In this document: in pieces, positions 1 through 64,000 of the stretch | Layout: each line of letters begins with the position of its first letter | How positions within the stretch are numbered: the first letter of the stretch is position 1 | DNA from: an uncultured bacterium | GTDB lineage: Bacteria; Omnitrophota; Omnitrophia; Omnitrophales; Aquincolibacteriaceae | Length of the DNA: 64,000 bases | Reading direction: 5' to 3' | NCBI GenBank assembly: GCA_964482725.1 | Contig: CAYZYT010000009.1 | Location: 19,832-83,831 of the forward strand | Program-made: the position numbers and the translations under genes | The notes under the pieces: generated by a model | Database searches by the model: none | Seen by the model: only the letters and a program-made list of their open reading frames with translations | Told to the model about the DNA's origin: nothing

Positions 1-44
1 AACTCATCGAGACGGCCGCTCCCGCACTTTCTGAAAAATATCAG

Positions 45-3000
45 TTGAGCCCCGATCAAGTTGCCAAAAGTGTTGTGCAAACCGTAAGCTCGAGCTCCGT
101 ATTTTCCGGCACCCTGACAGCCGATCAGCAAAAAGAAAATCCTTCGACGGTCCGTTTCACTCCGGCAGCGAGTTCTGAAATATCAACATCTCAAAATTCC
201 GCCATCATGAAAGCGGCTGCGACCATGGGGCGCGCGGAAGCCCTCCAGCTTGATCCCAGGACAGACGCGGGGCTCGGACAATCCGCCACGGACATCGACT
301 TCAGCGCCAGGGCTCCTGCAGTGCTTCGTGCTGAGATCCGCCCAAAGGCGGATTCATTCCAGACGCCCATCACGGTTCAAGTGGCGCCTTATCGTCAGAT
401 CAAAATGTGGGGCGAGGGGAAGCGGTTGAATATAGCCATTCCGGGCATTACGGTTGTCCCGCTCGATCTTCAGGAAAGTTCTGGCATGGATAAGGTGATT
501 GCCGTACGCCTGAGCGTTTTTGTGAAAGTTCCCGCGGCATCGAGCGAGGATGTTTTTAAAGCCTACAGGGGGGACGTTTCTTTGGCCGCGAAAAAAATCC
601 CGGCATTGGGAAAAAATAAAAGTATTGTTTTTATTCCCAAAACCCCCAAGTCCGCGGAAGTAAAGGATTACGAAAATTGGCAGAGGGTTGTGATCAGCGA
701 TAACCCTGTGAAGGTCGCCATCGATCTTGGAAAGGCGATAGAGATTTTTGTGAAGGCCCGTTCCGAGCAGCGGCGGCCGACCAAGTTTGAGCCCGTGGAT
801 CCTGACACCGTCAAAAAGATGATGGATTTTATGGCATTGATCCAGCGGCCCTTTGATTCCGGGATCCACTTCGGACTTTTCCTGGGCGTTGGGGAAATGC
901 TGGCGGGCGAGCCGGCTTCTATATTAGCGGCGATCCGGCGCGGGAATTCAGGGGAGGCTCAAATTCGTGTGAGATCGCTGATGGAACGACTGAACAAACG
1001 TGTCGTGGCGATGCCCCTCTACTTCAAGAACCTTCGGGCACTTGCTGAAAAACTGGCCGGGATGGAATTGATCGATCCAGAATATCTCGAGACTTTGCAA
1101 TCATCGCTTCGGAAGAAAGAAGAAAAAGCCAGGTCAGAAGAGAGTTCTCTTAAGTCTCAGCTCGGCAAGTCTCAGTACATCAAGCTTTCTTCGGCCACGG
1201 AGGAACGCTCTGAACTCAGAGAAAGACAGGTTTTTGAAGGGGACTTGACCACGGAGAAAACCGTTCGCGGGCATGCGGTCTTTCTTTCGGAGGATAAACA
1301 CGATTTTCAGTGGGCCATGGCCCCCGGTGGAGAATCTTTGGCTGAAACGGAGTATGAGACCTGGTTCAAGATCGTTCACGATGGGATCAACGAGCTTTTT
1401 CTTCCGCCTATGGCAAGGCATCTGAAAATCTTTATTCAAAAAAAGAGGGAAGAGGCAATAAAAAGCAAAAAGACATCCAGCGATCCCATGCTGAAGACTT
1501 CCCACCCGATCGCGCTGGTGCTGGGGGCGGTTCAGGACGGGGTTGCCAAGAATGATATCAAACAGCTTGAAAAAGGATCCGTGGAAGAGAGTCTCTTTCT
1601 TAAGTATGTTGAAGATATGGCGCGTATTTTTAAGATCCAGCGGCAGATCGTCCTTCGCTCGGGAGGCTCTGATGAAGCGGAAAAGATCATCAAGCGTCAG
1701 TTCAGTGTTGCCCTTGAGCTTATGGAGGAGAATATCGCACAAAAAGAGGAGGCACTGGACAGTCAGCGACGACGGCTTGCTTTTTTCCCGCATGCCGAGC
1801 AGCAATTGAAAGACAATGAGATGATCCTTCAGGAGGGACGGGAGGGTCCCACGCCGCTTGATGATGAATACAGGGAAGATCTTGAAGAGAAAAATGAAAA
1901 CTGGCGAGAGATCCTCGAGACGAAAGAGGAGGTCGTGAAGGCGGAAGGCCGTCATGATCTTCAGAAGATGGTTTTGAAGGGGCTGGAGAAACGATTAAAA
2001 CAAGGTGTGGAATCCGAACTGTATTTGGGGAAGACGGATGCGGAAGGGAACCCCCTTGCTCTAGGGATGAAAGACGGAGGGAGTTTGCCTTTTGTTATTT
2101 ATAGTTATGCCCTCAAAAATTTCTTGAGTAAGATTAAAAAATTTGATCTGGAGACAATCGAGGGGGCTCATGGGGCCCAGTCGAATCAGGATAGTGGTAC
2201 GGTTTTTCGTGATATTGCGATGGGTTTGACCGAACGACTGGAATTGGAAATGATCGGAGGCGTGGCGCCTCAGGAAAAAAATATTTCGATCATTTCAGAC
2301 GGAACTCAGCGGATTCTTTTTGTGAGGAGGCCGCTTTCAGCCAATGAGATCCTCCGGGAGGTTTCCCGGTATGGGGCCGACCTGGTCGGGATCGTGGCGA
2401 CTCAGAGCAGCGCCAGTGCCCACTGGGTCATTGTTGTCCGGGGAAGAAATTCCGCGCCTCCGATTTTGTTTCTTTCGGAAAAAAAATATAAGGATATGCT
2501 GAACAAGATCCAGCTCGATGAGGATGTGCTTCTTGTGCCGAGTGATGAAACGGTAGGGCGAGGCGTTTTGAAAACGAATCCTTCTCCCGAAGATTTGGAT
2601 AAGGCTCTTCGGGCCAAAAAAGAAGAAGACCTCTTGGCCCAGGGGGAGAGAAAAATCGGTCAGTTCCCGTTGGGTATTTCTGTCGGGGTCAATCTTAGCA
2701 CGCACGATATCGGAGATCCTCGGGCGAGCGGAGCCGATAATTCGGGGCTCGTCCGTAAAGACTTTTTGGATGATAAGACAAAAAGAGAGATCGAGGATGT
2801 CGGGCAGTCGATCGGGTCCGGCGACTTTAAGTTTGATGAGTGGCTCACGGTCCTGGAAAAATTAAATTTTTCCGACATGAGCAGCAAGGTCGATATTGAT
2901 TCGCTCATGAATAATTTTGTCGGCGTGCTTACGCCTGAGGCCGTGGGACGGATCCGGACCCTTTTAGGACATTTGCGGACGGTTGACGGAAGAGTCCTCC

Positions 3001-6000
3001 GCGACGATTTTTTTGAAGGCGGCAAGTACGTTCCTTTCCGGACCCTCGATCTTCAGCCCGACAGTAAAAATAAAGATCTCCTGGATGCGCTTAAGCGTCT
3101 TCATCGCCAATACCCGAAGGCCGGGCTCATCCAGCTTTCACCGGAAGAGCTCAAAAAGGATCCTCTGAGAAACGGGGTCACGGGATTTGATTTTTATCAA
3201 CATTCGAATTTGGGGAAGTTTTTTCTGATCTGGCAGGTTACGGCCCTTCTTATCGAATATGCCCAACATTTGGATTCGACGGATCAAAAAGATCCGGCGA
3301 AGCTGGCTATTCTTTTCCCCATGGTGGCTTCTCCCGAACAGTTGAAGTTCATTCAGCAGGAAATTCTTCCTGTTGCCCGAAAGCTGGCGGTTTTGAACTT
3401 TGAACGAACAGACGAATGGGATACGCAGTCTTTCCTCGCGGTGCAGGCGAAGGTCCAGAAGGCTTCCGACCGGGTTTCCTACGGAATGATGGTGGAAGTG
3501 ATGGATATCCTGAAAAATGAGTCTTTGATGGATTCCATGGTCCAAAACCCATTTGTGGAATTCTATGATATCGGGACTAACGACCTCGAAAAGGAGCTGT
3601 GGGAGAGTATTGTCAAGGCCCCCGTTGATCGAGATGTCGAAGAAGCTCAAAGGCTTTTCGGAAGATTGATGCCTGATCTGGTCATGGGGCTCGACCGTTT
3701 TGCGAGGAAATTGGCCGATTACAATATGGAAGCCGGTCGGGATCCTGCCCGGAAGCAGAAACGAATGTGCGTTTGCGGGCAGATGGGGGGGAACCAGAAA
3801 TTTCTGGCCTTGGTCGAGCGTTGGCGTCGTTTAAAAGTTCCGGTTTCTGTCAGCGTGGGTCCCGAAGACGTTAGCCATGTGCGTCACGCATTGCTGCGTT
3901 ATTCGCGCGTATCGCAATCCTCCTTGGATGAGGTGTTTGAGGTTCCAAACTATATCGATCGCCGGGCGGGAAAGTTGGCAAAGTCCCAAATGTTGATCTC
4001 AAAAAAATTCCTCAAGGTGGCTGAGGCCTGGCAGGAACGCTATGCCCGAATGGGCTACTATCATGGCTTTTACAGGGATTCCCTAGATCCCGTGACGGGG
4101 ATCGGTAGTTTTCGGGACATTCTGGTCATGCGGGATATTTACAAGCTCTTCGGAGGGAAACAGCCCGATCTTAAAGGAGCTGGAGTTGCTGAAGAGGAGG
4201 ATATGACGCGGGAGGAATTTGAAAAGCTTCTGAATTACGAGAAGGGGAAGAGCGGTCTTTTTGACGAGCAGGTTTGCGCGGCCTTACTGAGTGCTTATGA
4301 TTTTCTGAAAGGAGTGAGACAGGTCTACCGGGAAATGCAAGTGAAAGATCCTCAGAAATTTAAAGAGCCGTTCAATCTTCATACCGGAAATCTGAATGAC
4401 TTTCTCGAAGCTTATGAAGGAAAATTTGGCAAGCAGGAATGGTTGGCGAGGACTGATGCCCAACAGCGGCAGGACCAATTCTTTCGTCATTATTACGTCA
4501 TGGCGAATCATGTTTATACGTCACTGACGGGCATGGTCCACGAAGGCTACGAGGATCTTTTTGGGGCCGATTATGAAGATATCGGGCTTGTAACCGTCAT
4601 TCAGACGGAGAGGGATAGCCAACACAAAGAGGAGGCGATTCCCCTGAGGGTCCAACTTCGGAGCGGGATGTTCTTTAAGCGTGAGGTGGGGCACATTTAC
4701 CGGAAAGTCAAAGAGCTCTATATCCCTGAAGCTTATGAGAGGATGGCGTTCGAGCGCTTTTCGAGAAACCCCGCTCTGATGCTTGAGGTCTTTAGCCGGG
4801 CCGTGGTCGATGGGGACGAAGAGGTTCGTATCAGTTACGATCTCCAGAAGATCATGCGTCGGGCCATTCGGAATGCGGGTCCTGTCTCGTCCGGCGCGGA
4901 CGAGATGCTCTTTAAAAATCTGATCAAGGGCTTTTTTGCTCTCGATCATGACATCTCCTATCCGATTTGGCGCATGCACCGCTTCGGCTTTTTCTCGAAA
5001 TTTCTTCCTGATTATGATGCGATGCCCAATTTTTTCCCCGGCGACGGCCGCCGGAGCTCGGTGCATATCCAGACACTGAACGCCATGGAATTTCTGGAAA
5101 AGCTTTTCAATACGAAGGATTTCGCGTTCTTGCGGGCCGGGTTGGTGCTCCAGCAGTTGAAAGTGGATCCTCAAGATCTCACCACGCTCCGTCTGAGTCT
5201 TCTGATGCTCGGGATCGTTCGGGCCAAGTTACGCCTGAAGCCGGGGAATGTTCCGGCGCCGGCCGACATAAAAAAGATCGTCGCGGAGGCGCTTGCGGCC
5301 TTCGGGATATCCGGTCAGTCGGAGCAGGCTGAGCTTATTGCCTGGTTGATCGAGGGGGAACGGACGTTGAACCGCAATGATCTCTCCGCCCCTGAAAAGA
5401 TCCGAAAAGCGCTTGAAACGATCTTCTTGGAGGAAGGGAAAAACATTACCAGCAAAAAGTGGGACATGCTTTATCTCCTTACTTTTGTGATGAGAGCCGG
5501 CCGGGCGGAGCACGAAAAACTCGTTATGTTGAAACGCGAAGGGCCGGACTCCTCTTTGGCGAATTGCGACAAGCTTTATCTCGCCGGGAAGGTGCTGACC
5601 AAGATCTCGATCCCGCCGCAGGAGTTCGAGCAGCTTGTGGAAAAAACGCAGCGTTTGGAGCGGGATGGATTGCAGGAATTGAATCAGCCGGTCCTGATGC
5701 GGTTACTGACCGGTGAAAAAGCCGATCCGGAAGAGGAAATATCAAAGGCGTGGGCGGATTTTTCACGGAGGGAAGCCGATATTTTGGCCTATTATGAGCA
5801 AAACGAGATTCTCCCTTCCAAATACCGGGAAGCCCTCCATGCCGAAATAGACGCGATGGCGCATCAAAGGACTGTTTTCAAAACGATGTTCCTCAAGTAT
5901 GAAAAAATGGTCTCGCGCTATTACTGGAAAGGGCTCGATCCGGAAACGTTAACGCAGCAGCTTATTTGCTGCATTTCCCTGGAGGTTCTCCAGAGGCATG

Positions 6001-9000
6001 CGGATCACCGGCCGATCCTTCTTTTCAATGCGTTGCCGCAGCATTATTCGAATGCTTTTGAAATTGTATTTGGACGGGTGTCCGAAGATCCGGCGCTGCT
6101 AGCCATTTATTCCCGCATTCTCTACCAAAATGATTTTTCGATAGAAACCGTGAACATTCAAAGAGAAAAAGGCGAGGAAGGGAAGTTCATCGTTCGGTTC
6201 ATGGGGAGCTTTCCGCGTGGGAAACAGGACCTCAAGCCGGTGATGACCGCGATGCGAAAAGATCTGGCGGATATCCTTGATGCCCCGGGAGAAGCGAAAG
6301 AGAACCGGCCGGGTTGGTTCGAGGAACGGGTGCGTCGTCTTTATCGGTTGTTGGGGCCGTATTCGGAATTGGCTCTGTTCGCGGCGAATCAAAGGAATAA
6401 CCCGCTCTTTTTCAGAAATACGTTCAATCGCCATGGCGATCTGGCGGTTCAACGGAGCGGTGGGACGACCCCGACTACGGAAGTTGATTTTTTTGAAGGC
6501 GGAGGGAGAGGGAATTCTTCTTACAATACTCTCACGATCAGCACGGAAGATCGCCGGGGGCTCACCGCGCTTGTGACGAACTATCTATCCTTGATCCGGG
6601 GATTGAATATCTCCGATTTTTCTTTCGAAGATACCCTGGGGAAAAAGACCAAGATGATCGTTCGCCTGAATCATCCCCGAAAAGAAACATGGCAAGAGGC
6701 GCTCTTTTTCCGGATCGTCGGGATCTTTTTCTTTTGGAAGGCCCCTTGGAAAAAATCCAAAGATCGGCTTTCTGAAAAAGAAAAGACGCAGATCAAAGAA
6801 GAGTTGACGAACATGTTGGACGCTTTTGAAGCCGTTATTCATCGCGGACATTTCTTGAATACCTATGCCTTGAAGATCAATGCTTCGGGAACGGTCAATC
6901 CTGCGGATGTTGCGGAGAAATCTTCGGAGGCTTCATCGGAACCTGCTCCCATCGAGGTCGAAGAATCGACCGCGGAAGTGATGCCGAAAGGAGCCGTGAC
7001 GAAAGCCGTTGATTTGCCGGAAATCCCTACCGTCGGAGTGGACGATCCGTCGGCCCGCGAGTATACGATTCAGGGGAGTCTCGGTCTTCACGCGATGCCC
7101 TCGCAGTTGCTGGCTAAATTCGCAATCAATCAGTCTTTTCTTGACGAGGTGATTTTTGAGCAGAAGGGTATTCCAACGGACATGAAGTCCGTCCTCAGCC
7201 TTTTGGAGTTGGGTCAGCTATGGGGAGAGCCTGTTGTGATCAGGATCAAAGCCAAGCCGGAGGCGACGCCGGAGCAGCTCCAGGCGTTTTGGACCTGGAT
7301 TGAGGAGCTTCGGGATCCCGGAGATCCGAAAAATCTTCTCTTCTTTGCCCCGATCAAGCGGTCGGAGGTACGAGTTGAGGAAAAACAGTTTAGTGTCGGC
7401 AATCGCCTCGGTATCCATGTGCGCCCCGCGGGTGTTATCGTGACTCTGGCCGAGGCATACGCAGGCTCGCTCAAGATCAAGATCACTAAGAAGAAAGTCA
7501 CCGTCAATGCAGCAAGCATGATGGGGTTATTGACACTCGATGCCGGAAAGGGTGCCAAGGTTACCATTACCGTGGAAGGTCCCCAGGAGCAGGCTAAGGA
7601 ATTCTGGGACAAGCTCGCGTTGCTTGAGGAAGGGGGTGAGTCCCTTTTCCGTTCGGAGATCCGCGGCAAGGGAAAGATCCTGTTTGTGGATGACGATCCC
7701 GGCATTCAAATGACGGTCGCAGATTCCTTGGCTTTTGTGGGGGGCTACGAGGTGGAAAAGGCTTTCAGCGCCGACGAGGCCCTCGAAATATTGAAGAAAG
7801 GCGATTTTGTCCCCGATCTTATTATTTCGGATTTTTCTATGCCGGGGAAGACGGGCGGCGATCTTGTAAAGGCAATCCGTCTAAGCGCAAACGGGATCGC
7901 GAGAATCCCGGTGCTTATGTTCACGGCGGCCGCGGCACAAATGGATATAGAGAATCTTTATCGTGAGGGCCAGATCACCGGGACGGTGTCAAAAACAAGC
8001 GAGCCGGACAAATTCCACGCCCAGGTCGAGTGGATCCTTCAGAATGAGCAGAGTGTCCGGGAGATCCTGGCTCTTGCGGGGGAAGATGTTGCTGCCAAAG
8101 TTGCCCTGGATCAGGAGATCCTCCAATTTATGCTCCATCCAAACCAGAGCCCTCGCGTTCTAGCGAAACTCCTGGAATTAGGGATCCGTGAAGACGTTCC
8201 CCGATGGCAAGAAGTGCTTGGGGAAGTTCAAATACGCCTCCATCGCGACATCGCAAAAACGCAGGTCGCGCGGGGCCGCTCAGAAATACGGAATTTTACG
8301 GACGTGTTCAACTCTATTCTGATCGTGGATGATCGTTTGGCGAATCGTTATGCCAATGTCCAGATATTGAAAGCCCGAGGATTTAAAGGCGTGATCCATC
8401 AGGCTGCCAGTGCCGCCGAGGCCCGGGACATTATGAAGCAGCAGAAAGTCGACGTTTTGATCCTGGACAGGAAAATGCCTGGCATGCTGGGAACGGAATT
8501 TGCCCGGGAGATCCTTCGGCCGTCAGAAAAACTTGGAGTGAGCGTCGTTCTTTTTACCGCTCAAAAGAAAGAAGCGGAACAGGAATTATCGGGGATCGGT
8601 GATCGGGTTGTGATCGTAGAAAAAGAAGGGGATGATCCCGTGGGCAAGATAGTCAGCGCGCTGAATCAATTAGCCAACCGGTCCGAAACGCGGGAGATCA
8701 CTAATCGTCAGAGGATCGCGCATCTGATGTCCTATCTGGTCAATAACATGACGATGCCCTTAGTGATGGCCACAGATCGTGATGCGGTCAGCATGGAGAG
8801 CCTCAAGTCTTCGATCGGTGAGCTTGTCCTGCTATTCCGCATATTGGATGTGAAAGATATGGAGTCTCGTGGGGAAGAGCTTTTTATCCCCGCCGGGGAC
8901 GACAATGAGAACATTATTGTCCATAAAAAGACCATTGGTCTTGGCGGCAAAACGCCAGGTCAGATTTTTAAGGGAGAATCCTTGGAACAATTAGCGGCGG

Positions 9001-12000
9001 AGGTCCGGTTTGATTGGATCCTGGAAGATTTCAAGCCGGAGATCCTTGAGCTTCGTGGATGGAGGGACGCTCTTGCCATAAAGGCTGCGGCGGACCTGAG
9101 CGCTACGGAACGCAGGAACATCGCCCGTATGGCAGAGAAGATCCTTGAGAAAAGTCAGAAGACCGTAGCGCGATTGAGCCAAACCGTCACCCAAGTGAAA
9201 AAGATCCTTGTGGTCGATGATGATGTCGCGAATCGTGCTCTTTTAGAGAATCTTTTAAGGCGCCAGGGGTATACGGTCGTTGTGGCGACCAACGGAGCCG
9301 AGGCGATCAAGAAGCTTGAAGACGAACACGACATTGATTTTCTGATCACGGATTTTCACATGCCCGAGAAAACAGGCGGGGATATTCTCCAGGCGATGGC
9401 CGAGGGGAAACTTTCCAGAAAAATACCTTCAGCCCTCATGAGCGGCGGTTTGAGCGATAGCACGGTGGACCTAAAACTGTTCTGGGCGGAAGGCGTTTAT
9501 GTGGAGTTTCTTCAGAAACCCAACTTGATCAAGCCTCTCTTTGAGATCCTGAAGCGATTTGATGGCCCTGGTGCGGCGGGAGTTGGCCCGGCGAAAGCAG
9601 CCGGCTCCGAAGCTTCCTTTTCAGCGGAAGCCGTTTTAAGGATCAAGAAGATGCTGGAACTTGAAAATCGCGCCGGTGATGTGCTGGAGATGTATCAAAA
9701 AGATGTCGTTGAAGGCCGATTGCCCCGGGCGGCTTCGCTCAAACAGTTGCTAGCCTCGTTCAGGGACGGAGCGGAGAAAGAGTCTAATCTTTACAAGAGC
9801 GCAAGTTGGGTTTTAGGAGAAATAGGGGCCCGTTCCGAAATGCGGGAATCTTCCAACCGTCAAAAGATTATTAATTTGCTGCGTCATTCTCTGAGCGGGA
9901 GGATCCAAATTTTTGAAAGTGCCGAAGATGCCTCGTTCGTTTCGAAGGAAATTTTGAGAGAGACTGTGAGAGAGACCCTCGTAGTCTTTAGAGTTTTTGA
10001 TCTGGAGCTGTTTAAAGCCCGGGGAGGCCAGCTTTTTATCCCGAAAGATGACCCCAATGTATTTGCTTATCAGATCCCTTCCGCGCAGACCCGTGATGAT
10101 GGAAAAGGCGGGAGAGAGCCGGTGAAGGTCTATCAAACGTCTGTTTTTGGAGCGATGGAGAAAGGAAAAACGTTCAGTTTTTTAAATTCCGAGGATCAAG
10201 CGGCTCTGTATCAACTTTCGGAGGAAGTCGGTTTTGAGAAGATCCGTGCTGATTTTAATCCGCAAGTTGTAAAGTTGGAGGAATTCAAAAAAGAGCTTTC
10301 AACGACGGCGGATATAGCCCCTGAATTAAGATCAAGGATCAAGCTTCTTGGCAAAGAGCTCTTGGAAAAGATCGATGAACTTTCCGCGCCTTTGGCTGCG
10401 GAGCCGAGGACGATCACCGCGGTGCCGAAAAATAAGGCAAACTTGCATATTCTTGTGGTGGATGACGAAGACGGCATGCGAACGACGACGGCAAAGTTAT
10501 TGCGAAACAAGGGATATGTGGTCAGTACGGCAGTGAATGGCAAAGACGCCTTGGATAAGCTTCGAGCGGGAGGCATTGAGGGTGTGGTCTCGGATATCAC
10601 CATGCCTGAGATGGACGGGATAGCCTTGACGAATGCGATCATTGATGAGGGAATAAACGTCTTTATTTTTCTTGTAAGCGGTTATAGCTCTACGGACTTG
10701 GGTTTAGAAGGGTTCGCGAAAAAGGGGAAGAAAGTAGGGTTTTTCCAAAAACCCTATTCGCTCTCGGATTTAGACAAAGCAATCAAGGAACATGTCCGCT
10801 CGGAAGTGCGGGGAACGGAGAAAATTCAGAAGGATATTGCGGATCTGAACGGGAAGATCGTTGCCGAGATGGAAAGGATGAGTCTCCGGGTCCTGGGGAC
10901 AAAAGAGATGAAAAGGACTTCGGAAGGTCGTTCGCTTTATAGAACTTTTGATCATATGACGAGGAAAACCTCACGCGATCGTTATGTCAGCCTGGCCGAT
11001 CTGGAGTTTACTCAGCGGGACTTGGCCCTGTTTGTGCAGAATCATGCTCGTCAGGTTGCCTCTGAAAAGGCCGCGCTGGATGTTTTGGGCCGCCACCTGG
11101 ATAATCTCATCACGCAAAGAAAAAAGATCGAAGATCTCTACAAAGAACTTGGCGCGACGCGTTATGCCCCGGTTTCCACGGAGGCTGATAAACAGGCGGC
11201 GCTTGATTATATTCAGACGGCGGGGACTGTTTGGCAGATTGATCTACAGCGTTTGATCGAAAGTGTCCCCGAACAACAGACCCATTTACGGCCCTTATTG
11301 GAGTCTTTCACAGCGCCGCTCAAAACATGGATTTTGAAACCGGGATACGTTTCTCTCGAGAAGGAGCAGAGCCCGGAATATCTCGTTGGGATTTTGAATC
11401 GATTGCACAAGTATGAACGAACCGCATCGGGGGACCTTGCGGAGCATCACGAAGCTGGCACGAGGGATCTGATCACTGCGCCGCGTCGCCTTGAGATGTT
11501 CCAACTGGCCGAAGGGCTGAGCTATCTGATTGCGGCTTCGAAAAATCTGAAATGGGCTCAATCGGAATTCCCATTCGCTCGCGCGGAAGTGCGCGTGGCC
11601 GGAACTGCCGAATATAAAGAATCCGTACGGAATACCTTGCCCGTCGTTGTCGATTTACCTGTGGGGCTGGAAGTTGTTGCGGCGGCCGAGCAGCTGGGGG
11701 TCTATTCCGATCGAGGCATCGCCGCGGAACTTGAAGGGGGCATTTCCGAGGATAATATTAAGCAAGCCCGTCTTTGGATCGCGGTGAAAGTGCTCAAGGC
11801 CATGGGAGCCAGTGACGGACAGATCATGAATGAACGGCTGCGGTCATTCATGGACAAGGTGATGGCGTCGCTTCCGGGTCATATCAAAGCCGTGGCAGGC
11901 TTAGAGGCCGCGAAGGGACCGCAGTTCCACGTCTACCTGGAAGGTCTTAGTGAACAGGATTGGTCCGAGTTTGTCCGGAATTTCCCTGTGGTTTTGGGGA

Positions 12001-12437
12001 TGTTAGTCACTTTGCGCGGCAACCTCTCGATCAATGTGAAGGGTGGGGTCGAAGATGTGCGTCTGATCCAGAAAAAGTTTGATGATCTTATGACCCAAGA
12101 GGGGATCACGCTGGCGGCTGGGCAGCTGCGTATTGTCCCGGCGACAAGCCGCAACCATTTCGAATCTTTTAAAGGCTCCGAAAAAGCCGATGCCTTTATG
12201 GCCCGCCGGGAAGATCACCTGCGTGCGCGGCCCCGGAACGTCAGCAGTTTTTGGATCACCCAGGACCAGGACCGGATGGAGACGCTGGCCGCGGGGATCG
12301 CGACGGCTTTACTTCAGGTCGCTTCGGATAAGCCTATGGACCGGAACACTCTTTACAGCCCTTCCATGTTCCGGGACCTTTTAACGAACGTGATGAATGC
12401 CATCCAAGGGTATCTCCAGATCCAGACAGCGGCCTGA
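45..12437 (+). CDS. Giant multidomain PTS-like phosphorelay protein (EI-like PEP-utilizing module + 2x HPr + 4x CheY-like receiver); possibly 5'-truncated by window edge (no in-frame stop upstream of pos 45, first codon TTG)
   Basis: ORF track 4130 aa. PEP-utilizing signature motifs ILFPMVASPEQL, FYDIGTNDLEKE, CVCGQMGGNQ (cf. EI IMFPMI/FSIGTNDL/CGE-AGD). Two HPr-like GLHAMPS / GIHVRPAG motifs. Four D-D...D...K receiver domains (FVDDDP..IISDFSMPG etc.). Confidence 0.8.
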   Translation: MSPDQVAKSVVQTVSSSSVFSGTLTADQQKENPSTVRFTPAASSEISTSQNSAIMKAAATMGRAEALQLDPRTDAGLGQSATDIDFSARAPAVLRAEIRPKADSFQTPITVQVAPYRQIKMWGEGKRLNIAIPGITVVPLDLQESSGMDKVIAVRLSVFVKVPAASSEDVFKAYRGDVSLAAKKIPALGKNKSIVFIPKTPKSAEVKDYENWQRVVISDNPVKVAIDLGKAIEIFVKARSEQRRPTKFEPVDPDTVKKMMDFMALIQRPFDSGIHFGLFLGVGEMLAGEPASILAAIRRGNSGEAQIRVRSLMERLNKRVVAMPLYFKNLRALAEKLAGMELIDPEYLETLQSSLRKKEEKARSEESSLKSQLGKSQYIKLSSATEERSELRERQVFEGDLTTEKTVRGHAVFLSEDKHDFQWAMAPGGESLAETEYETWFKIVHDGINELFLPPMARHLKIFIQKKREEAIKSKKTSSDPMLKTSHPIALVLGAVQDGVAKNDIKQLEKGSVEESLFLKYVEDMARIFKIQRQIVLRSGGSDEAEKIIKRQFSVALELMEENIAQKEEALDSQRRRLAFFPHAEQQLKDNEMILQEGREGPTPLDDEYREDLEEKNENWREILETKEEVVKAEGRHDLQKMVLKGLEKRLKQGVESELYLGKTDAEGNPLALGMKDGGSLPFVIYSYALKNFLSKIKKFDLETIEGAHGAQSNQDSGTVFRDIAMGLTERLELEMIGGVAPQEKNISIISDGTQRILFVRRPLSANEILREVSRYGADLVGIVATQSSASAHWVIVVRGRNSAPPILFLSEKKYKDMLNKIQLDEDVLLVPSDETVGRGVLKTNPSPEDLDKALRAKKEEDLLAQGERKIGQFPLGISVGVNLSTHDIGDPRASGADNSGLVRKDFLDDKTKREIEDVGQSIGSGDFKFDEWLTVLEKLNFSDMSSKVDIDSLMNNFVGVLTPEAVGRIRTLLGHLRTVDGRVLRDDFFEGGKYVPFRTLDLQPDSKNKDLLDALKRLHRQYPKAGLIQLSPEELKKDPLRNGVTGFDFYQHSNLGKFFLIWQVTALLIEYAQHLDSTDQKDPAKLAILFPMVASPEQLKFIQQEILPVARKLAVLNFERTDEWDTQSFLAVQAKVQKASDRVSYGMMVEVMDILKNESLMDSMVQNPFVEFYDIGTNDLEKELWESIVKAPVDRDVEEAQRLFGRLMPDLVMGLDRFARKLADYNMEAGRDPARKQKRMCVCGQMGGNQKFLALVERWRRLKVPVSVSVGPEDVSHVRHALLRYSRVSQSSLDEVFEVPNYIDRRAGKLAKSQMLISKKFLKVAEAWQERYARMGYYHGFYRDSLDPVTGIGSFRDILVMRDIYKLFGGKQPDLKGAGVAEEEDMTREEFEKLLNYEKGKSGLFDEQVCAALLSAYDFLKGVRQVYREMQVKDPQKFKEPFNLHTGNLNDFLEAYEGKFGKQEWLARTDAQQRQDQFFRHYYVMANHVYTSLTGMVHEGYEDLFGADYEDIGLVTVIQTERDSQHKEEAIPLRVQLRSGMFFKREVGHIYRKVKELYIPEAYERMAFERFSRNPALMLEVFSRAVVDGDEEVRISYDLQKIMRRAIRNAGPVSSGADEMLFKNLIKGFFALDHDISYPIWRMHRFGFFSKFLPDYDAMPNFFPGDGRRSSVHIQTLNAMEFLEKLFNTKDFAFLRAGLVLQQLKVDPQDLTTLRLSLLMLGIVRAKLRLKPGNVPAPADIKKIVAEALAAFGISGQSEQAELIAWLIEGERTLNRNDLSAPEKIRKALETIFLEEGKNITSKKWDMLYLLTFVMRAGRAEHEKLVMLKREGPDSSLANCDKLYLAGKVLTKISIPPQEFEQLVEKTQRLERDGLQELNQPVLMRLLTGEKADPEEEISKAWADFSRREADILAYYEQNEILPSKYREALHAEIDAMAHQRTVFKTMFLKYEKMVSRYYWKGLDPETLTQQLICCISLEVLQRHADHRPILLFNALPQHYSNAFEIVFGRVSEDPALLAIYSRILYQNDFSIETVNIQREKGEEGKFIVRFMGSFPRGKQDLKPVMTAMRKDLADILDAPGEAKENRPGWFEERVRRLYRLLGPYSELALFAANQRNNPLFFRNTFNRHGDLAVQRSGGTTPTTEVDFFEGGGRGNSSYNTLTISTEDRRGLTALVTNYLSLIRGLNISDFSFEDTLGKKTKMIVRLNHPRKETWQEALFFRIVGIFFFWKAPWKKSKDRLSEKEKTQIKEELTNMLDAFEAVIHRGHFLNTYALKINASGTVNPADVAEKSSEASSEPAPIEVEESTAEVMPKGAVTKAVDLPEIPTVGVDDPSAREYTIQGSLGLHAMPSQLLAKFAINQSFLDEVIFEQKGIPTDMKSVLSLLELGQLWGEPVVIRIKAKPEATPEQLQAFWTWIEELRDPGDPKNLLFFAPIKRSEVRVEEKQFSVGNRLGIHVRPAGVIVTLAEAYAGSLKIKITKKKVTVNAASMMGLLTLDAGKGAKVTITVEGPQEQAKEFWDKLALLEEGGESLFRSEIRGKGKILFVDDDPGIQMTVADSLAFVGGYEVEKAFSADEALEILKKGDFVPDLIISDFSMPGKTGGDLVKAIRLSANGIARIPVLMFTAAAAQMDIENLYREGQITGTVSKTSEPDKFHAQVEWILQNEQSVREILALAGEDVAAKVALDQEILQFMLHPNQSPRVLAKLLELGIREDVPRWQEVLGEVQIRLHRDIAKTQVARGRSEIRNFTDVFNSILIVDDRLANRYANVQILKARGFKGVIHQAASAAEARDIMKQQKVDVLILDRKMPGMLGTEFAREILRPSEKLGVSVVLFTAQKKEAEQELSGIGDRVVIVEKEGDDPVGKIVSALNQLANRSETREITNRQRIAHLMSYLVNNMTMPLVMATDRDAVSMESLKSSIGELVLLFRILDVKDMESRGEELFIPAGDDNENIIVHKKTIGLGGKTPGQIFKGESLEQLAAEVRFDWILEDFKPEILELRGWRDALAIKAAADLSATERRNIARMAEKILEKSQKTVARLSQTVTQVKKILVVDDDVANRALLENLLRRQGYTVVVATNGAEAIKKLEDEHDIDFLITDFHMPEKTGGDILQAMAEGKLSRKIPSALMSGGLSDSTVDLKLFWAEGVYVEFLQKPNLIKPLFEILKRFDGPGAAGVGPAKAAGSEASFSAEAVLRIKKMLELENRAGDVLEMYQKDVVEGRLPRAASLKQLLASFRDGAEKESNLYKSASWVLGEIGARSEMRESSNRQKIINLLRHSLSGRIQIFESAEDASFVSKEILRETVRETLVVFRVFDLELFKARGGQLFIPKDDPNVFAYQIPSAQTRDDGKGGREPVKVYQTSVFGAMEKGKTFSFLNSEDQAALYQLSEEVGFEKIRADFNPQVVKLEEFKKELSTTADIAPELRSRIKLLGKELLEKIDELSAPLAAEPRTITAVPKNKANLHILVVDDEDGMRTTTAKLLRNKGYVVSTAVNGKDALDKLRAGGIEGVVSDITMPEMDGIALTNAIIDEGINVFIFLVSGYSSTDLGLEGFAKKGKKVGFFQKPYSLSDLDKAIKEHVRSEVRGTEKIQKDIADLNGKIVAEMERMSLRVLGTKEMKRTSEGRSLYRTFDHMTRKTSRDRYVSLADLEFTQRDLALFVQNHARQVASEKAALDVLGRHLDNLITQRKKIEDLYKELGATRYAPVSTEADKQAALDYIQTAGTVWQIDLQRLIESVPEQQTHLRPLLESFTAPLKTWILKPGYVSLEKEQSPEYLVGILNRLHKYERTASGDLAEHHEAGTRDLITAPRRLEMFQLAEGLSYLIAASKNLKWAQSEFPFARAEVRVAGTAEYKESVRNTLPVVVDLPVGLEVVAAAEQLGVYSDRGIAAELEGGISEDNIKQARLWIAVKVLKAMGASDGQIMNERLRSFMDKVMASLPGHIKAVAGLEAAKGPQFHVYLEGLSEQDWSEFVRNFPVVLGMLVTLRGNLSINVKGGVEDVRLIQKKFDDLMTQEGITLAAGQLRIVPATSRNHFESFKGSEKADAFMARREDHLRARPRNVSSFWITQDQDRMETLAAGIATALLQVASDKPMDRNTLYSPSMFRDLLTNVMNAIQGYLQIQTAA
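2330..3900 (+). other. Domain: PEP-utilizing enzyme (Enzyme I / PPDK-like) phosphohistidine region + PEP-binding TIM barrel
   Basis: SSASAHWVIVVRG (candidate phospho-His loop). ILFPMVASPEQLKFIQQEI, YDIGTNDLEKELW, RMCVCGQMGGNQKFL match conserved EI/PPDK C-terminal motifs. Confidence 0.6.
7077..7320 (+). other. Domain: HPr-like phosphocarrier #1
   Basis: EYTIQGSLGLHAMPSQLLAKFA... resembles the HPr N-terminal His15 loop and fold length. Confidence 0.55.
7380..7630 (+). other. Domain: HPr-like phosphocarrier #2
   Basis: FSVGNRLGIHVRPAGVIVTLAEAY...VTVNAASMMGLLTLDAGKGAKVTITVEG; canonical G-hH-aRPA motif and serine-region LL/G pattern. Confidence 0.65.
7672..8030 (+). other. Domain: CheY-like receiver REC1
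   Basis: KILFVDDDPGIQ...PDLIISDFSMPGKTGGDLVKAI...VLMFTA. Confidence 0.7.
8320..8600 (+). other. Domain: CheY-like receiver REC2
   Basis: ILIVDDRLANRYANVQILKARG...VDVLILDRKMPGMLGTEFAREI...VVLFTA. Confidence 0.65.
9195..9545 (+). other. Domain: CheY-like receiver REC3
   Basis: KILVVDDDVANRALLENLLRRQGYTVVVATNGAEAI...DFLITDFHMPEKTGGDILQAM. Confidence 0.7.
10440..10800 (+). other. Domain: CheY-like receiver REC4
   Basis: HILVVDDEDGMRTTTAKLLRNKGYVVSTAVNGKDALDKL...GVVSDITMPEMDGIALTNAI. Confidence 0.7.
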
Positions 12438-12444
12438 TCTGCTT

Positions 12445-12462
12445 AATCCGCTTGGATTTTTT
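12445..12462 (+). terminator. Rho-independent terminator after giant gene 1
   Basis: AATCC-GCTT-GGATT hairpin followed by TTTTTT, 8 nt after stop at 12437. Confidence 0.6.
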
Positions 12463-12473
12463 ACGAAAAACAG

Positions 12474-12479
12474 TATAAT
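12474..12479 (+). promoter_or_regulatory. Candidate -10 box (TATAAT) driving structured leader + tRNA-Glu
   Basis: Perfect TATAAT immediately downstream of terminator and about 170 nt upstream of tRNA-Glu. Confidence 0.3.
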
Positions 12480-12648
12480 CCTGCACTCGTGTCGGAGATG
12501 AACGTCAAGTTCATCCCGAACACGCACTGGCACAGTGGGTGCCAGTGCTAGCTGACATTCGCGTCCCCATCGCACTTGCGCCCAATGCGCAAGTACAGCT
12601 CTTCAGCGGTTGGACACCGCTGTAAGAGGGGGGACAAAAAGAAAATAC

Positions 12649-12726
12649 GTCCCCATCGTCTAGGTCGGCCTAGGACACCAGGTTTTCATCCTGGTAACAG
12701 GGGTTCAAATCCCCTTGGGGACGCCA
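12649..12726 (+). tRNA. tRNA-Glu (anticodon UUC), CCA encoded
   Basis: GTCCCCATCGTCTAGG...CCAGG-TTTTCAT-CCTGG...GGGGTTCAAATCCCCTTGGGGACGCCA; near-identical in framework to bacterial tRNA-Glu; anticodon loop TTTTCAT. Confidence 0.9.
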
Positions 12727-12860
12727 AATTGCCCGGGTCACAGATGTGATCCGGGCAATTTGCATTTAGGGTGGGGATTTGAAGCCGACCCGAGCGCCAC
12801 GGGTTCAAGCGAGGGCGGCCGGCTTTGGAGGAGCGCGCTGACAAGCGCGCGGGGGAAAAG

Positions 12861-12880
12861 AAATCCCCTTGGGGACGCCA
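12861..12880 (+). repeat. 20-nt direct duplicate of tRNA-Glu 3' end (AAATCCCCTTGGGGACGCCA), att-site-like
   Basis: Exact repeat of 12707..12726, located 135 nt downstream. Each copy is followed by a strong hairpin. Confidence 0.7.
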
Positions 12881-12922
12881 AATCCCGCAGACAGCTTTTG
12901 CTGTCTGCGGGATTTTTGTTTT
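12880..12922 (+). terminator. Hairpin + T-run terminator after duplicated tRNA 3' end
   Basis: AAATCCCGCAGACAGC-TTTT-GCTGTCTGCGGGATTT followed by TTGTTTTG. Confidence 0.55.
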
Positions 12923-13118
12923 GGGGGCGTCATCGGTGATGAGCAGATCTGTCTGCGTGATGAAAAGACCGCTGTTGCGATATGCAAAATGCTTTTAGAA
13001 TGGTGCCAGGTCCGATTCTTAATAGCAGTTCGAACTTTCGGAGTCAAAGATGGATTTTTTTGCGTAGGCCGTTCACGGACCTGGAGATCTACGAGAAAAC
13101 CGGGCATTGGGAGATAAA

Positions 13119-13541
13119 ATGAAGAAGCTTTATCTGTTAAGGCATGCGGATGCGGCGCCGGCGGAGCCGGGACAAAAGGATTCCGCGAGGCCTCTGACCG
13201 CTCACGGCAGAAAGCAGGCCGCCGAGGCCGCCTCCGAAGCCAAGTCAAAAGGGTTTTCCTTTGACGTGATCCTGACATCGCCGTATGTCAGGGCGCGCGA
13301 GACTGCGCGGATCTTTGCCAGTCTCTATGAGATGTGCGGCAAAGTGATCGAGGAGCCGCGCCTCGCGTGCGGTTGTTCGGTCGGGGAGATCCGAAAGATC
13401 CTCTTACGATATCACGCGTGCGGGAGTATCCTGTGTGTCGGGCACGAGCCGGATCTCGGCGTGATCTCCGCGGCTTTACTCGGGCTGGATCATGCGCGGC
13501 CCTTCAAAAAGGCAGAATGCCGGGAGTTCGAACTCGCGTGA
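13119..13541 (+). CDS. sixA: Phosphohistidine phosphatase SixA (histidine phosphatase superfamily)
   Basis: LYLLRHADA (RHG catalytic motif), ~140 aa, LCVGHEPDLG; start taken at MKKLYLL with GGAGA RBS (ORF track start 13107). Confidence 0.75.
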   Translation: MKKLYLLRHADAAPAEPGQKDSARPLTAHGRKQAAEAASEAKSKGFSFDVILTSPYVRARETARIFASLYEMCGKVIEEPRLACGCSVGEIRKILLRYHACGSILCVGHEPDLGVISAALLGLDHARPFKKAECREFELA

Positions 13542-13852
13542 TGGCACTTCAAACGAACGCAAAAAAACTGAAGATTGCGCTACTCCTGGCAGCGCTCTTG
13601 ATGTGCTTCGCGGTTTTTCCCTCGCTTCCCCGAGCTTTTTATATTCTGCTCAAGTGGGTCGTTTGCGCGTCAGCGGTCTACGGGGTTTTGTGCTTCAAAG
13701 ATGAGCCGCGGATGAACCGTCACGTTTGGCCGCTGGTGGGCCTGGCCCTGTTGTTCAACCCTTTTGTCCCATTTTCTTTGACGCCGCTCGTCTGGCTGAT
13801 CCTTGATCTCGGGACGGCAGTCTATTTTTTGACCCTGTCCAAGAAATTCTGA
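13541..13852 (+). CDS. Small integral membrane protein (3 predicted TM helices), start overlaps sixA stop (TGATG)
   Basis: MALQTNAKKLKIALLLAALLMCFAVF...LVWLILDLGTAVYFLTL. The 5' part of track ORF 13334..13852 overlaps sixA in another frame. Confidence 0.5.
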   Translation: MALQTNAKKLKIALLLAALLMCFAVFPSLPRAFYILLKWVVCASAVYGVLCFKDEPRMNRHVWPLVGLALLFNPFVPFSLTPLVWLILDLGTAVYFLTLSKKF

Positions 13853-13899
13853 AGTCGACCGCGTGCCCGGCAAGCGCGCACAGCAAAGAAGGTTCTGAA

Positions 13900-14511
13900 A
13901 TGAGCGTCGGAAGGGAAAATTACAAACACGGCCAAATGAAATGCAAGAGGACTCATGAAAAGGGGGTTCTCCAAGGCCCGGTCACGTCGTATTACGAGAA
14001 CGGACAAGTGAGCGACGAGGCCGTTTACAAGGACGGGAAGATCGAGGGCACGGTGAAGCATTATCACCCGAACGGGAAGCTCAAGACCGAGAAAGTCCTC
14101 AAGGCCGGGCGCCTGGCGGGTCCGGTCAAGACGTATTATGAGAACGGGCAGCTTCAAAAAGAGGAAGGTTGGCGGGGCTGTCATCTGGAAGGGCCGTCCA
14201 GGATGTACTACGAGAACGGACAATTATCCTCTGAAAGTTTTTTCAGGAACGGAACGCGGGGGGGGCCGGTGAAATGGTATTACGCGAGCGGGCAACTCCA
14301 GGAAGAGAAATTTTACAGGAACGGGAGGCAGCACGGCCTGGCTAGGAAATACAGCAAAACCGGACAATTGCAGCGGGAAGAAGTTTGGGAGGATGGAGTT
14401 CGGGAGAATCAATTTAGGGAATATGACGGTCAGGCGATGGTCCTTCGCGAAAAAGAGGCAAAGACAACGGCCCGACCCGGACGGGACGGGAATAGGCTCG
14501 AGACTCGGTGA
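13900..14511 (+). CDS. MORN-variant repeat protein (YwqK-family-like)
   Basis: Repeated G-x-Y-YENGQL-x-EG / YKDGK-x-G units; AAGAAGG RBS. Confidence 0.7.
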   Translation: MSVGRENYKHGQMKCKRTHEKGVLQGPVTSYYENGQVSDEAVYKDGKIEGTVKHYHPNGKLKTEKVLKAGRLAGPVKTYYENGQLQKEEGWRGCHLEGPSRMYYENGQLSSESFFRNGTRGGPVKWYYASGQLQEEKFYRNGRQHGLARKYSKTGQLQREEVWEDGVRENQFREYDGQAMVLREKEAKTTARPGRDGNRLETR

Positions 14512-14562
14512 AGGAGTTGCGGTGAATAGTTATGCACGAAATCCATTTTTTGAAAGGCACGG

Positions 14563-15291
14563 ATGATCCCCCAGATCTTGATCGACAAGGCTGAAACACC
14601 CGACGGCGGAAAAGAACTGCGACTCTACCAGCACGATAAGGATTTCTCGATCAGCGTGGGCAATGTGCAGCTGATGAGCAGCCGGACGCATGATTCTGAA
14701 GAAGCGCTGGCCAGGCTTGCTCTGGAAAGAATTGAAAAAGATGGATACGCGCGCGTGCTGGTCGGGGGGCTCGGGATGGGGTTCACGCTCCGGGCGGCGC
14801 TGGACATCCTTCCGGCCACAGCCCGGGTGGATGTTGCGGAACTGGTGCCTGCGGTGGTGAAGTGGAACCGGGGACCTCTTGCCGCGCTGGCGGGATGTCC
14901 CCTGGATGACAAGCGGGTGGTCGTTCGTGAGGTGAATGCGGCCAGAATGATCCGGGACGGGCGGGGGGCTTATGACGCGATCTTGCTCGATGTGGATAAC
15001 GGGCCCGCGGGACTTTCCAGAACAGGCAACCACTGGTTCTATGGTCTTTCGGGCCTTCAGGCATCGCTGGCGGCCCTCCGGACGAAAGGTGTGCTTGCTC
15101 TCTGGTCGGCCGGTCCGGATATGGAATTCATGCGCCGTATGGAAAAGGTTGGATTTGAAGTGGAGGCGATCCGCGTTCGGGCTCGTGCCGGGCGGAAGGG
15201 CGCGCACCACCTCATTTGGATCGCGACAAAAGCCATTCCGGCCGCGGTCGGAAGGGTTGCAGGCTTTAAATATGATTCTTCCAAGAGATAA
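14563..15291 (+). CDS. Spermidine-synthase-like (PABS fold) methyltransferase-family protein
   Basis: VLVGGLGMGFTLRAAL (cf. GGGDGG-REV), ~240 aa. Confidence 0.5.
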   Translation: MIPQILIDKAETPDGGKELRLYQHDKDFSISVGNVQLMSSRTHDSEEALARLALERIEKDGYARVLVGGLGMGFTLRAALDILPATARVDVAELVPAVVKWNRGPLAALAGCPLDDKRVVVREVNAARMIRDGRGAYDAILLDVDNGPAGLSRTGNHWFYGLSGLQASLAALRTKGVLALWSAGPDMEFMRRMEKVGFEVEAIRVRARAGRKGAHHLIWIATKAIPAAVGRVAGFKYDSSKR

Positions 15292-16105
15292 ACCGGGCGA
15301 TGTCGTGTTGTATTACGAAATCCATGGCGAAGGAACGCCTCTTTTACTCATCGCCGGGCTTGGGTCGGATTGCCTGAGTTGGGGCGGTGTTGTCGCAAAA
15401 CTTGCGGCGCATTTTAAGGTCATCGTTTTCGATAATCGTGGGGTGGGGCGGAGTGAGGCTCCGGAGAAGAGTTATGCCGTCGGCGAGATGACAAGCGATG
15501 CCATCCGTTTGCTCGATCATTTAAAAATAAAAAAGGCGCATATTCTGGGTCATTCCATGGGCGGTTTTATCGCGCAGGAGATGGCGATCCATCACCCGGA
15601 ACGCGTCGAACGGCTTGTCCTGGCCAGCACCGCTGCCGTGTCTTCCGAGAGGAACAACACGCTTTTTCTGGAATTTTATAAGGAGCTCCGGACAGGCGCC
15701 GATCCGGAAACATGGATCCTGAAATGGGTTCGCTGGTTGTTTTCACCGGAACGTCTCAGCTGCAAGACATTCATCGATGCGTTTGTGAAGAACCGGCTGA
15801 AGGATCCTTTCCCGCAACAAGCGCGCGGTCTCAAGGGACAGATCGATGCGATCGCGTTGTTTGATTCGCGCGAAAAACTCGGTAGGGTAAAAGCTGAAAC
15901 GCTTGTCCTCCATGGTAGGGAAGACATTCTAATCCTTCCCGGGGAAGCGGAAGCGCTTGCCAAAGGGATTTCAGGCAGTGCTTTTCAATATATAAAGGGT
16001 GCGGCCCACTGTTTGCACATAGAAAATCGTCATGTATTTGTAAGGGCCGTCGTCGAATTTTTGGAACGGAACCAGGTGCCTTGGCACTCACAAAAGGAGA
16101 AATGA
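15272..16105 (+). CDS. Alpha/beta hydrolase
   Basis: GHSMGG nucleophile elbow, HGxEDxxxP, C-terminal His; start at MILPRDKP overlapping upstream gene by 20 nt. Confidence 0.75.
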   Translation: MILPRDKPGDVVLYYEIHGEGTPLLLIAGLGSDCLSWGGVVAKLAAHFKVIVFDNRGVGRSEAPEKSYAVGEMTSDAIRLLDHLKIKKAHILGHSMGGFIAQEMAIHHPERVERLVLASTAAVSSERNNTLFLEFYKELRTGADPETWILKWVRWLFSPERLSCKTFIDAFVKNRLKDPFPQQARGLKGQIDAIALFDSREKLGRVKAETLVLHGREDILILPGEAEALAKGISGSAFQYIKGAAHCLHIENRHVFVRAVVEFLERNQVPWHSQKEK

Positions 16106-16106
16106 C

Positions 16107-16340
16107 ATGCGTAAGTTCTTGATCGTTTTTTTTATTTCCGTGCTTATGTTAGGAGGCCCTGCGATTACCGCTTTTGCGGCCGATTGCGCGAAGGATACTC
16201 TCGTCGACCATTTTGGGGATTGGTTCGGCAATCTGGGTAAATCCGAAAGTTCGAAAAAAAAGCACATTGCTATACGTAAAGCCAATCGTCTTGCGGCGTG
16301 TGCCGAAATGAAAGCGAAGAGCGCTGGCAAGGCTGTTTAA
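16107..16340 (+). CDS. Small secreted protein (signal peptide), unknown function
   Basis: MRKFLIVFFISVLMLGGPAITAFAADC...; starts 1 nt after upstream stop. Confidence 0.45.
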   Translation: MRKFLIVFFISVLMLGGPAITAFAADCAKDTLVDHFGDWFGNLGKSESSKKKHIAIRKANRLAACAEMKAKSAGKAV

Positions 16341-16514
16341 GAGGCCCCGTAGTAGCCCTGAGACCGATTGCCATAAGCAATCGGCATCTCTTCAGGCGAT
16401 AATTTGGTGGTCATTGCACCGATATTGGATATAATAACGCGAATTTTTCCCATAGCGTTCCGTTGAATCCGGATTGGGACGGGACGCCCATTTTCAGTGC
16501 AAGGAGATGATCCA

Positions 16515-16898
16515 ATGAAATTCCGAATGATCCCCGTGTTCCTTTTAGCTCTGATGCTTATTCCCTTTCTAGGTTGCGCGAAGAAGGCGGATCCTAAGAG
16601 GTCGGTCGAGAAGATCCGAAAAGAAGTCGTCGCGATGCCCCTTGCGCAGCTTGAGGCCCAAGCGTCTGATTATGCGGCGGCGATCCGTGCGCAAAAGGCC
16701 GAGATCGAGAGTATCCAGCAGAAGATACAGAGAATGCCCATCGATAAGATTTTCAGTAATAAATCCATGACGCGCCGTATTGCCGAGATCGGTCGCACCG
16801 CCGAGGCGCTTTTTGAGCGGTACCGGATCTATGCGCAAGCTTTTCAGGAAAAAGGCGGAAGTCTGGCTAAGATCCAGATCGAACCAGCTCAAGCCTAA
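16515..16898 (+). CDS. Lipoprotein, unknown function
   Basis: [21 protein letters not shown] lipobox; coiled-coil rest. Confidence 0.55.
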
Positions 16899-16914
16899 AA
16901 CAGGAGGATCCCCC

Positions 16915-17358
16915 ATGAAAATAGCGAATGAATTCAAACAATTCATCATGCGCGGCAATGTGATCGATATGGCGGTCGGCGTGATCATCGGCGCGGCGTT
17001 CGGGAAGATCGTTGCTTCGATGGTCAGTGATATCATCATGCCCCCGATCGGGCTTCTGCTCGGGAAAGTGGATTTCAGCAGTCTCTTCATCAATATGTCC
17101 GGAAAGGTCTATGGCTCGCTTGCGGAAGCGCAGGCCGCCGGGGCCCCGACCCTGAATTACGGGCTCTTCCTTAATAACGTGATCAATTTTCTGATCGTTG
17201 CGTTTGTGATCTTCATCATGATCAGGCAGATCAACAAGCTTCAGAAACCGGCCAAGCCCGGCTCGTCGGCTGCGCCGACGACCCGAGAGTGCCCTTTCTG
17301 CTGCTCTACGATCGCGCTCAAAGCGGTCCGTTGTCCGAATTGCACGTCCCAGTTCTGA
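16915..17358 (+). CDS. mscL: Large-conductance mechanosensitive channel MscL with C-terminal CxxC...CxxC zinc-ribbon extension
   Basis: [44 protein letters not shown] nearly identical to E. coli MscL TM1; AGGAGG RBS; C-term [18 protein letters not shown]. Confidence 0.85.
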
Positions 17359-17566
17359 TTGAACAAATTGTCCGGCAAGGGTTATGAAGCCCGTATGGGT
17401 GAGGGTGACGGCAACGTAAAAGCAAAAAGACGCAAGACGTAACCGTAAAACGAAACGGGCATCGTAACCGAAAGTTGTGGGCGCTCCGGGATCAAGGGAT
17501 GTGCGTTTTTTTCTGCAAAAAGATGTATTCCTTACGCTTTGAAACTTCAATGGGTGCCGAAACATT

Positions 17567-18685
17567 ATGAAGATCCTGCATATGACGACCCACCTCAATA
17601 CCGGGGGTATTACCACGTATATCCGGACTTTGGCGGGAGAACAGGTCAAGGCTGGGCATGATGTGTTCATCTGGGGCGCCCGCGGGATATGTTCGGAGGA
17701 TCTGAGAACCCAGGGAATCACGGTCTTAGACGATGTCCTGCGTTTTAAAAGCGAGCTTTCTCCGAGGCTTTGGCTCGCGTTGCCCAAACTGATCCATGTC
17801 CTGAAGACCCACTCCATCGATATCGTTCACACGCATACTCGCGTGACCCAGGTGCTCATGGCCGGAGCGACCTTTTTTATTAAAATCCCCTTTGTCTCGA
17901 CGGCGCATATGTTCTACAAACGTCGTTTGGGCCGCCGTCTTTTTCCATGTTGGGGGAAAGCGATCATTGCTATCTCCAAAGTCATGGAAGCAGGGTTGCG
18001 GACGATCTTTAAGGGGGAAAAAATGCCTCCCGTCACCGTGGTGGAGAACGGGATCGATGTGGAGAAGTTGCGCGCGCAGTTTGACGCGGTCGATCGTGAC
18101 AAGGTCCGGGAAAGTTATGGGTATCGGAAAGAGGATCTTGTGATTTTGTCTCTTTCCCGATTGATCCCCGCTAAGGGAGTTCACTTTCTGATCGAGGCTT
18201 TCGCGGTGGCGCATCAAGAGGCCCCGGAATTAAAATTGCTCATCGCGGGCGACGGAGATCCGGATTACACCCAAGGACTGCGGGCTCGCGTTACGGCATT
18301 GCGCCTTGAAGAGGCCGTGCTTTTTGCCGGGAATGAACTCGAGATCGGAAAACCATTGCGTGCCGGGGATTTTTTTGCGGCGCCGTATCTTTGGCCGGAG
18401 GCTTTCGGACTGTCCGTGTTGGAGGCTATGGCGGTCGGATTGCCCGTGGCGGGATCGATCTCCGGGGCGATCGTGGATCTTTTAGGCCATGGGGAATATG
18501 GCCTGCTCTTCGAAAGCGGGAATATCGCTGACCTTGCCTCCTGCCTTCTTCGCTACGGGAAGGACGCGTCGTTACGTTCCCAAATGGGGGCAGCGGCTTG
18601 CAAGGCTGCCAGGGAATACACCTCCGTTAAGATGTGCGAACGTATCCAGAAGGTCTATGAAAATGTTCTCCGGGAAAAAATATGA
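17567..18685 (+). CDS. Glycosyltransferase family 4 (GT-B)
   Basis: MKILHMTTHLNTGGITTY..., E-x7-E region EAMAVGLPV, ~370 aa. Confidence 0.75.
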   Translation: MKILHMTTHLNTGGITTYIRTLAGEQVKAGHDVFIWGARGICSEDLRTQGITVLDDVLRFKSELSPRLWLALPKLIHVLKTHSIDIVHTHTRVTQVLMAGATFFIKIPFVSTAHMFYKRRLGRRLFPCWGKAIIAISKVMEAGLRTIFKGEKMPPVTVVENGIDVEKLRAQFDAVDRDKVRESYGYRKEDLVILSLSRLIPAKGVHFLIEAFAVAHQEAPELKLLIAGDGDPDYTQGLRARVTALRLEEAVLFAGNELEIGKPLRAGDFFAAPYLWPEAFGLSVLEAMAVGLPVAGSISGAIVDLLGHGEYGLLFESGNIADLASCLLRYGKDASLRSQMGAAACKAAREYTSVKMCERIQKVYENVLREKI

Positions 18686-19374
18686 AGAAATTGATCCCGA
18701 TCCTCGCCTATCACAGCCTCGATCCCGATCGGTTTCAGAATAAGCTTGCGATTAGTGCCGATCTTTTTCGGAAACAGATGGTTTGGCTCAATCAAAATCG
18801 ATGTCAGGGGATAGGGCTTGAGACGTGTGCGAAACGGTCTTGGCGGGAAAATTTTTGGGAGCGTAAAGTCGCGATCACATTCGACGATGGTTATCTGGAT
18901 AACTACCAGCGTGCTTTCCCCATTCTCAAAGAATTCGGGTTTTCGGCAGCTTTTTTTGTGACCCCGGAGTCTGTAGGGAAGCAAGGCTTCATGACCTGGG
19001 AGATGCTTCGCGAGATGGCGGCCGTGCCCGGGATCGAGATCGGAAGCCACTCTCTTGAGCACAAGCCGCTTTCCGATATTCCCGAACAAGAAGCCTGGAC
19101 TTCCCTGGTGGCTTCTAAGAAGATCCTGGAAGATAAACTCGGCCGCGAAATAAAGGGGATCTCTTATCCGTGCGGTTCCTTTAATGAAAGGGTTGTTGAA
19201 ATGGCCCGTGGCGCGGGGTATGCCTATGGTTGTGCGGCAAGTCATGTGCATGACCGGAAATTCATTGGAAATCCCTATCTTTTGAGGCGTATCAAGATCT
19301 CCGCTTCCTCGGGCTCCCACCTCGCTTTCAGCCTCCGTCTTTCCGGTTTCTATCACTTCTTCGGAAGACCCTGA
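18682..19374 (+). CDS. Polysaccharide deacetylase (NodB homology)
   Basis: ITFDDGYLDNYQRAFPILKEFGFSAAFFV; ATGA overlap with upstream GT4 gene. Confidence 0.75.
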   Translation: MKKLIPILAYHSLDPDRFQNKLAISADLFRKQMVWLNQNRCQGIGLETCAKRSWRENFWERKVAITFDDGYLDNYQRAFPILKEFGFSAAFFVTPESVGKQGFMTWEMLREMAAVPGIEIGSHSLEHKPLSDIPEQEAWTSLVASKKILEDKLGREIKGISYPCGSFNERVVEMARGAGYAYGCAASHVHDRKFIGNPYLLRRIKISASSGSHLAFSLRLSGFYHFFGRP

Positions 19375-19427
19375 ACTTTCCGGCATGACGCCCAAGTCTT
19401 TATTTTATATTCATCCATGGCGACTTG

Positions 19428-19477
19428 GGCAGTCCCAATACTTATCAATTTCAGCGAAGCAGAAATTGGGGCAGTCC
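19428..19477 (+). repeat. Dispersed copy of 12-bp-stem hairpin family (GGCAGTCCCAAT-N25-ATTGGGGCAGTCC)
   Basis: Same arms and loop start (ACTTATCAAT) as the tandem triple at 44808..45029. Confidence 0.6.
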
Positions 19478-19551
19478 AAACTGCCGTTTTGGAAAAGAAA
19501 TGAAAAGTTTGGACAGCCATGCTCAATCGTCTATTTTTACAAAAGAGGATT

Positions 19552-20634
19552 ATGACGAAACAAAAGCGCAAATCCATCGTGGTCGGGATGTCAGGCGGTG
19601 TGGATTCCTCCATGGCGCTCGTGCTTCTGAAAGAAAAAGGTTGGGACCCCGTCGGTGTTTCGCTCAAATATCCCGTCTGGAAGGATGAGGCGAATTGTTT
19701 GCGGGAGAACGTCTGCTGCAGCACGGAATCCTTTGAGATTGCTGCGAGCGTTTGCAAGAAACTCGATGTTCCTTACCACATTTTCGATGTCTCGCGCGAT
19801 TTCAAAAAAGAGGTTATCGATTATTTTCTGGATCGGTTGCGCGATCATAAGACCCCGAATCCCTGCGTGATGTGCAACCGGCATCTCAAATTCAAGAAGC
19901 TTCTGGAATGGGCCAAACGACACGGCATGGATCATGTGGCGACCGGGCATTATGCCCGGGTTCGCAAGAATCTGAAGACCCGGAAATTCGAACTTCGTGC
20001 GAGCCAAGATGAGAATAAGGATCAGACTTATTCACTCAGTTTTCTTTCGCAGGAGCAACTCCGTCACATCGTGCTTCCGCTTGGGGATTACACCAAATCC
20101 GAGATCTACCGGATGGCCGAGGACCATGGCTTCGAGATCTTCCTCAAGCGTAAACAAAGCCAGGATTTTTGTTTCGTCTCCGGAAATGCGATGGAGCCGT
20201 TCCTTGCCAAGGAGATCGGGAGGAACGAAGGCGAGGTTCGGGATGACTTGGGGCAGGTGATCGGCAAACATCAGGGGCTTCATTTTTACACCGTGGGCCA
20301 GCGCAAAGGGCTCGGTTTTTCCGGCGGGCCTTTTTTTGTGACGGGGTCTGATGTGAGCGGTAATATTCTTAAGGTGACCCGTGATGAGAAAAATCTTCTG
20401 AGTCGCGAATTACTCCTGGCCCCTTGCAATTTTATCGGTGGAATGCCCAAGCGCTCTCTGCGCGTCAAGGCGAAAATCCGGTATCGTCAGGAGGCGGCTG
20501 CCGCTGTGCTGCAGCCTCTTTCCGGGAAAAAAGCGAGGATCGTTTTTGATAAACCCCAGAGAGCTGTGACCCCCGGCCAGTTTGCCGTGCTTTATCAGAG
20601 GAATGTTTGCCTTGGGGCGGGGGAGATCCTCTAA
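19552..20634 (+). CDS. mnmA: tRNA-specific 2-thiouridylase MnmA
   Basis: SIVVGMSGGVDSSMALVLL PP-loop, CxxC...; start at MTKQKRK (ORF track 19519). Confidence 0.85.
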   Translation: MTKQKRKSIVVGMSGGVDSSMALVLLKEKGWDPVGVSLKYPVWKDEANCLRENVCCSTESFEIAASVCKKLDVPYHIFDVSRDFKKEVIDYFLDRLRDHKTPNPCVMCNRHLKFKKLLEWAKRHGMDHVATGHYARVRKNLKTRKFELRASQDENKDQTYSLSFLSQEQLRHIVLPLGDYTKSEIYRMAEDHGFEIFLKRKQSQDFCFVSGNAMEPFLAKEIGRNEGEVRDDLGQVIGKHQGLHFYTVGQRKGLGFSGGPFFVTGSDVSGNILKVTRDEKNLLSRELLLAPCNFIGGMPKRSLRVKAKIRYRQEAAAAVLQPLSGKKARIVFDKPQRAVTPGQFAVLYQRNVCLGAGEIL

Positions 20635-20708
20635 AACAGGATAGCGGAGGGAGGATGGCGAGAAACGGCTTGCTCCATTCGCCCTCCGTTATCCGGTATT
20701 GGCATTCA

Positions 20709-20737
20709 TTGACAAGGCCCAGCAAAACGATAATAAT
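20709..20737 (+). promoter_or_regulatory. Sigma70-like promoter (TTGACA-16-TAATAAT) for bactofilin-HTH gene
   Basis: Consensus -35 and AT-rich -10 about 45 nt upstream of ATG 20785. Confidence 0.4.
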
Positions 20738-20784
20738 GAGCGCGTAATTTTTGATCCCCACACTATCTCCAAAGGAGAGCGACC

Positions 20785-21321
20785 ATGGCCAATAATAAAA
20801 AGAAAGAAGATGTCCAGGAGAAGATTCTCGACGTTGATGCGAGCATGCAGGGGACGATCGCGTTCAAGGACCCCGTCAATTTGAGAATCAATGGAAGCTT
20901 TGAAGGCAAGCTCGACACGCGCGGCAATCTCACGATCGGCGAAAATGCCAAGGTGAGCGCGAATATCCACGGCGATAATATCGTGATCGCCGGAAAAGTT
21001 TCCGGGGACGTTTTTGCGACACGAAGTCTCTCCATCCTTGGGACGGCGACCCTCAAAGGGAATCTTACCACTCCGCGTTTGAGCATCGGAGAAGGCGCGA
21101 TCCTTCAGGGGCTTGTGAATATGCAAGGTGTGAGCGCTCCAGACGGGTCGGATGTTTTTCTGACCTTGAAGGACGTGGCGCAGTATCTGGAGGTGGAGGC
21201 CCGTATTATCGAAGAATGGGCCAACTCCAAGAAGATCCCCGCGCGTCTTGATAATGGTCACTGGATTTTCACCAAGGCCGAGGTCGATCAGTGGATCCAG
21301 CAGGAGCGGGCCCGGGTCTAA
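20785..21321 (+). CDS. Bactofilin domain fused to C-terminal excisionase-type HTH (HTH_17) DNA-binding domain
   Basis: Beta-helical bactofilin repeats (GSFEGKLDTRGNLTIGENAKVSANIHGDNIVIAGKVSGDV) + LTLKDVAQYLEVEARIIEEWANSKKIPARLDNGHWIF. Confidence 0.65.
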   Translation: MANNKKKEDVQEKILDVDASMQGTIAFKDPVNLRINGSFEGKLDTRGNLTIGENAKVSANIHGDNIVIAGKVSGDVFATRSLSILGTATLKGNLTTPRLSIGEGAILQGLVNMQGVSAPDGSDVFLTLKDVAQYLEVEARIIEEWANSKKIPARLDNGHWIFTKAEVDQWIQQERARV

Positions 21322-21400
21322 GCTCTTACGTCTCGATCCCGGAGTTTTTGCCTTCGCATACAAGGAACATTTCTTTTCGCCCTAAGGCGGTGGACCTATC

Positions 21401-21709
21401 ATGAATAACATGCTGACCCTCGACGAAGTGAAGAATTTTCTTGAGGTTGAACAACAAGTGATCGAAAAGTTCATCCAGGATGATGTCCTTCACGCCTATA
21501 AGATCGGCGGGGTGTATATCCGCTTTCGAAAAGAAGAGGTCCTCGGTCTTAAATATGATGTCCTGATTAAGAAAAAAAAGGCCGGGGCTTCCGGTTCCTT
21601 CTGGCAGCAGCTGCTGGATTTTTGGCGCTTTAATAATTTTTACATTATCTGCGTTTTGATCATCTTAGCCTTGGGTTATTGGTTCCTTCGCACCACGGTA
21701 TCCTCTTAA
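21401..21709 (+). CDS. HTH_17 (excisionase-family) DNA-binding domain protein with C-terminal TM helix
   Basis: LTLDEVKNFLEVEQQVIEKFIQDDVLHAYKIGGVYIRF + ...FYIICVLIILALGYWFL. Confidence 0.55.
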   Translation: MNNMLTLDEVKNFLEVEQQVIEKFIQDDVLHAYKIGGVYIRFRKEEVLGLKYDVLIKKKKAGASGSFWQQLLDFWRFNNFYIICVLIILALGYWFLRTTVSS

Positions 21710-21719
21710 GGCGGCGCTT

Positions 21720-22103
21720 TTGAAGATCCTTCAGGGAATCGATCTGGTCAAGGTTGAGCGGATGGAAAAGATGATCGAGCGCTCGTCCGGGAAGGCGTTC
21801 CTGGACCGCGTCTTTAGCGTTGCGGAACAAAGCTACTGCGGTTCGAAGCGCATGAAATGCGAGCATTACGCGGCCCGCTTTGCCGCCAAAGAGGCGGTTC
21901 TGAAGGCTTTGAAGGTTCGACCGAAGAAGAACCAGCGGCTTTCCGGTATCGAAGTCGGGCGCGAAGCGACCGGAAAACCCTTTATTATCCTGAACCCGAA
22001 GAGTCGCAAACAGCTCCGTATCCCGGCGCAAGCGCAGATCGAGCTATCGATCGCGCATGAACATGAATATGCGATCGCGACGGTCGTGATCGTGATCCCT
22101 TAG
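21720..22103 (+). CDS. acpS: Holo-ACP synthase (4'-phosphopantetheinyl transferase) AcpS, TTG start
   Basis: ILQGIDLVKVERMEKMIERSSGKAFLDRVFSVAEQ...FAAKEAVLKAL. Confidence 0.8.
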   Translation: MKILQGIDLVKVERMEKMIERSSGKAFLDRVFSVAEQSYCGSKRMKCEHYAARFAAKEAVLKALKVRPKKNQRLSGIEVGREATGKPFIILNPKSRKQLRIPAQAQIELSIAHEHEYAIATVVIVIP

Positions 22104-22116
22104 GCGAAAGAAAAAA

Positions 22117-22890
22117 ATGAAACAGAAAACACTCATCATCAATGCGGATGATTGCAACCTGACTTCCCAGGTCACCGAAGCTATTCTGAAGGCTCACGAG
22201 AACGGGATCGTGACCAGTACGACCTTTTTGATCAACCTGCCGGCGGGAACCGACGTGGTCCGGGAGCTTTTGGCCCGGAAAAAACTCGGGATCGGACTTC
22301 ACTTGAATGTGACGCTCGGGAAACCGGTGGCCAAGCCGGAACTTGTGAGATCGCTTCTTCAGAAGGACGGACGCTTCAAGAAAAAAGATCAATATTCTGC
22401 AAAAAAGCTTCCGCCTGTTTCCGAGATCACGGAAGAATTCAAAGCCCAGCTCCAGAAATTCGTCAAGACCTTCAAACGATTGCCGACCCATGTGGATGTT
22501 CATCATCACATGCACGATTTCCGGCCTTTTCTGGAAGCGCTTGCGACGGTCGCCGGGAAGCATGATCTTCCCATTCGCTGGACGCGGCTTTTGACCGAAC
22601 CGGAGATCAGGACTGCGCATAAGGATATCAAGACCACCGACCATTTTTATGGGAACATCGACCCGCATACGTTCTGGACGGAGGAAGTGTTGAGGCATTT
22701 GCTTTTCACGCTTCCGGAGGGGACCAGCGAGATCATGTGCCATCCGGGGTGGGTGGACGATGAGCTTTGCGCCATCAGTTCGCTGACGATCCCTCGTGAG
22801 AGAGAATACCAGCTTTTCAGTTTGAAGGAACTACGCCGGTATGTGGACCATCTCGGGATCAAATTGACGCATTTTGGGGCGCTGAAGTAA
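22117..22890 (+). CDS. YdjC/ChbG-family carbohydrate deacetylase
   Basis: LIINADDCNLTSQVTEAILKAHENGIVTSTTFLINLP ... HVDVHHHMH. Confidence 0.75.
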   Translation: MKQKTLIINADDCNLTSQVTEAILKAHENGIVTSTTFLINLPAGTDVVRELLARKKLGIGLHLNVTLGKPVAKPELVRSLLQKDGRFKKKDQYSAKKLPPVSEITEEFKAQLQKFVKTFKRLPTHVDVHHHMHDFRPFLEALATVAGKHDLPIRWTRLLTEPEIRTAHKDIKTTDHFYGNIDPHTFWTEEVLRHLLFTLPEGTSEIMCHPGWVDDELCAISSLTIPREREYQLFSLKELRRYVDHLGIKLTHFGALK

Positions 22891-22900
22891 AAGACAAATT

Positions 22901-22974
22901 GTCATTCTGAGGAGCGGAGTGACGAAGAATCTGTTGTGAGATCCTTCTCCCGCTACGGCGGGATCAGGATGATG
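22901..22974 (+). repeat. Nested palindromic element (GTCATTCTGAG family), intergenic copy between convergent genes
   Basis: GTCATTCTGAG..CGAAGAATCT-GTTGTG-AGATCCTTC..TCAGGATGATG. Confidence 0.7.
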
Positions 22975-22982
22975 CTATCGCA

Positions 22983-23174
22983 TCACTTGACGATCGTGCC
23001 GTCAAGCGTCTCGAAGATGATGGTGACGAGATTGTGGCACTTGGGACATTTGATCTGTTTGAAGGCCTGGATATTGTCGTGTTTGGGTCGGTACATGATC
23101 GAGAGGATTTTGGTAACGAAGGTGGCTTCACTGCCGGACCATTGACATGCGGGACAGTTATAAGCTGATTTCAT
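22983..23174 (-). CDS. Small zinc-ribbon protein (CPACQW...CPKCH)
   Basis: GAGGT RBS 5 nt upstream of internal Met22 of track ORF 22983..23237; two CxxC pairs. Confidence 0.45.
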   Translation of the reverse strand: MKSAYNCPACQWSGSEATFVTKILSIMYRPKHDNIQAFKQIKCPKCHNLVTIIFETLDGTIVK

Positions 23175-23389
23175 CGGTACCTCGTGTTGGTGTTTGATAA
23201 CCTTCGTTGTGTACGTGTTACAGTACGTAAAAATCATCGGCTTGGGCGCTTAAAAACTTTACCCCGCCGTCGCAAAAAGCCCATTTGTCTTGGCGGGGTT
23301 TCGCCGAAGCTGGAGATGCCACGGTCATAAGGCCGTGAAGCTCAAAATGTGTTTGTCTAAGCAGTTCCTCAAAGGATCCGGAGGGTGTC

Positions 23390-23731
23390 GTGAGAGTTCG
23401 AATGACCGGTCTTATGCTCGTAGGGATGTTTTGCCTCGTCTTGAGTCCTGCCTGTCTTGCGCAGGAGCAAGGGTATTTTGCTCAAATGGGGCAGGCCCTT
23501 AGCCGAGGTGTCAAGAATATCGTCAGTTTTCCCTTGGAGATTCCCGCGACGATCGCTAAACATGACAGGGAAGATGACGGGAACACCCGCGTTTTCCGGG
23601 ATGCTGCTGGCTTTGTGGATGGAACCTTTCGAGCTGTGACAAGGCTGGGCTGCGGTATTTGGGACGTTCTTTTTTCCGTGGTGCCCGGGCAGCAAGATGA
23701 GCTTCCGTTAACACCCAAGACTTTGTTTTAA
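23390..23731 (+). CDS. Small secreted protein, unknown function
   Basis: Signal peptide MRVRMTGLMLVGMFCLVLSPACLA; precedes paralog cluster. Confidence 0.5.
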   Translation: MRVRMTGLMLVGMFCLVLSPACLAQEQGYFAQMGQALSRGVKNIVSFPLEIPATIAKHDREDDGNTRVFRDAAGFVDGTFRAVTRLGCGIWDVLFSVVPGQQDELPLTPKTLF

Positions 23732-23783
23732 TTTGAAGATTTATCAGATTTTCTTAAAATCCGTTTGTGCCCGGGAGGGAAAG

Positions 23784-24716
23784 ATGTCGAGGATTGCTTT
23801 TTTATGTGCTTTGACGATTTTAACCGGTGCTTTAGCAACGGTTGCCCATGCCGGCAAAGTGGAACTGACGACCTACTATCCCGCGCCGATGGGAGAGTAT
23901 CAAACTTTAAACACAACAGAAAGTGCTTACTTTGCCACCACCTCCGGGAGTGTCGGCATCGGGACGACCACTCCGAATTATGCCGGCTACGGCGGGCGGG
24001 GTCTGACCATCAATTCGCTCGGCCGTGCTTCTTATATCGAACTTTTCAGGAACGAGAACGTGGGGACGGACTCCATGGTCGGCGCGTGGCGGGCCGGGAC
24101 GGATGTGAACTCCGCTATCGCCGGGATCGATTTTTTGACCGGGCACGATGATAAGGCCAAAGGTGCGATTTCATTTAAGGTCTACAAATCGGGAAGTCTT
24201 AGTGACGCAGTGAACGAAGTCATGCGCATTACGGATGATGGAAGCGTCGCTATCAATAATACCCTGACACTGGCTCCGGTCACCGGTGCTGCGAGCGCCC
24301 AATCCGGTGGAACGGCGGGTTCTCTTCGCTACAGCTCAGACGCCGGAGGGGCGGGCATCGGCGGGGTTCTTTATAAGGACGGTTCGGGGTGGCAAAAACT
24401 TTCAAAGCCAGCCCTCGGGAACTGGCTCAACAGTTTTGTGAAAAATACGGTATATCGAGCCAGTGGCGACGGTTTTGTGCTAGCGTCGGTCTATTTTGAC
24501 GGTGGATCTTATGGCCTTCCGGCTGATACTCCTGCATTTCAAGCGTATACGGATTCTAACAGTTCTCCCACGACCATGGTTGTGGGGACAGGTTATGGCG
24601 GCAGGATCGATCTTTTCTCTATGACATTTCCCGTAAAAAAAGGGGATTATTGGAAAGTCGTCTTTTTGGGGAATAGTGTTACTCAACCTACGATATGGTG
24701 GATCCCTCTGGAGTAG
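23784..24716 (+). CDS. Secreted protein, GKVELTTYYPAP-N-terminus family member 1 (tail-fibre-like Gly/Thr-rich body)
   Basis: MSRIAFLCALTILTGALATVAHA|GKVELTTYYPAPMGEYQTL; VGIGTTTPN motif. Confidence 0.65.
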   Translation: MSRIAFLCALTILTGALATVAHAGKVELTTYYPAPMGEYQTLNTTESAYFATTSGSVGIGTTTPNYAGYGGRGLTINSLGRASYIELFRNENVGTDSMVGAWRAGTDVNSAIAGIDFLTGHDDKAKGAISFKVYKSGSLSDAVNEVMRITDDGSVAINNTLTLAPVTGAASAQSGGTAGSLRYSSDAGGAGIGGVLYKDGSGWQKLSKPALGNWLNSFVKNTVYRASGDGFVLASVYFDGGSYGLPADTPAFQAYTDSNSSPTTMVVGTGYGGRIDLFSMTFPVKKGDYWKVVFLGNSVTQPTIWWIPLE

Positions 24717-24895
24717 TTCTTTGCCAGGTTCTGCCGTTGGGCGGAGGGTATGTTCAATGTTTCGGCTCGAGTTTTTTTATCAGGCGTTCTGGAAAAAGAA
24801 AAGCAGGACTATGGCATCCCCTATGCCAGCAGGGAATGTAAACGAAGTTTCGATGGAACAGAATGCTATCCGCATGAGCGGGGAGGAGGCGTGGA

Positions 24896-25393
24896 ATGCT
24901 TAGGAATATTTTTTGGGGCAGCTTGATTGCTTTCGTCTTAACGATGGCGCCTTCCATTTACGCCGGCAAAGTGGAGTTGACCACCTACTATCCCGCGCCG
25001 ATGGGGGAATATCAGGATCTGAAGGCGACGAACAGTGTCGAGGTGGGAACGCCCGCTGTTCCCGGAACCTTCAAATTGGTCGACGGTCATCAGACCAATA
25101 AGTATGTTTTAACTTCGGACGCAAATGGTGTGGGCACTTGGCAGGCCAATAGCGCTTCCCCCGCGGGTTGGACATGCGGCGTGGTGTCGGCGACCCAACA
25201 CATGACCGCGGCTTATTCCAATTTTACAGTATGGTGTCCTGTTCCAAGAAAGCCTATTTCCGGCGGGATGAGGGGGTGGACTGAATCCCAGATCCTTATG
25301 CCGGTCCAATCGGGAAATCAGTTTGGCTATACGGCGACCAATGGTTCTGCTGTTCCGACTGATATTTCAGTCAACGTTCTTTGCTGCGAATAA
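24896..25393 (+). CDS. Secreted protein, GKVELTTYYPAP-N-terminus family member 2
   Basis: ...APSIYA|GKVELTTYYPAPMGEYQDL; divergent C-terminus. Confidence 0.65.
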   Translation: MLRNIFWGSLIAFVLTMAPSIYAGKVELTTYYPAPMGEYQDLKATNSVEVGTPAVPGTFKLVDGHQTNKYVLTSDANGVGTWQANSASPAGWTCGVVSATQHMTAAYSNFTVWCPVPRKPISGGMRGWTESQILMPVQSGNQFGYTATNGSAVPTDISVNVLCCE

Positions 25394-25480
25394 AGGCCGG
25401 AAGAGACACTGATAAAAGGCCGCATTTTCATGCGCCCGCTTGAGACCGTAAGTTTGGGCGATCGCGGCCACATCCATGCC

Positions 25481-26278
25481 ATGAATCTGAAGCGAACGAG
25501 CCTTCTTTGTTTTTTTCTCCTGAGCGGCATTTTCTCGCCGCCTGTTTTTTCAGCCCCGATGATTTCTCCTCCCGCGAAGGCGTTTTCTTCTCGCCCCTCG
25601 AGTGATCTACCTTATTTAACGCTCGTCTTTATGCCCTTGCATTATGCGAAACCGTCCGCGTTTCGACAGGATGTCGATACCCTTTTCGCTGAGTTAAAAA
25701 AAGAGCCCCCTTTCAATAAGTTTGACAGACTCAGGATCTATTTGCTGGAAGAGTCCTCTTCGGACGAGGAATTTTTCCGGAAGACAGACGCCTTTCCTTT
25801 TCTGGAACCCAAAAGAGATTTCTTGGATCAGCTGAGTCTGATGCTCGGGGGTCCTTATAAATTGATCGTTCTGGATCAGAAGGGAAGTGCCACGGGCGCG
25901 CAGTTGTCGGATTTATCACACGTGTCGGTGATCATCCTTGGCCGGAAGGTTTCTTCGGGGGATTCCGGATTTTCATGTGCTTTTCTGCATGAAATTGGGC
26001 ATAGCCTTGGCTTGCGTGAGGAAGGGGCTTTTAGCAGCGAACCGGTCGTTCCGGGTCCGCCCAATTGCGCTATCGACCGAGCGACGGCTGAAAAATGGTG
26101 GGGCGACATGGTGCCTCAGGACAAACGCGTCGGCTATTTTGAATTTGAGGCCGGAGGGAAAAAATTTATCAAACCGACGCGTTATTCCGTGATGTCGAAC
26201 TCTGCTCGGTTTGGATCCTACGGACCGGTGAACGAGCGGTATTTGCGGACGATCCTGGATGGCCCTAAGCAGAGTTAA
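25481..26278 (+). CDS. Secreted zinc metallopeptidase (HEIGHSLGL)
   Basis: Signal peptide MNLKRTSLLCFFLLSGIFSPPVFSA; AFLHEIGHSLGLRE HExxH motif. Confidence 0.55.
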   Translation: MNLKRTSLLCFFLLSGIFSPPVFSAPMISPPAKAFSSRPSSDLPYLTLVFMPLHYAKPSAFRQDVDTLFAELKKEPPFNKFDRLRIYLLEESSSDEEFFRKTDAFPFLEPKRDFLDQLSLMLGGPYKLIVLDQKGSATGAQLSDLSHVSVIILGRKVSSGDSGFSCAFLHEIGHSLGLREEGAFSSEPVVPGPPNCAIDRATAEKWWGDMVPQDKRVGYFEFEAGGKKFIKPTRYSVMSNSARFGSYGPVNERYLRTILDGPKQS

Positions 26279-26424
26279 TTCCGTGTCTTGCGGTTGTTTC
26301 TCTCGCGGTTATTTATTTAGTAAAGGGCTTCACGCTTTCCTTGTAAAACCCTCTCATCTTAAGTAGAATACCGCCTCTTGCGACTTCGGAAGACAGACGG
26401 TTTTTTGAATGAAATGATTTTTTT

Positions 26425-26500
<76 letters not shown>

Positions 26501-26522
26501 ATTCTCAATGAATGGGTGCCAC

Positions 26523-26570
26523 GCCGTCAGGACTTCCTTGAGTCCTGACGGCGACGGCATCATTTTTTTG
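26523..26570 (+). terminator. Hairpin + T7 terminator between tRNA-Ala and tRNA-Leu
   Basis: GCCGTCAGGACT-TCCTTG-AGTCCTGACGGC ... CATTTTTTTG. Confidence 0.6.
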
Positions 26571-26581
26571 TTCTGTGCCGT

Positions 26582-26665
26582 GCGGGGATGGCGGAACTGG
26601 CAGACGCACTGGACTCAAAATCCAGCGGTAGCAATACCATGAGAGTTCGACTCTCTCTCTCCGCA
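26582..26665 (+). tRNA. tRNA-Leu (anticodon CAA), long variable arm, CCA not encoded
   Basis: GCGGGGATGGCGGAACTGGCAGACGCA-CTGGA-CTCAAAA-TCCAG-CGGTAGCAATACCAT-GAGAGTTCGACTCTCTC-TCTCCGCA; aligns with E. coli tRNA-Leu(CAA). Confidence 0.85.
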
Positions 26666-26769
26666 GTATTTCATATTTCGTCCAGCGCATATCGTATTTC
26701 GTATATCGAAAAAAATCGCGCGTAGATTTTTACGACATGCGAGGCACGAATAACGACATACGGTCTCCT

Positions 26770-29535
26770 ATGGCCAGTGGTTTTAAAGCATATCCTTTCG
26801 ACGAGATCGAAAAAAAATGGCAGACCTACTGGTCTGATCATCAAACCTTCCGTGCCCCTGACCCCGGAGAATCCGGCGGCGACAAGCCCAATTCTCCATC
26901 AGAAAATTCAAAGGTTAATTGGGCTAGCCCTGGCAACCTTCAATCAAAAGAAGATAGTCCCAATGCTATTCAATTTCCAAGCAGTGGAAATTGGGGCAAT
27001 CCTGACCACCATCATGGGAAAGAAAATAAAAGTCAGGATAGATGCCAGGGCAAGAAAAAATATTATGTCCTCGATATGTTCCCGTATCCTTCCGGCTCCG
27101 GCCTTCACGTCGGACATTTAGAAGGGTATACCGCCACCGACATTGTCAGCCGCTACAAACGGATGCGCGGGTTCAATGTCCTGCACCCGATGGGCTGGGA
27201 CGCGTTCGGACTTCCGGCCGAGCAATATGCCATCGAGACGGGCACGCATCCCCGCGAGACTACCCAAAAGAATATCGAGACCTTCAAGCGCCAGATCCAG
27301 CAGGTGGGTTTCAGTTATGATTGGGAACGCGAGATCGACACCACCGATCCTCTCTATTACCGCTGGACCCAATGGATCTTTATGAAACTTTTTGAAAGAG
27401 GGCTGGCCTACGAATCCGAGAAGCCGGTGTGGTGGTGCGACGGATGCAAGGCCGTCCTCGCGAACGAAGAAGTCGATGCTAACGGGACTTGTGAACGCAA
27501 AGGCCACAAGGACGTTTACCGCCGCCCGCTTCGCCAATGGATGCTCAAGATCACGGCCTACGCCGACCGTCTTTTAAAAGATCTGGACCTTCTGGATTGG
27601 TCGGAGCCCATCAAGGAAATGCAGCGCAACTGGATCGGGAAATCAACCGGGGCGGAGGTGACTTTCCCGATTGATTGGGAAAGTCATCCTGAGCGACCGG
27701 AGGGAGTCGAAGGATCTGCTCAAGCAAAGATTCTTCGCTGCGCTCAGAATGACGATCGATCCATCCGTGTTTTTACGACGCGGCCGGATACGCTTTTTGG
27801 CGCGACGTATATGGTTTTAGCTCCGGAGCACGCGATGGTGTCGAAGATCACGACGTCAGAGCAGAAGAAGGCCGTGGAAGCTTATGTGGCCACCGCGACG
27901 CACAAATCCGATCTGGATCGCACGGATCTTGCCAAAGAAAAAACCGGCGTTTTTACCGGGGCTTATGCGATCAACCCCGTGAATGATAAGAAGATCCCGG
28001 TGTGGATCGCGGATTATGTGCTGATGGGCTACGGGACGGGAGCCATCATGGCGGTACCCGCACACGATGAGCGGGATTTTGAGTTTTCGAAAAAGTTCAG
28101 ATTGCCGATTATTCCCGTCATTCTGAGGCCGAAGGCCGAAGAATCTAAAAACGTAGATCCTTCGCACCCTCGGGGTGCTCAGGATGACGGTGAAAGTGCC
28201 TTTGTCGGCGATGGGGTCAATATCAACTCTACGACGCCGGACGGTTCATTTTCGATTAACGGCCTTCCGACCCCGGAAGCGAAACAAAAGATCACGAAGT
28301 GGCTCGAAGAAAGGAAGATCGGCAAAGAAGCGGTCCAGTACAAGCTCCGGGATTGGCTCTTTAGCCGGCAACGATATTGGGGTGAGCCGATCCCAGTCGT
28401 GCACTGCGCGAAGTGCGGCCCCGTACTTATTCCTGAAAGCGAATTGCCGCTCATGCTTCCCGAGATGAAAGATTACACGCCGACCGGCAACGCGGAGCCG
28501 CCGCTTGCCAAGGCCGTCGACTGGCTGAAATGTAAATGCACCCAGTGCGGCGGTCCGGCCATGCGCGAAACGAACACCATGCCGCAGTGGGCGGGTTCGT
28601 GCTGGTATTATCTTCGCTATCTGGATCCGAAGAATACCAAAGCTCCGGTCGATCCGGAAAAAGAAAAATACTGGATGAATGTGGATCTCTATGTCGGTGG
28701 CGCGGAACACGCGGTGCTTCATTTACTCTATGCAAGGTTCTGGCATAAGGTGCTTTATGACATCGGGGTCGTTTCCACGCTGGAACCCTTCCAAAAACTT
28801 ACGAATCAGGGGATGATCCTCGGCGAAGACAGTCAGAAGATGTCCAAGTCGCGCGGCAATGTGGTGAATCCCGATGAGATGATCTCCCAATACGGCGCTG
28901 ATAGTCTTCGACTTTACGAAATGTTCATGGGGCCGCTGGAGATGACAAAGCCCTGGGCGAATTCCGGAGTGGAAGGGGTCTACCGGTTCCTCGGGAAAGT
29001 GTGGCGTCTCTTTATCGATAAGGATGACAAACTTCACCCTGTCATGGTTCAACGTGCGCCGAACGCTGCGGAGCTCAAGGCACTTCACAAGGCGATCAAA
29101 AAAGTAACGGAAGATCTGGAAGCGCTGCGATTTAATACGGCGATCTCGGCCCTGATGATCTTTATGAACGAAATAGCGGCCCATCAAGATCACTCGAAGG
29201 AAGTGATGGAGCAATTCCTTCTTCTTTTAGCGCCTCTTGCGCCTCACGTGGCGGAGGAATTATGGCAGCGCCTGGGTCATGCCAAGACGCTTGCTTATGA
29301 AAAATGGCCCGACTACGATAACCGATATCTTATCGAGGATCATGCGGAGATGGCGATCCTTGTGGGCGGTAAAGTACGCGCAAAAATGGTCGTTTCTCAT
29401 AATCAGAGCGAAGAGGTGATCCGACAAATGTGTTTGGAGCATCCCCGTGTGAAAGAACTGCTCGTGGGGAAGGTCGTCAAGAAGGTCATCATCGTTCCGG
29501 GTCGCACGGTCAACCTTGTGGTGGCGGATGCCTAG
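26770..29535 (+). CDS. leuS: Leucyl-tRNA synthetase carrying three in-frame insertions
   Basis: [27 protein letters not shown] (HIGH), KMSKS, editing and anticodon domains; start at [17 protein letters not shown] (ORF track 26737). Confidence 0.9.
26866..27057 (+). other. Low-GC in-frame insertion (~64 aa) in leuS between N-terminus and HIGH motif
   Basis: [65 protein letters not shown] absent from canonical LeuS; internal inverted AATTGGG / CCCAATT repeats. Confidence 0.5.
27683..27754 (+). repeat. Nested palindromic element (GTCATTCTGAG family), inverted orientation, in-frame inside leuS
   Basis: GTCATCCTGAGCG..CGAAGGATCT-loop-AGATTCTTCG..CGCTCAGAATGAC; encodes [28 protein letters not shown]. 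Confidence 0.7.
28116..28189 (+). repeat. Nested palindromic element (GTCATTCTGAG family), in-frame inside leuS
   Basis: CGTCATTCTGAGGCCGAAGGCCGAAGAATCTAAAAACGTAGATCCTTCGCACCCTCGGGGTGCTCAGGATGACG; encodes [25 protein letters not shown]. Confidence 0.8.
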
Positions 29536-29548
29536 CACAGCGGCAAGT

Positions 29549-29573
29549 TTGAAATGGGATGCGCCCATTTCAA
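29549..29573 (+). terminator. Perfect 10-bp palindrome after leuS (TTGAAATGGG-ATGCG-CCCATTTCAA) with T-rich tail
   Basis: 14 nt after leuS stop. Confidence 0.45.
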
Positions 29574-29611
29574 TCTGTTTTATGTGCTGTACCGTTAACC
29601 CGAAGGAATAA

Positions 29612-31666
29612 ATGAAAAACGGCACTAAAGTCGAGATCAAGAATCAAAAGATCTTTGTCGGGAAAAAAGAAGTGCCGCTCATTTCCGGCGAAGTCCACTA
29701 CTGGCGCCTCAATCCTCATGCCTGGCGCGAAGCCCTCAAACGTGTCAAAGAGATGGGGCTTGAGATCGTCTCCACGTATGTTCCCTGGGATTTTCACGAA
29801 TACAAGCGCGGCCATTTTGATTTTACCGGAAAAACCGATCAGGCGCGCAACCTTAAGGCATTCCTCGATCTGACCCGCAAGGAAGGTTTCTGGCTCATCC
29901 TTCGTCCGGGTCCTTATATCTACAGCGAATGGCCGCGTGACGGCGTTCCCGATTATGCCTACAAGTATCACCGCCTGCATCCCAAGTTCCTCGGCTATGC
30001 CAAGGAATATTTAAAACAAGTCAGTAAGATCTTCAGGCCTTATCTTGCCTCGCGCAAGAACGGTCACATCCTGATGCTTCAGGCGGATAATGAGATCGAT
30101 CCCTGGCCGGATGTCTTCGGACAGCAATACGGTCTTTCCAAGAAGCCGGGACTTTTCCAGGATTTTATGCGCGATCTTTACAAGGATGATCTCCCGGCGC
30201 TGAACGAATCCTGGGGCACGCATTACGCGTCTTTCCGGGAAGCGTCGCCTTTTATCGCGACCATGCTGCCGGGCGAAAAAGGGCTTCCGCTTAAAGGGGA
30301 TAAAGAACTCAAACGGCATCTTGATTATTTCAAGTTCAAGTATGCGTATTCCCAGGAGGTCGCGAAGGGCAGCGTCCAAATGTATCGCGATCTGGGGGTC
30401 GATATCCCGATCTACCTGAACACCTATCCTTTCTTTTACGCGCACGATTGGGCCGCTTTTCAGGAAGTCTCGGATGCGGTGGGGCTGGACCTTTATCCCG
30501 CCAATGAGCTCAAAGAGGACGAGTATGAGCATCGCAAATTTTGCGACAAGATCCGTTATCTTTCGAGCGTTTCGAAACTTCCGTTCATCGCGGAATTCCA
30601 GTCAGGAATATGGCACGGCCGTCATTATGAAACCAGCGTGCTGACGCCCAATCACTACCGGATGATCTGTTTTTCCGCGTTCCTTGCCGGGGTTAAGGGG
30701 TGGAATTGGTACATGCTGGTGAATCGCGACAACTGGTACATGTCGCCGATCAACGAGTGGGGACGAGTGCGCGGGGAGCTGTATGATGTGTTCAAACAGA
30801 TCGTTTCCGTTTTTAAACAGCTCCGGCCGACCTCGCTTAAGAAAATGACCGAGATTGGCGTCACCTTCAATCCTCTCCAGTACGCGGCCCGGACGCTCAC
30901 GCACAACAGCCCCATTCTCGTCGCGCTTTATCAGGGGGATGTGGACTATGACATGTGCGATCCCCGGCGTAAGCTTCCCGGAAAAAAGGTGTTCTTTTAT
31001 TCCGGAAATCAGTGGCTCGGGAAAGCCGCGCATCAGAATCTTCGGAGGTATGTGGAAGAAGGCGGCACTTTGGTGGCCTTCCGTTCTTTCCCCCGCAAGG
31101 ACGATGATTTCATGCCGTACCAAGGGGTGGGCTTTGAAGAACCGGAGCGCACTCTTTTTGAGTTCAAACGGCAATTCAAAATAACTCTTGGTAAGGGTGC
31201 CGCGCCGATCGACGTCCATAGCTCCGTTTATGTTTTTAAGGCTGCGGGATGCGAAAAGATCCAGGCGGATCTTGGGACCTATGGAAAACAAACGGTCGGT
31301 TACATCAAAAAGATCGGCAAGGGAAAGATCATTCATCTGGGGATGGAGCCGGTCCCGGAGCTCGTGCTGGGAGTTTTGAACTATCTCAAAGCACCTCTGA
31401 TGAGCTATTCAGTCACGAGGGACGTCAAGACCGCGCTTTTTAACCGGGGCCGACGTTATTTTCTGGTGGTGGTCAATAACGGCAATGAAGATAAGAGCGC
31501 CACGATCTGTTTGCCGGCGCTGGATGGGATTCGTGGGAAGATGACCGCTCGTGACCTGTTGAGCGGAGAAAAAAAAGTTTATTTGAAAGAGAGCCGCCAT
31601 CCGTTCAATGTGCACGTTGCGCGCAAAGATGGCCGTGTTCTCGAGTTTACGTTCTCGCGTAGCTAA
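29612..31666 (+). CDS. Glycoside hydrolase family 35 beta-galactosidase-like
   Basis: ISGEVHYWRLNPHAWREALKRVKEMGLEIVSTYVPWDFHEY...GFWLILRPGPYIYSEWPRDGVP typical GH35 N-terminal TIM barrel. Confidence 0.75.
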   Translation: MKNGTKVEIKNQKIFVGKKEVPLISGEVHYWRLNPHAWREALKRVKEMGLEIVSTYVPWDFHEYKRGHFDFTGKTDQARNLKAFLDLTRKEGFWLILRPGPYIYSEWPRDGVPDYAYKYHRLHPKFLGYAKEYLKQVSKIFRPYLASRKNGHILMLQADNEIDPWPDVFGQQYGLSKKPGLFQDFMRDLYKDDLPALNESWGTHYASFREASPFIATMLPGEKGLPLKGDKELKRHLDYFKFKYAYSQEVAKGSVQMYRDLGVDIPIYLNTYPFFYAHDWAAFQEVSDAVGLDLYPANELKEDEYEHRKFCDKIRYLSSVSKLPFIAEFQSGIWHGRHYETSVLTPNHYRMICFSAFLAGVKGWNWYMLVNRDNWYMSPINEWGRVRGELYDVFKQIVSVFKQLRPTSLKKMTEIGVTFNPLQYAARTLTHNSPILVALYQGDVDYDMCDPRRKLPGKKVFFYSGNQWLGKAAHQNLRRYVEEGGTLVAFRSFPRKDDDFMPYQGVGFEEPERTLFEFKRQFKITLGKGAAPIDVHSSVYVFKAAGCEKIQADLGTYGKQTVGYIKKIGKGKIIHLGMEPVPELVLGVLNYLKAPLMSYSVTRDVKTALFNRGRRYFLVVVNNGNEDKSATICLPALDGIRGKMTARDLLSGEKKVYLKESRHPFNVHVARKDGRVLEFTFSRS

Positions 31667-31699
31667 CATCGGATCTGGAACATAGAAGGAAGGGGAAGC

Positions 31700-32440
31700 A
31701 TGTTTGGGAAGCTCAGTTTATACCTAGCGTTTCTGGCCTTTGTTTTTTCGGCGAATGCTTTTGCCGGGAAGGTGGAACTGACGACCTATTATCCCGCGCC
31801 ATATGGAGAGTATAAAGAATTAACAACAACGGAAAATGCGGCCTTTGCCTCGACATCGGGAAATGTCTCGGTGGGATCCACAACGAATCATGCGGTTCTG
31901 GCTATAGATAATACTCTGACGCTTGCTCCGGTCGCAGGCGTTGCGAGTGCCCAATCGGGTGGGACGGCGGGTTCTCTGCGCTACAGTTCAGACGCTGGAG
32001 GGTCGGGTGTGGGAGGGCTGCTTTATAAAAATGGCTCTGATTGGCAGCGCTTGGGGGGCGCCGTTTCTGATGTTGTGACTGCTTCTCAAGGTTCGCCTGT
32101 GACGTGCGATCAACCCGGGGGGGCTTCGGCAATAGCCTGTGATATTGTTTCCGTGTCTTTGGCTCCCGGAAAGTGGATTGTTACTTCCTCGCATAGTCAG
32201 TATGGCATCGACCATGGCGGAGCTTGTGCTCAATCTAAGTGGGCTATTAAAGCCAACGGAGGTTTCCTTGTAAACCCGACACTTGTTGTTTCCTGCGGCG
32301 TTGCGGAGTTTAGGCCGGGAGCCACTACTCTCTACACGAATGCTACAAGTAGCAACCAAACAGTTTCACTGGTTGCCGTGGTGGATCCTGGAACGGGCGG
32401 CGTAGCTTCAAATGCGACGCTCATCGCATCTAAGATATAA
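31700..32440 (+). CDS. Secreted protein, GKVELTTYYPAP-N-terminus family member 3
   Basis: ...SANAFA|GKVELTTYYPAPYGEYKEL; middle segment LTLAPVAGVASAQSGGTAGSLRYSSDAGG shared with member 1. Confidence 0.65.
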   Translation: MFGKLSLYLAFLAFVFSANAFAGKVELTTYYPAPYGEYKELTTTENAAFASTSGNVSVGSTTNHAVLAIDNTLTLAPVAGVASAQSGGTAGSLRYSSDAGGSGVGGLLYKNGSDWQRLGGAVSDVVTASQGSPVTCDQPGGASAIACDIVSVSLAPGKWIVTSSHSQYGIDHGGACAQSKWAIKANGGFLVNPTLVVSCGVAEFRPGATTLYTNATSSNQTVSLVAVVDPGTGGVASNATLIASKI

Positions 32441-32510
32441 GCTGTTCCCAGCAGCTAAAATAGGATCGTTCTTTTTTGCAGAGAGTTAAAGTGATGATGC
32501 TCTGAGAGGA

Positions 32511-33326
32511 GTGACTTTGTACGAAACCTTTTTTGGATTGAATGAGTCGCCGTTTAACGTTACGCCCGACCCGAGGTTTGTCTATCTGAGCAAGCACCAC
32601 CAGGCGGCGCTCTCGGCAATGCGCTATGGTGTGGACCGGCGCTCGGGCTTCATCCAGATCACCGGCGAGATCGGGGCGGGGAAGACGACGCTTTCGCGTA
32701 TGTTTCTCCAGCAGTTGGGCGAGAATGTCCACACCTCGCTTGTCTTCAATCCGAAACTTTCAGAGCTGGAGCTTTTGCAAGGGATCGTTGAGGACTTCGG
32801 ACTCAAGCCCAAGGCGAAACGGCGTAAGGATTATTTTGATTGTCTGAACCGCTTTCTCCTGGAAGAAAGTACGAAGGGATTCAATGCGGTCGTGATCATT
32901 GACGAAGCGCAGCTTCTGCCCCCGCGGGCGTTGGAACAGGTCCGTCTTTTGTCGAACCTTGAGACCACGACGCAGAAGCTTTTGCAGATCATTTTGATGG
33001 GGCAGCCGGAGCTGAAGGACCTTCTCAAGCGTCCGGACCTCAAGCAACTCCGGCAGCGCATCACCGTGCGTTGTCACTTGCCGGAACTCAGTTCGGAAGA
33101 AGTGGGGTATTACATCGCGCATCGCTTGAGCGTGGCCGGCGCGCGCGAGAATTTTTTTACGGCAGAAGCCATGCAACGCATTTATGAACTTTCCTCGGGG
33201 ATCCCGAGAGTTATTAACGTGCTGGCGGACCGGGCTTTGCTTGCCGCCTATGCCAAAAGTACTTTCGTGATCGATCCGGTGCTCGTGGAATGCGCCGAAG
33301 CCGATCTCCAAGGAGTGAGCGTATGA
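32511..33326 (+). CDS. ExeA/GspA/MshM-like AAA ATPase
   Basis: LYETFFGLNESPFNVTPDPRFVYLSKHHQAALSAMRYGV...GEIGAGKTTL Walker A, hhhhDEAQ Walker B. Confidence 0.8.
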   Translation: MTLYETFFGLNESPFNVTPDPRFVYLSKHHQAALSAMRYGVDRRSGFIQITGEIGAGKTTLSRMFLQQLGENVHTSLVFNPKLSELELLQGIVEDFGLKPKAKRRKDYFDCLNRFLLEESTKGFNAVVIIDEAQLLPPRALEQVRLLSNLETTTQKLLQIILMGQPELKDLLKRPDLKQLRQRITVRCHLPELSSEEVGYYIAHRLSVAGARENFFTAEAMQRIYELSSGIPRVINVLADRALLAAYAKSTFVIDPVLVECAEADLQGVSV

Positions 33327-33802
33327 GCCTGATCCAACAAGCTTTGGATAAAACAAACAAAGTGCAAGAAACGAGGACTGTGAATCCGTCTCCTAAGGCG
33401 TATGACCGTGACCCGATGGGTGTGGCTCTGGAGCAGGAGCTCACTCAAGTCCAGCGATCTTATGCCGCGAGGCGGAGGCTGTACTGGAAAGTTTCCTTGG
33501 GAATTCTTGCAATCTGCTTTCTGGCCGGACTTTCTTACCTGGGGCTCCGGAGTACTCCGGCGAGGGGGAAAGTTTCATCCAGCGTGGCTACGGTCACGTC
33601 GCATGCGCCGCTTCGGATCTTTTCCGGGACGCTCTACCGCCTTACGGGCATTACGAGTATAAACGGTAAGTCGATGGCTGTGATCAATGAAGATATTGTT
33701 AGCGTGGGAGATTCTCTTTCAGGTAAAGCTATTGTCAAGGCGATCGGTCCCGGAGAAGTTCGTTTGGATGTCCAGGGAAGAGAGATCAAGCTCACGCTTT
33801 AA
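33323..33802 (+). CDS. Single-pass membrane partner of ExeA-like ATPase (GspB-like position), ATGA overlap
   Basis: MSLIQQAL... one TM (VSLGILAICFLAGLSYLGL) + periplasmic C-terminal domain. Confidence 0.5.
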   Translation: MSLIQQALDKTNKVQETRTVNPSPKAYDRDPMGVALEQELTQVQRSYAARRRLYWKVSLGILAICFLAGLSYLGLRSTPARGKVSSSVATVTSHAPLRIFSGTLYRLTGITSINGKSMAVINEDIVSVGDSLSGKAIVKAIGPGEVRLDVQGREIKLTL

Positions 33803-34037
33803 GAATATCTTCTCCTCATGGCGCCGCTTTCCAAATACCAAAACACCCTCCTGCTTGTTCTCCTCTTAATCCTCGCCTTGTTTATTGCCTTCCGGTATGG
33901 GGCGCAGTAATTAGTAAAGCCGTATGTAGTATGTCGTGAGTCTCGACGTACGACATACAATATGCGACATACGATTTTGATGATCCCGTCTCACAATAAT
34001 TTACATTAATCATATAAATAATGTATAATGCCCATAT

Positions 34038-36437
34038 ATGAAGCTTCCCTTTCTATGGCTCGCTCTTGGATTTTCAATCGGGATCATTGTGGAGAAGTAT
34101 TGGAAGGTCCCAGTCCTCTGGCTTGTTTACGGACTTTTTACGGGAATCGTTCTTTTGTGGTTTCTTCGAGGGCACCGTGCTTTTCTGCCTTTTCTCATCC
34201 TTTGCTTGGGATGTGCGGGAATTCTTTGGGCAGGCCTCGATGCTTTTGTCCCAGCGAATGCGGTTCAGAACTTTACAGGCCCTGAGCGCGTGATCCTCAG
34301 GGGAGTTGTGGATTCTCTCCCGGAGTTGAAGACGCGCGGGAAAAAGAAAACGGTCTCCTTGGTGCTTGCGGCACGATCGATCACCCGAGAGGAGAGCGGT
34401 TTACCTCAGAAACAAGGCGAGGCCCGCCTCTCAATAAATCCTTCTGATAGTGGGCGAGGTTCGCCTCCGGCGAACCGCCCGTTTTTGAAGGGCGGCCGCA
34501 GGAAATTCCATAGGGTGAGCGGCCAGGTGCAGGTTTTTTTGCTCCAAGCACCGAGCCTTCCGCAAGTGGGGGATGAGCTTCGACTTTTCGGAGAGTTGAG
34601 TGCGCCGAGGCAGGTCCTGAATCCCGGGGAATTCGATTACGGAAGTTTTTTAGCTCAAAAAAACATCGCTGCTCTTTTTCAGACGATCGGACCTAAGAGC
34701 GTTCGTGTCGTTCGCGAGGGTTCGAGATTTTCTCCGGCCCGGATCATCGCGGAAACCCGGCGAAGTCTGGCCGCGTTGATCGACAAGCTTTATGTTGCTT
34801 CCGAAGCCGCGATCCTGAAAGCCCTGGTGCTTGGGTTGAGGAGCGATGTGGCGCCGGAGGTTCGGGACCAGTTCATGAAGACCGGGACGATCCACTTGCT
34901 TGCGATCAGCGGACTGAATATCACGATGATCGCAGGGACTTTTTATTTGATGTTCCTCTTTTCGGGACTGGGGTATCGAAAGACATCGTTTTTGACGATC
35001 CTGATCGTGGCCCTTTACGTCGGGCTTGCGGGGGCCGGGATCCCGGTCCAGCGCGCGGGGTATGGGTCCGTGTTGGTGCTTGCCGGAGTTCTTATCGGCC
35101 GGCCCGCGAACCTTTTGAACGCACTCTGCTTTGCTTTTTTTGTGATCCTTCTCTGGAATCCGAAGAGCCTTTGGAATATCGGATTTCAGCTTTCCTTTCT
35201 TTCGGTTTTCTCGCTCATGCTGGTCCTGCCGCTTTTATCGCGTTTTAGTGCCTGGACCTTGTCTTTGGGTTCAAGCCTTGCGGTTCTTTTCGGGACTTTT
35301 CCGGTCGTTCTTTATCATTTTAATATTTTCTCTCCGGTTAGCATTCTTGCGAATCTCGCCGCTATCCCGATTTTTGATGCGGCCCTTTTCAGTACTCTTT
35401 TCGCACTGATCCTGAGTGGGGTCCCGTTCGTGAACATCCTTTTAATCAAGGTGTCTTCTTGGATACTTGCGATCGGACTTGTCTGGGTGAAATATCTCTC
35501 CACGTGGCGCTGGGGTTACTGGTTTTTGGAACGGCCGTCTCTAGGCCGGCTTATAGCCTATTACCTCAGCGTGGCGATGATCTTGATCTTTTATAAAAAA
35601 GTTTTCCGAGGAAAGCGTTTTCTGATGACGGGTTGGGTCTGTTGCTGGATCGTGCTCGCCGTCTCTTTTTTTATCGGTCCCGGGGGGAAAGGATTCGAGC
35701 TCACGATGCTTGCCAGTGGCAGGAACCAGATTGTGCACGCGCGTTTCACGAGTGGGGTTCACTGGCTTCTGAACGCCGGAAGAAGTTTTCCCTCCGACCA
35801 GGGCGAGTGGCTGATCGCGCCTTTTCTGAGGAATCGTGGGATTCAGCGACTGGAGGGGATTCTGCTTGCGGATCTCTCCAAAAAAAATACGGGGGGGCTC
35901 GCAGCGGTCATGCGGGATTTTCCGGTCCGACATCTTCTTTATCCTGCAGAAGCTCCGTACGGGCCGGAGGAGTTTTATAAAAGCCTCCGAAAACTGGGCC
36001 GTAAGGCGAAGACATTCCAGCGGGGGGATGCGGTGTTGATGGCGGGGGAAAAAATAACCATGCTCGCCCGGTCACCCAAAGGCGGTGCGTTTCTGATCGA
36101 GTCAGGCCCTTGGCATATTCTTCTCATCTCACGATGGGATAGCGAGATCTTTACGCAGCTTCTCAGCATTGATGAGCCAGAAATCCATGCGGCTTTTTTA
36201 CCGGCGCCAGGGCCGGCGGGGATTCCGGGCGAGTTTCAAGATTGGCTCGATGGAGCCCGGCCCCGGCTTATTGTTGTTCCGGACCCGTCGCAGGAAACGG
36301 CTCCGTATCTGGCCTCCCGCGGCATTCCGTATCTTGATCTGAAAAGTACCGGCGCATTAGGTTTCAGAAAGAACGGTTCTCGGCTTGAGTTGGTGTCGTT
36401 CTCGCGAGGGCCGTTGGGCGTTTTCTCGTATCCTTAA
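34038..36437 (+). CDS. comEC: ComEC/Rec2-family DNA internalization channel protein
   Basis: DQFMKTGTIHLLAISGLNITMIAG competence domain motif, many TM helices, ~800 aa. Confidence 0.75.
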   Translation: MKLPFLWLALGFSIGIIVEKYWKVPVLWLVYGLFTGIVLLWFLRGHRAFLPFLILCLGCAGILWAGLDAFVPANAVQNFTGPERVILRGVVDSLPELKTRGKKKTVSLVLAARSITREESGLPQKQGEARLSINPSDSGRGSPPANRPFLKGGRRKFHRVSGQVQVFLLQAPSLPQVGDELRLFGELSAPRQVLNPGEFDYGSFLAQKNIAALFQTIGPKSVRVVREGSRFSPARIIAETRRSLAALIDKLYVASEAAILKALVLGLRSDVAPEVRDQFMKTGTIHLLAISGLNITMIAGTFYLMFLFSGLGYRKTSFLTILIVALYVGLAGAGIPVQRAGYGSVLVLAGVLIGRPANLLNALCFAFFVILLWNPKSLWNIGFQLSFLSVFSLMLVLPLLSRFSAWTLSLGSSLAVLFGTFPVVLYHFNIFSPVSILANLAAIPIFDAALFSTLFALILSGVPFVNILLIKVSSWILAIGLVWVKYLSTWRWGYWFLERPSLGRLIAYYLSVAMILIFYKKVFRGKRFLMTGWVCCWIVLAVSFFIGPGGKGFELTMLASGRNQIVHARFTSGVHWLLNAGRSFPSDQGEWLIAPFLRNRGIQRLEGILLADLSKKNTGGLAAVMRDFPVRHLLYPAEAPYGPEEFYKSLRKLGRKAKTFQRGDAVLMAGEKITMLARSPKGGAFLIESGPWHILLISRWDSEIFTQLLSIDEPEIHAAFLPAPGPAGIPGEFQDWLDGARPRLIVVPDPSQETAPYLASRGIPYLDLKSTGALGFRKNGSRLELVSFSRGPLGVFSYP

Positions 36438-36458
36438 GCCGTTTTTGGGTCATTGCTA

Positions 36459-36488
36459 TTGACAATTTTTTAGGGCCTATGATATAGT
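36459..36488 (+). promoter_or_regulatory. Sigma70-like promoter TTGACA-18-TATAGT
   Basis: Located in 95-nt gap upstream of 36532 CDS. Confidence 0.45.
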
Positions 36489-36531
36489 AACGCCTCGCGA
36501 ATTTTCCTAACCTGAAGATTGTAAACGACTT

Positions 36532-39500
36532 ATGAAGATTTCGAAGGTTTTGGCCTTCATTTTTATATTGCTCCTCCCGCACACTTTTGCCTCTGCGGAT
36601 TGGGTTTGGTCTCCTGAACAGGGGAAATTCATCAATACCGAATCCGAGACTCAAAGTGGTGCCGATGACATCTTCGATAATGCCCTCGATCTTTACAAAG
36701 AAAAGAAGCTCGATAAAGCGACCGAGCAATTCAAGATAGTTCTCAAGCAGTACCCCAAATCCCGCGTGGCTCCTGAATCTCAATACCGGATCGGTACGAT
36801 TTTTGAAGAAACCGGTGATTATGTCGAGGCCCACAAGGCCTATCAGGATTTGATCAAATCCTATCCCCAGAGCGAGCGTTTTGAAGAGGTGATCGAGCGC
36901 GAGTATCAGATCGGGACCATGTTCCTTTCCGGAAAAAAAGGGAAGCTTTTGGGGCTCGATATCCGGCCGTCTTTGCCCTTGGCCATCGAAGTGTTCCAGA
37001 AGATCGTGACGGCGGCGCCTTATGGGGCCTTCGGGGATAAAGCCCAGTTCAGTCTCGGGGTGGCTTATCAAAAGTCCGGGCAGCTTGATAATTCCGTGGA
37101 GGCTTTCCAGGCCTTGATCGATCAGTACCCTCAAAGTAAATTGATCCAGCAGGCCCGTTTGCAGATGGCGGAAGTTTCGTATGCGAAAACCGGAGGTCAG
37201 TCGCGCGATCAGAGCGCGCTTGATGAAGCGGCCCGCCAGGCGCAGGGCTATCTCAAACGATATCCGGGCTCTGAAGAATCTCAGCAAGCCGAAAAGATCA
37301 GCCGGGAAGTGGATGAGCTGAATGCTGAGAAGAACTATCGGATCGGTCTTTATTACGAAAAGGACAATTACCTCGCAAGCGCGCTCATCTATTACTTTGA
37401 TACCGCAAAGCGCTATCCGAATACAAATTGGGGACGGAAGGCGGCGGAAAAACTTCATTCGTTGCAAGAGCCCGTGAAATATCTGAATTCCAAGGCTGAG
37501 GAGTTGAAGAAAGAATTAGCGGCCCTGGAGTCAAAATATCAGGCGTTGGGGGCGGGTCAGAAAGCCGAGCGAAAGCAGCTTGAAAAAGAGATCGCTCAAA
37601 TGAAAAAACGCATTAAGGCGATCGATAAAAACAAGACCGAGAGCTTGGGGCGTCGCAAACAGGACCTGAAGCGTCGCGAACGTGAATTGAATGAAAAGTT
37701 CAAGGAACTCGAACGCAAGAAGAAGCGTTTTAAGAATAATACGTCCCCGGACTTTCAAAAAGCCATTGATCGTTGGCAGGCGTCTCTTGAGGCGGAGCGG
37801 GATGCTTTGGCCGAGGAGAAGGGCCGCCTTGAATCCTGGCGTTCTGAGTTGGGTGTTCCGGATGAAAAGTTCTATGAGAATTTGATCCCCGGCAACCTGA
37901 TCCCGGATAATCTGATCCCGTTCATGGGCAAGTCCGAAACTCCGCTTCAAAAGATCCAGCAGCTGGATGAAAAGGAGCTTTACAAGCTTTCCCGGAAGAA
38001 AAAGGAGCTGCTCGAGAAAAAGGAAAAACTCTACAAACGGTACAGTGAGCTGCAGTCTTTGTTGATACCGGAGCGTTCGGAAAGCGGTTTGAAGCGGAAG
38101 CGTTTGCGCGGTGTTGCAGCCAAGGATCCGAGTAAGCCCATCGACCCGAAACTCTTAGCCCGGGAAAAAGACATCGAGGCTTTGGAGGCTAAGTTGGACG
38201 CGAAAATGGTGCTCTATGAAAAATATTTTGGTAAATCCGCCGAGCAGGAGCTTGAAGCCATGATCGAGAGTCGATCCGCTCCGAAGGCGGCTTTTAATCC
38301 GTTCACGGTCGAGACCGGCGATCTTCCCCAAAAAAGCATCGAAGAATTACTCGAACTGAAAATGCATCTTAGCGAGCAGGTGAAGGCTCAGGAGGACATT
38401 GTTGGAACGCTGACCACCGCTTTTGATAAGGACCTGGCTTTGAAGGAGCAGCAAGCCCTGATGAAGTCCCTTGAAGATGACAAGAAAGTGGATGTGCGTA
38501 AACTCCGCAAGAATATTAAAGGCGTGGAAAAAGAACTCCGTAAATGTTATCAGGATATTCAAGATCGTCAGAAGAATAAGAAGAAGCTTCTTGAGGAACT
38601 GGATGAAACGCTGAATGGGCAAGAGGGCAAGGGGAAGGTTCTGAAAACCCTCGCTAAGCCGATCACAGGCCCCGCCTATCTTGCTAAGGCATTTATTTTC
38701 GGGCTTCCGAACGAAGATGTTACTTTGACGGATGCTGCGAAGAAACCGGGTTCTGACGCAAAGGCCAAAAAACTTCAGGAGGGGATTGAGCTGGAAAGTC
38801 TTATGATCCAGGCGCAGGCGCAGGAGATCAACAAGCTTGAAAAAGATCTTGAGATCCTGAACGCGAAGGCCTCCCTCGCCGGGGGCATGAAATTCAGGAG
38901 TTCCTTCGTCAAGGTCCCGTATGCTTTTATCGAAGAAGCGGTTCAAAGCGCGCAACGAGTGGTCCCCCGAAAGAGTCGAAAGGATGTGCTTCTGAATCGC
39001 TTGGACAACCAGACCCGAGAGTTGGAGCGCTTTAAAGCTGAATTGGAGGCGACGGAGGCTATGATTAAGGAAAAGACTCCCCCCCCGCCTCCGCCCGTCG
39101 ATGTTGCGGTGTCAGGAACGGATGCAGAGAAAAAAGAAAAAACCGAACCTGCCCCGGATGAGAGACAGCTACGGGACGATGCGATGAGTCTGCGGGAGCA
39201 ACTCGAGATCGCCTACAGTATCTATGCACAGGAACAAGGCGTCGCGCTCGGGGACGAGGGGAAGAAGGAAAGTCCTAAAGATGCCGAAGGCGCCCGGAGA
39301 TACAAAGAATACAAGGAAGCGGGGGTTGAACTCTCCGGAGTGATCGATCAAGAACTCGCGATCGAACAGCAGGAGAGAGAGATCCTTGAAAAACGGATCC
39401 TGGAGGCTGACAAAGTGATACCGACCGTGACTTCCAAAGCGATGCAGCAGGATCTCGAGACCGAAAAGGATCGCATCGGGCAGCGTCTTTCGGACTTGGC

Positions 39501-39552
39501 CACGCGGCATGATTTTCTTTCCAAGGAAAAAGAACGTTTCAGCGCTAAGTGA
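36532..39552 (+). CDS. BamD/YfiO-like TPR lipoprotein N-domain fused to ~750-aa K/E-rich coiled coil
   Basis: Signal peptide; YPKSRVAPESQYRIGTIFEETGDYVEAHKAYQDLIKSYPQSERFEEVIEREYQIG; long heptad-rich tail; tandem NLIPGNLIPDNLIP. Confidence 0.6.
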   Translation: MKISKVLAFIFILLLPHTFASADWVWSPEQGKFINTESETQSGADDIFDNALDLYKEKKLDKATEQFKIVLKQYPKSRVAPESQYRIGTIFEETGDYVEAHKAYQDLIKSYPQSERFEEVIEREYQIGTMFLSGKKGKLLGLDIRPSLPLAIEVFQKIVTAAPYGAFGDKAQFSLGVAYQKSGQLDNSVEAFQALIDQYPQSKLIQQARLQMAEVSYAKTGGQSRDQSALDEAARQAQGYLKRYPGSEESQQAEKISREVDELNAEKNYRIGLYYEKDNYLASALIYYFDTAKRYPNTNWGRKAAEKLHSLQEPVKYLNSKAEELKKELAALESKYQALGAGQKAERKQLEKEIAQMKKRIKAIDKNKTESLGRRKQDLKRRERELNEKFKELERKKKRFKNNTSPDFQKAIDRWQASLEAERDALAEEKGRLESWRSELGVPDEKFYENLIPGNLIPDNLIPFMGKSETPLQKIQQLDEKELYKLSRKKKELLEKKEKLYKRYSELQSLLIPERSESGLKRKRLRGVAAKDPSKPIDPKLLAREKDIEALEAKLDAKMVLYEKYFGKSAEQELEAMIESRSAPKAAFNPFTVETGDLPQKSIEELLELKMHLSEQVKAQEDIVGTLTTAFDKDLALKEQQALMKSLEDDKKVDVRKLRKNIKGVEKELRKCYQDIQDRQKNKKKLLEELDETLNGQEGKGKVLKTLAKPITGPAYLAKAFIFGLPNEDVTLTDAAKKPGSDAKAKKLQEGIELESLMIQAQAQEINKLEKDLEILNAKASLAGGMKFRSSFVKVPYAFIEEAVQSAQRVVPRKSRKDVLLNRLDNQTRELERFKAELEATEAMIKEKTPPPPPPVDVAVSGTDAEKKEKTEPAPDERQLRDDAMSLREQLEIAYSIYAQEQGVALGDEGKKESPKDAEGARRYKEYKEAGVELSGVIDQELAIEQQEREILEKRILEADKVIPTVTSKAMQQDLETEKDRIGQRLSDLATRHDFLSKEKERFSAK

Positions 39553-39565
39553 CGAACGAGGACTT

Positions 39566-40093
39566 ATGATGAAAAATCTGCGAGGGTGGGGGATAGTTTT
39601 TTTGGTGACAGCGGTGATCTTGAGCGGTTGTGGCTATACTCGAAAGACCGTGCTTCCGCGCAACATCAAAACGATTTATATCGAAACAGTAAAAAACAAA
39701 CTGGATGCCGAGAAACTCTATGCCTATCAGCCCGGACTCGAAATGGACATCACCAACGCGGTGATCCAGAGGATCCACCAGGATGGCACTTTAAAAATTG
39801 TGGAACAGAAGAAGGCCGACGCGTTCCTGAAAACGGAGCTGGTGTCCCTGGATCAGGAGGGGCTCCGGTTCACTTCTTTGGAAGGCGTGGCGCAATACCG
39901 TCTTTTTATCGTCGTCCGGATGAAGCTTGTGGACGCGAAGACGGGAGATATCATCTGGGAAGAGCCGAATTTCTCGGGAGATACCGAGTACTATGTGACC
40001 ACCGTGACGTCGATCGGCGAGCAGAAAGCGGCCGTGGATGCCGTCCATCGCCTCGCGTATAACATTGTGGATCGCATTACCGAAGACTGGTAA
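39566..40093 (+). CDS. lptE: LPS-assembly lipoprotein LptE
   Basis: Lipobox VILSGCGY; size and position immediately upstream of holA as in leuS-lptE-holA of proteobacteria. Confidence 0.6.
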   Translation: MMKNLRGWGIVFLVTAVILSGCGYTRKTVLPRNIKTIYIETVKNKLDAEKLYAYQPGLEMDITNAVIQRIHQDGTLKIVEQKKADAFLKTELVSLDQEGLRFTSLEGVAQYRLFIVVRMKLVDAKTGDIIWEEPNFSGDTEYYVTTVTSIGEQKAAVDAVHRLAYNIVDRITEDW

Positions 40094-40103
40094 GGTCTTT
40101 TCC

Positions 40104-41057
40104 TTGCCGCCCCTTGTGAATACCGACGTGTTCCTCATTGCCGGGGATCCTTTTCTCCGAACCCAAAAAGCCAAGACTCTTGTCGCCGGGATCGAAAAAA
40201 AATCCGGCGGTCCTCTTGCGCATCAGACCTTCAACCTGGACGAAACACCTTTTGAATCCGTTCTTGCTGCGGCCAGGACCTTGCCGTTCTTTGCATCGGG
40301 CCAGGTGATCTCGGCTCTAGGCGCCGGGGCTTTAAAGGATTCGGATCTTGCCGTGCTGGCCGCTTATCTTGGAAATCCCGCGCCCGGAACCACGCTGATC
40401 CTGGAATCGGATGATCTTAAAGGTGCTGCCGAGCTTCAAAAACTCATTAAAGCCAAGGGGCAGTTGATCCTTCTGGCAAAAGAAGAGGCTCGCGGGGCCG
40501 GCGCGACGTTCATTCAGCAAAAACTCGTGCAATATCACAAGACGATGGCCTCCGGGGCCAAGGCTCGGATCCTCGCCATGTGCGGGGATGCGGTGATGTT
40601 CCTGGACACCATCCTTGAGCGACTCGTGCAATTCGCAGGGGATCAGCCAGAGATCGATGAGGACATGGTCAACCGGTTCGAAGAGAACTGGACGGAGATG
40701 GATGTTTTTAAACTTACGAACGCTTTGGTGGACCGTGATCCGGCGCGGGCACTAAAAGTTTTTCGCGACTTGATGGAGTTCTATGAAGCGGATCTTTTTT
40801 CTGTGGTCGGGATCCTGCATTGGCAGCTTCGGCAATTGTGGCAGGCCGCCATGCTTTTAGCCTCGGGAGTTTCCGAGCGAGAGATCAGTTCCAAGCTCCG
40901 GATGTCTCCGAGTCGAGTGAGTGCGTTAAGGCGATTTTCTGTCGAGCGATTAGAATCAGCCGTAGAGGCCCTCTATCAGATCGACCGGAAGTCCAAGAGT
41001 GGGCAAGTCGACGGCGTTGCGGGATTGGAAGCTTGGCTTTTAGAATATACAGCTTAG
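40104..41057 (+). CDS. holA: DNA polymerase III delta subunit HolA (start uncertain; TTG with AAGG RBS chosen; track ORF starts 40038)
   Basis: DVFLIAGDPFLRTQKAKTL ... delta-subunit fold length ~320 aa. Confidence 0.6.
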   Translation: MPPLVNTDVFLIAGDPFLRTQKAKTLVAGIEKKSGGPLAHQTFNLDETPFESVLAAARTLPFFASGQVISALGAGALKDSDLAVLAAYLGNPAPGTTLILESDDLKGAAELQKLIKAKGQLILLAKEEARGAGATFIQQKLVQYHKTMASGAKARILAMCGDAVMFLDTILERLVQFAGDQPEIDEDMVNRFEENWTEMDVFKLTNALVDRDPARALKVFRDLMEFYEADLFSVVGILHWQLRQLWQAAMLLASGVSEREISSKLRMSPSRVSALRRFSVERLESAVEALYQIDRKSKSGQVDGVAGLEAWLLEYTA

Positions 41058-41117
41058 GTTGCAACACAAAAGGGGACAGGCATCAATGGCTTGCCTGTCC
41101 CCAAAAGTGTTTTGAGA

Positions 41118-41381
41118 CTATTTTTTCTTGAGTTTTGCGAGGAAAAGCGCGATGCGGGATTTTCTCCGGTCTGCGCGGCCGTGCGGGATCACCCCTTTGG
41201 TGACCGCATGATCATAACGGGCAATCAACGTTGCGGCGACGCCCTGGGCCTTTTCGGGCTCTGCGGCGAGTTGGGCCAGTTTTTTGCTGAGAGATTTCAG
41301 CTCAGAAAGAACCGCCATGTTTTTTGCGCGTTTTTTAGCATCACTTCGAATACGTTTTGCAGCGGAACGAATATTGGGCAT
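41118..41381 (-). CDS. rpsT: 30S ribosomal protein S20
   Basis: MPNIRSAAKRIRSDAKKRAKNMAVLSELKS...GVIPHGRADRRKSRI; 87 aa. Confidence 0.85.
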   Translation of the reverse strand: MPNIRSAAKRIRSDAKKRAKNMAVLSELKSLSKKLAQLAAEPEKAQGVAATLIARYDHAVTKGVIPHGRADRRKSRIALFLAKLKKK

Positions 41382-41484
41382 TTCGATGACTCCTTTAGGT
41401 GAAAAAAGTGGCGACAATGTAACACGGGGCTCCTGTTCTGTCAATCCGCATCCCCAAGGACAGAAAAGCGGAAAACATCATCTC

Positions 41485-43071
41485 ATGAAAGCTGCCGCGG
41501 TGGTGGCGGTGATGACCCTGATCGGGCGCATTTTGGGGCTTATTCGCGATATTGTGAGCGCTAAAAGCTTCGGGACGAATTGGCACTACGACGCCTTCCT
41601 CTATGCGTTCATGCTTCCCAACCTTTTTCGCCGCATCGTCGGCGAAGGCGGGCTTACAAGCGCTTTTATTCCGGTTTATAACGAGATCGGAGAAAAACAG
41701 GGGCGTGCGGAAGCGTTCCGCTTCGCGAATATCACGATCAGTTTTCTAAGCCTTGCTCTTTTTGCCTTCATTCTGGGGGTGGAAGGAGTTTTGAATATTC
41801 TCTTAAAGATCGGTTTTCAGTCCCAGACGGTGATGTTGACCCTGGAACTGTCGCGCATTCTCTTTCCTTATCTCTGGTTCCTGTCCCTTTACGCTCTCGG
41901 GATGGGGATCTTGAACAGCCACCGTCACTTTCTTGCGCCCGCCATGGGTCCCGCGATCCTCGATCTTGTGTGGATCGGCGCGGTGCTCTGGGTGCCCTCC
42001 TGGGTGGGACATGATTATCTGGCGAAAATAAGCTGGCTTTCCTATGTGATCCTTTTGGGCGGGTTCCTGCATGTGGCGGTGGAGCTTCCGCCGCTTCGCA
42101 AGCTCGGTTTCAAATTCCACTGGGTCTGGAATACCGGTTATGAAGGTCTTAAGAAGACCTGGAAACTTTTGCTCCCGGTGGTGCTGAGTTTTGCGGTCGT
42201 TCAGATCAATATTACCGTGGATATGACGCTCGGGCTGGCGATTGGACCGGGTGCGAATTCAAGTCTTTGGTATGGGAACCGGCTCATGCAGTTCCCGCTC
42301 GGTGTGTTTGCGCTCGCGATGGGGACCGCTCTTTTGCCGATGCTCGCGCAGCAGATCGCGCGGGGCGAGAAAGAGGCGTCTCGGAAAACACTTTCGTTTG
42401 CGCTCAGGAGTATTTTCTTTATCATCATTCCTTCCTCGGTCGGGTTGATTGTGCTTCGGGAACCGATCATCCGGATGCTTTTTGAGCGGGGCGAATTTGA
42501 TGCCGTTTCGACCGCGCGCAGTTCTGCCGTTTTGCTGGGGTACACGATCGGACTTTTTGCTTTTGCGGGACAAAAGATCATGAATAGCGGTTACTACGCG
42601 GCGCATGATTCAAAAACGCCGATGATGACGTCTGTGATTTCACTCCTCTCGAATATTGTTTTTAGCGTGATTTTGATGATTCCGTTCAAGGAAGCGGGGC
42701 TTGCGCTGGGGACCTCGATCTCCGGTATTCTCCAATTGGGGCAGTTGGTTTATTTCTATCCTAAAAAAGTGGGGGAGTTCCCGTTCCGCGAGGTCGGAGC
42801 TTCTTTCCTGCGCATCCTGCTGGCATCCCTTGTGATGGGCGTGATAGGTCACTATGGTTTAAAGCTTTTTCAGTTTTGGCTTCCGGGGCAAAGCACGAAG
42901 ATGCAACTGCTTCAGGTGTTTGGCAGCATCACCCTTGCCACGGTGGCTTATCTGGGACTGTGCCTCGCGTGCCATGTTCCTGAAGCGAAGGAAGCCTGGG
43001 CCTGGTTCCGGAGAAAGAAAAAGCCCGCGGCCGATCCTCTGGAAGTGGAAAAGTTGATCGATGGTGCGTAA
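41485..43071 (+). CDS. murJ: Lipid II flippase MurJ (MviN)
   Basis: MKAAAVVAVMTLIGRILGLIRDIVSAKSFGTNWHYDAFLYAFMLPNLFRRIVGEGGLTSAFIPVY. Confidence 0.85.
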   Translation: MKAAAVVAVMTLIGRILGLIRDIVSAKSFGTNWHYDAFLYAFMLPNLFRRIVGEGGLTSAFIPVYNEIGEKQGRAEAFRFANITISFLSLALFAFILGVEGVLNILLKIGFQSQTVMLTLELSRILFPYLWFLSLYALGMGILNSHRHFLAPAMGPAILDLVWIGAVLWVPSWVGHDYLAKISWLSYVILLGGFLHVAVELPPLRKLGFKFHWVWNTGYEGLKKTWKLLLPVVLSFAVVQINITVDMTLGLAIGPGANSSLWYGNRLMQFPLGVFALAMGTALLPMLAQQIARGEKEASRKTLSFALRSIFFIIIPSSVGLIVLREPIIRMLFERGEFDAVSTARSSAVLLGYTIGLFAFAGQKIMNSGYYAAHDSKTPMMTSVISLLSNIVFSVILMIPFKEAGLALGTSISGILQLGQLVYFYPKKVGEFPFREVGASFLRILLASLVMGVIGHYGLKLFQFWLPGQSTKMQLLQVFGSITLATVAYLGLCLACHVPEAKEAWAWFRRKKKPAADPLEVEKLIDGA

Positions 43072-44584
43072 AAAAAAGGATGGAGGATGGAGGATGGAGG
43101 ATGGCGTCGAGCGGAAAGCCAAAACGCCCTCCGCCCTCCGCCCTCCGTCCCCCGAACCGCTGAAATTGCTTCGTCCTTTCGTGGAAAGAATGCCGCTCAC
43201 TTCCGGCATCTACCTCATGAAAGACGCCCGGGGAACGATCCTCTACATCGGCAAGGCGAAATCTCTCCGGAAAAGAGTGCGGTCATATTTTAAGATTCCT
43301 GCCCCGATCCCCAAGATCACGATCCTGATGGGAAAAGTGAGGGCGATCGACCACATCGATACCCCGACGGAAGTTGATGCGCTGCTTCTTGAAGCTCATC
43401 TGATCCGCAAGCACCAGCCCCGCTACAATCAGGATCTGAAAGATGATAAGAGCTTTCCGCTTTTTAAGATCACACGCGAGAAATTCCCGAAGCTTTCGGT
43501 CACGCGACAAAAAGGGGACGGCAAGGCGGATTATTACGGTCCCTATACGGACGCGAAACTTTTGCGACAGGCCTTGAATTTGATACAGGCGCTTTTTCCG
43601 ATCAGAAAATGCCAAGCGTTGCCTAAAACGGCATGCCTCTATCATCATATTGGACAGTGCCTTGCCCCGTGTATCAAGCCGGAAGTGAAACCGGAATACG
43701 ACCGCCTGATCCATGAGGTGAAGCGTTTCCTGGGAGGTGGCAAAAAAAGTTTTGTGCAGTATCTCAATGACAGAATGGAGCGGGCGAGCCAGGCGTTGCA
43801 ATTTGAGGACGCGCAATTTTTTAAGGAACAGATCGACGCGCTTTCCAAGCTCCGGAAAAAGCGTTTTCTTCCCAAAAATCCGGGGCAAGGGATTTCTCTT
43901 TCGGCGACGATCGAGCTCAAGCAACGACTCAAGCTGGAGAGGATCCCTGAACGTATCGTTTGTTTCGATGTCTCGAATGTGCAGGGCGATCAGGCGGTTG
44001 CTTCCAAGGTGAGTTTTTACCGGGAGCTGCCCGACAAGTTCGGGTACCGCCGCTACAAGATCCGGGGAGTTTCCGGGATCAACGACTATGCCATGATCGC
44101 CGAAGCTTTGACGCGTATGCTTTGCGGTATCAAGGAAGGCCGGGAAGAATTTATACCGGATCTTATTATGATCGATGGCGGGAGAGGGCATCTCAATACT
44201 GCGGCCAGGGTCCTCGCCCGGGAGGGGATGACCTCGATCGATATTGTTTCCATCGCCAAACAGTTCGAGTGGATCCATTCTCCGAAGTTCCTGGGGCCGC
44301 TTGTCCTGGCCTCGGATTCACCCGCGCTTTATCTCCTAAAAAAAGTGCGGGATGAGGCCCACCGGTTCGCCATCACCTATCACAGGAAGCTCAAGTCAAA
44401 GGCCCTGCAGCGATCGGCCCTAGATGATATCCCGGGGATTGGCGGGAAGCTTAAACGTATCTTGCTCGGTCATTTTAATTCCGTCGAGGAGATCCGGAGC
44501 GCCAGCATGGAAAAGCTTCGTGCCGCTCCGGGTATTGATCCGAAAACGGCTAAGGCGGTTCATACCTACTTTTCACCTCGTTAG
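43061..44584 (+). CDS. uvrC: Excinuclease ABC subunit C (UvrC), short form; start overlaps murJ stop; 5' end contains heptamer repeats
   Basis: GIY-YIG: SGIYLMKDARGTILYIGKAKSLRKRVRSYF; Cys cluster CQALPKTACLYHHIGQCLAPC; C-terminal HhH. Confidence 0.8.
   Translation: MVRKKKDGGWRMEDGVERKAKTPSALRPPSPEPLKLLRPFVERMPLTSGIYLMKDARGTILYIGKAKSLRKRVRSYFKIPAPIPKITILMGKVRAIDHIDTPTEVDALLLEAHLIRKHQPRYNQDLKDDKSFPLFKITREKFPKLSVTRQKGDGKADYYGPYTDAKLLRQALNLIQALFPIRKCQALPKTACLYHHIGQCLAPCIKPEVKPEYDRLIHEVKRFLGGGKKSFVQYLNDRMERASQALQFEDAQFFKEQIDALSKLRKKRFLPKNPGQGISLSATIELKQRLKLERIPERIVCFDVSNVQGDQAVASKVSFYRELPDKFGYRRYKIRGVSGINDYAMIAEALTRMLCGIKEGREEFIPDLIMIDGGRGHLNTAARVLAREGMTSIDIVSIAKQFEWIHSPKFLGPLVLASDSPALYLLKKVRDEAHRFAITYHRKLKSKALQRSALDDIPGIGGKLKRILLGHFNSVEEIRSASMEKLRAAPGIDPKTAKAVHTYFSPR
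43077..43152 (+). repeat. Heptamer-tandem element: (GGATGGA)x3.5 - spacer - (GCCCTCC)x3
   Basis: Seen directly; in-frame at uvrC 5' end (encodes KDGGWRMEDG...PSALRPPSPEP). Confidence 0.7.
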
Positions 44585-44807
44585 TCTCTTGTTTTAAGTT
44601 GTCTGTCGAGAATAAATCGCTGCATTGGCGCTATGCGCTGCTATGAATCGATAGTTGCATTTTAGGCGATTTATAACATTTTAAGCCGCCTCAAGGTCCG
44701 ATTTCCTGCCGAAATAAAATCGTTAAATTTCACAAAAAAAGAGGCTGTGCCCTTGCGGATGTCCGATTATGTGTTATCTTTTCATAAGACTTTAGAAATC
44801 AAAGAAT

Positions 44808-45029
44808 GGCCGTTCCAATACTCATCAATCCCAGCTTCCGAAAAGATGAAATTGGGGCGGCCATAACGACCATTGTTGTAAAAAAATAGCACGTTAAGGC
44901 CGTCCCAATACCATGCAATCGAAGCGTAGCTGAGATTGGGGCGGTCTTGACTACCGTTCAGTAAAATAAATCTGAAGTCAAGGCCGTCCCGATACATATC
45001 GATTTCACGGAGTTGAAATCGGGGCGGTC
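44808..45029 (+). repeat. Tandem array of three ~50-nt hairpin units (GGCCGTyCCrAT-N24-31-ATyGGGGCGGyC) with ~35-nt palindromic spacers
   Basis: 12-bp stems perfect only when G.U pairs allowed (plus-strand RNA); copy 3 carries compensatory CCCGAT/ATCGGG. Confidence 0.7.
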
Positions 45030-45074
45030 GTAATTACCATTAGTTAAAAGAAATAAAAATTACGGCCGAGGCAA

Positions 45075-48000
45075 ATGATCCAAAAAACATCTGCACACAA
45101 GACGCTCATTCCACGCTTTTTCCTCAAGGCGATCAGTCTGTTTACGGTAGTCGTTTTCCTCGGAACTTCCTTTCCGTCCCAGACTCTAGCGCAGATGCCT
45201 TCTACTTCCAATGTTACGGGAGGGATTGACGCCAGTCTTCTTGCCTCGGCCTCCGCCACAAGCGGAAAAGTGCAGGAGATCGTCATCCCTTCCGAACTTG
45301 GAACGATAAGCGAAGCTTATCGCGGGGAACGGGGAACGATGAACGTGGAACGTGGGGCCGAAAACGTTAGCCGTTCCCCGTTAGCCGTTCCCCGGCACGG
45401 CCGTATGGTCGTGCTGATCCAAGACGCTCACGCGGTTCCCGATGCCCAGAGGTCCGTTGAAAAACTGATCGAACATCTCCAGAAAGAATACGGCGTCACG
45501 ACCGTAGCGGTGGAAGGCGCGGAAGGGAAGCTGGACCCCACGCTTTTCCGCCTGTTTCCTGATGCGGAAAAAAGAAAAAGCATTTTTGAAGATTATCTTG
45601 CGAGCGGAGAACTTTCCGGCGCGGCGGCGGCAAGCGTGCTTTCGCCTTACACGGCGGACTATGTCGGGATGGAAGACTGGACGCTTTATCAGGACGGGGT
45701 AGCGGCGTTTCTGGCCGGCCTTGGAAAGCAGGTCGATCTCAAATCTCACATCTCAACTCTCAAATCGGAGCTGCAAAGGCTTAAAACAAAATACTATTCA
45801 GAGGAGGCGCTGGCATTTGATGCCAAACTGGGCGCATGGAATGAAAAACAGAATAATTTGACGGAGCTTTTGAGCTATCTTGCTAAGTTCGTCGAGGTCA
45901 ACGCGCAACGCACAACGCTCAACGTATTATTTGAGGCGTTGGCGCAAGAGAGGAAGGCTGCCCCGAAGCTTGAATCGGAAGTAAAACAGCTTGCCAAGTA
46001 TGTCCACGAGACTGCGCCGAGTGCGAAACTGAACGGACTGGTCCAGGATTACCGGACCGGGCGCTTATCCCTCGCGGCTTTTGCGTATGAGCTTACCGAA
46101 CTCATCTCTGGCAACAAGTCCGTCATTCTGAGCCCGAAGGGCGAAGAATCTCAAAAAAGAGATCCTTCGGTTTTGCCTCAGGATGACGTGAAGATTGTTG
46201 TTTCGGCTGAACTCCGATCGATCATCCAAAACCACGAAAAACTCGTTCAGATGAAAGGGCCTGCATTTATCAAAGAGCTGGAGGCTTTCGTGGAAGACGT
46301 CCGGGCAAAACTTCATACGACACCGGAAGCGAAGGCGGTTGCCGTGCTGGCCAAGCAGTTGCAGCTGCTGGAGAAGCTCTCAACGTTTGAATTGTCGCGG
46401 AGCGAATGGGAAGAACTACGAGCGGGGAACGGGGAACGGGGAACGTGGAACGGGGATGAAAGTATCGATATCTCCCAAAAAAGGATCCTCGATCTTTATC
46501 ACGCACCGCTTGTGGCCGATTTTCTTTCTTTTTATGAAATAGCAATTAAACGCGAAGCCGTTTTTAAGGAGAAGCTTTTTGACCTGTTAGGCGTTAACGT
46601 TTCCCGTTTCCCGTTACCCGCTCCCTACGCCACAAATTCTGTCGCATTTGTGGCGGGCGGCTTCCATACAGGCGGCCTCGCGGCGAAACTCAAGGAACAG
46701 GATATTCCCTATGTCGTCATCTCGCCGGCGATGAAAGAAGTGCCGCAGGACAATCGCTACTTTGAACATATGCAGGGCAAGGTGTCGTGGCGTTCTTACT
46801 TTAAACCGCATAGCGGACGGATTGATCTATTTGATGCCTTTAACCGTGCTACGACAGAAAAACTTTTAGGGGGTAGGGGACAGGGGATAGGCGATAGAAA
46901 ACTAAACCCTAAACCCTATACGCTATACGCTAAGGAATGGCGCGATTCGATCATCCGCAATCTTGCCGCCTCCGGCCGTGTTGCGGAACATGCAAAATAC
47001 ACACATTTCATTGACGAGCAAGCCGCCGGAAATTCCGAAGAGTTTCAGGGGCTCAAACAAACCTGGACCGCGAAACTTGAGCGATTCATCGAAAAACTGC
47101 AGTTCCTTGGTAAGAACAATCAGATCAACGAAGCGAATGTGGCGAAGTTGCTTTCTCAGCCAGCCAACCAGACGCCTTATGCGGTTCCCCTGGTTCCGGG
47201 TGCGACCATTCCCGAAAGCTTTTCAGGAGGTGAACGTGCAACCCACAGGGGCTGGACAGAAAGCGTTCTGACGGACAACGCGCAGCGAGAAATACGAAAA
47301 CCTGAAGCGTTGACCCCTGACCGTAAAACGTTGCCTGCGGCCCAAGGCCGACGTTCCGAGGTGAGAATCTCAGGGGCGAGTCGAGCTGGGGAGAATCTCG
47401 CCCATGATGTGCGTCCGCAAGTTTCGATTGTCATTGAAACGACGCTCAGGGATGAGGTTTTTTTGAACCAACTCGAGAAATATTTTTCCTCGGAGAAGAG
47501 TTCGGAGATCAACAAACAAGTGATCATCGCCGTCGACGGGCGCAGTCAAGCGCTTCAACGCGAACGTTTTGAAAAGCTCAAACGACTGATCAGAGGATTT
47601 GATCCCGAGAAATCAGTTTCCCATGTCCAGTTCGTGCTCGTTCCCGGAACGGGGGCCGTGGGACAGGGGATCCGGAACGGGATTGCCGTTTCGACCGGGG
47701 ACGTCGTTGTTTTGGCAGATGATCGCGCGCCGCTAGACGACGAGATCTATCTTGCTTTGGCGTCACCCGTTCTTCAGAAAAAATCAGAGGCAGTCTATGA
47801 TGCGTCCGGTCTTTACTCGGCGATCAAAACGCGGACGATGAAAGAAGTGCGGTGGAGCAAACGCGGGCCTTTCAGAGACGCAGAGATCAAAGCCAAATTT
47901 GAGCGTCTTGCTTATAAAGCTCAAGTATCTTCCGTTTTATCGTCCGAAGAGCAGGCGCGTATTTCTGCTCGCCCAGGTGTCTCAATTTTCGAGCGCGTTC

Positions 48001-51000
48001 GTGGTGTGCTGGTCCAGGCCTTTTACTCTTTTATCCCCCCTCGGAGTTTCTACTACGGCCAATACGAATTTGAGAAGTCCATGGAAGCCATGGCGAGATT
48101 GCCGCGTCTTGCTGAAGGCGAGAAACGAAAAGTGAGCGTTGTTATTTCTTCGCGGAGCGGAAAACGTTTTTTTTCACCCAACGAGGAAGACGAAGGTCAG
48201 GATGCCTTGCGGGTTAAAGTAGAACAATTGCAGACACTCTTTGCGCTGAATGCTTCCTATGAATGGGAGCTTGTGATCGTTGATGATGCGAGCCCGGGCG
48301 GAAAAACGGGTGAGCGGATCGCTCAAAAAGCCAAGGAACTTTTTCCGGAGTTTTTCCGGTCCGGTAAGATCCGCATTATTTTTTCGAAGGATAAAAAAAG
48401 CCAGAAAGGCGGCGGCATCCTTTTTGGAATGAAGGATGCTCTGAGTCGCAGCGCGGATTATCTGGTTTATACCGATGTCGACCTTTCGGCGGATCTAAGG
48501 CTCATCGGGTCGCTTTTGGAGCCGATCGTTTCCACCGGCGTCGGGATCACGATCGGTTCTCGCGGGCATCCGCGTACCCGGATCATCGGTAAGGGTTCTT
48601 TCCGGAATATCTCAAGCGTCATTTATAATTCTCTGGCGCGTTTTATCCTTCCTATCGGAAAGATCCGAGATACGCAGGCCGGTTTCAAGGCTTTTAGCCG
48701 CGAGACAGCATTGGCGATCGTTCCCGAAGCAAAAGATGTCGGGTTTTCATTCGACACGGATCTTTTGCTCTTGGCGATGGAAAAAGGTTACAAGGTCGAA
48801 GAAATACCCGTTTATTGGAAAGACAGTCAAGTCGGCACTTCCGTGTCCGTCTATTTGTGGGCGCTTCACATGACGACGGGTCTTCTCGAGCAGCGCATTC
48901 GCATGTCCGAACGTGTCTTGGCGCGCCCCGGCATCCAGCCTCGTGCAGTGTTATCGATTCTGGTGTCCCGTGCTGCCATCATGGCGATCCGTGGTATCCA
49001 GAGCTTTATTCGAGCTTACCGACGCGTGAAATCTCTTATACCGGATCGGCCGTCTTTTAAGGCCGTGCCTGTCCCCGGGGCATTCGAGCTCCATGAAGCG
49101 GTGCTCGACAAGCGAACGACTCAGGAATTCTCAGAGAAGGCTCGTGTGATCGTAAGCCAGGCGGGCAAGAATCTTGCCGGTTTCCGAGAACGGATTGCGA
49201 GCATGGACGTGAAAACAAAAACAGAACAAGGACTCGGGAATCGCACCCCTGTGACCGAGGCCGACGAGGCTTTGCAACGATTTATCGTCTCAGAAATTCA
49301 GAGGGTTTTCCCGGGACATTTTGTTATCGCGGAGGAAAAAATCGAGGATGAGATCCTCCGTAAAAATAGGGAAAACGAAAACTCGGACTATGTCTGGATC
49401 CTTGATCCGATCGACGGGACCAAAGAATTCCTCAATCCCGGAAGTGATTATTATGGGATTTCCCTGGCACTCTACTACAAAGGGTTGCCGGTGCTTGCCG
49501 TCGTTCACTCCCCGCATTTTGGGATGATCGAGACCTCCTCAGAGCGTAGCGGCGTTTATCTGAACGGAGAGCCGGTGCGTGTCCGCCAAGAATCTTCGAT
49601 ACGGGACCGTCATGTGGTGATTGACGATGCTCCGCAGAAAATACTCGGTTCCATTCTTGCCGTGGGGAAGGGATGGAAATCCGTTTCTCACAACACCCGT
49701 TCCGTGGTGTTGAATCTGGTGGGGATGGCCGCTTCAGGCCAAGACGCGATGGCGCCGGATCTTTTTTGGAAAGGCGGTGATCGCGGGCCTTTGCTTTGGG
49801 ATATTGCCGCGGCAAGTTATCTTCTCAAAAAAGCGGGGGGGATTGCGTTCAGCGTTGAACAAGGGAGGGTCGTTGAAGTCGAACAAGCGATCCGTGAGAC
49901 GATCCTTGATCCGGCCCAACGAGGCAGGCATTTTTCTGTTTTGGCGGGCACGCCGGAGGCCGTCCTCGCAGCGGCGAATGCTTTGCAGAGGAACCTTGGC
50001 GGAGGTATGTCCCAGAGCACGAAATCTCAGGATCTTGTCGTCGAACGGGTGACCGCGGATCAAAAAATCAGCGCGGTGCACTTCCACTACGATTTTGAAA
50101 TACCCGGAAACCAGATCGCTTTTCCGATCGGTCATGCGGTAAAACCGCAGGCCCCGGTGCTCCTGCAATTCAAGGAAGGATCTTTTGTTTTTAAAAAAGT
50201 CAGCGATTCTCGTTCGCGCGCCCAATACGTGGTGTCTTATCAGAAGGCATTAAAGCAAAGCGGCCTTCTTTCGGTGCCTGGGCTTATCCCGCTCAAGGGA
50301 CGGGCGGGGCAAGCTGCGGATGATTTCCTGGTCGAGCTTTCGGACGGTTATTACGCGCTCGAGGAAGCGCTTCTCCAGGGCTTGGAGATCTCCTATGCGA
50401 AAGCCAATCTAAAACAATTTGAGGATCTTGGCGCGTTGATCGCGGTATTCCATAATACTTCCGAGGGTTTTGAGCTGGAGGGGAAGAAGAGTGAAAATCC
50501 TCTCATCGCGATCGTTGATCGGCAGAAGGATTTTGAAACGTTGGGGATCGCGCTCCGAATTAAAGAACTCATGAAGGGGACGGCGCATCTTGCCCGGGGT
50601 GAGAAACTCTTCCTTAAGAACTATCCGATGCTCATCTCCCAACTCGAGATTCTGCGAGCCCATCTTCCGGGCTCCCGATACGACGCACTTCCGAAGGCGT
50701 TCGTGCCAGCGGATTTGAGCCTCCACAATATGCGGTTTTCCGGGGATGGGAGTTCCGCGCTTTCAGTCTACGATTTTGGCAAGCTGCGCTATCAACCGCG
50801 TCTTGAGGACCTGAAAAATCCAGCCATGTCCCTCGGGCCTGAGAAGGGAAGGACTTATAATCTGGATGTTTTAAATGCGATTGTTCGGGGATACCAGTCG
50901 GCGGCGCGCGAGCCTCTCACGGCAGAGGAGCTTGAGGCCTTGCCGGAATTTATCCGCGGAACTTTTCTCTGGCAATATGCGGGATGGTTTTTTCTTGAGA

Positions 51001-54000
51001 TGGCCAAGCTGAATACCGACGATGCGGTCTACGATCAAGCCGTGGATCTTTTTCAGTATTTCGGTCGGGTTGCGCATGATTTTCCGGCGGGTCCTCCGTC
51101 TCCTTCTTCAGCCGAAGGCCGCCGTTCCGAGTTGCGGAAGGGCGAGGATGTTCTTCTCCCGGAAGTTTCGGCGGAAGGGAAGTCTGAAATTGAAAAATAT
51201 CTTTCCGGAAAAACGCTCATTCATTCTGTTTTTGAAGGGGGCGGGGCGAAAGGGGTGGCCTATGTCGGCGCTTTGGAAGAGCTGGAATCGCAAAACATGT
51301 GGTTTAAGGAAGTGGCCGGCACCTCGGCCGGGGCGATCACGGCGGCTTTGATCGCGGCCGGGTATACGTATCCCGAGATCAAAAAGATCGTTTTTGAATC
51401 CGACTTCAACCAGTTCAAGGACTTGCGGTGGGGGATCGTTCCGCCTTGGCTCAATCTCATGGTCTTTGGGGGCTTGTACCGCGGCCTCGCGTTTGAAAAA
51501 TGGATCGCCGAAAAACTGAAGGACAAGCTCGGCTTTGAGCCGGTGTTCAAGGACCTTCCCATTCCGCTTTCGGTCGTCTCGAGCGATATTTCCAACAAAG
51601 ACATGCTGATCCTCGATAAAGATACGGCGCCCGACCTCAAGGTCGCGGAAGCCGTGCGTATGTCGATGGGCATTCCGTTTTTCTTTGAAGTTTACCGCTG
51701 GCTTGGGGCTTATAAGCGCTTTCCGCTTGCGGTGCGTCGCATGGTCGACGGGGGGCTCCTAAGCAATTTCCCGCTTTTTATTTATGACGAGGCGGGAAGC
51801 AAGGGGGAACCGGTCGTCGGTTTCATGCTTCAGGAAATTCCGCACAAGAAAGAAGCCTCAAAAGGCTGGATTAGCAAGCTGCTGGCTCTCCTGAAATATC
51901 TTCCGGCGTTTCACATAGCCTCGGCTGTGATCGAAACGGCGCTCCAGGGTCAGGACAACCGTCATATTGAAGATGATGTGTGGGCCAAGATCGTCAATAT
52001 TCCGGTCGATGTTGGGACTTTGGATTTCGATCTGACGCTTGCGCAAAAAGAAGAATTGGCGGCACGCGGCAAGGAAGCCACCCGGAAGATCCTCGGACTT
52101 GCGCTTCGCGGTGAAAAAGGGAAAGATTCTGAAGTTTCGGTTGCTTCAATTCGATCCGAAGTAAGGGGAAAGAGTGCTCCGGATGCGATCACCGGCCGTC
52201 GGATCCCTGTTTCCAAGCAGCTGCTCCTTCCGGATTGGGCGCGGGGTTTTATTGATGCCCGTCAGGGAAATCAATACAGAACGCCAGACGAGCGCATGGC
52301 CGTGGCCGTGGAGTTGTCACGGCTGAATGTCGAGAACCATACCGGGGGACCTTTCGGGGCCGCGATCTTTGAGCGCGAAAGCGGGCGTCTCTTTGCCATC
52401 GGCGTCAACCGCGTGGTGCCTCAAAACAACTCGATGGCTCATGCCGAAATGATGGCATTCGTGATGGCACAGGCCCGCCTGAGAAAATTCACTCTCGACA
52501 GGCCGGGGCCGGGACTTGAACTCGTCACCAGCGCACAACCTTGCGCCATGTGTTTCGGAGCGACGCCGTGGTCGGGGGTCAAGAGCGTTGTGATTGGCGC
52601 GCGTGGGGAAGATGTGGAAAGCATCACGGGTTTTGATGAAGGTCCAATCCATCCGGAGTGGCAGAAGGAACTTGAAAGCCGCGGGATCTCGGTTCAACGC
52701 GATGTATTGCGTGATGAAGCGATCGCGGAACTGCGCAGCTATGTCGAACAGAACGGCGTGGTCTATAACGGCCGCTTATCGGCGGCTGAATCAGTGGATG
52801 ATAAACAGGAAGTGAAGTCTGATGCCTCTGTCCGATCGGCATTGGAACCCAATCCCACAGGGACTTCACAAAACGCCGTGTTCCAAACGCTTCGGCAGGA
52901 ACATGCGGACGGTAGGGATTCTCAAGAATCCCACAGACCGTACTTGGCGGAAGGACCGACAAGTAATGGTTCTGTCCGATCCGAAATCCGGAAAATGTGG
53001 GTCAAGGTCGCCGTGGCAGTCGCGGCGGGTGGACTGCTCGTAAGCGGGGCTTTTTTGCTCGACTCTTTTTTGAAGACCTTTCTGACGATCCTTTTTGTCG
53101 TGAATCCGATCGGTTCGGCCGTCACATTTGTTTCGATGACCGGGGAAATGAAGGATGCGGGGAAGCGGGAAAGCCTTTCCAAAAAGTCGCTTATTGCCGC
53201 CACAGCGGTTGGGGCGTTATTCCTTTTTTCCGGCAACCTCCTTTTTGATTTTATGGGGATCACGCTCGGAACCTTTATGATCGCCGGCGGGGCGCTTCTT
53301 TTCACGATTTCCCTCACTTCTTTGACAGCTTCGACGAGCGACAAAAGGGTCGATCCAAACGAGATGGGAGTCGTTCCTCTGGGTATCCCGCTTATCGTCG
53401 GTCCTGCGACGCTTACGACTTTAATGATCCTCCGGGGCCAATACGGCTGGCCGGTCGTGATCGCCGCTTTCCTTGCGAACATGTTCCTGACGGCCATGCT
53501 TTTCCGTTATTCCGGGAAAGTAATCGCTGTGCTCGGGAAGGAAGGCGCCAAGGTCATCGGCAAGATCTTTAATCTGCTTCTTGCGGCGCTCGGCGTCACC
53601 TTGATCGTGAAGGGCCTTTTGACGGTTTTTCCTGGCCTTCATTCCGATACCGTGCGCCCTTTAAGTCTTCCGAAGGACAAGCCGGTCATTGAATCCTCAT
53701 CGCAACCAGGGGCGAATATCCGTTTTGAGCATGCCCGCTTCGATCTGCTGGCAAAGCAGTCTGGATCCGTTCCGCCATCTCGTTCGGAGGTTAGAGAAAA
53801 TACTTCCGCTGACTTTCAGGAGCTGTCCATTCACAAAGGGAAGCAGGTCTCGGAGATTTTGCGTGCGATGGGCCGGCTCGATCATACCAAGGTCTGGGGA
53901 GTGACAAGCCGCGGCGTTCTGCAGATCAGCTGGGGGGACTGGATCGAGCATGAAATGAACAATGCCATGCAGCTTCTTCTTTCCGGCATGGATCTTTATC

Positions 54001-57000
54001 TTCTGGGATGGGGAAAGGACAATCTAGTCACAGCCCGGGAAGGCTGGGACAAAGCGGAAGATTTTTTGATGATCCACAAGGCGTGGCGGGAGGCGGTTCG
54101 AAATAATTTTTCGGAAGTGATTCCGAAGGTTCATTCCCCCGTGGCCGGAAGCTCCCGGGAGCTGGCTTTGGATCGAATCGAGCAGCCCTACTATTTTATG
54201 CGCACGGTTTTTATCGACAGTCCGGACGCCGAAAATAACCGGGAACTCTACATCAGATTTGTGGATCGCCTGGAAAATGTCTTGATGTGGTTTGGAGGAC
54301 AGGTTGCCCAGGAAGTAGACAAGTACGAAAAGGCGAATGGCCCGCTTTCTCCTAAGGGAGCCGAATTATTTTCCGATTCCAGGAAGGGCCGTTCCGAAGT
54401 GCGGGATGATAAGCCGTTAGCTTCAAAAACAGTCAGGCTTCAGATTCCTAAGGGCATATTCAAAAGTATGGCGCAGCAGCCGGCAGGCGAACCTTCCAGA
54501 CCGGATACCGCGGTTGCTGGACCCGGTCCGGAACAGGCAGAAAAATCCCTCAAGAAAAGGGCTGTAAAGTCCACGCCGCTTATCGAGAGTCTCCGCGGGT
54601 ATTACTCAGCGAGAGAGAAAATGCTCAAGGCGATCAAGCAGGGAGACAGCCTGGTTTATGAAGAAAACCTCTTCGCCATGGCGAAATTTTCCCGGGAGAC
54701 GGTAAGCCTGGACAAAAAGAAATCCGCGATCGAGGATGCCGTCGAAGAACTCAGGACGTCGGGGGAAGAATCTTTTAAAACCGAGCTGATCGGCGACGGC
54801 CTGGAGATCACGCGCGTCCTTTCCGATGAATTTTCTTCCGTCGAAAAAGAACAACTGAGTCAGGCTTACGGTGAGTTTCTGCAGGCGCTCGGCTACGATG
54901 CCGTGAATCGTGAGACGCTTGTCCGCGAACTGATGCTGATCACGTATCCGCTGACGTTGATGGACCTCATGCCGAAGAGTATCAAGGATTTCCAGACGAA
55001 GCCGCGCGCCCTCATGGATGTTTTTCAGGCATTTGAGTCCGTCGCCTTCGCCGAAGGGCGCGGGGCTCTCGGGGCTTTGATCGGCGGCGACGTTCTGGAC
55101 CATGACCTTGGCATCCATTTGATCAAGCAGGACGACGAAGTCCTGCTCCGATCTGTCGCGCTGCATGAAGTGACCCATTATCTCGCCCGGAAGAATCTCC
55201 TACCTTTCGATGTTTCAAGCGAGATCATCACGCAGGCTGTGACGATGGTCATTCTCTTTCACGGTATGCCCTACAAAAAAGCCGTGACCGCTTTCGAAGG
55301 CTTCGGCAGTCTCTCAAAGGAGATCGTGGAGCAGGCTAAGGAGGATGTCCGGAAGAAAAGACGCCTCATGGAGCCTGAAGAACTGATGGACTGGGTCCAC
55401 AAAATGATCGTGCTTCATAAGCCGGAGCTCTTGCACGCGCCTCAGGACGCTTTCCGGGACATGCAGGAAAGATTCGCCGGCATGTATTTGGGGGCGTACG
55501 GCTTTTTTGTGACCGAGAATAAATCAGAAAGCGATTCGCTCCGGTACGTGATCCATTACGGTTCGAAAAATTTGCCGAAGGTGAATCACGCGGACTATTC
55601 AAGGAAGCTGTCTTCCAGGGATTGGGAATACATCCATAAAGTGCTGGCTCGCCTCCAGGCGATCGCCGAGGTCATTTTGCAGGAGGACGGGATCAAGTTT
55701 ACCGCGCGTCTCAAGAAAGATATGCGGAATATGGCGGGGGTGCGGTGGTACTACAATCAGGAAGAACACACCTTCTATTATGTGCCCTGGGATATTCTGG
55801 AATACGGGGAAGAAGGCTCGGAGGGGATGCTTCTCACGGAGCTTTTCCGGCAGATGTATTCCCGCATGGAATTTATTGAGGGCGACTACGACACTCCGGA
55901 GTTCCGTCTCCTTTACGGTCTCCTGGATACCCACCGGGTGGTCGGGGAAGGGATCAAGGAATTCTCGGGCCGCGAAGAGGCTGTTAAGAAATTCTTCGAA
56001 AAAAAGATCAGGATCCTCAACCTCGAAACGGAAAAAGAGCGGATGGCGCAAAACCCGCTTTTTGTCCAGTTCTCGGAAGGTGTCTTCTATTATCTCGCGA
56101 CTGATTTTGCTGAATCCTCCGCGAAGAACGATCCCCGCATTACGAACGCAAAGGTCCTTTATGCCCTAACGGAATCTTATCCCGCTATTTTGCAGGCCAC
56201 CGCTCTGAAGGATGAGAAATTCTATCAATGGATCCGCGACGAGATCTGGCCGCATGTGAAGCCGCTGATCGATGAGGATCTCAAAAAACTGTTCGATGAA
56301 ATGATGGAAGATGAAATGCTTCGCCAGCTTCTCGAAGAGCAGATGAAAGAAGGCGGTGAAATGCCGGATATGCCGGGGATGCCGGGCATGCCCGGGATGG
56401 GACAGGGCAGGGGCGAGGGAAATACCCAGGCCGGAGATCTTGATCCCGAGATGAAGGCTAAGCTCCAGAAGATGCTGAAAGAAAAACTTGCCTCGATGAC
56501 CCCCGCCGAACGGGAAGCTTTCCTCAAGAAGGTCAAAGAAGCTTATCAAAAACAGCTCCGCAAACAGACCGATCAAATGTCGGATGTGACGGGACAGACG
56601 CCGAGCTCAATGCAACCCGGCGTCGGCCAGCCGTCGCCTGAGCAGGTCAAGGCCGGTCTTTCCCAGGTCGCGAACGCGCTTCGCGGTCTGGCGGATCAGG
56701 TGGAAGGTATCAAGGGCAATGCCGGAGAGATCAGCTCTTCTGCCGGCCAGGCGTCCCAGGGCGCTGCCGGTGTTTCAGAACAGGCGGATACTTTGAGCGC
56801 GAAGCCCGAGGAAATGTCGAAGGGAGCTATGCAGCCCATGGATCAATCTTTGGGCGGTTTGATGGACAAGATCAAGGCCCTGCGGGAAAAAACTTTCGAG
56901 TTCAACCGCAAGGCCCGTGAGATCGACGATCAGGCCAATGCTTTCGGAAACATCGGGGATGCGGTCCAGGATCAAATGAAACAGCTCCTGGACCATGCCG

Positions 57001-60000
57001 ATGACCTTGCTTCTCTCTCTGCGGATGTTCATCAAACGTCGGCCGAGGCGGACCAGGAAGGCCGTGAGGCCGGTGAAATTGCCGGAGAATTGAAAGCCAG
57101 GCTTGAAGGAGAGAACCCGAGGATCGACGGCCTCAAGGGCCGGGCGCAGCAGATCCAGGCTAAAATGGAAAAGATCGATAAGTCCCTCGAGGACATGGTG
57201 AAGGAACTGCAGGAAGCCCGGCGCCATGCGGACGGTCTTCAAAGCAGTGTCAATCAGGTGGCCCGTCGCGTGGAATCTCCGATGCCGCAGATTTCGGCGG
57301 AGGGTGGGTCGACCGCGGGATCAACAGGTTCCGGGGATCCCGGTGCTCATGGCGCGGCGCCGAGCGATAATCGCGAGAGAGCCATGAATGCCAGGGCCGG
57401 CAGCAGGAGCTCCACGGGGATCGAACGGCATCATTCCGTGGATAGCGCGATCGCGGAGCAGATGAAGCGGTTGCTAGCAGAGCCCGAATATCAGGTCGAT
57501 CCGGAAACCATGCGTCTTCCTGCGAAAACCGTCATTCCTCGGATCACGAACAGTCAGTCGGCGGTCTACCAGGCGATCCGCAAGCCCTCGATCCAGTTCG
57601 AGGCGACGCTGCGGAGCAATATTTTGAATGTACTTCACGAACTTGAAACGAGCCTGCTCCTTGCGAACCAGCGGAAGGGACGCATCAACCCGCGGGCCCT
57701 GACCCGGGTGAACACCGGCGATCAGCGGATCTTCCAGCTCAAAAAAATCCCTGACATCAAAAAAATGAGGCTCACGCTTCTGATCGACGTGAGCGGCAGC
57801 ATGTACTCGGACGGCGGCAATCTGGATCTTGATGCTTTCAATCCAGGAGCGCTTGTCGGGAGTAACAGGATCAACAGCGCCATCCGGACCGCGGTTATGT
57901 TTATGGAAGCCTTCGGCAACGATGAGGATATCGAACTTGAGATCATTCTTGTGGCAGACAATGCCCGGATTGAAAAGCCCTTTGACCAGCCGGTGACCCC
58001 TGAGTTTGCTTATCAAGTCGTTTCCAGGATCCTGCATCACAACCTGGGAGGCGGAAATGCCGATCTGAAAGGGCTTAAGCTCGCGGTCGAAAGCCAGGAC
58101 CTTCGGGAAAAAGAAGCCGGCGTTCAACCCAAGATCATTGTGATAGTTGCGGACGGAGGCATCAACTATACGGATAAAGAGGGGATTGAAAAAACCCTCA
58201 CGACTCGCAAAGACATTGCCTGGCTGCCCACGGGAATCGGTCCCGCGTCCGCGGACGTCAAAAATGCCTATGCCCCTTACGGAGAGGTCGTCGATAGCGT
58301 CAATCAGCTCCCTGAAAAGATCGGAGAAAGATTACAGACACAGATCGAGGCGATCGTGGCGGGCGTCACAGGACGCAGTGAGTTGCGGGATCCGCAGCGT
58401 TTCGAGAACTTCAGCGCGTCCATGGTCGAAGCTTCGCGCAATCTTATGAAAGACGGATTTGACTACGTCACGGAGGACGGGAAAACCTACCTCGTTGTTT
58501 CGCCGGAGACGGACGGAAGCCAAAAATATCCTGATTTCAAGGTGCCGGTGCGGGATGGCGTGAGCAATCTGCGCAAGGAGTCCTTTTATGCGTCGCCTAC
58601 CAATATCCGCGATATCACGAAGATCATTTTGAGAGCGCATGATCAGTCGCTTGACCGCACCGCGCTCAACGTCCAGGGAGACGCCGGATCGGGTAAAAAT
58701 AAGAAGATCTATCACGCGGCCCGTCTCATCGGACAGAATGTCCGCTTCATGGCGCTCCATGATGACATCCACGAAGATGACCTTGTGGAGCGGCGGGGGG
58801 TGAACGAACGCTCCGACGGGAAAACCGACTGGATCCCTTCGGCAATTGTTGAAGCCATGTTGAAAGGGGAATGGGTGATCCTCGACGAATACAACAAAGC
58901 GAAGCCGGAAGTGCTCGCCCGCCTCAATCAGATCATTCAGTCCCGCACCGTGACTTTGCATGACGGAACCAAGGTCAAGGCCAAAGAAGGCTTTGCCATC
59001 ATCCTGACCAGTAATCCTCCGAGCGGTTCGGGCGACGCTGCGGTTTATTCGGTCGCGGCGACCTCCGGCGAGATGCTCGACCGTATTCGTACGATCAATA
59101 TTGAATATTTACCGGCGCAGGAAGAACAAGCGCTTCTGTTTTGGACGCTCATGAAAGAGCGCAAGCTTTCGAACACCGACAAGATCAGCCGGGAAGAGCG
59201 GGAATTGATCCTTCAGCTGGTTTCGGCCGCAAATATCAACCGTACCATTTATAACGGGCAGAATGAGTCGGGCCAGAAAGGCACCGGGCGCGGCAGGAAC
59301 ATCGCGCGGCCGCTGTCGACCCGTTCTCTGGTCAATATCCTCAAGCATATCGCGGAGTTTCCCGGTGAGATCCACCGTATGAAATCGGTGATCAAGCGTT
59401 TTTACTCCTACGAGTGGGAAAAACAGGATCAGATCCTGCGCGTCGAAGAGATCTTCAACCACTTCGCCAGTTTAAATCGGGATATGCCGCTCCTGTTTAA
59501 CGAGGAAGATCTCAAAGGACCTGTTTACGGGACGAATGCCCGGGGGAAGCGCGTTCTAAAGTTTAAAGGCCTCGAAGTGCCGGTGAGCGACGATGCTCCG
59601 CAAAGTCTTGAGGAGATACCGCTTGAAGACCGCGTGATGTGGACGCCCACCAATCTCCGGTATCTCTATGATTGCCTCATGGATTTCAAAAAAGGAAGGC
59701 ACATGCTTTTCATCGGCGAGGCCGGAACGGGGAAAGACGTGATCGCGGAATACGTTTCGTGGCTCCTTTACGGTCCGAAAGTCGAGACCTTCGGCGTGAC
59801 GCGCAATGCCATGGTGGAGGATCTGATCGCTTACCTCGGGCTCGGGGAAGGCGAAAGGATGGACAAAGGCGGCATGGTGATCGCGGCCGGGAAGAACGAA
59901 ACGGGGCTTGTGCCGGCGTATGTGATCCGCGCGATGAAAGCAGGCCGTCCGGTCATTCTGGACGAGATCAACAAAGGGAAACCGGAAGTTTTTGCGGTCA

Positions 60001-63000
60001 TGAACAACATTCTCGAAGAAGGCTGGATCGATCTGGCCAACGGGCAGAGGATCTATTCAGAACCCGGATTTTTGATCATTGCGACCATGAACCCCGACAG
60101 CAAACGGACGTATATCGGCAACTATCGCCTGTCGGGAGAATTCATTGACCGGTTTTCCGCTCATAAATTCGATTATCTGAACCGGGAGGAGGAGATCCGT
60201 ATCCTCCGGGATTTTAACCAATACATCCGCAAGTCATCGCCCGATGCTTACAAGAATTTCAGATCTTTGAGAACGGAATTCATTGGGGCGCTCGTAGCCA
60301 TGACAAGCGTTCTAAGGCAGAAATACCAGTCTCAGGAAATCCCGCATCCTGTTTCGATGCGGTCGCTTAAAAAACTGATCGTGACCTTATCCCGGACGCC
60401 GCGGGAGTATTTTGACGCATTTCCCGCCTTGCTTCGCGAGACCTATGTGTTTGAAGACCCCGTTCATAATGAGGCCGTTCTTGCCGCCGCGGTCCAGGCC
60501 GGGTTGCTGCAGCGGCAGCGCGATCTGTACGTTCCCGCGATGGAAGAGATCATCGCCGTGGATATCGCAACAGGCGATGCGGCTCTGGACAACCTCCTTG
60601 TGGATTTGCGTGATAACGGGATCGATGCCCCGAATGTGATACGGATCTTGTCAGCGCTGGACCGGTTCTTGCACGTGCAGATGAAAGATCTGAATGAGAA
60701 TCAAATCCTCGAATTTAAAACCGTTTTTCAGGCGCTGTACGATTTCCGCGTAGCTCGCAAAGGAGTTGCCTGCGTTCAACTGGCCGGGCAAATTCAAAAG
60801 CGCCTGGCCGGCACCCAGACATTCGAGGGCTATGTCCCGGAACTTACAGGCGAGATCCCGATGACCGGTCACTGGGATTTTTCGTCTTCCGTTCATCCCG
60901 AGATCGCCATGTATGCCCAGACGGTCACGGGCATCCTGACCGAAAAGCGGGCGCGATCGAAAGAGCCTTTCTTTTTTACCCGTATTAACGGCCGCAATTT
61001 TCTCGTGGTCCCCGAAGGCACGAAATTCAGCGATATCGAAGAGGTGCTGCGCGTGGAAGGTGTGGAGATGTACGGGGAGCAAGTGCTCGGAAGTCCCGAA
61101 GCGGGTATCCGTCTTCAAAGCGCCTATCAGCTGATGAAGTATCTTCGTGGTTTGAATGTCGGCAAAGAGGCGGTTTTGCCAGACGTCGATCCCAAGGGAA
61201 TCCTCCGCATCGGGGAAACTGAATGGAAGACCATCGCCGAACTCGGCTTGACCCCGGCCTGGGCGCGGAATATGGCGGTCTTTCTTTCCACCGAGCCGAT
61301 CGATGCCATTCTGAAGGAATCTGCATTCCGAGCGGCCGGCCGGGAGCTTATGGCTGCGAATTTTGACGAGCAAAACCGCAAGATCCTCACGACGGTATTG
61401 AAGCTTCAGAACATTAAACCGTTTGATGCCGCGAAGCTGAAGGAACCTCTCATCAAGGGTAAGGCGGATTCCTCGGAGCTTCTGGAAGCCATCAGTTTGA
61501 TGGGGGAATTCAACGACGGCTACCTCGCTGAACTCAAGAGTCTGATCTGGGCTGACGGCGCACCCCTTGTTTATTGGGCGGAGGATGTCCGGGAAGATAT
61601 CGGCCTTGTGACCGAGGTGATCAATGGACGGCAGTTCTCCTACCTTGTGCTGTCTGCCGGATTAAAGGCCAAGATGGACGATTTTGTTTCGGGCATGCTG
61701 AAGCGGAAGGAAAGGACCGCTATCACGGGTTTTCTTTACCTGCTTCTGGTCGATCTCATGACTGACGATGCTTCCCGCGGCGATGCGGATCACGCGTCGG
61801 AGTTTACGGTTGAGGGCAAGATCAAAGGATTTTTTAACCGCGCCTTGGCCTATTACCGTCTGAAGTCAAAGGCCCCCGCGGAATTTGAGGACTGGTTAAA
61901 GATCTACGGCCGCCCGGATTATCAGGCATGGTCTGAGTTTGTCCAAAAATTCACGGAAGAAACCTATATGAGCGATGAGGCGATCAGCGAAGCGGTCCGG
62001 GCTCTTTTCCCGGAGCATACCGACCAGGCGAATCTCGTGGCGGCGCTCGGAAGCCTGCTCCGGGGCTATGGCACATCTGTGTTCAGCGAGTTGAGCCAGG
62101 TCCGCACCCAGCTTGCCTGGACCCGCAACCAGCTTGAAACGGGGCGTTTAACCCGTCCGGGGCCTGAGATCAAACTGCCCGAGGAGTCGGGTCTTGAGCT
62201 GGAATTTTTGAAAATGGTGAACAAGCGCAACACCAATTTTGAGGCCCCTCATGTGATCTCTTACCGGGTCGGAGAAGACGTTTACGCCGCGTCGATCTCC
62301 CGGTCCGGGCAGGGCGGACTGTTCCAGTTCATGCGCCAGGGGAACGGTGCTTACAAAGTCACAGAGATGAATAATGATCACGAGATGATGACTTTCCTGC
62401 GCGGCATTTTTAAACGGGATAAAACAGGATTTCTTGGATCTTATACTCTCGCGGGGAAAACCCGTTTTCTCACGAAGGATCACACCGTTCCGCGTGAATA
62501 TGAGATCGATGAAACCGGCAAGATCCGTGAACTTGAAACGCGGGAGTCTTTGCTGCTTCAGGCCCTCCTTAAAAACCATCCGCCCAAAGAAGAAGAGAGT
62601 AAAAAAGGGGGTGTTTGGGAGAAAAGTATTAAGTGGCTGCGCTCCGTCGGAAAAAATAATCAGCCGATCAATCTTTTCTTGGCCTATCCGCTCGGGGAAT
62701 CGCTACGGTTGGTGAGCTTGGGACAGGACGGGAAGGCCTTCGAATATGAGTATAACGCGAAGGGAGCCTTCCGCGAGCTGGATGCCTCGGAGCCGGGGTT
62801 TGCCGACGTGCTGCGGACCGAACATGGCCGGCAGGTGAACGGTTTGGCGGATGTCTTTAGTTTTATGCTTGGAGACGAGGTGCGTTTTCAAGTGACGGGG
62901 TTTATGGGAAGCAATGTCCAACAGTATCGTCTGGATAAGGATTGGAACCTGGCGCCAGTCGCTGCGGACAAAAATGCTTTGACGGGTCTCATCGTCAACG

Positions 63001-64000
63001 GAGGCGGGAGAGGGCAAAGCTATCGGGCTTATCCGATCGTTCTGGGAGACCGGACCATTCATTTTTTAACGGCGGGACTTGGGACGAAAGTAGTCCTGCT
63101 CCAGCCCCATGTTGAAGATGTGGGCGGCGTTCAGGTCATGGAGCGCCGAGCGAAGGCGCTTGAAGCCCGCAAAGACGAACTTGAATCGGAGATCGGCGCC
63201 CTGGGATTTCTCGTCCAGCGTTCGGAAGTGCGGACAGAACTGCTGTCGGCGGTAGCGGCTGCGGCCCAGCCGTGGGTACCGGTCCTGAAAAGTTTTATTG
63301 CCAGCTCATCGCGGCCGGTAGAAATGGCGATTTTATTCTCTCCGGTGGGGATCGTATTTCTGGGGCTGGCTCGGGGCTATTGGCTGAGCGGCCGGGGGAA
63401 GGTCTCATGGATGTCGCAGAGCGGGGAACAGGCGGCAGCGATCATCCGGGGGATGCTCTGGGGAGCGCTTTTTGCTTCGGCGGCGCCTGTCGCAATGATC
63501 TTTAGAGGCTGGGAGCAAAGTCGGTCCGGAGTGCTTCCTGAAGGTAATATCCTGGGGTGGCTGCCGGATTATTTCATCGTGCTCTGCGCGATTCAGCTCT
63601 ATACGACGGCAGCTTCGCTTTGGGCCTCTCCTCGAAAAATCAATCATAAGCTTCGTCTGTTTATTGCGGGCGTGGTCCCTGTGGTTTATACCGCAGCCGA
63701 ATTCCTTGTGCCTCTGAGCGGGGCGACCGGCATTGGAGCGACCTTCAGTTGGTACGATGTCGGAGCGATCTGGCTTGCGATGGGGACGAGCCTGTTTTTC
63801 AATGCTCAGGAAAAAACAGCGGAAAATCCTAACGCCGTCACTCAACCTGTTCTGCCCTTGCTCGGCGAGAGCAACGCAGGTCAAATCACCCGTTCAGAAA
63901 CTCGGAAAAACATTGCGCAGGCCGAGATGCGGGATAAGGTGATCCGGCACGGTTTTTTTGGGCTGGCGGTGATCGCGGGTACGGCGGCTGTTTTTACCGT
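45075..64000 (+). CDS. Giant multi-enzyme protein, >6300 aa, 3'-truncated by window end (2xGT2, IMPase-like, kinase-like, patatin, CMP/dCMP-deaminase-like, MarC membrane, coiled coil, vWA, 2xAAA+, C-terminal TM)
   Basis: Frame 0 open from stop TAA at 45054 to window end. All track ORFs in 45-64 kb are in other frames. Frame relation verified against track ORFs at 46339, 55780, 63272. N-terminal signal/TM MIQKTSAHKTLIPRFFLKAISLFTVVVFLG. Confidence 0.8.
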   Translation, partial: MIQKTSAHKTLIPRFFLKAISLFTVVVFLGTSFPSQTLAQMPSTSNVTGGIDASLLASASATSGKVQEIVIPSELGTISEAYRGERGTMNVERGAENVSRSPLAVPRHGRMVVLIQDAHAVPDAQRSVEKLIEHLQKEYGVTTVAVEGAEGKLDPTLFRLFPDAEKRKSIFEDYLASGELSGAAAASVLSPYTADYVGMEDWTLYQDGVAAFLAGLGKQVDLKSHISTLKSELQRLKTKYYSEEALAFDAKLGAWNEKQNNLTELLSYLAKFVEVNAQRTTLNVLFEALAQERKAAPKLESEVKQLAKYVHETAPSAKLNGLVQDYRTGRLSLAAFAYELTELISGNKSVILSPKGEESQKRDPSVLPQDDVKIVVSAELRSIIQNHEKLVQMKGPAFIKELEAFVEDVRAKLHTTPEAKAVAVLAKQLQLLEKLSTFELSRSEWEELRAGNGERGTWNGDESIDISQKRILDLYHAPLVADFLSFYEIAIKREAVFKEKLFDLLGVNVSRFPLPAPYATNSVAFVAGGFHTGGLAAKLKEQDIPYVVISPAMKEVPQDNRYFEHMQGKVSWRSYFKPHSGRIDLFDAFNRATTEKLLGGRGQGIGDRKLNPKPYTLYAKEWRDSIIRNLAASGRVAEHAKYTHFIDEQAAGNSEEFQGLKQTWTAKLERFIEKLQFLGKNNQINEANVAKLLSQPANQTPYAVPLVPGATIPESFSGGERATHRGWTESVLTDNAQREIRKPEALTPDRKTLPAAQGRRSEVRISGASRAGENLAHDVRPQVSIVIETTLRDEVFLNQLEKYFSSEKSSEINKQVIIAVDGRSQALQRERFEKLKRLIRGFDPEKSVSHVQFVLVPGTGAVGQGIRNGIAVSTGDVVVLADDRAPLDDEIYLALASPVLQKKSEAVYDASGLYSAIKTRTMKEVRWSKRGPFRDAEIKAKFERLAYKAQVSSVLSSEEQARISARPGVSIFERVRGVLVQAFYSFIPPRSFYYGQYEFEKSMEAMARLPRLAEGEKRKVSVVISSRSGKRFFSPNEEDEGQDALRVKVEQLQTLFALNASYEWELVIVDDASPGGKTGERIAQKAKELFPEFFRSGKIRIIFSKDKKSQKGGGILFGMKDALSRSADYLVYTDVDLSADLRLIGSLLEPIVSTGVGITIGSRGHPRTRIIGKGSFRNISSVIYNSLARFILPIGKIRDTQAGFKAFSRETALAIVPEAKDVGFSFDTDLLLLAMEKGYKVEEIPVYWKDSQVGTSVSVYLWALHMTTGLLEQRIRMSERVLARPGIQPRAVLSILVSRAAIMAIRGIQSFIRAYRRVKSLIPDRPSFKAVPVPGAFELHEAVLDKRTTQEFSEKARVIVSQAGKNLAGFRERIASMDVKTKTEQGLGNRTPVTEADEALQRFIVSEIQRVFPGHFVIAEEKIEDEILRKNRENENSDYVWILDPIDGTKEFLNPGSDYYGISLALYYKGLPVLAVVHSPHFGMIETSSERSGVYLNGEPVRVRQESSIRDRHVVIDDAPQKILGSILAVGKGWKSVSHNTRSVVLNLVGMAASGQDAMAPDLFWKGGDRGPLLWDIAAASYLLKKAGGIAFSVEQGRVVEVEQAIRETILDPAQRGRHFSVLAGTPEAVLAAANALQRNLGGGMSQSTKSQDLVVERVTADQKISAVHFHYDFEIPGNQIAFPIGHAVKPQAPVLLQFKEGSFVFKKVSDSRSRAQYVVSYQKALKQSGLLSVPGLIPLKGRAGQAADDFLVELSDGYYALEEALLQGLEISYAKANLKQFEDLGALIAVFHNTSEGFELEGKKSENPLIAIVDRQKDFETLGIALRIKELMKGTAHLARGEKLFLKNYPMLISQLEILRAHLPGSRYDALPKAFVPADLSLHNMRFSGDGSSALSVYDFGKLRYQPRLEDLKNPAMSLGPEKGRTYNLDVLNAIVRGYQSAAREPLTAEELEALPEFIRGTFLWQYAGWFFLEMAKLNTDDAVYDQAVDLFQYFGRVAHDFPAGPPSPSSAEGRRSELRKGEDVLLPEVSAEGKSEIEKYLSGKTLIHSVFEGGGAKGVAYVGALEELESQNMWFKEVAGTSAGAITAALIAAGYTYPEIKKIVFESDFNQFKDLRWGIVPPWLNLMVFGGLYRGLAFEKWIAEKLKDKLGFEPVFKDLPIPLSVVSSDISNKDMLILDKDTAPDLKVAEAVRMSMGIPFFFEVYRWLGAYKRFPLAVRRMVDGGLLSNFPLFIYDEAGSKGEPVVGFMLQEIPHKKEASKGWISKLLALLKYLPAFHIASAVIETALQGQDNRHIEDDVWAKIVNIPVDVGTLDFDLTLAQKEELAARGKEATRKILGLALRGEKGKDSEVSVASIRSEVRGKSAPDAITGRRIPVSKQLLLPDWARGFIDARQGNQYRTPDERMAVAVELSRLNVENHTGGPFGAAIFERESGRLFAIGVNRVVPQNNSMAHAEMMAFVMAQARLRKFTLDRPGPGLELVTSAQPCAMCFGATPWSGVKSVVIGARGEDVESITGFDEGPIHPEWQKELESRGISVQRDVLRDEAIAELRSYVEQNGVVYNGRLSAAESVDDKQEVKSDASVRSALEPNPTGTSQNAVFQTLRQEHADGRDSQESHRPYLAEGPTSNGSVRSEIRKMWVKVAVAVAAGGLLVSGAFLLDSFLKTFLTILFVVNPIGSAVTFVSMTGEMKDAGKRESLSKKSLIAATAVGALFLFSGNLLFDFMGITLGTFMIAGGALLFTISLTSLTASTSDKRVDPNEMGVVPLGIPLIVGPATLTTLMILRGQYGWPVVIAAFLANMFLTAMLFRYSGKVIAVLGKEGAKVIGKIFNLLLAALGVTLIVKGLLTVFPGLHSDTVRPLSLPKDKPVIESSSQPGANIRFEHARFDLLAKQSGSVPPSRSEVRENTSADFQELSIHKGKQVSEILRAMGRLDHTKVWGVTSRGVLQISWGDWIEHEMNNAMQLLLSGMDLYLLGWGKDNLVTAREGWDKAEDFLMIHKAWREAVRNNFSEVIPKVHSPVAGSSRELALDRIEQPYYFMRTVFIDSPDAENNRELYIRFVDRLENVLMWFGGQVAQEVDKYEKANGPLSPKGAELFSDSRKGRSEVRDDKPLASKTVRLQIPKGIFKSMAQQPAGEPSRPDTAVAGPGPEQAEKSLKKRAVKSTPLIESLRGYYSAREKMLKAIKQGDSLVYEENLFAMAKFSRETVSLDKKKSAIEDAVEELRTSGEESFKTELIGDGLEITRVLSDEFSSVEKEQLSQAYGEFLQALGYDAVNRETLVRELMLITYPLTLMDLMPKSIKDFQTKPRALMDVFQAFESVAFAEGRGALGALIGGDVLDHDLGIHLIKQDDEVLLRSVALHEVTHYLARKNLLPFDVSSEIITQAVTMVILFHGMPYKKAVTAFEGFGSLSKEIVEQAKEDVRKKRRLMEPEELMDWVHKMIVLHKPELLHAPQDAFRDMQERFAGMYLGAYGFFVTENKSESDSLRYVIHYGSKNLPKVNHADYSRKLSSRDWEYIHKVLARLQAIAEVILQEDGIKFTARLKKDMRNMAGVRWYYNQEEHTFYYVPWDILEYGEEGSEGMLLTELFRQMYSRMEFIEGDYDTPEFRLLYGLLDTHRVVGEGIKEFSGREEAVKKFFEKKIRILNLETEKERMAQNPLFVQFSEGVFYYLATDFAESSAKNDPRITNAKVLYALTESYPAILQATALKDEKFYQWIRDEIWPHVKPLIDEDLKKLFDEMMEDEMLRQLLEEQMKEGGEMPDMPGMPGMPGMGQGRGEGNTQAGDLDPEMKAKLQKMLKEKLASMTPAEREAFLKKVKEAYQKQLRKQTDQMSDVTGQTPSSMQPGVGQPSPEQVKAGLSQVANALRGLADQVEGIKGNAGEISSSAGQASQGAAGVSEQADTLSAKPEEMSKGAMQPMDQSLGGLMDKIKALREKTFEFNRKAREIDDQANAFGNIGDAVQDQMKQLLDHADDLASLSADVHQTSAEADQEGREAGEIAGELKARLEGENPRIDGLKGRAQQIQAKMEKIDKSLEDMVKELQEARRHADGLQSSVNQVARRVESPMPQISAEGGSTAGSTGSGDPGAHGAAPSDNRERAMNARAGSRSSTGIERHHSVDSAIAEQMKRLLAEPEYQVDPETMRLPAKTVIPRITNSQSAVYQAIRKPSIQFEATLRSNILNVLHELETSLLLANQRKGRINPRALTRVNTGDQRIFQLKKIPDIKKMRLTLLIDVSGSMYSDGGNLDLDAFNPGALVGSNRINSAIRTAVMFMEAFGNDEDIELEIILVADNARIEKPFDQPVTPEFAYQVVSRILHHNLGGGNADLKGLKLAVESQDLREKEAGVQPKIIVIVADGGINYTDKEGIEKTLTTRKDIAWLPTGIGPASADVKNAYAPYGEVVDSVNQLPEKIGERLQTQIEAIVAGVTGRSELRDPQRFENFSASMVEASRNLMKDGFDYVTEDGKTYLVVSPETDGSQKYPDFKVPVRDGVSNLRKESFYASPTNIRDITKIILRAHDQSLDRTALNVQGDAGSGKNKKIYHAARLIGQNVRFMALHDDIHEDDLVERRGVNERSDGKTDWIPSAIVEAMLKGEWVILDEYNKAKPEVLARLNQIIQSRTVTLHDGTKVKAKEGFAIILTSNPPSGSGDAAVYSVAATSGEMLDRIRTINIEYLPAQEEQALLFWTLMKERKLSNTDKISREERELILQLVSAANINRTIYNGQNESGQKGTGRGRNIARPLSTRSLVNILKHIAEFPGEIHRMKSVIKRFYSYEWEKQDQILRVEEIFNHFASLNRDMPLLFNEEDLKGPVYGTNARGKRVLKFKGLEVPVSDDAPQSLEEIPLEDRVMWTPTNLRYLYDCLMDFKKGRHMLFIGEAGTGKDVIAEYVSWLLYGPKVETFGVTRNAMVEDLIAYLGLGEGERMDKGGMVIAAGKNETGLVPAYVIRAMKAGRPVILDEINKGKPEVFAVMNNILEEGWIDLANGQRIYSEPGFLIIATMNPDSKRTYIGNYRLSGEFIDRFSAHKFDYLNREEEIRILRDFNQYIRKSSPDAYKNFRSLRTEFIGALVAMTSVLRQKYQSQEIPHPVSMRSLKKLIVTLSRTPREYFDAFPALLRETYVFEDPVHNEAVLAAAVQAGLLQRQRDLYVPAMEEIIAVDIATGDAALDNLLVDLRDNGIDAPNVIRILSALDRFLHVQMKDLNENQILEFKTVFQALYDFRVARKGVACVQLAGQIQKRLAGTQTFEGYVPELTGEIPMTGHWDFSSSVHPEIAMYAQTVTGILTEKRARSKEPFFFTRINGRNFLVVPEGTKFSDIEEVLRVEGVEMYGEQVLGSPEAGIRLQSAYQLMKYLRGLNVGKEAVLPDVDPKGILRIGETEWKTIAELGLTPAWARNMAVFLSTEPIDAILKESAFRAAGRELMAANFDEQNRKILTTVLKLQNIKPFDAAKLKEPLIKGKADSSELLEAISLMGEFNDGYLAELKSLIWADGAPLVYWAEDVREDIGLVTEVINGRQFSYLVLSAGLKAKMDDFVSGMLKRKERTAITGFLYLLLVDLMTDDASRGDADHASEFTVEGKIKGFFNRALAYYRLKSKAPAEFEDWLKIYGRPDYQAWSEFVQKFTEETYMSDEAISEAVRALFPEHTDQANLVAALGSLLRGYGTSVFSELSQVRTQLAWTRNQLETGRLTRPGPEIKLPEESGLELEFLKMVNKRNTNFEAPHVISYRVGEDVYAASISRSGQGGLFQFMRQGNGAYKVTEMNNDHEMMTFLRGIFKRDKTGFLGSYTLAGKTRFLTKDHTVPREYEIDETGKIRELETRESLLLQALLKNHPPKEEESKKGGVWEKSIKWLRSVGKNNQPINLFLAYPLGESLRLVSLGQDGKAFEYEYNAKGAFRELDASEPGFADVLRTEHGRQVNGLADVFSFMLGDEVRFQVTGFMGSNVQQYRLDKDWNLAPVAADKNALTGLIVNGGGRGQSYRAYPIVLGDRTIHFLTAGLGTKVVLLQPHVEDVGGVQVMERRAKALEARKDELESEIGALGFLVQRSEVRTELLSAVAAAAQPWVPVLKSFIASSSRPVEMAILFSPVGIVFLGLARGYWLSGRGKVSWMSQSGEQAAAIIRGMLWGALFASAAPVAMIFRGWEQSRSGVLPEGNILGWLPDYFIVLCAIQLYTTAASLWASPRKINHKLRLFIAGVVPVVYTAAEFLVPLSGATGIGATFSWYDVGAIWLAMGTSLFFNAQEKTAENPNAVTQPVLPLLGESNAGQITRSETRKNIAQAEMRDKVIRHGFFGLAVIAGTAAVFT
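45322..45395 (+). repeat. Heptamer-tandem element H1: (GGGGAAC)x2..-(CGTTCCCCGTTAGC)x2, in-frame
   Basis: Encodes GERGTMNVERGAENVSRSPLAVPR. Confidence 0.6.
46121..46188 (+). repeat. Nested palindromic element (GTCATTCTGAG family), in-frame inside giant gene 2
   Basis: CGTCATTCTGAGCCCGAAGGGCGAAGAATCTCAAAAAAGAGATCCTTCGGTTTTGCCTCAGGATGACG; encodes VILSPKGEESQKRDPSVLPQDDV. Confidence 0.8.
46424..46622 (+). repeat. Heptamer-tandem element H2: (GGGGAAC)x3 ... ~140 nt ... (CGTTTCC)x2 CGTTACC, in-frame
   Basis: Encodes AGNGERGTWNGDE ... VNVSRFPLPAP; parallels H1. Confidence 0.6.
46866..46935 (+). repeat. Heptamer-tandem element H3: TAGGGGG TAGGGGA CAGGGGA TAGGCGA TAG - AAAACT - AAACCCT AAACCCT ATACGCT ATACGCT
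   Basis: Arms are imperfect inverse complements of CTAnnCC heptamers; in-frame (GGRGQGIGDRKLNPKPYTLYA). Confidence 0.6.
47420..47760 (+). other. Domain: GT2-like glycosyltransferase (partial/divergent)
   Basis: VSIVIETTLRDEVFLNQ...VVVLADDRAPLDD. Confidence 0.4.
48130..48900 (+). other. Domain: GT2 glycosyltransferase (DPM1-like)
   Basis: VSVVISSRSGKRF...WELVIVDDASPGGKTGERI...LVYTDVDLSADL...DTQAGFKAFSRE. Confidence 0.65.
49250..49900 (+). other. Domain: inositol monophosphatase family
   Basis: VIAEEKIED...YVWILDPIDGTKEFLNPGSDYYGISLAL ... WDIAAASYLLKKAGG. Confidence 0.65.
50050..51050 (+). other. Domain: APH/choline-kinase-like phosphotransferase fold (tentative)
   Basis: FVPADLSLHNMRFSGDGSSALSVYDFGKLRY resembles HGDLxxxN...IDF catalytic/DFG-like loops. 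Confidence 0.3.
51225..52050 (+). other. Domain: patatin-like phospholipase
   Basis: VFEGGGAKGVAYVGALEEL (GGGxKG), GTSAGAITAALIA (GxSxG), MVDGGLLSNFP (DGG). Confidence 0.75.
52330..52640 (+). other. Domain: CMP/dCMP-type zinc deaminase
   Basis: MAHAEMMAFVMA...(24)...SAQPCAMCFGA (HAE...PCxxC). Confidence 0.65.
53000..53640 (+). other. Domain: MarC/UPF0056-like integral membrane region (6 TM)
   Basis: FLKTFLTILFVVNPIGSAVTFVSMT ... MGVVPLGIPLIVGPATLTTLMIL. Confidence 0.5.
57770..58330 (+). other. Domain: von Willebrand factor A (MIDAS DxSxS)
   Basis: LTLLIDVSGSMYSDGG ... KIIVIVADGGINYTD. Confidence 0.6.
58650..59110 (+). other. Domain: AAA+ ATPase (AAA_5/MoxR/midasin-like) #1
   Basis: GDAGSGKNKKIYHAARLIG (Walker A) ... 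EWVILDEYNKAKPEVLARLNQIIQSRTV (Walker B) ... IILTSNP. Confidence 0.6.
59700..60200 (+). other. Domain: AAA+ ATPase (AAA_5/MoxR/midasin-like) #2
   Basis: MLFIGEAGTGKDVIAEYV ... PVILDEINKGKPEVFAVMNNILEEGWIDLANGQRIYSEPGFLIIATMNP. Confidence 0.7.
63270..64000 (+). other. Domain: C-terminal multi-TM region of giant gene 2 (continues beyond window)
   Basis: MAILFSPVGIVFLGLARGYWL..., LFASAAPVAMIF, YFIVLCAIQLYTTAASLW, FIAGVVPVVYTAAEFLVPL. Confidence 0.5.

Follow-up and report, generated by a model that had tools for sequence, protein, structure and literature searches.

Giant 'multi-enzyme metabolic cluster' proteins have been described in the phylum Omnitrophota, where many unrelated Pfam domains tile one polypeptide that carries a signal peptide and/or transmembrane (TM) helices (Nielsen & Lui 2026, 10.64898/2026.06.07.730766; Seymour 2023, PMC10066038; West-Roberts 2023, 10.1101/2023.11.21.568195). 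These proteins are poorly conserved between genomes, their processing into smaller products is suspected, and the field acknowledges that it has yet to settle if a bacterial giant protein works as a single chain or as many products. The papers propose peptidase domains of the C39 or S8 type as possible processors, and the cleavage points are stated to be unknown (West-Roberts 2023). The gene studied here, g2, occupies the end of a 64,000-nucleotide stretch of DNA (the window) and is similar to the published proteins in its domain tiling, its signal and TM features, its poor conservation and its suspected processing. Its lineage is also Omnitrophota: the closest genomic relative of the locus is L001 ('MAG: Candidatus Omnitrophota bacterium isolate ELA295'), and five of the six members of the g2 head family that bear an organism name are Omnitrophota, the one outlier being labelled Verrucomicrobiae. 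The first-pass annotation of this DNA had named giant multi-enzyme genes as a hallmark of a few uncultivated lineages such as Omnitrophota, which agrees with the published record.

With its Omnitrophota genome, at least eight Pfam families without a dominant repeat, and signal/TM features, g2 has the make-up of class 1 of Nielsen & Lui. Published catalogues cover proteins of 10 kaa or more (or >30 kaa), whereas members of the g2 family mostly have 1-8 kaa; set against the Nielsen & Lui threshold of 10,000 aa, g2 reaches at least 6,308 aa where it runs off the window, and it is probably shorter than 10 kaa because a complete orthologue, P0121, has 6,089 aa. Neither the R-S-E-Φ-R delimiter nor the TIKI-like head described below is mentioned in the three papers. 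Both appear to be previously undescribed, and both had been missed in the first-pass annotation.

Other systems share parts of this architecture. MARTX toxins are very large secreted proteins in which a conserved chassis carries variable, reshuffled effector cassettes, and the g2 family likewise combines variable cassettes with conserved linker sites. In MARTX toxins a built-in protease cuts the inter-cassette linkers, whereas cleavage of g2 is inferred from sequence. RRSP, one of the MARTX effectors, shares the TIKI fold of the g2 head, but in MARTX the TIKI domain is cargo and not the processor, and the cargo of g2 is largely of a housekeeping type. MARTX toxins also employ type I secretion, RTX repeats and a C80 cysteine protease with cleavage after Leu. 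None of these was found in g2; there were no RTX-type or Peptidase_C80 Pfam matches in g2, in the other giant gene of the window (g1) or in L001.

Viral polyproteins resemble the model proposed below in that one ORF gives many finished proteins by means of a short, strict recognition sequence and a protease within the chain. Flavivirus NS2B-NS3 sites read (K/R)-R↓(G/S/A), potyvirus NIa sites are likewise short recognition sequences, and the flavivirus pattern is similar to the delimiter in its P1 Arg and small P1' residue. Unlike these viral systems, the g2 family is cellular and chromosomal, has another putative-protease fold and carries hypervariable instead of fixed cassettes. The gingipains and HagA of Porphyromonas are secreted bacterial polyproteins too, and cleavage after Arg or Lys yields their catalytic and adhesin domains. 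In contrast to g2, the gingipains belong to the C25 cysteine proteases and have an unvarying set of domains, and they lack both a conserved pentapeptide and a diverse enzyme cargo.

The giant reading frame and its leader

Frame +3 is free of stops from 45057 to 64000 (6,314 codons). The first ATG lies at 45075, with GAGG just 5' of it, and from there g2 encodes at least 6,308 aa and continues past the end of the window. A codon-usage log-likelihood trained on the ordinary genes of the window favoured this frame in 18 of 18 one-kb windows. The giant open frame of >6300 aa proposed for the final 18.9 kb was thus borne out, as was the explanation that g2 is missing from the program-made ORF list because it runs off the window with no stop inside it. 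The further proposal that one gene concatenates unrelated enzymes also held, with at least eight distinct Pfam families in the single open frame. We conclude that g2 is a real gene in which a conserved protease-like head is followed by a string of ordinary enzymes.

An independent Logan assembly of the same organism (L002) is 100% identical to the window over 36097-46149. It confirms only the first 1,075 nt of g2, and short-read assemblies fragment within such giant genes, which could point to a mis-assembled concatenation, or to an array of DNA cassettes whose junctions incidentally translate as RSExR. Beyond the first 1,075 nt, assembly support is indirect and consists of syntenic orthologous giant ORFs in L005 and L008. 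An artefact of either kind is nevertheless hardly credible, given that 18.9 kb are stop-free with the coding signal in a single frame throughout, that two independent assemblies of a relative are concordant over 12.5 kb with 4 mismatches, and that L008 encodes the full-length P0121 at the same synteny. Additionally, the junction motif is spelled with varied synonymous codons (Ser as AGT, and Arg as AGA or AGG, amongst them), which leaves no conserved DNA junction. In all three orthologues (window, L005 and L008) UvrC is followed by the giant gene, and their cassette sets and orders differ. An exact look-up of UvrC returned no record, probably due to a different called start.

Alignment of the three leaders revealed a promoter-like block, TTGCGG-N16-(TG-T)-TATCTT, at 44753..44780 (+ strand, as are all features below) that is conserved in all of them. 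Visual inspection matched it to an extended -10 consensus, which suggests promoter function; a simple consensus scan did not call it. Downstream, a repeat search found three tandem hairpin units of ~85 nt with arms GGCCGTCCCAAT / ATTGGGGCGG at 44806..45035 (RNA fold z = -7.4), for which Rfam contained no matching family. A dedicated regulator of the giant gene was ruled out for these hairpins, as the orthologues carry 3 (window), 1 (L005) and 0 (L008) copies and a fourth copy lies at 19428-19480, upstream of mnmA. We take them to be a REP-like insertion outside the core of the system. The ribosome-binding and start block AATTACGGCCGAGGCAAATG (45058..45077) has its final 12 nt identical in all three orthologues, and it leads into a predicted Sec-type signal peptide or anchor (45075..45194) with a positive n-region, a hydrophobic core at aa 11-29 and a T-L-A↓Q site. 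The same type of N-terminus was present in 96 of 142 family members, with an AxA-like site in 84. Besides this N-terminal signal, g2 has at least 10 hydrophobic segments; signal-peptide and TM calls were made by sequence inspection and hydropathy alone.

Delimiters and cassettes

The pentapeptide R-S-E-Φ-R, in which Φ is L, V, A, M, T or I, occurs nine times in g2: RSEVR at aa 760 (delimiter 1, 47352..47366), RSELR at aa 2017 (delimiter 2, 51123..51137), RSEVR at aa 2360 (delimiter 3, 52152..52166), RSEIR at aa 2635 (delimiter 4, 52977..52991, with a TM helix immediately after), RSEVR at aa 2903 (delimiter 5, 53781..53795), RSEVR at aa 3106 (delimiter 6, 54390..54404), RSELR at aa 4434 (delimiter 7, 58374..58388), RSEVR at aa 6049 (delimiter 8, 63219..63233) and RSETR at aa 6273 (delimiter 9, 63891..63905). 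Together with 8 copies in g1 and 13 in the L005 orthologue the total is 30, against 0.36 expected, and the motif is absent from the 8,505 aa of normal-sized genes in the window. As in polyproteins, a short conserved sequence stands at every junction, at 9 in g2, and 694 copies (12.4 expected) were counted in 150 head-bearing representatives with <=50% mutual identity. In an unbiased count, it was the top recurrent gapped 5-mer in most of these representatives, whereas a control of 96,655 aa of unrelated proteins contained it once (1.2 expected). A conserved partner very probably reads R-S-E-Φ-R.

The motif is preceded by [A/S/P/G] and followed by [S/T/A]. It is encoded with 5 types of Arg codon, 5 of Ser and 2 of Glu, and the DNA flanks are unconserved; selection therefore acts at the protein level. 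A DNA repeat, adapter or junction scar was ruled out by the same codon variation and the unrelated flanks. Internal translation restarts were likewise ruled out, as a GGAGG-like spelling is possible in only a minority of copies and start codons do not occur at any constant distance downstream. Replacements of R1, E3 and R5 by K, D and K are almost absent. At position 2 the order of preference is S >> A > P > T, which speaks against both a phospho-acceptor and a Ser nucleophile; with Ala and Pro commoner than Thr as replacements for Ser, a phosphorylation site or Ser-nucleophile self-cleavage is unlikely.

The copies are placed at boundaries. No delimiter falls within a Pfam domain of g1, g2 or L001, and BLAST blocks to relatives start and stop at delimiters (2017/2360 ~ 1314/1661; 2635/2903 ~ 718/923), with a similarity block to L001/L005 that begins exactly at delimiter 2 and the similarity to relatives ending at delimiter 5. 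Across 840 sites the linkers are asymmetric, with hydrophobicity that is low for ~35 aa upstream and restored within ~10 aa downstream. In some places doubled delimiters flank conserved spacers of 13-17 aa. A regex search for domain starts directly after delimiters gave few matches and was not counted as evidence.

The cassettes between the delimiters were characterized with Pfam, with aa numbered from 45075. A disordered linker (aa 696-759, 47160..47351; pLDDT about 30 in both AF2 models) runs into delimiter 1. Cassette 2 (47367..51122), with 1,252 aa and zero internal delimiters, holds a weak GT2-like region at about aa 781-905 (E 0.009, below cut-off), GT2 (aa 1060-1178), IMPase (aa 1362-1600) and an APH kinase-like region (aa 1701-1936; E 4e-4, below cut-off). 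Cassette 3 (51138..52151) is a patatin-like phospholipase (Patatin, aa 2052-2234) with 84% identity to a cassette placed elsewhere within the L005 gene. Cassette 4 (52167..52976) is a guanine/cytidine-deaminase-fold enzyme (dCMP_cyt_deam, aa 2406-2508), residues 38-205 of which align with 26-192 of the 197-aa chain 2g84 (E 1.5e-48). Cassette 5 (52992..53780) is a MarC-family membrane protein (MarC, aa 2663-2851) with an extra N-terminal TM helix and 7 hydrophobic segments, common to L005 and P0121 and delimiter-bounded in both. Cassette 6 (53796..54389) is a 198-aa orphan with no Pfam or PDB match. Cassette 7 (54405..58373) combines an orphan region bearing HEVTHY (nt 55164), the PDMPGMPGMPGM tract at aa 3764 (nt 56364), a coiled-coil-like region and a vWA domain (VWA, aa 4234-4373). 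Cassette 8 (58389..63218) has two AAA_5 (MoxR/dynein-type) ATPase domains (aa 4533-4653 and 4877-5012) and about 1,000 aa of orphan sequence; no homologues were found for aa 5150-6308, the final 1,159 aa of g2. Hydrophobic segments occur from aa 6081 onward, in the 219-aa membrane cassette 9 (63234..63890) and in the start of cassette 10 (63906..64000), which leaves the window.

The domain order given in the first-pass annotation holds and most of its domains are firm, with the exception of 'GT2 x2' and 'kinase-like', which are weakly supported. Its HExxH motif is present, 3 nt from the position given earlier (55161). The HEVTHY region had no detectable homologues and no Pfam or PDB match, and its candidacy as a built-in protease is unsupported.

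Median cassette length is 292 aa. Cassettes of 1,252, 1,323 and 1,610 aa are multi-domain without internal delimiters, and some domains are therefore left unseparated. The other giant ORF, g1 (3..12437; at least 4,144 aa, with its N-terminus off the window), has a PtsI-like domain, two HPr and four response-regulator receiver domains as its cassettes. Positions 2-73 of its HPr cassette align with 2-71 of free-standing HPr, and the catalytic His falls at cassette position 15. Judging from such alignments, the cassettes look like complete proteins, with HPr having a near-native start and the deaminase corresponding to roughly the whole solved chain 2g84.

The conserved head

Between the signal peptide and the first linker lies a conserved head (aa 107-695, 45393..47159), a putative hydrolase of the TIKI/TraB/erythromycin-esterase/ChaN fold. 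It has the parallel beta-sheet core flanked by helices that characterizes the TIKI fold, and the residues D117-x-H119, E147 and H531. All 147 of 147 heads have H119, E147 and H531 without exception, and with D117 included the figure is 145-147 of 147. The 28-residue spacing from His to Glu equals that of RRSP (H3902 to E3930), and an Asp takes the place of the first Glu of the 2His/2Glu set (E-x-H … E … H) of RRSP/Ere; this correspondence was established by residue conservation and spacing, not by side-chain superposition. The window's head had no match at E<=1 to the Pfam clan (TraB_PrgY_gumN, Erythro_esteras, Cofac_haem_bdg), and neither a profile search nor Foldseek gave a significant match in the PDB. 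Cofac_haem_bdg did match 2 of 19 head homologues (best E 2e-4). Members of the TIKI/TraB/PrgY/erythromycin-esterase/ChaN superfamily are much smaller than this head of about 590 aa with its long helical insertions, and they differ from the window copy in that the latter has no significant Pfam or PDB sequence match. The fold also covers non-proteases, among them the Ere esterases and ChaN, which binds haem, and no TIKI/TraB/Ere/ChaN superfamily member is known to act as a polyprotein processor.

The head and the delimiter occur together. A delimiter lies <=120 aa past the head end in 129 of 143 family members (90%), against 24% expected, and only 4 of the 694 motifs fall within heads. Lineages with R-P-E-x-R are substituted at positions 116-118, beside the catalytic His, in 3 of 3 cases, compared with 7 of 144 others (Fisher p = 2e-4, post hoc). 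The test was chosen after viewing the data, and this co-variation of motif and active site is suggestive. AlphaFold gave no signal of cis-docking of delimiter 1 on the head.

Polyprotein processing and its alternatives

We propose, with a probability of about 0.55, that g2 encodes a polyprotein that starts with a signal peptide and is cut at R-S-E-Φ-R; the head is the foremost candidate for the protease. The chain would consist of a Sec-type signal peptide, the ~590-aa head and a varying series of cargo cassettes that are units in themselves (enzymes, membrane proteins and ATPases), each of which would close with a flexible linker and the recognition site R-S-E-Φ-R. Cutting, most likely just past the second Arg, would give each downstream cassette a near-native N-terminus and free the cassettes as separate proteins. 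As the prime endopeptidase candidate, the head would at minimum release itself at the delimiter that follows it, and evolution would gain, lose and reorder whole cassettes at delimiters. That the motif is actually cleaved seems somewhat better than an even bet; that the head is the protease is a tentative suggestion with the odds leaning against it. Membrane topology counts against the model, as many cargo domains (kinase, GT2, AAA+, HPr and receivers) need cytoplasmic substrates and the head, being downstream of a signal peptide, is probably outside the cytoplasm. With a 7-TM MarC cassette between the head and the AAA+ cassettes, the head and some delimiters may thus face opposite sides of the membrane.

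This topology problem would disappear if g2 stayed uncleaved, as one membrane-anchored polypeptide that co-localises enzymes like beads on a string, with R-S-E-Φ-R as a hinge or a docking motif; the docking partner in that case could be the head itself or else a chaperone or assembly factor. Larger fused proteins with working HPr and receiver domains are known, which agrees with such a scaffold, and published work regards proteins of this kind as single membrane-anchored polypeptides. The case for cleavage is drawn from sequence logic, and AlphaFold shows no more than a disordered linker. A passive hinge, however, needs no four invariant residues across proteins that lack other linker similarity, and the free permutation of cassette order amongst orthologues argues against neighbour-dependent function. 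The doubled delimiters with their conserved spacers resemble the spacer peptides of polyproteins, and cassettes have near-native N-termini immediately past the motif. On this evidence an uncleaved scaffold is unlikely, although it is the strongest of the competing accounts. If the chain is cut, the protease could instead be encoded elsewhere in the genome, leaving the head with a different function, such as that of an extracytoplasmic esterase, a sensor, a ligand binder, or an export or anchoring module. Many unrelated Arg-specific proteases accept P1 Arg with a small P1' residue, the TIKI fold includes the non-proteases named above, and the placement of signal peptide and TM segments suggests that the membrane can separate the head from much of the cargo. 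A separate protease is nonetheless improbable, more so than the scaffold: a neighbouring-gene candidate was sought and no protease gene was found in the 64-kb window, the head is the sole component that always accompanies the motif, a delimiter follows it in 90% of members, and there is the hint of co-variation with its active site.

A further possibility bears on what the system is for and can hold alongside the cleavage model. The whole chain may be exported as a MARTX-like multi-effector weapon whose cassettes are set free inside or on the surface of a host or prey cell, the presumed effectors being the phospholipase, deaminase, glycosyltransferase, kinase and phosphatase. The Sec-type signal on the head and the absence of TM segments past the head in about 40% of the family agree with export, patatin and deaminase cassettes are typical effector types, and Omnitrophota have been inferred to live as predators or episymbionts, with a link between their giant proteins and attack on hosts. 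Nielsen & Lui also assign the multi-enzyme content to the extracytoplasmic face. On the other hand, much of the cargo (HPr, PtsI-like, receivers, RidA, HAD, MarC and MoxR-type ATPase/vWA) looks like housekeeping or signalling, and Pfam reveals no RTX repeats, C80 protease domain or recognisable translocation module, which makes a weapon rather improbable.

The polyprotein reading would turn 'function unknown' into a specific, testable model through the delimiter and the head. Because the boundary pentapeptide is tied to a conserved hydrolase-type head and found in hundreds of clusters, the giant-protein question becomes directly testable: metaproteomes can be searched for the delimiter sites, the sites can be mutated, and the head is open to assay. 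The delimiter also provides a simple rule for splitting giant ORFs into units for annotation and structure prediction, and it allows many 'dark' stretches to be handled as separate orphan proteins. R-S-E-Φ-R resembles the missing cut site that would turn giant proteins into normal-sized ones, and cleavage, if confirmed, would represent a rare case of cellular polyprotein gene expression and a new role for the TIKI fold. A phylum-wide chromosomal system, with hundreds to thousands of genes in which a TIKI-type endopeptidase head with a signal peptide precedes a reshuffled cargo of enzymes, membrane proteins and regulators that is cut at R-S-E-Φ-R, is a reading we hold tentatively, at a little less than even odds. 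If true, it would give the cleavage map that bacterial giant proteins have so far lacked and constitute a cellular counterpart of viral polyproteins, possibly one that exports enzyme sets or delivers them to a host.

Coding potential and setting of the second giant gene

On the forward strand, the frame of the second giant gene (g2) remained free of stops for 6,314 codons, from 45057 to the end of the window. Its first ATG lies at 45075, with GAGG just upstream, and the encoded N-terminus is basic and then hydrophobic (MIQKTSAHKTLIPRFFLKAISLFTVVVFLGTSFPSQTLAQ). As the first-pass annotation had stated, g2 was missing from the ORF list solely because the ORF runs off the window. A codon-usage log-likelihood test trained on the ordinary genes of the window favored the g2 frame in 18/18 one-kb windows, and the ORF is therefore coding throughout, with host-like codon usage. 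Pfam reproduced the domain order claimed for g2, with firm domains for GT2, IMPase, patatin, a cytidine/guanine-deaminase fold, MarC, vWA and two AAA_5. Where two GT2 modules and a kinase-like one had been listed, one GT2 was firm, but the preceding GT2-like stretch and the kinase-like region (APH) fell under the Pfam cut-offs. The motif HEVTHY was located at nt 55164, and the PDMPGMPGMPGM tract at nt 56364.

It is very unlikely that g2 is an assembly artefact: a Logan assembly from a different run (L002) matches window 36097-46149 exactly, including the first 1,075 nt of g2, and beyond that point orthologues lend only indirect support.

The 5' leader of g2 carries three tandem copies (44806-45035) of a REP-like intergenic palindrome of ~55-85 nt, with arms GGCCGTCCCAAT and ATTGGGGCGG and compensatory changes among copies; one copy lies upstream of mnmA (19428-19480). 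The palindrome matched no Rfam family. The leader has a strong fold (z = -7.4) that can form in alternative registers, and the orthologous leaders of the related loci L005 and L008 contain one copy and none, respectively.

The other genes of the window are of ordinary bacterial types (LeuRS, a GH35 enzyme, ComEC, a BamD-like TPR protein, LptE, HolA, MurJ, UvrC and three tRNAs), nearly all on the + strand. All 2-kb bins of window 1-64000 have positive GC skew, which, with this gene orientation, is consistent with both giant genes lying on the leading strand of one replichore. The protein encoded at 20785-21321 (+) joins a bactofilin domain with an HTH_17 DNA-binding domain at the C-terminal end, an arrangement that is, to our knowledge, unusual. 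The sole relative in the genome collection is an Omnitrophota MAG, and Omnitrophota account for the closest module homologues and for 5/6 family members with an organism name. Giant ORFs have been published as a hallmark of this phylum, and "multi-enzyme metabolic cluster" giants have already been defined as a class (2026 preprint, Nielsen & Lui, bioRxiv 10.64898/2026.06.07.730766). The initial view of giant multi-enzyme genes as an Omnitrophota hallmark is thus supported by both the relatives and the literature.

A pentapeptide delimiter and the cassettes it bounds

The inter-module stretches of translated g2 share a recurring pentapeptide, R-S-E-x-R, referred to here as the delimiter, with "cassette" denoting the stretch between two delimiters. 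Nine copies in g2 and eight in the first giant gene (g1, 3-12437, +) were observed against 0.23 expected; the five remaining frames of the window hold 0-2 each, and the normal-sized window genes (8,505 aa) hold none. Relaxing the pattern to [RK][ST][ED]x[RK] yielded just one additional match in 14,642 aa. The motif codons are a synonymous mixture (Ser including AGT; Arg including AGA and AGG) and the flanking DNA is unrelated from one instance to another, therefore selection acts on the peptide. On the same grounds, the motif is no DNA repeat, adapter or recombination scar.

The g1 protein, with its N-terminus off the window, is at least 4,144 aa long and ends at a stop at 12437, followed by tRNA-Glu. 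Its cassettes are of cytoplasmic signaling type (a PtsI-like PEP-utilising domain, two HPr and four response-regulator receivers), and BLAST detected no similarity between g1 and g2.

Amongst the 150 best matches to the N-terminal module of g2 (483,636 aa; pairwise identity ≤50%), RSExR occurred 694 times against 12.4 expected, and in most of these proteins it came first among recurrent gapped 5-mers in an unbiased count. Unrelated proteins showed no enrichment (1 match in 96,655 aa). Position 1 is R rather than K (696 vs 37), position 3 is E rather than D (696 vs 14), position 4 (Φ) is L/V/A/M/T/I and position 5 is R, while position 2 is enriched 57-fold for S, 8.5-fold for A, 4-fold for P and 3-fold for T. 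Flanking residues are small, with aromatics excluded, and some members favor the lineage variants RAExR, RTEMR, RPEAR or K[SA]ELR. The median cassette length was 292 aa.

A giant ORF syntenic with g2 (MurJ, UvrC, giant gene), with 5,471 open codons and 13 delimiters, was found in L001 and L005, two assemblies of one relative that differ by 4 mismatches over 12.5 kb. Its similarity to g2 comes in blocks whose ends fall on delimiters, namely the N-terminal module (L005 1-673 to g2 1-725, 50% identity), the MarC cassette (718-923 to 2635-2903, 53%) and the patatin cassette (1314-1661 to 2017-2360, 84%), and cassette content and order are unlike between the two genomes. A third, complete syntenic orthologue, P0121 on L008 (6,089 aa, 17 delimiters), has only the N-terminal module and the MarC cassette in common with g2 and several cassettes in common with L005; the ordinary gene downstream of it lacks the motif. 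Other g2 cassettes were seldom found in members of the 150-protein set and, where common, occupied different, delimiter-bounded positions. No delimiter fell inside a Pfam domain in g1, g2 or L001. Judged from these comparisons, the delimiters bound units of evolution.

The identity of the patatin cassette (window 51138-52151, L005 9128-10169), set against just 50% and 53% for the other two blocks, suggests either that this cassette was exchanged recently or that it is under much stronger constraint. No homologue was detected amongst 5.8 billion clustered proteins for window 54405-56354 (the HExxH region) or 60522-63998 (the C-terminal 1,159 aa), and by this search both are lineage-specific orphan cassettes.

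In alignments, the cassettes look like finished proteins. The residue after RSEVR in g1 aligns to residue 1-2 of free-standing HPr, and that cassette (2-73) aligns to HPr 2-71 (of 87-88), with the catalytic His at 15 as in native HPr. Conserved N-terminal strands start 4-10 residues past the motif in the g1 receiver cassettes and an L005 HAD cassette, and the deaminase cassette aligns to 26-192 of a 197-aa solved enzyme (E 1.5e-48). In g2, a vWA protein (cassette 7) is directly followed by a MoxR-type AAA_5 ATPase (cassette 8), a pair usually encoded by neighboring operon genes.

A conserved N-terminal head module

The conserved N-terminal module of g2 (the head, aa 107-695) precedes delimiter 1 at aa 760. 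An exhaustive HMMER search with g2 residues 1-790 retrieved 6,614 cluster representatives with E≤1e-3, of which 580 reached E≤1e-30. The best 150 matches were N-terminal in every case, in proteins mostly 1-8 kaa long. Only 4/694 RSExR copies lay within the first 600 residues, and a delimiter followed within 120 aa of the head end in 129/143 members (median 46 aa), compared with 24% expected from cargo density.

An AlphaFold model from a 19-sequence alignment has a confident core (pTM 0.63) and predicts disorder at aa 696-759, up to delimiter 1; in a second model, to aa 800, pLDDT of the delimiter region is about 30. Proteins listed beside the modeled head were ChaN (8.9), EreC (8.9), HopBA1 (8.5), a TraB-family protein (8.5) and the MARTX endopeptidase RRSP (7.6). 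Published superfamily members include ChaN, HopBA1 and Bcr135-type proteins, and RRSP has been placed there too, with a 2His/2Glu catalytic set of E3900, H3902, E3930 and H4030 (PMC6254334). The head counterparts are D117-x-H119, E147 and H531, with E147 28 residues past the His, the same spacing as in RRSP. H119, E147 and H531 are invariant in 147/147 aligned heads, and D117 is present in 145. The ChaN Pfam model matched 2/19 head homologues and did not match the window copy; neither Foldseek nor a profile search of the PDB returned anything significant for the head. Sequence-level support for the assignment is weak. We regard the head as a divergent TIKI-type hydrolase that is probably active; the fold by itself does not show that it is a peptidase.

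Among head-bearing members, a few are poor in the motif (P0270, P0265, P0205 and P0180); P0270 is labeled Verrucomicrobiae and carries Q116R, and P0265 uses HPELR and carries Q116K. These may represent the system's edge or an altered specificity. The head-less multi-module Omnitrophota proteins P0001 (locus L006, 10001-13783) and P0006 are without RSExR and have recurrent strings at apparent module boundaries ("AASLG" three times in P0001, "SSSPV" twice in P0006), which may be other lineage-specific delimiters or chance.

Proposed processing and its alternatives

Because the pentapeptide is invariant and exposed at every junction, always together with a conserved hydrolase on the same chain, we propose as the simplest reading that the chain would be a polyprotein with built-in processing. 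The cut would fall at the C-terminal edge of R-S-E-Φ-R, so that the upstream product would keep the linker tail and the downstream product would get a native-like N-terminus. The composition profile of 840 sites, in which hydrophobicity is low for ~35 residues upstream of the motif and is back within ~10 downstream, supports such a position. The order of preference at position 2 (S >> A > P > T) speaks against this residue being phosphorylated or serving as a Ser nucleophile.

A Sec-type N-terminus occurs in 96/142 members, so the head is probably extracytoplasmic; much of the cargo requires substrates found in the cytoplasm. The 7-helix MarC cassette of g2 stands between the head side and the AAA+ side, and TM helices are enriched ~3-fold right after delimiters. 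About 40% of members are without TM past the head, so there head and cargo share a compartment. Topology and the caveats on cleavage therefore leave three rivals. The chain could be an uncleaved scaffold with the delimiter as a docking motif, or it could be cut by a protease other than the head; with regard to the purpose of the system, it could be a secreted multi-effector chain analogous to MARTX toxins. A hint that the motif may be tied to the head active site comes from the R-P-E-x-R lineages, whose heads share 25-37% mutual identity: 3/3 carry substitutions at 116-118, beside the catalytic His, compared with 7/144 others (Fisher p = 2e-4, post hoc).

Doubled delimiters surround conserved short spacers in P0129, P0135, P0143, P0152 and P0160, with two spacers recurring across proteins (~17 aa, "LAS.KPSTAQ.VRPSAS"; ~13-15 aa, "P.SN.FGT..GTG"). 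These conserved 13-17-aa spacers recall the spacer peptides of polyproteins and might act as released peptides or as binding sites.

Full-text literature searches returned no paper with the motif strings in this setting and none that connects Omnitrophota with TIKI or TraB. The two giant-gene papers make no mention of a polyprotein, linker or delimiter motif, and one of them (West-Roberts 2023, bioRxiv 10.1101/2023.11.21.568195) states that the cleavage points are unknown. The g2 gene itself belongs to an already known sort of gene; the head and delimiter architecture is new and family-wide, and it makes a standing question on giant proteins testable.
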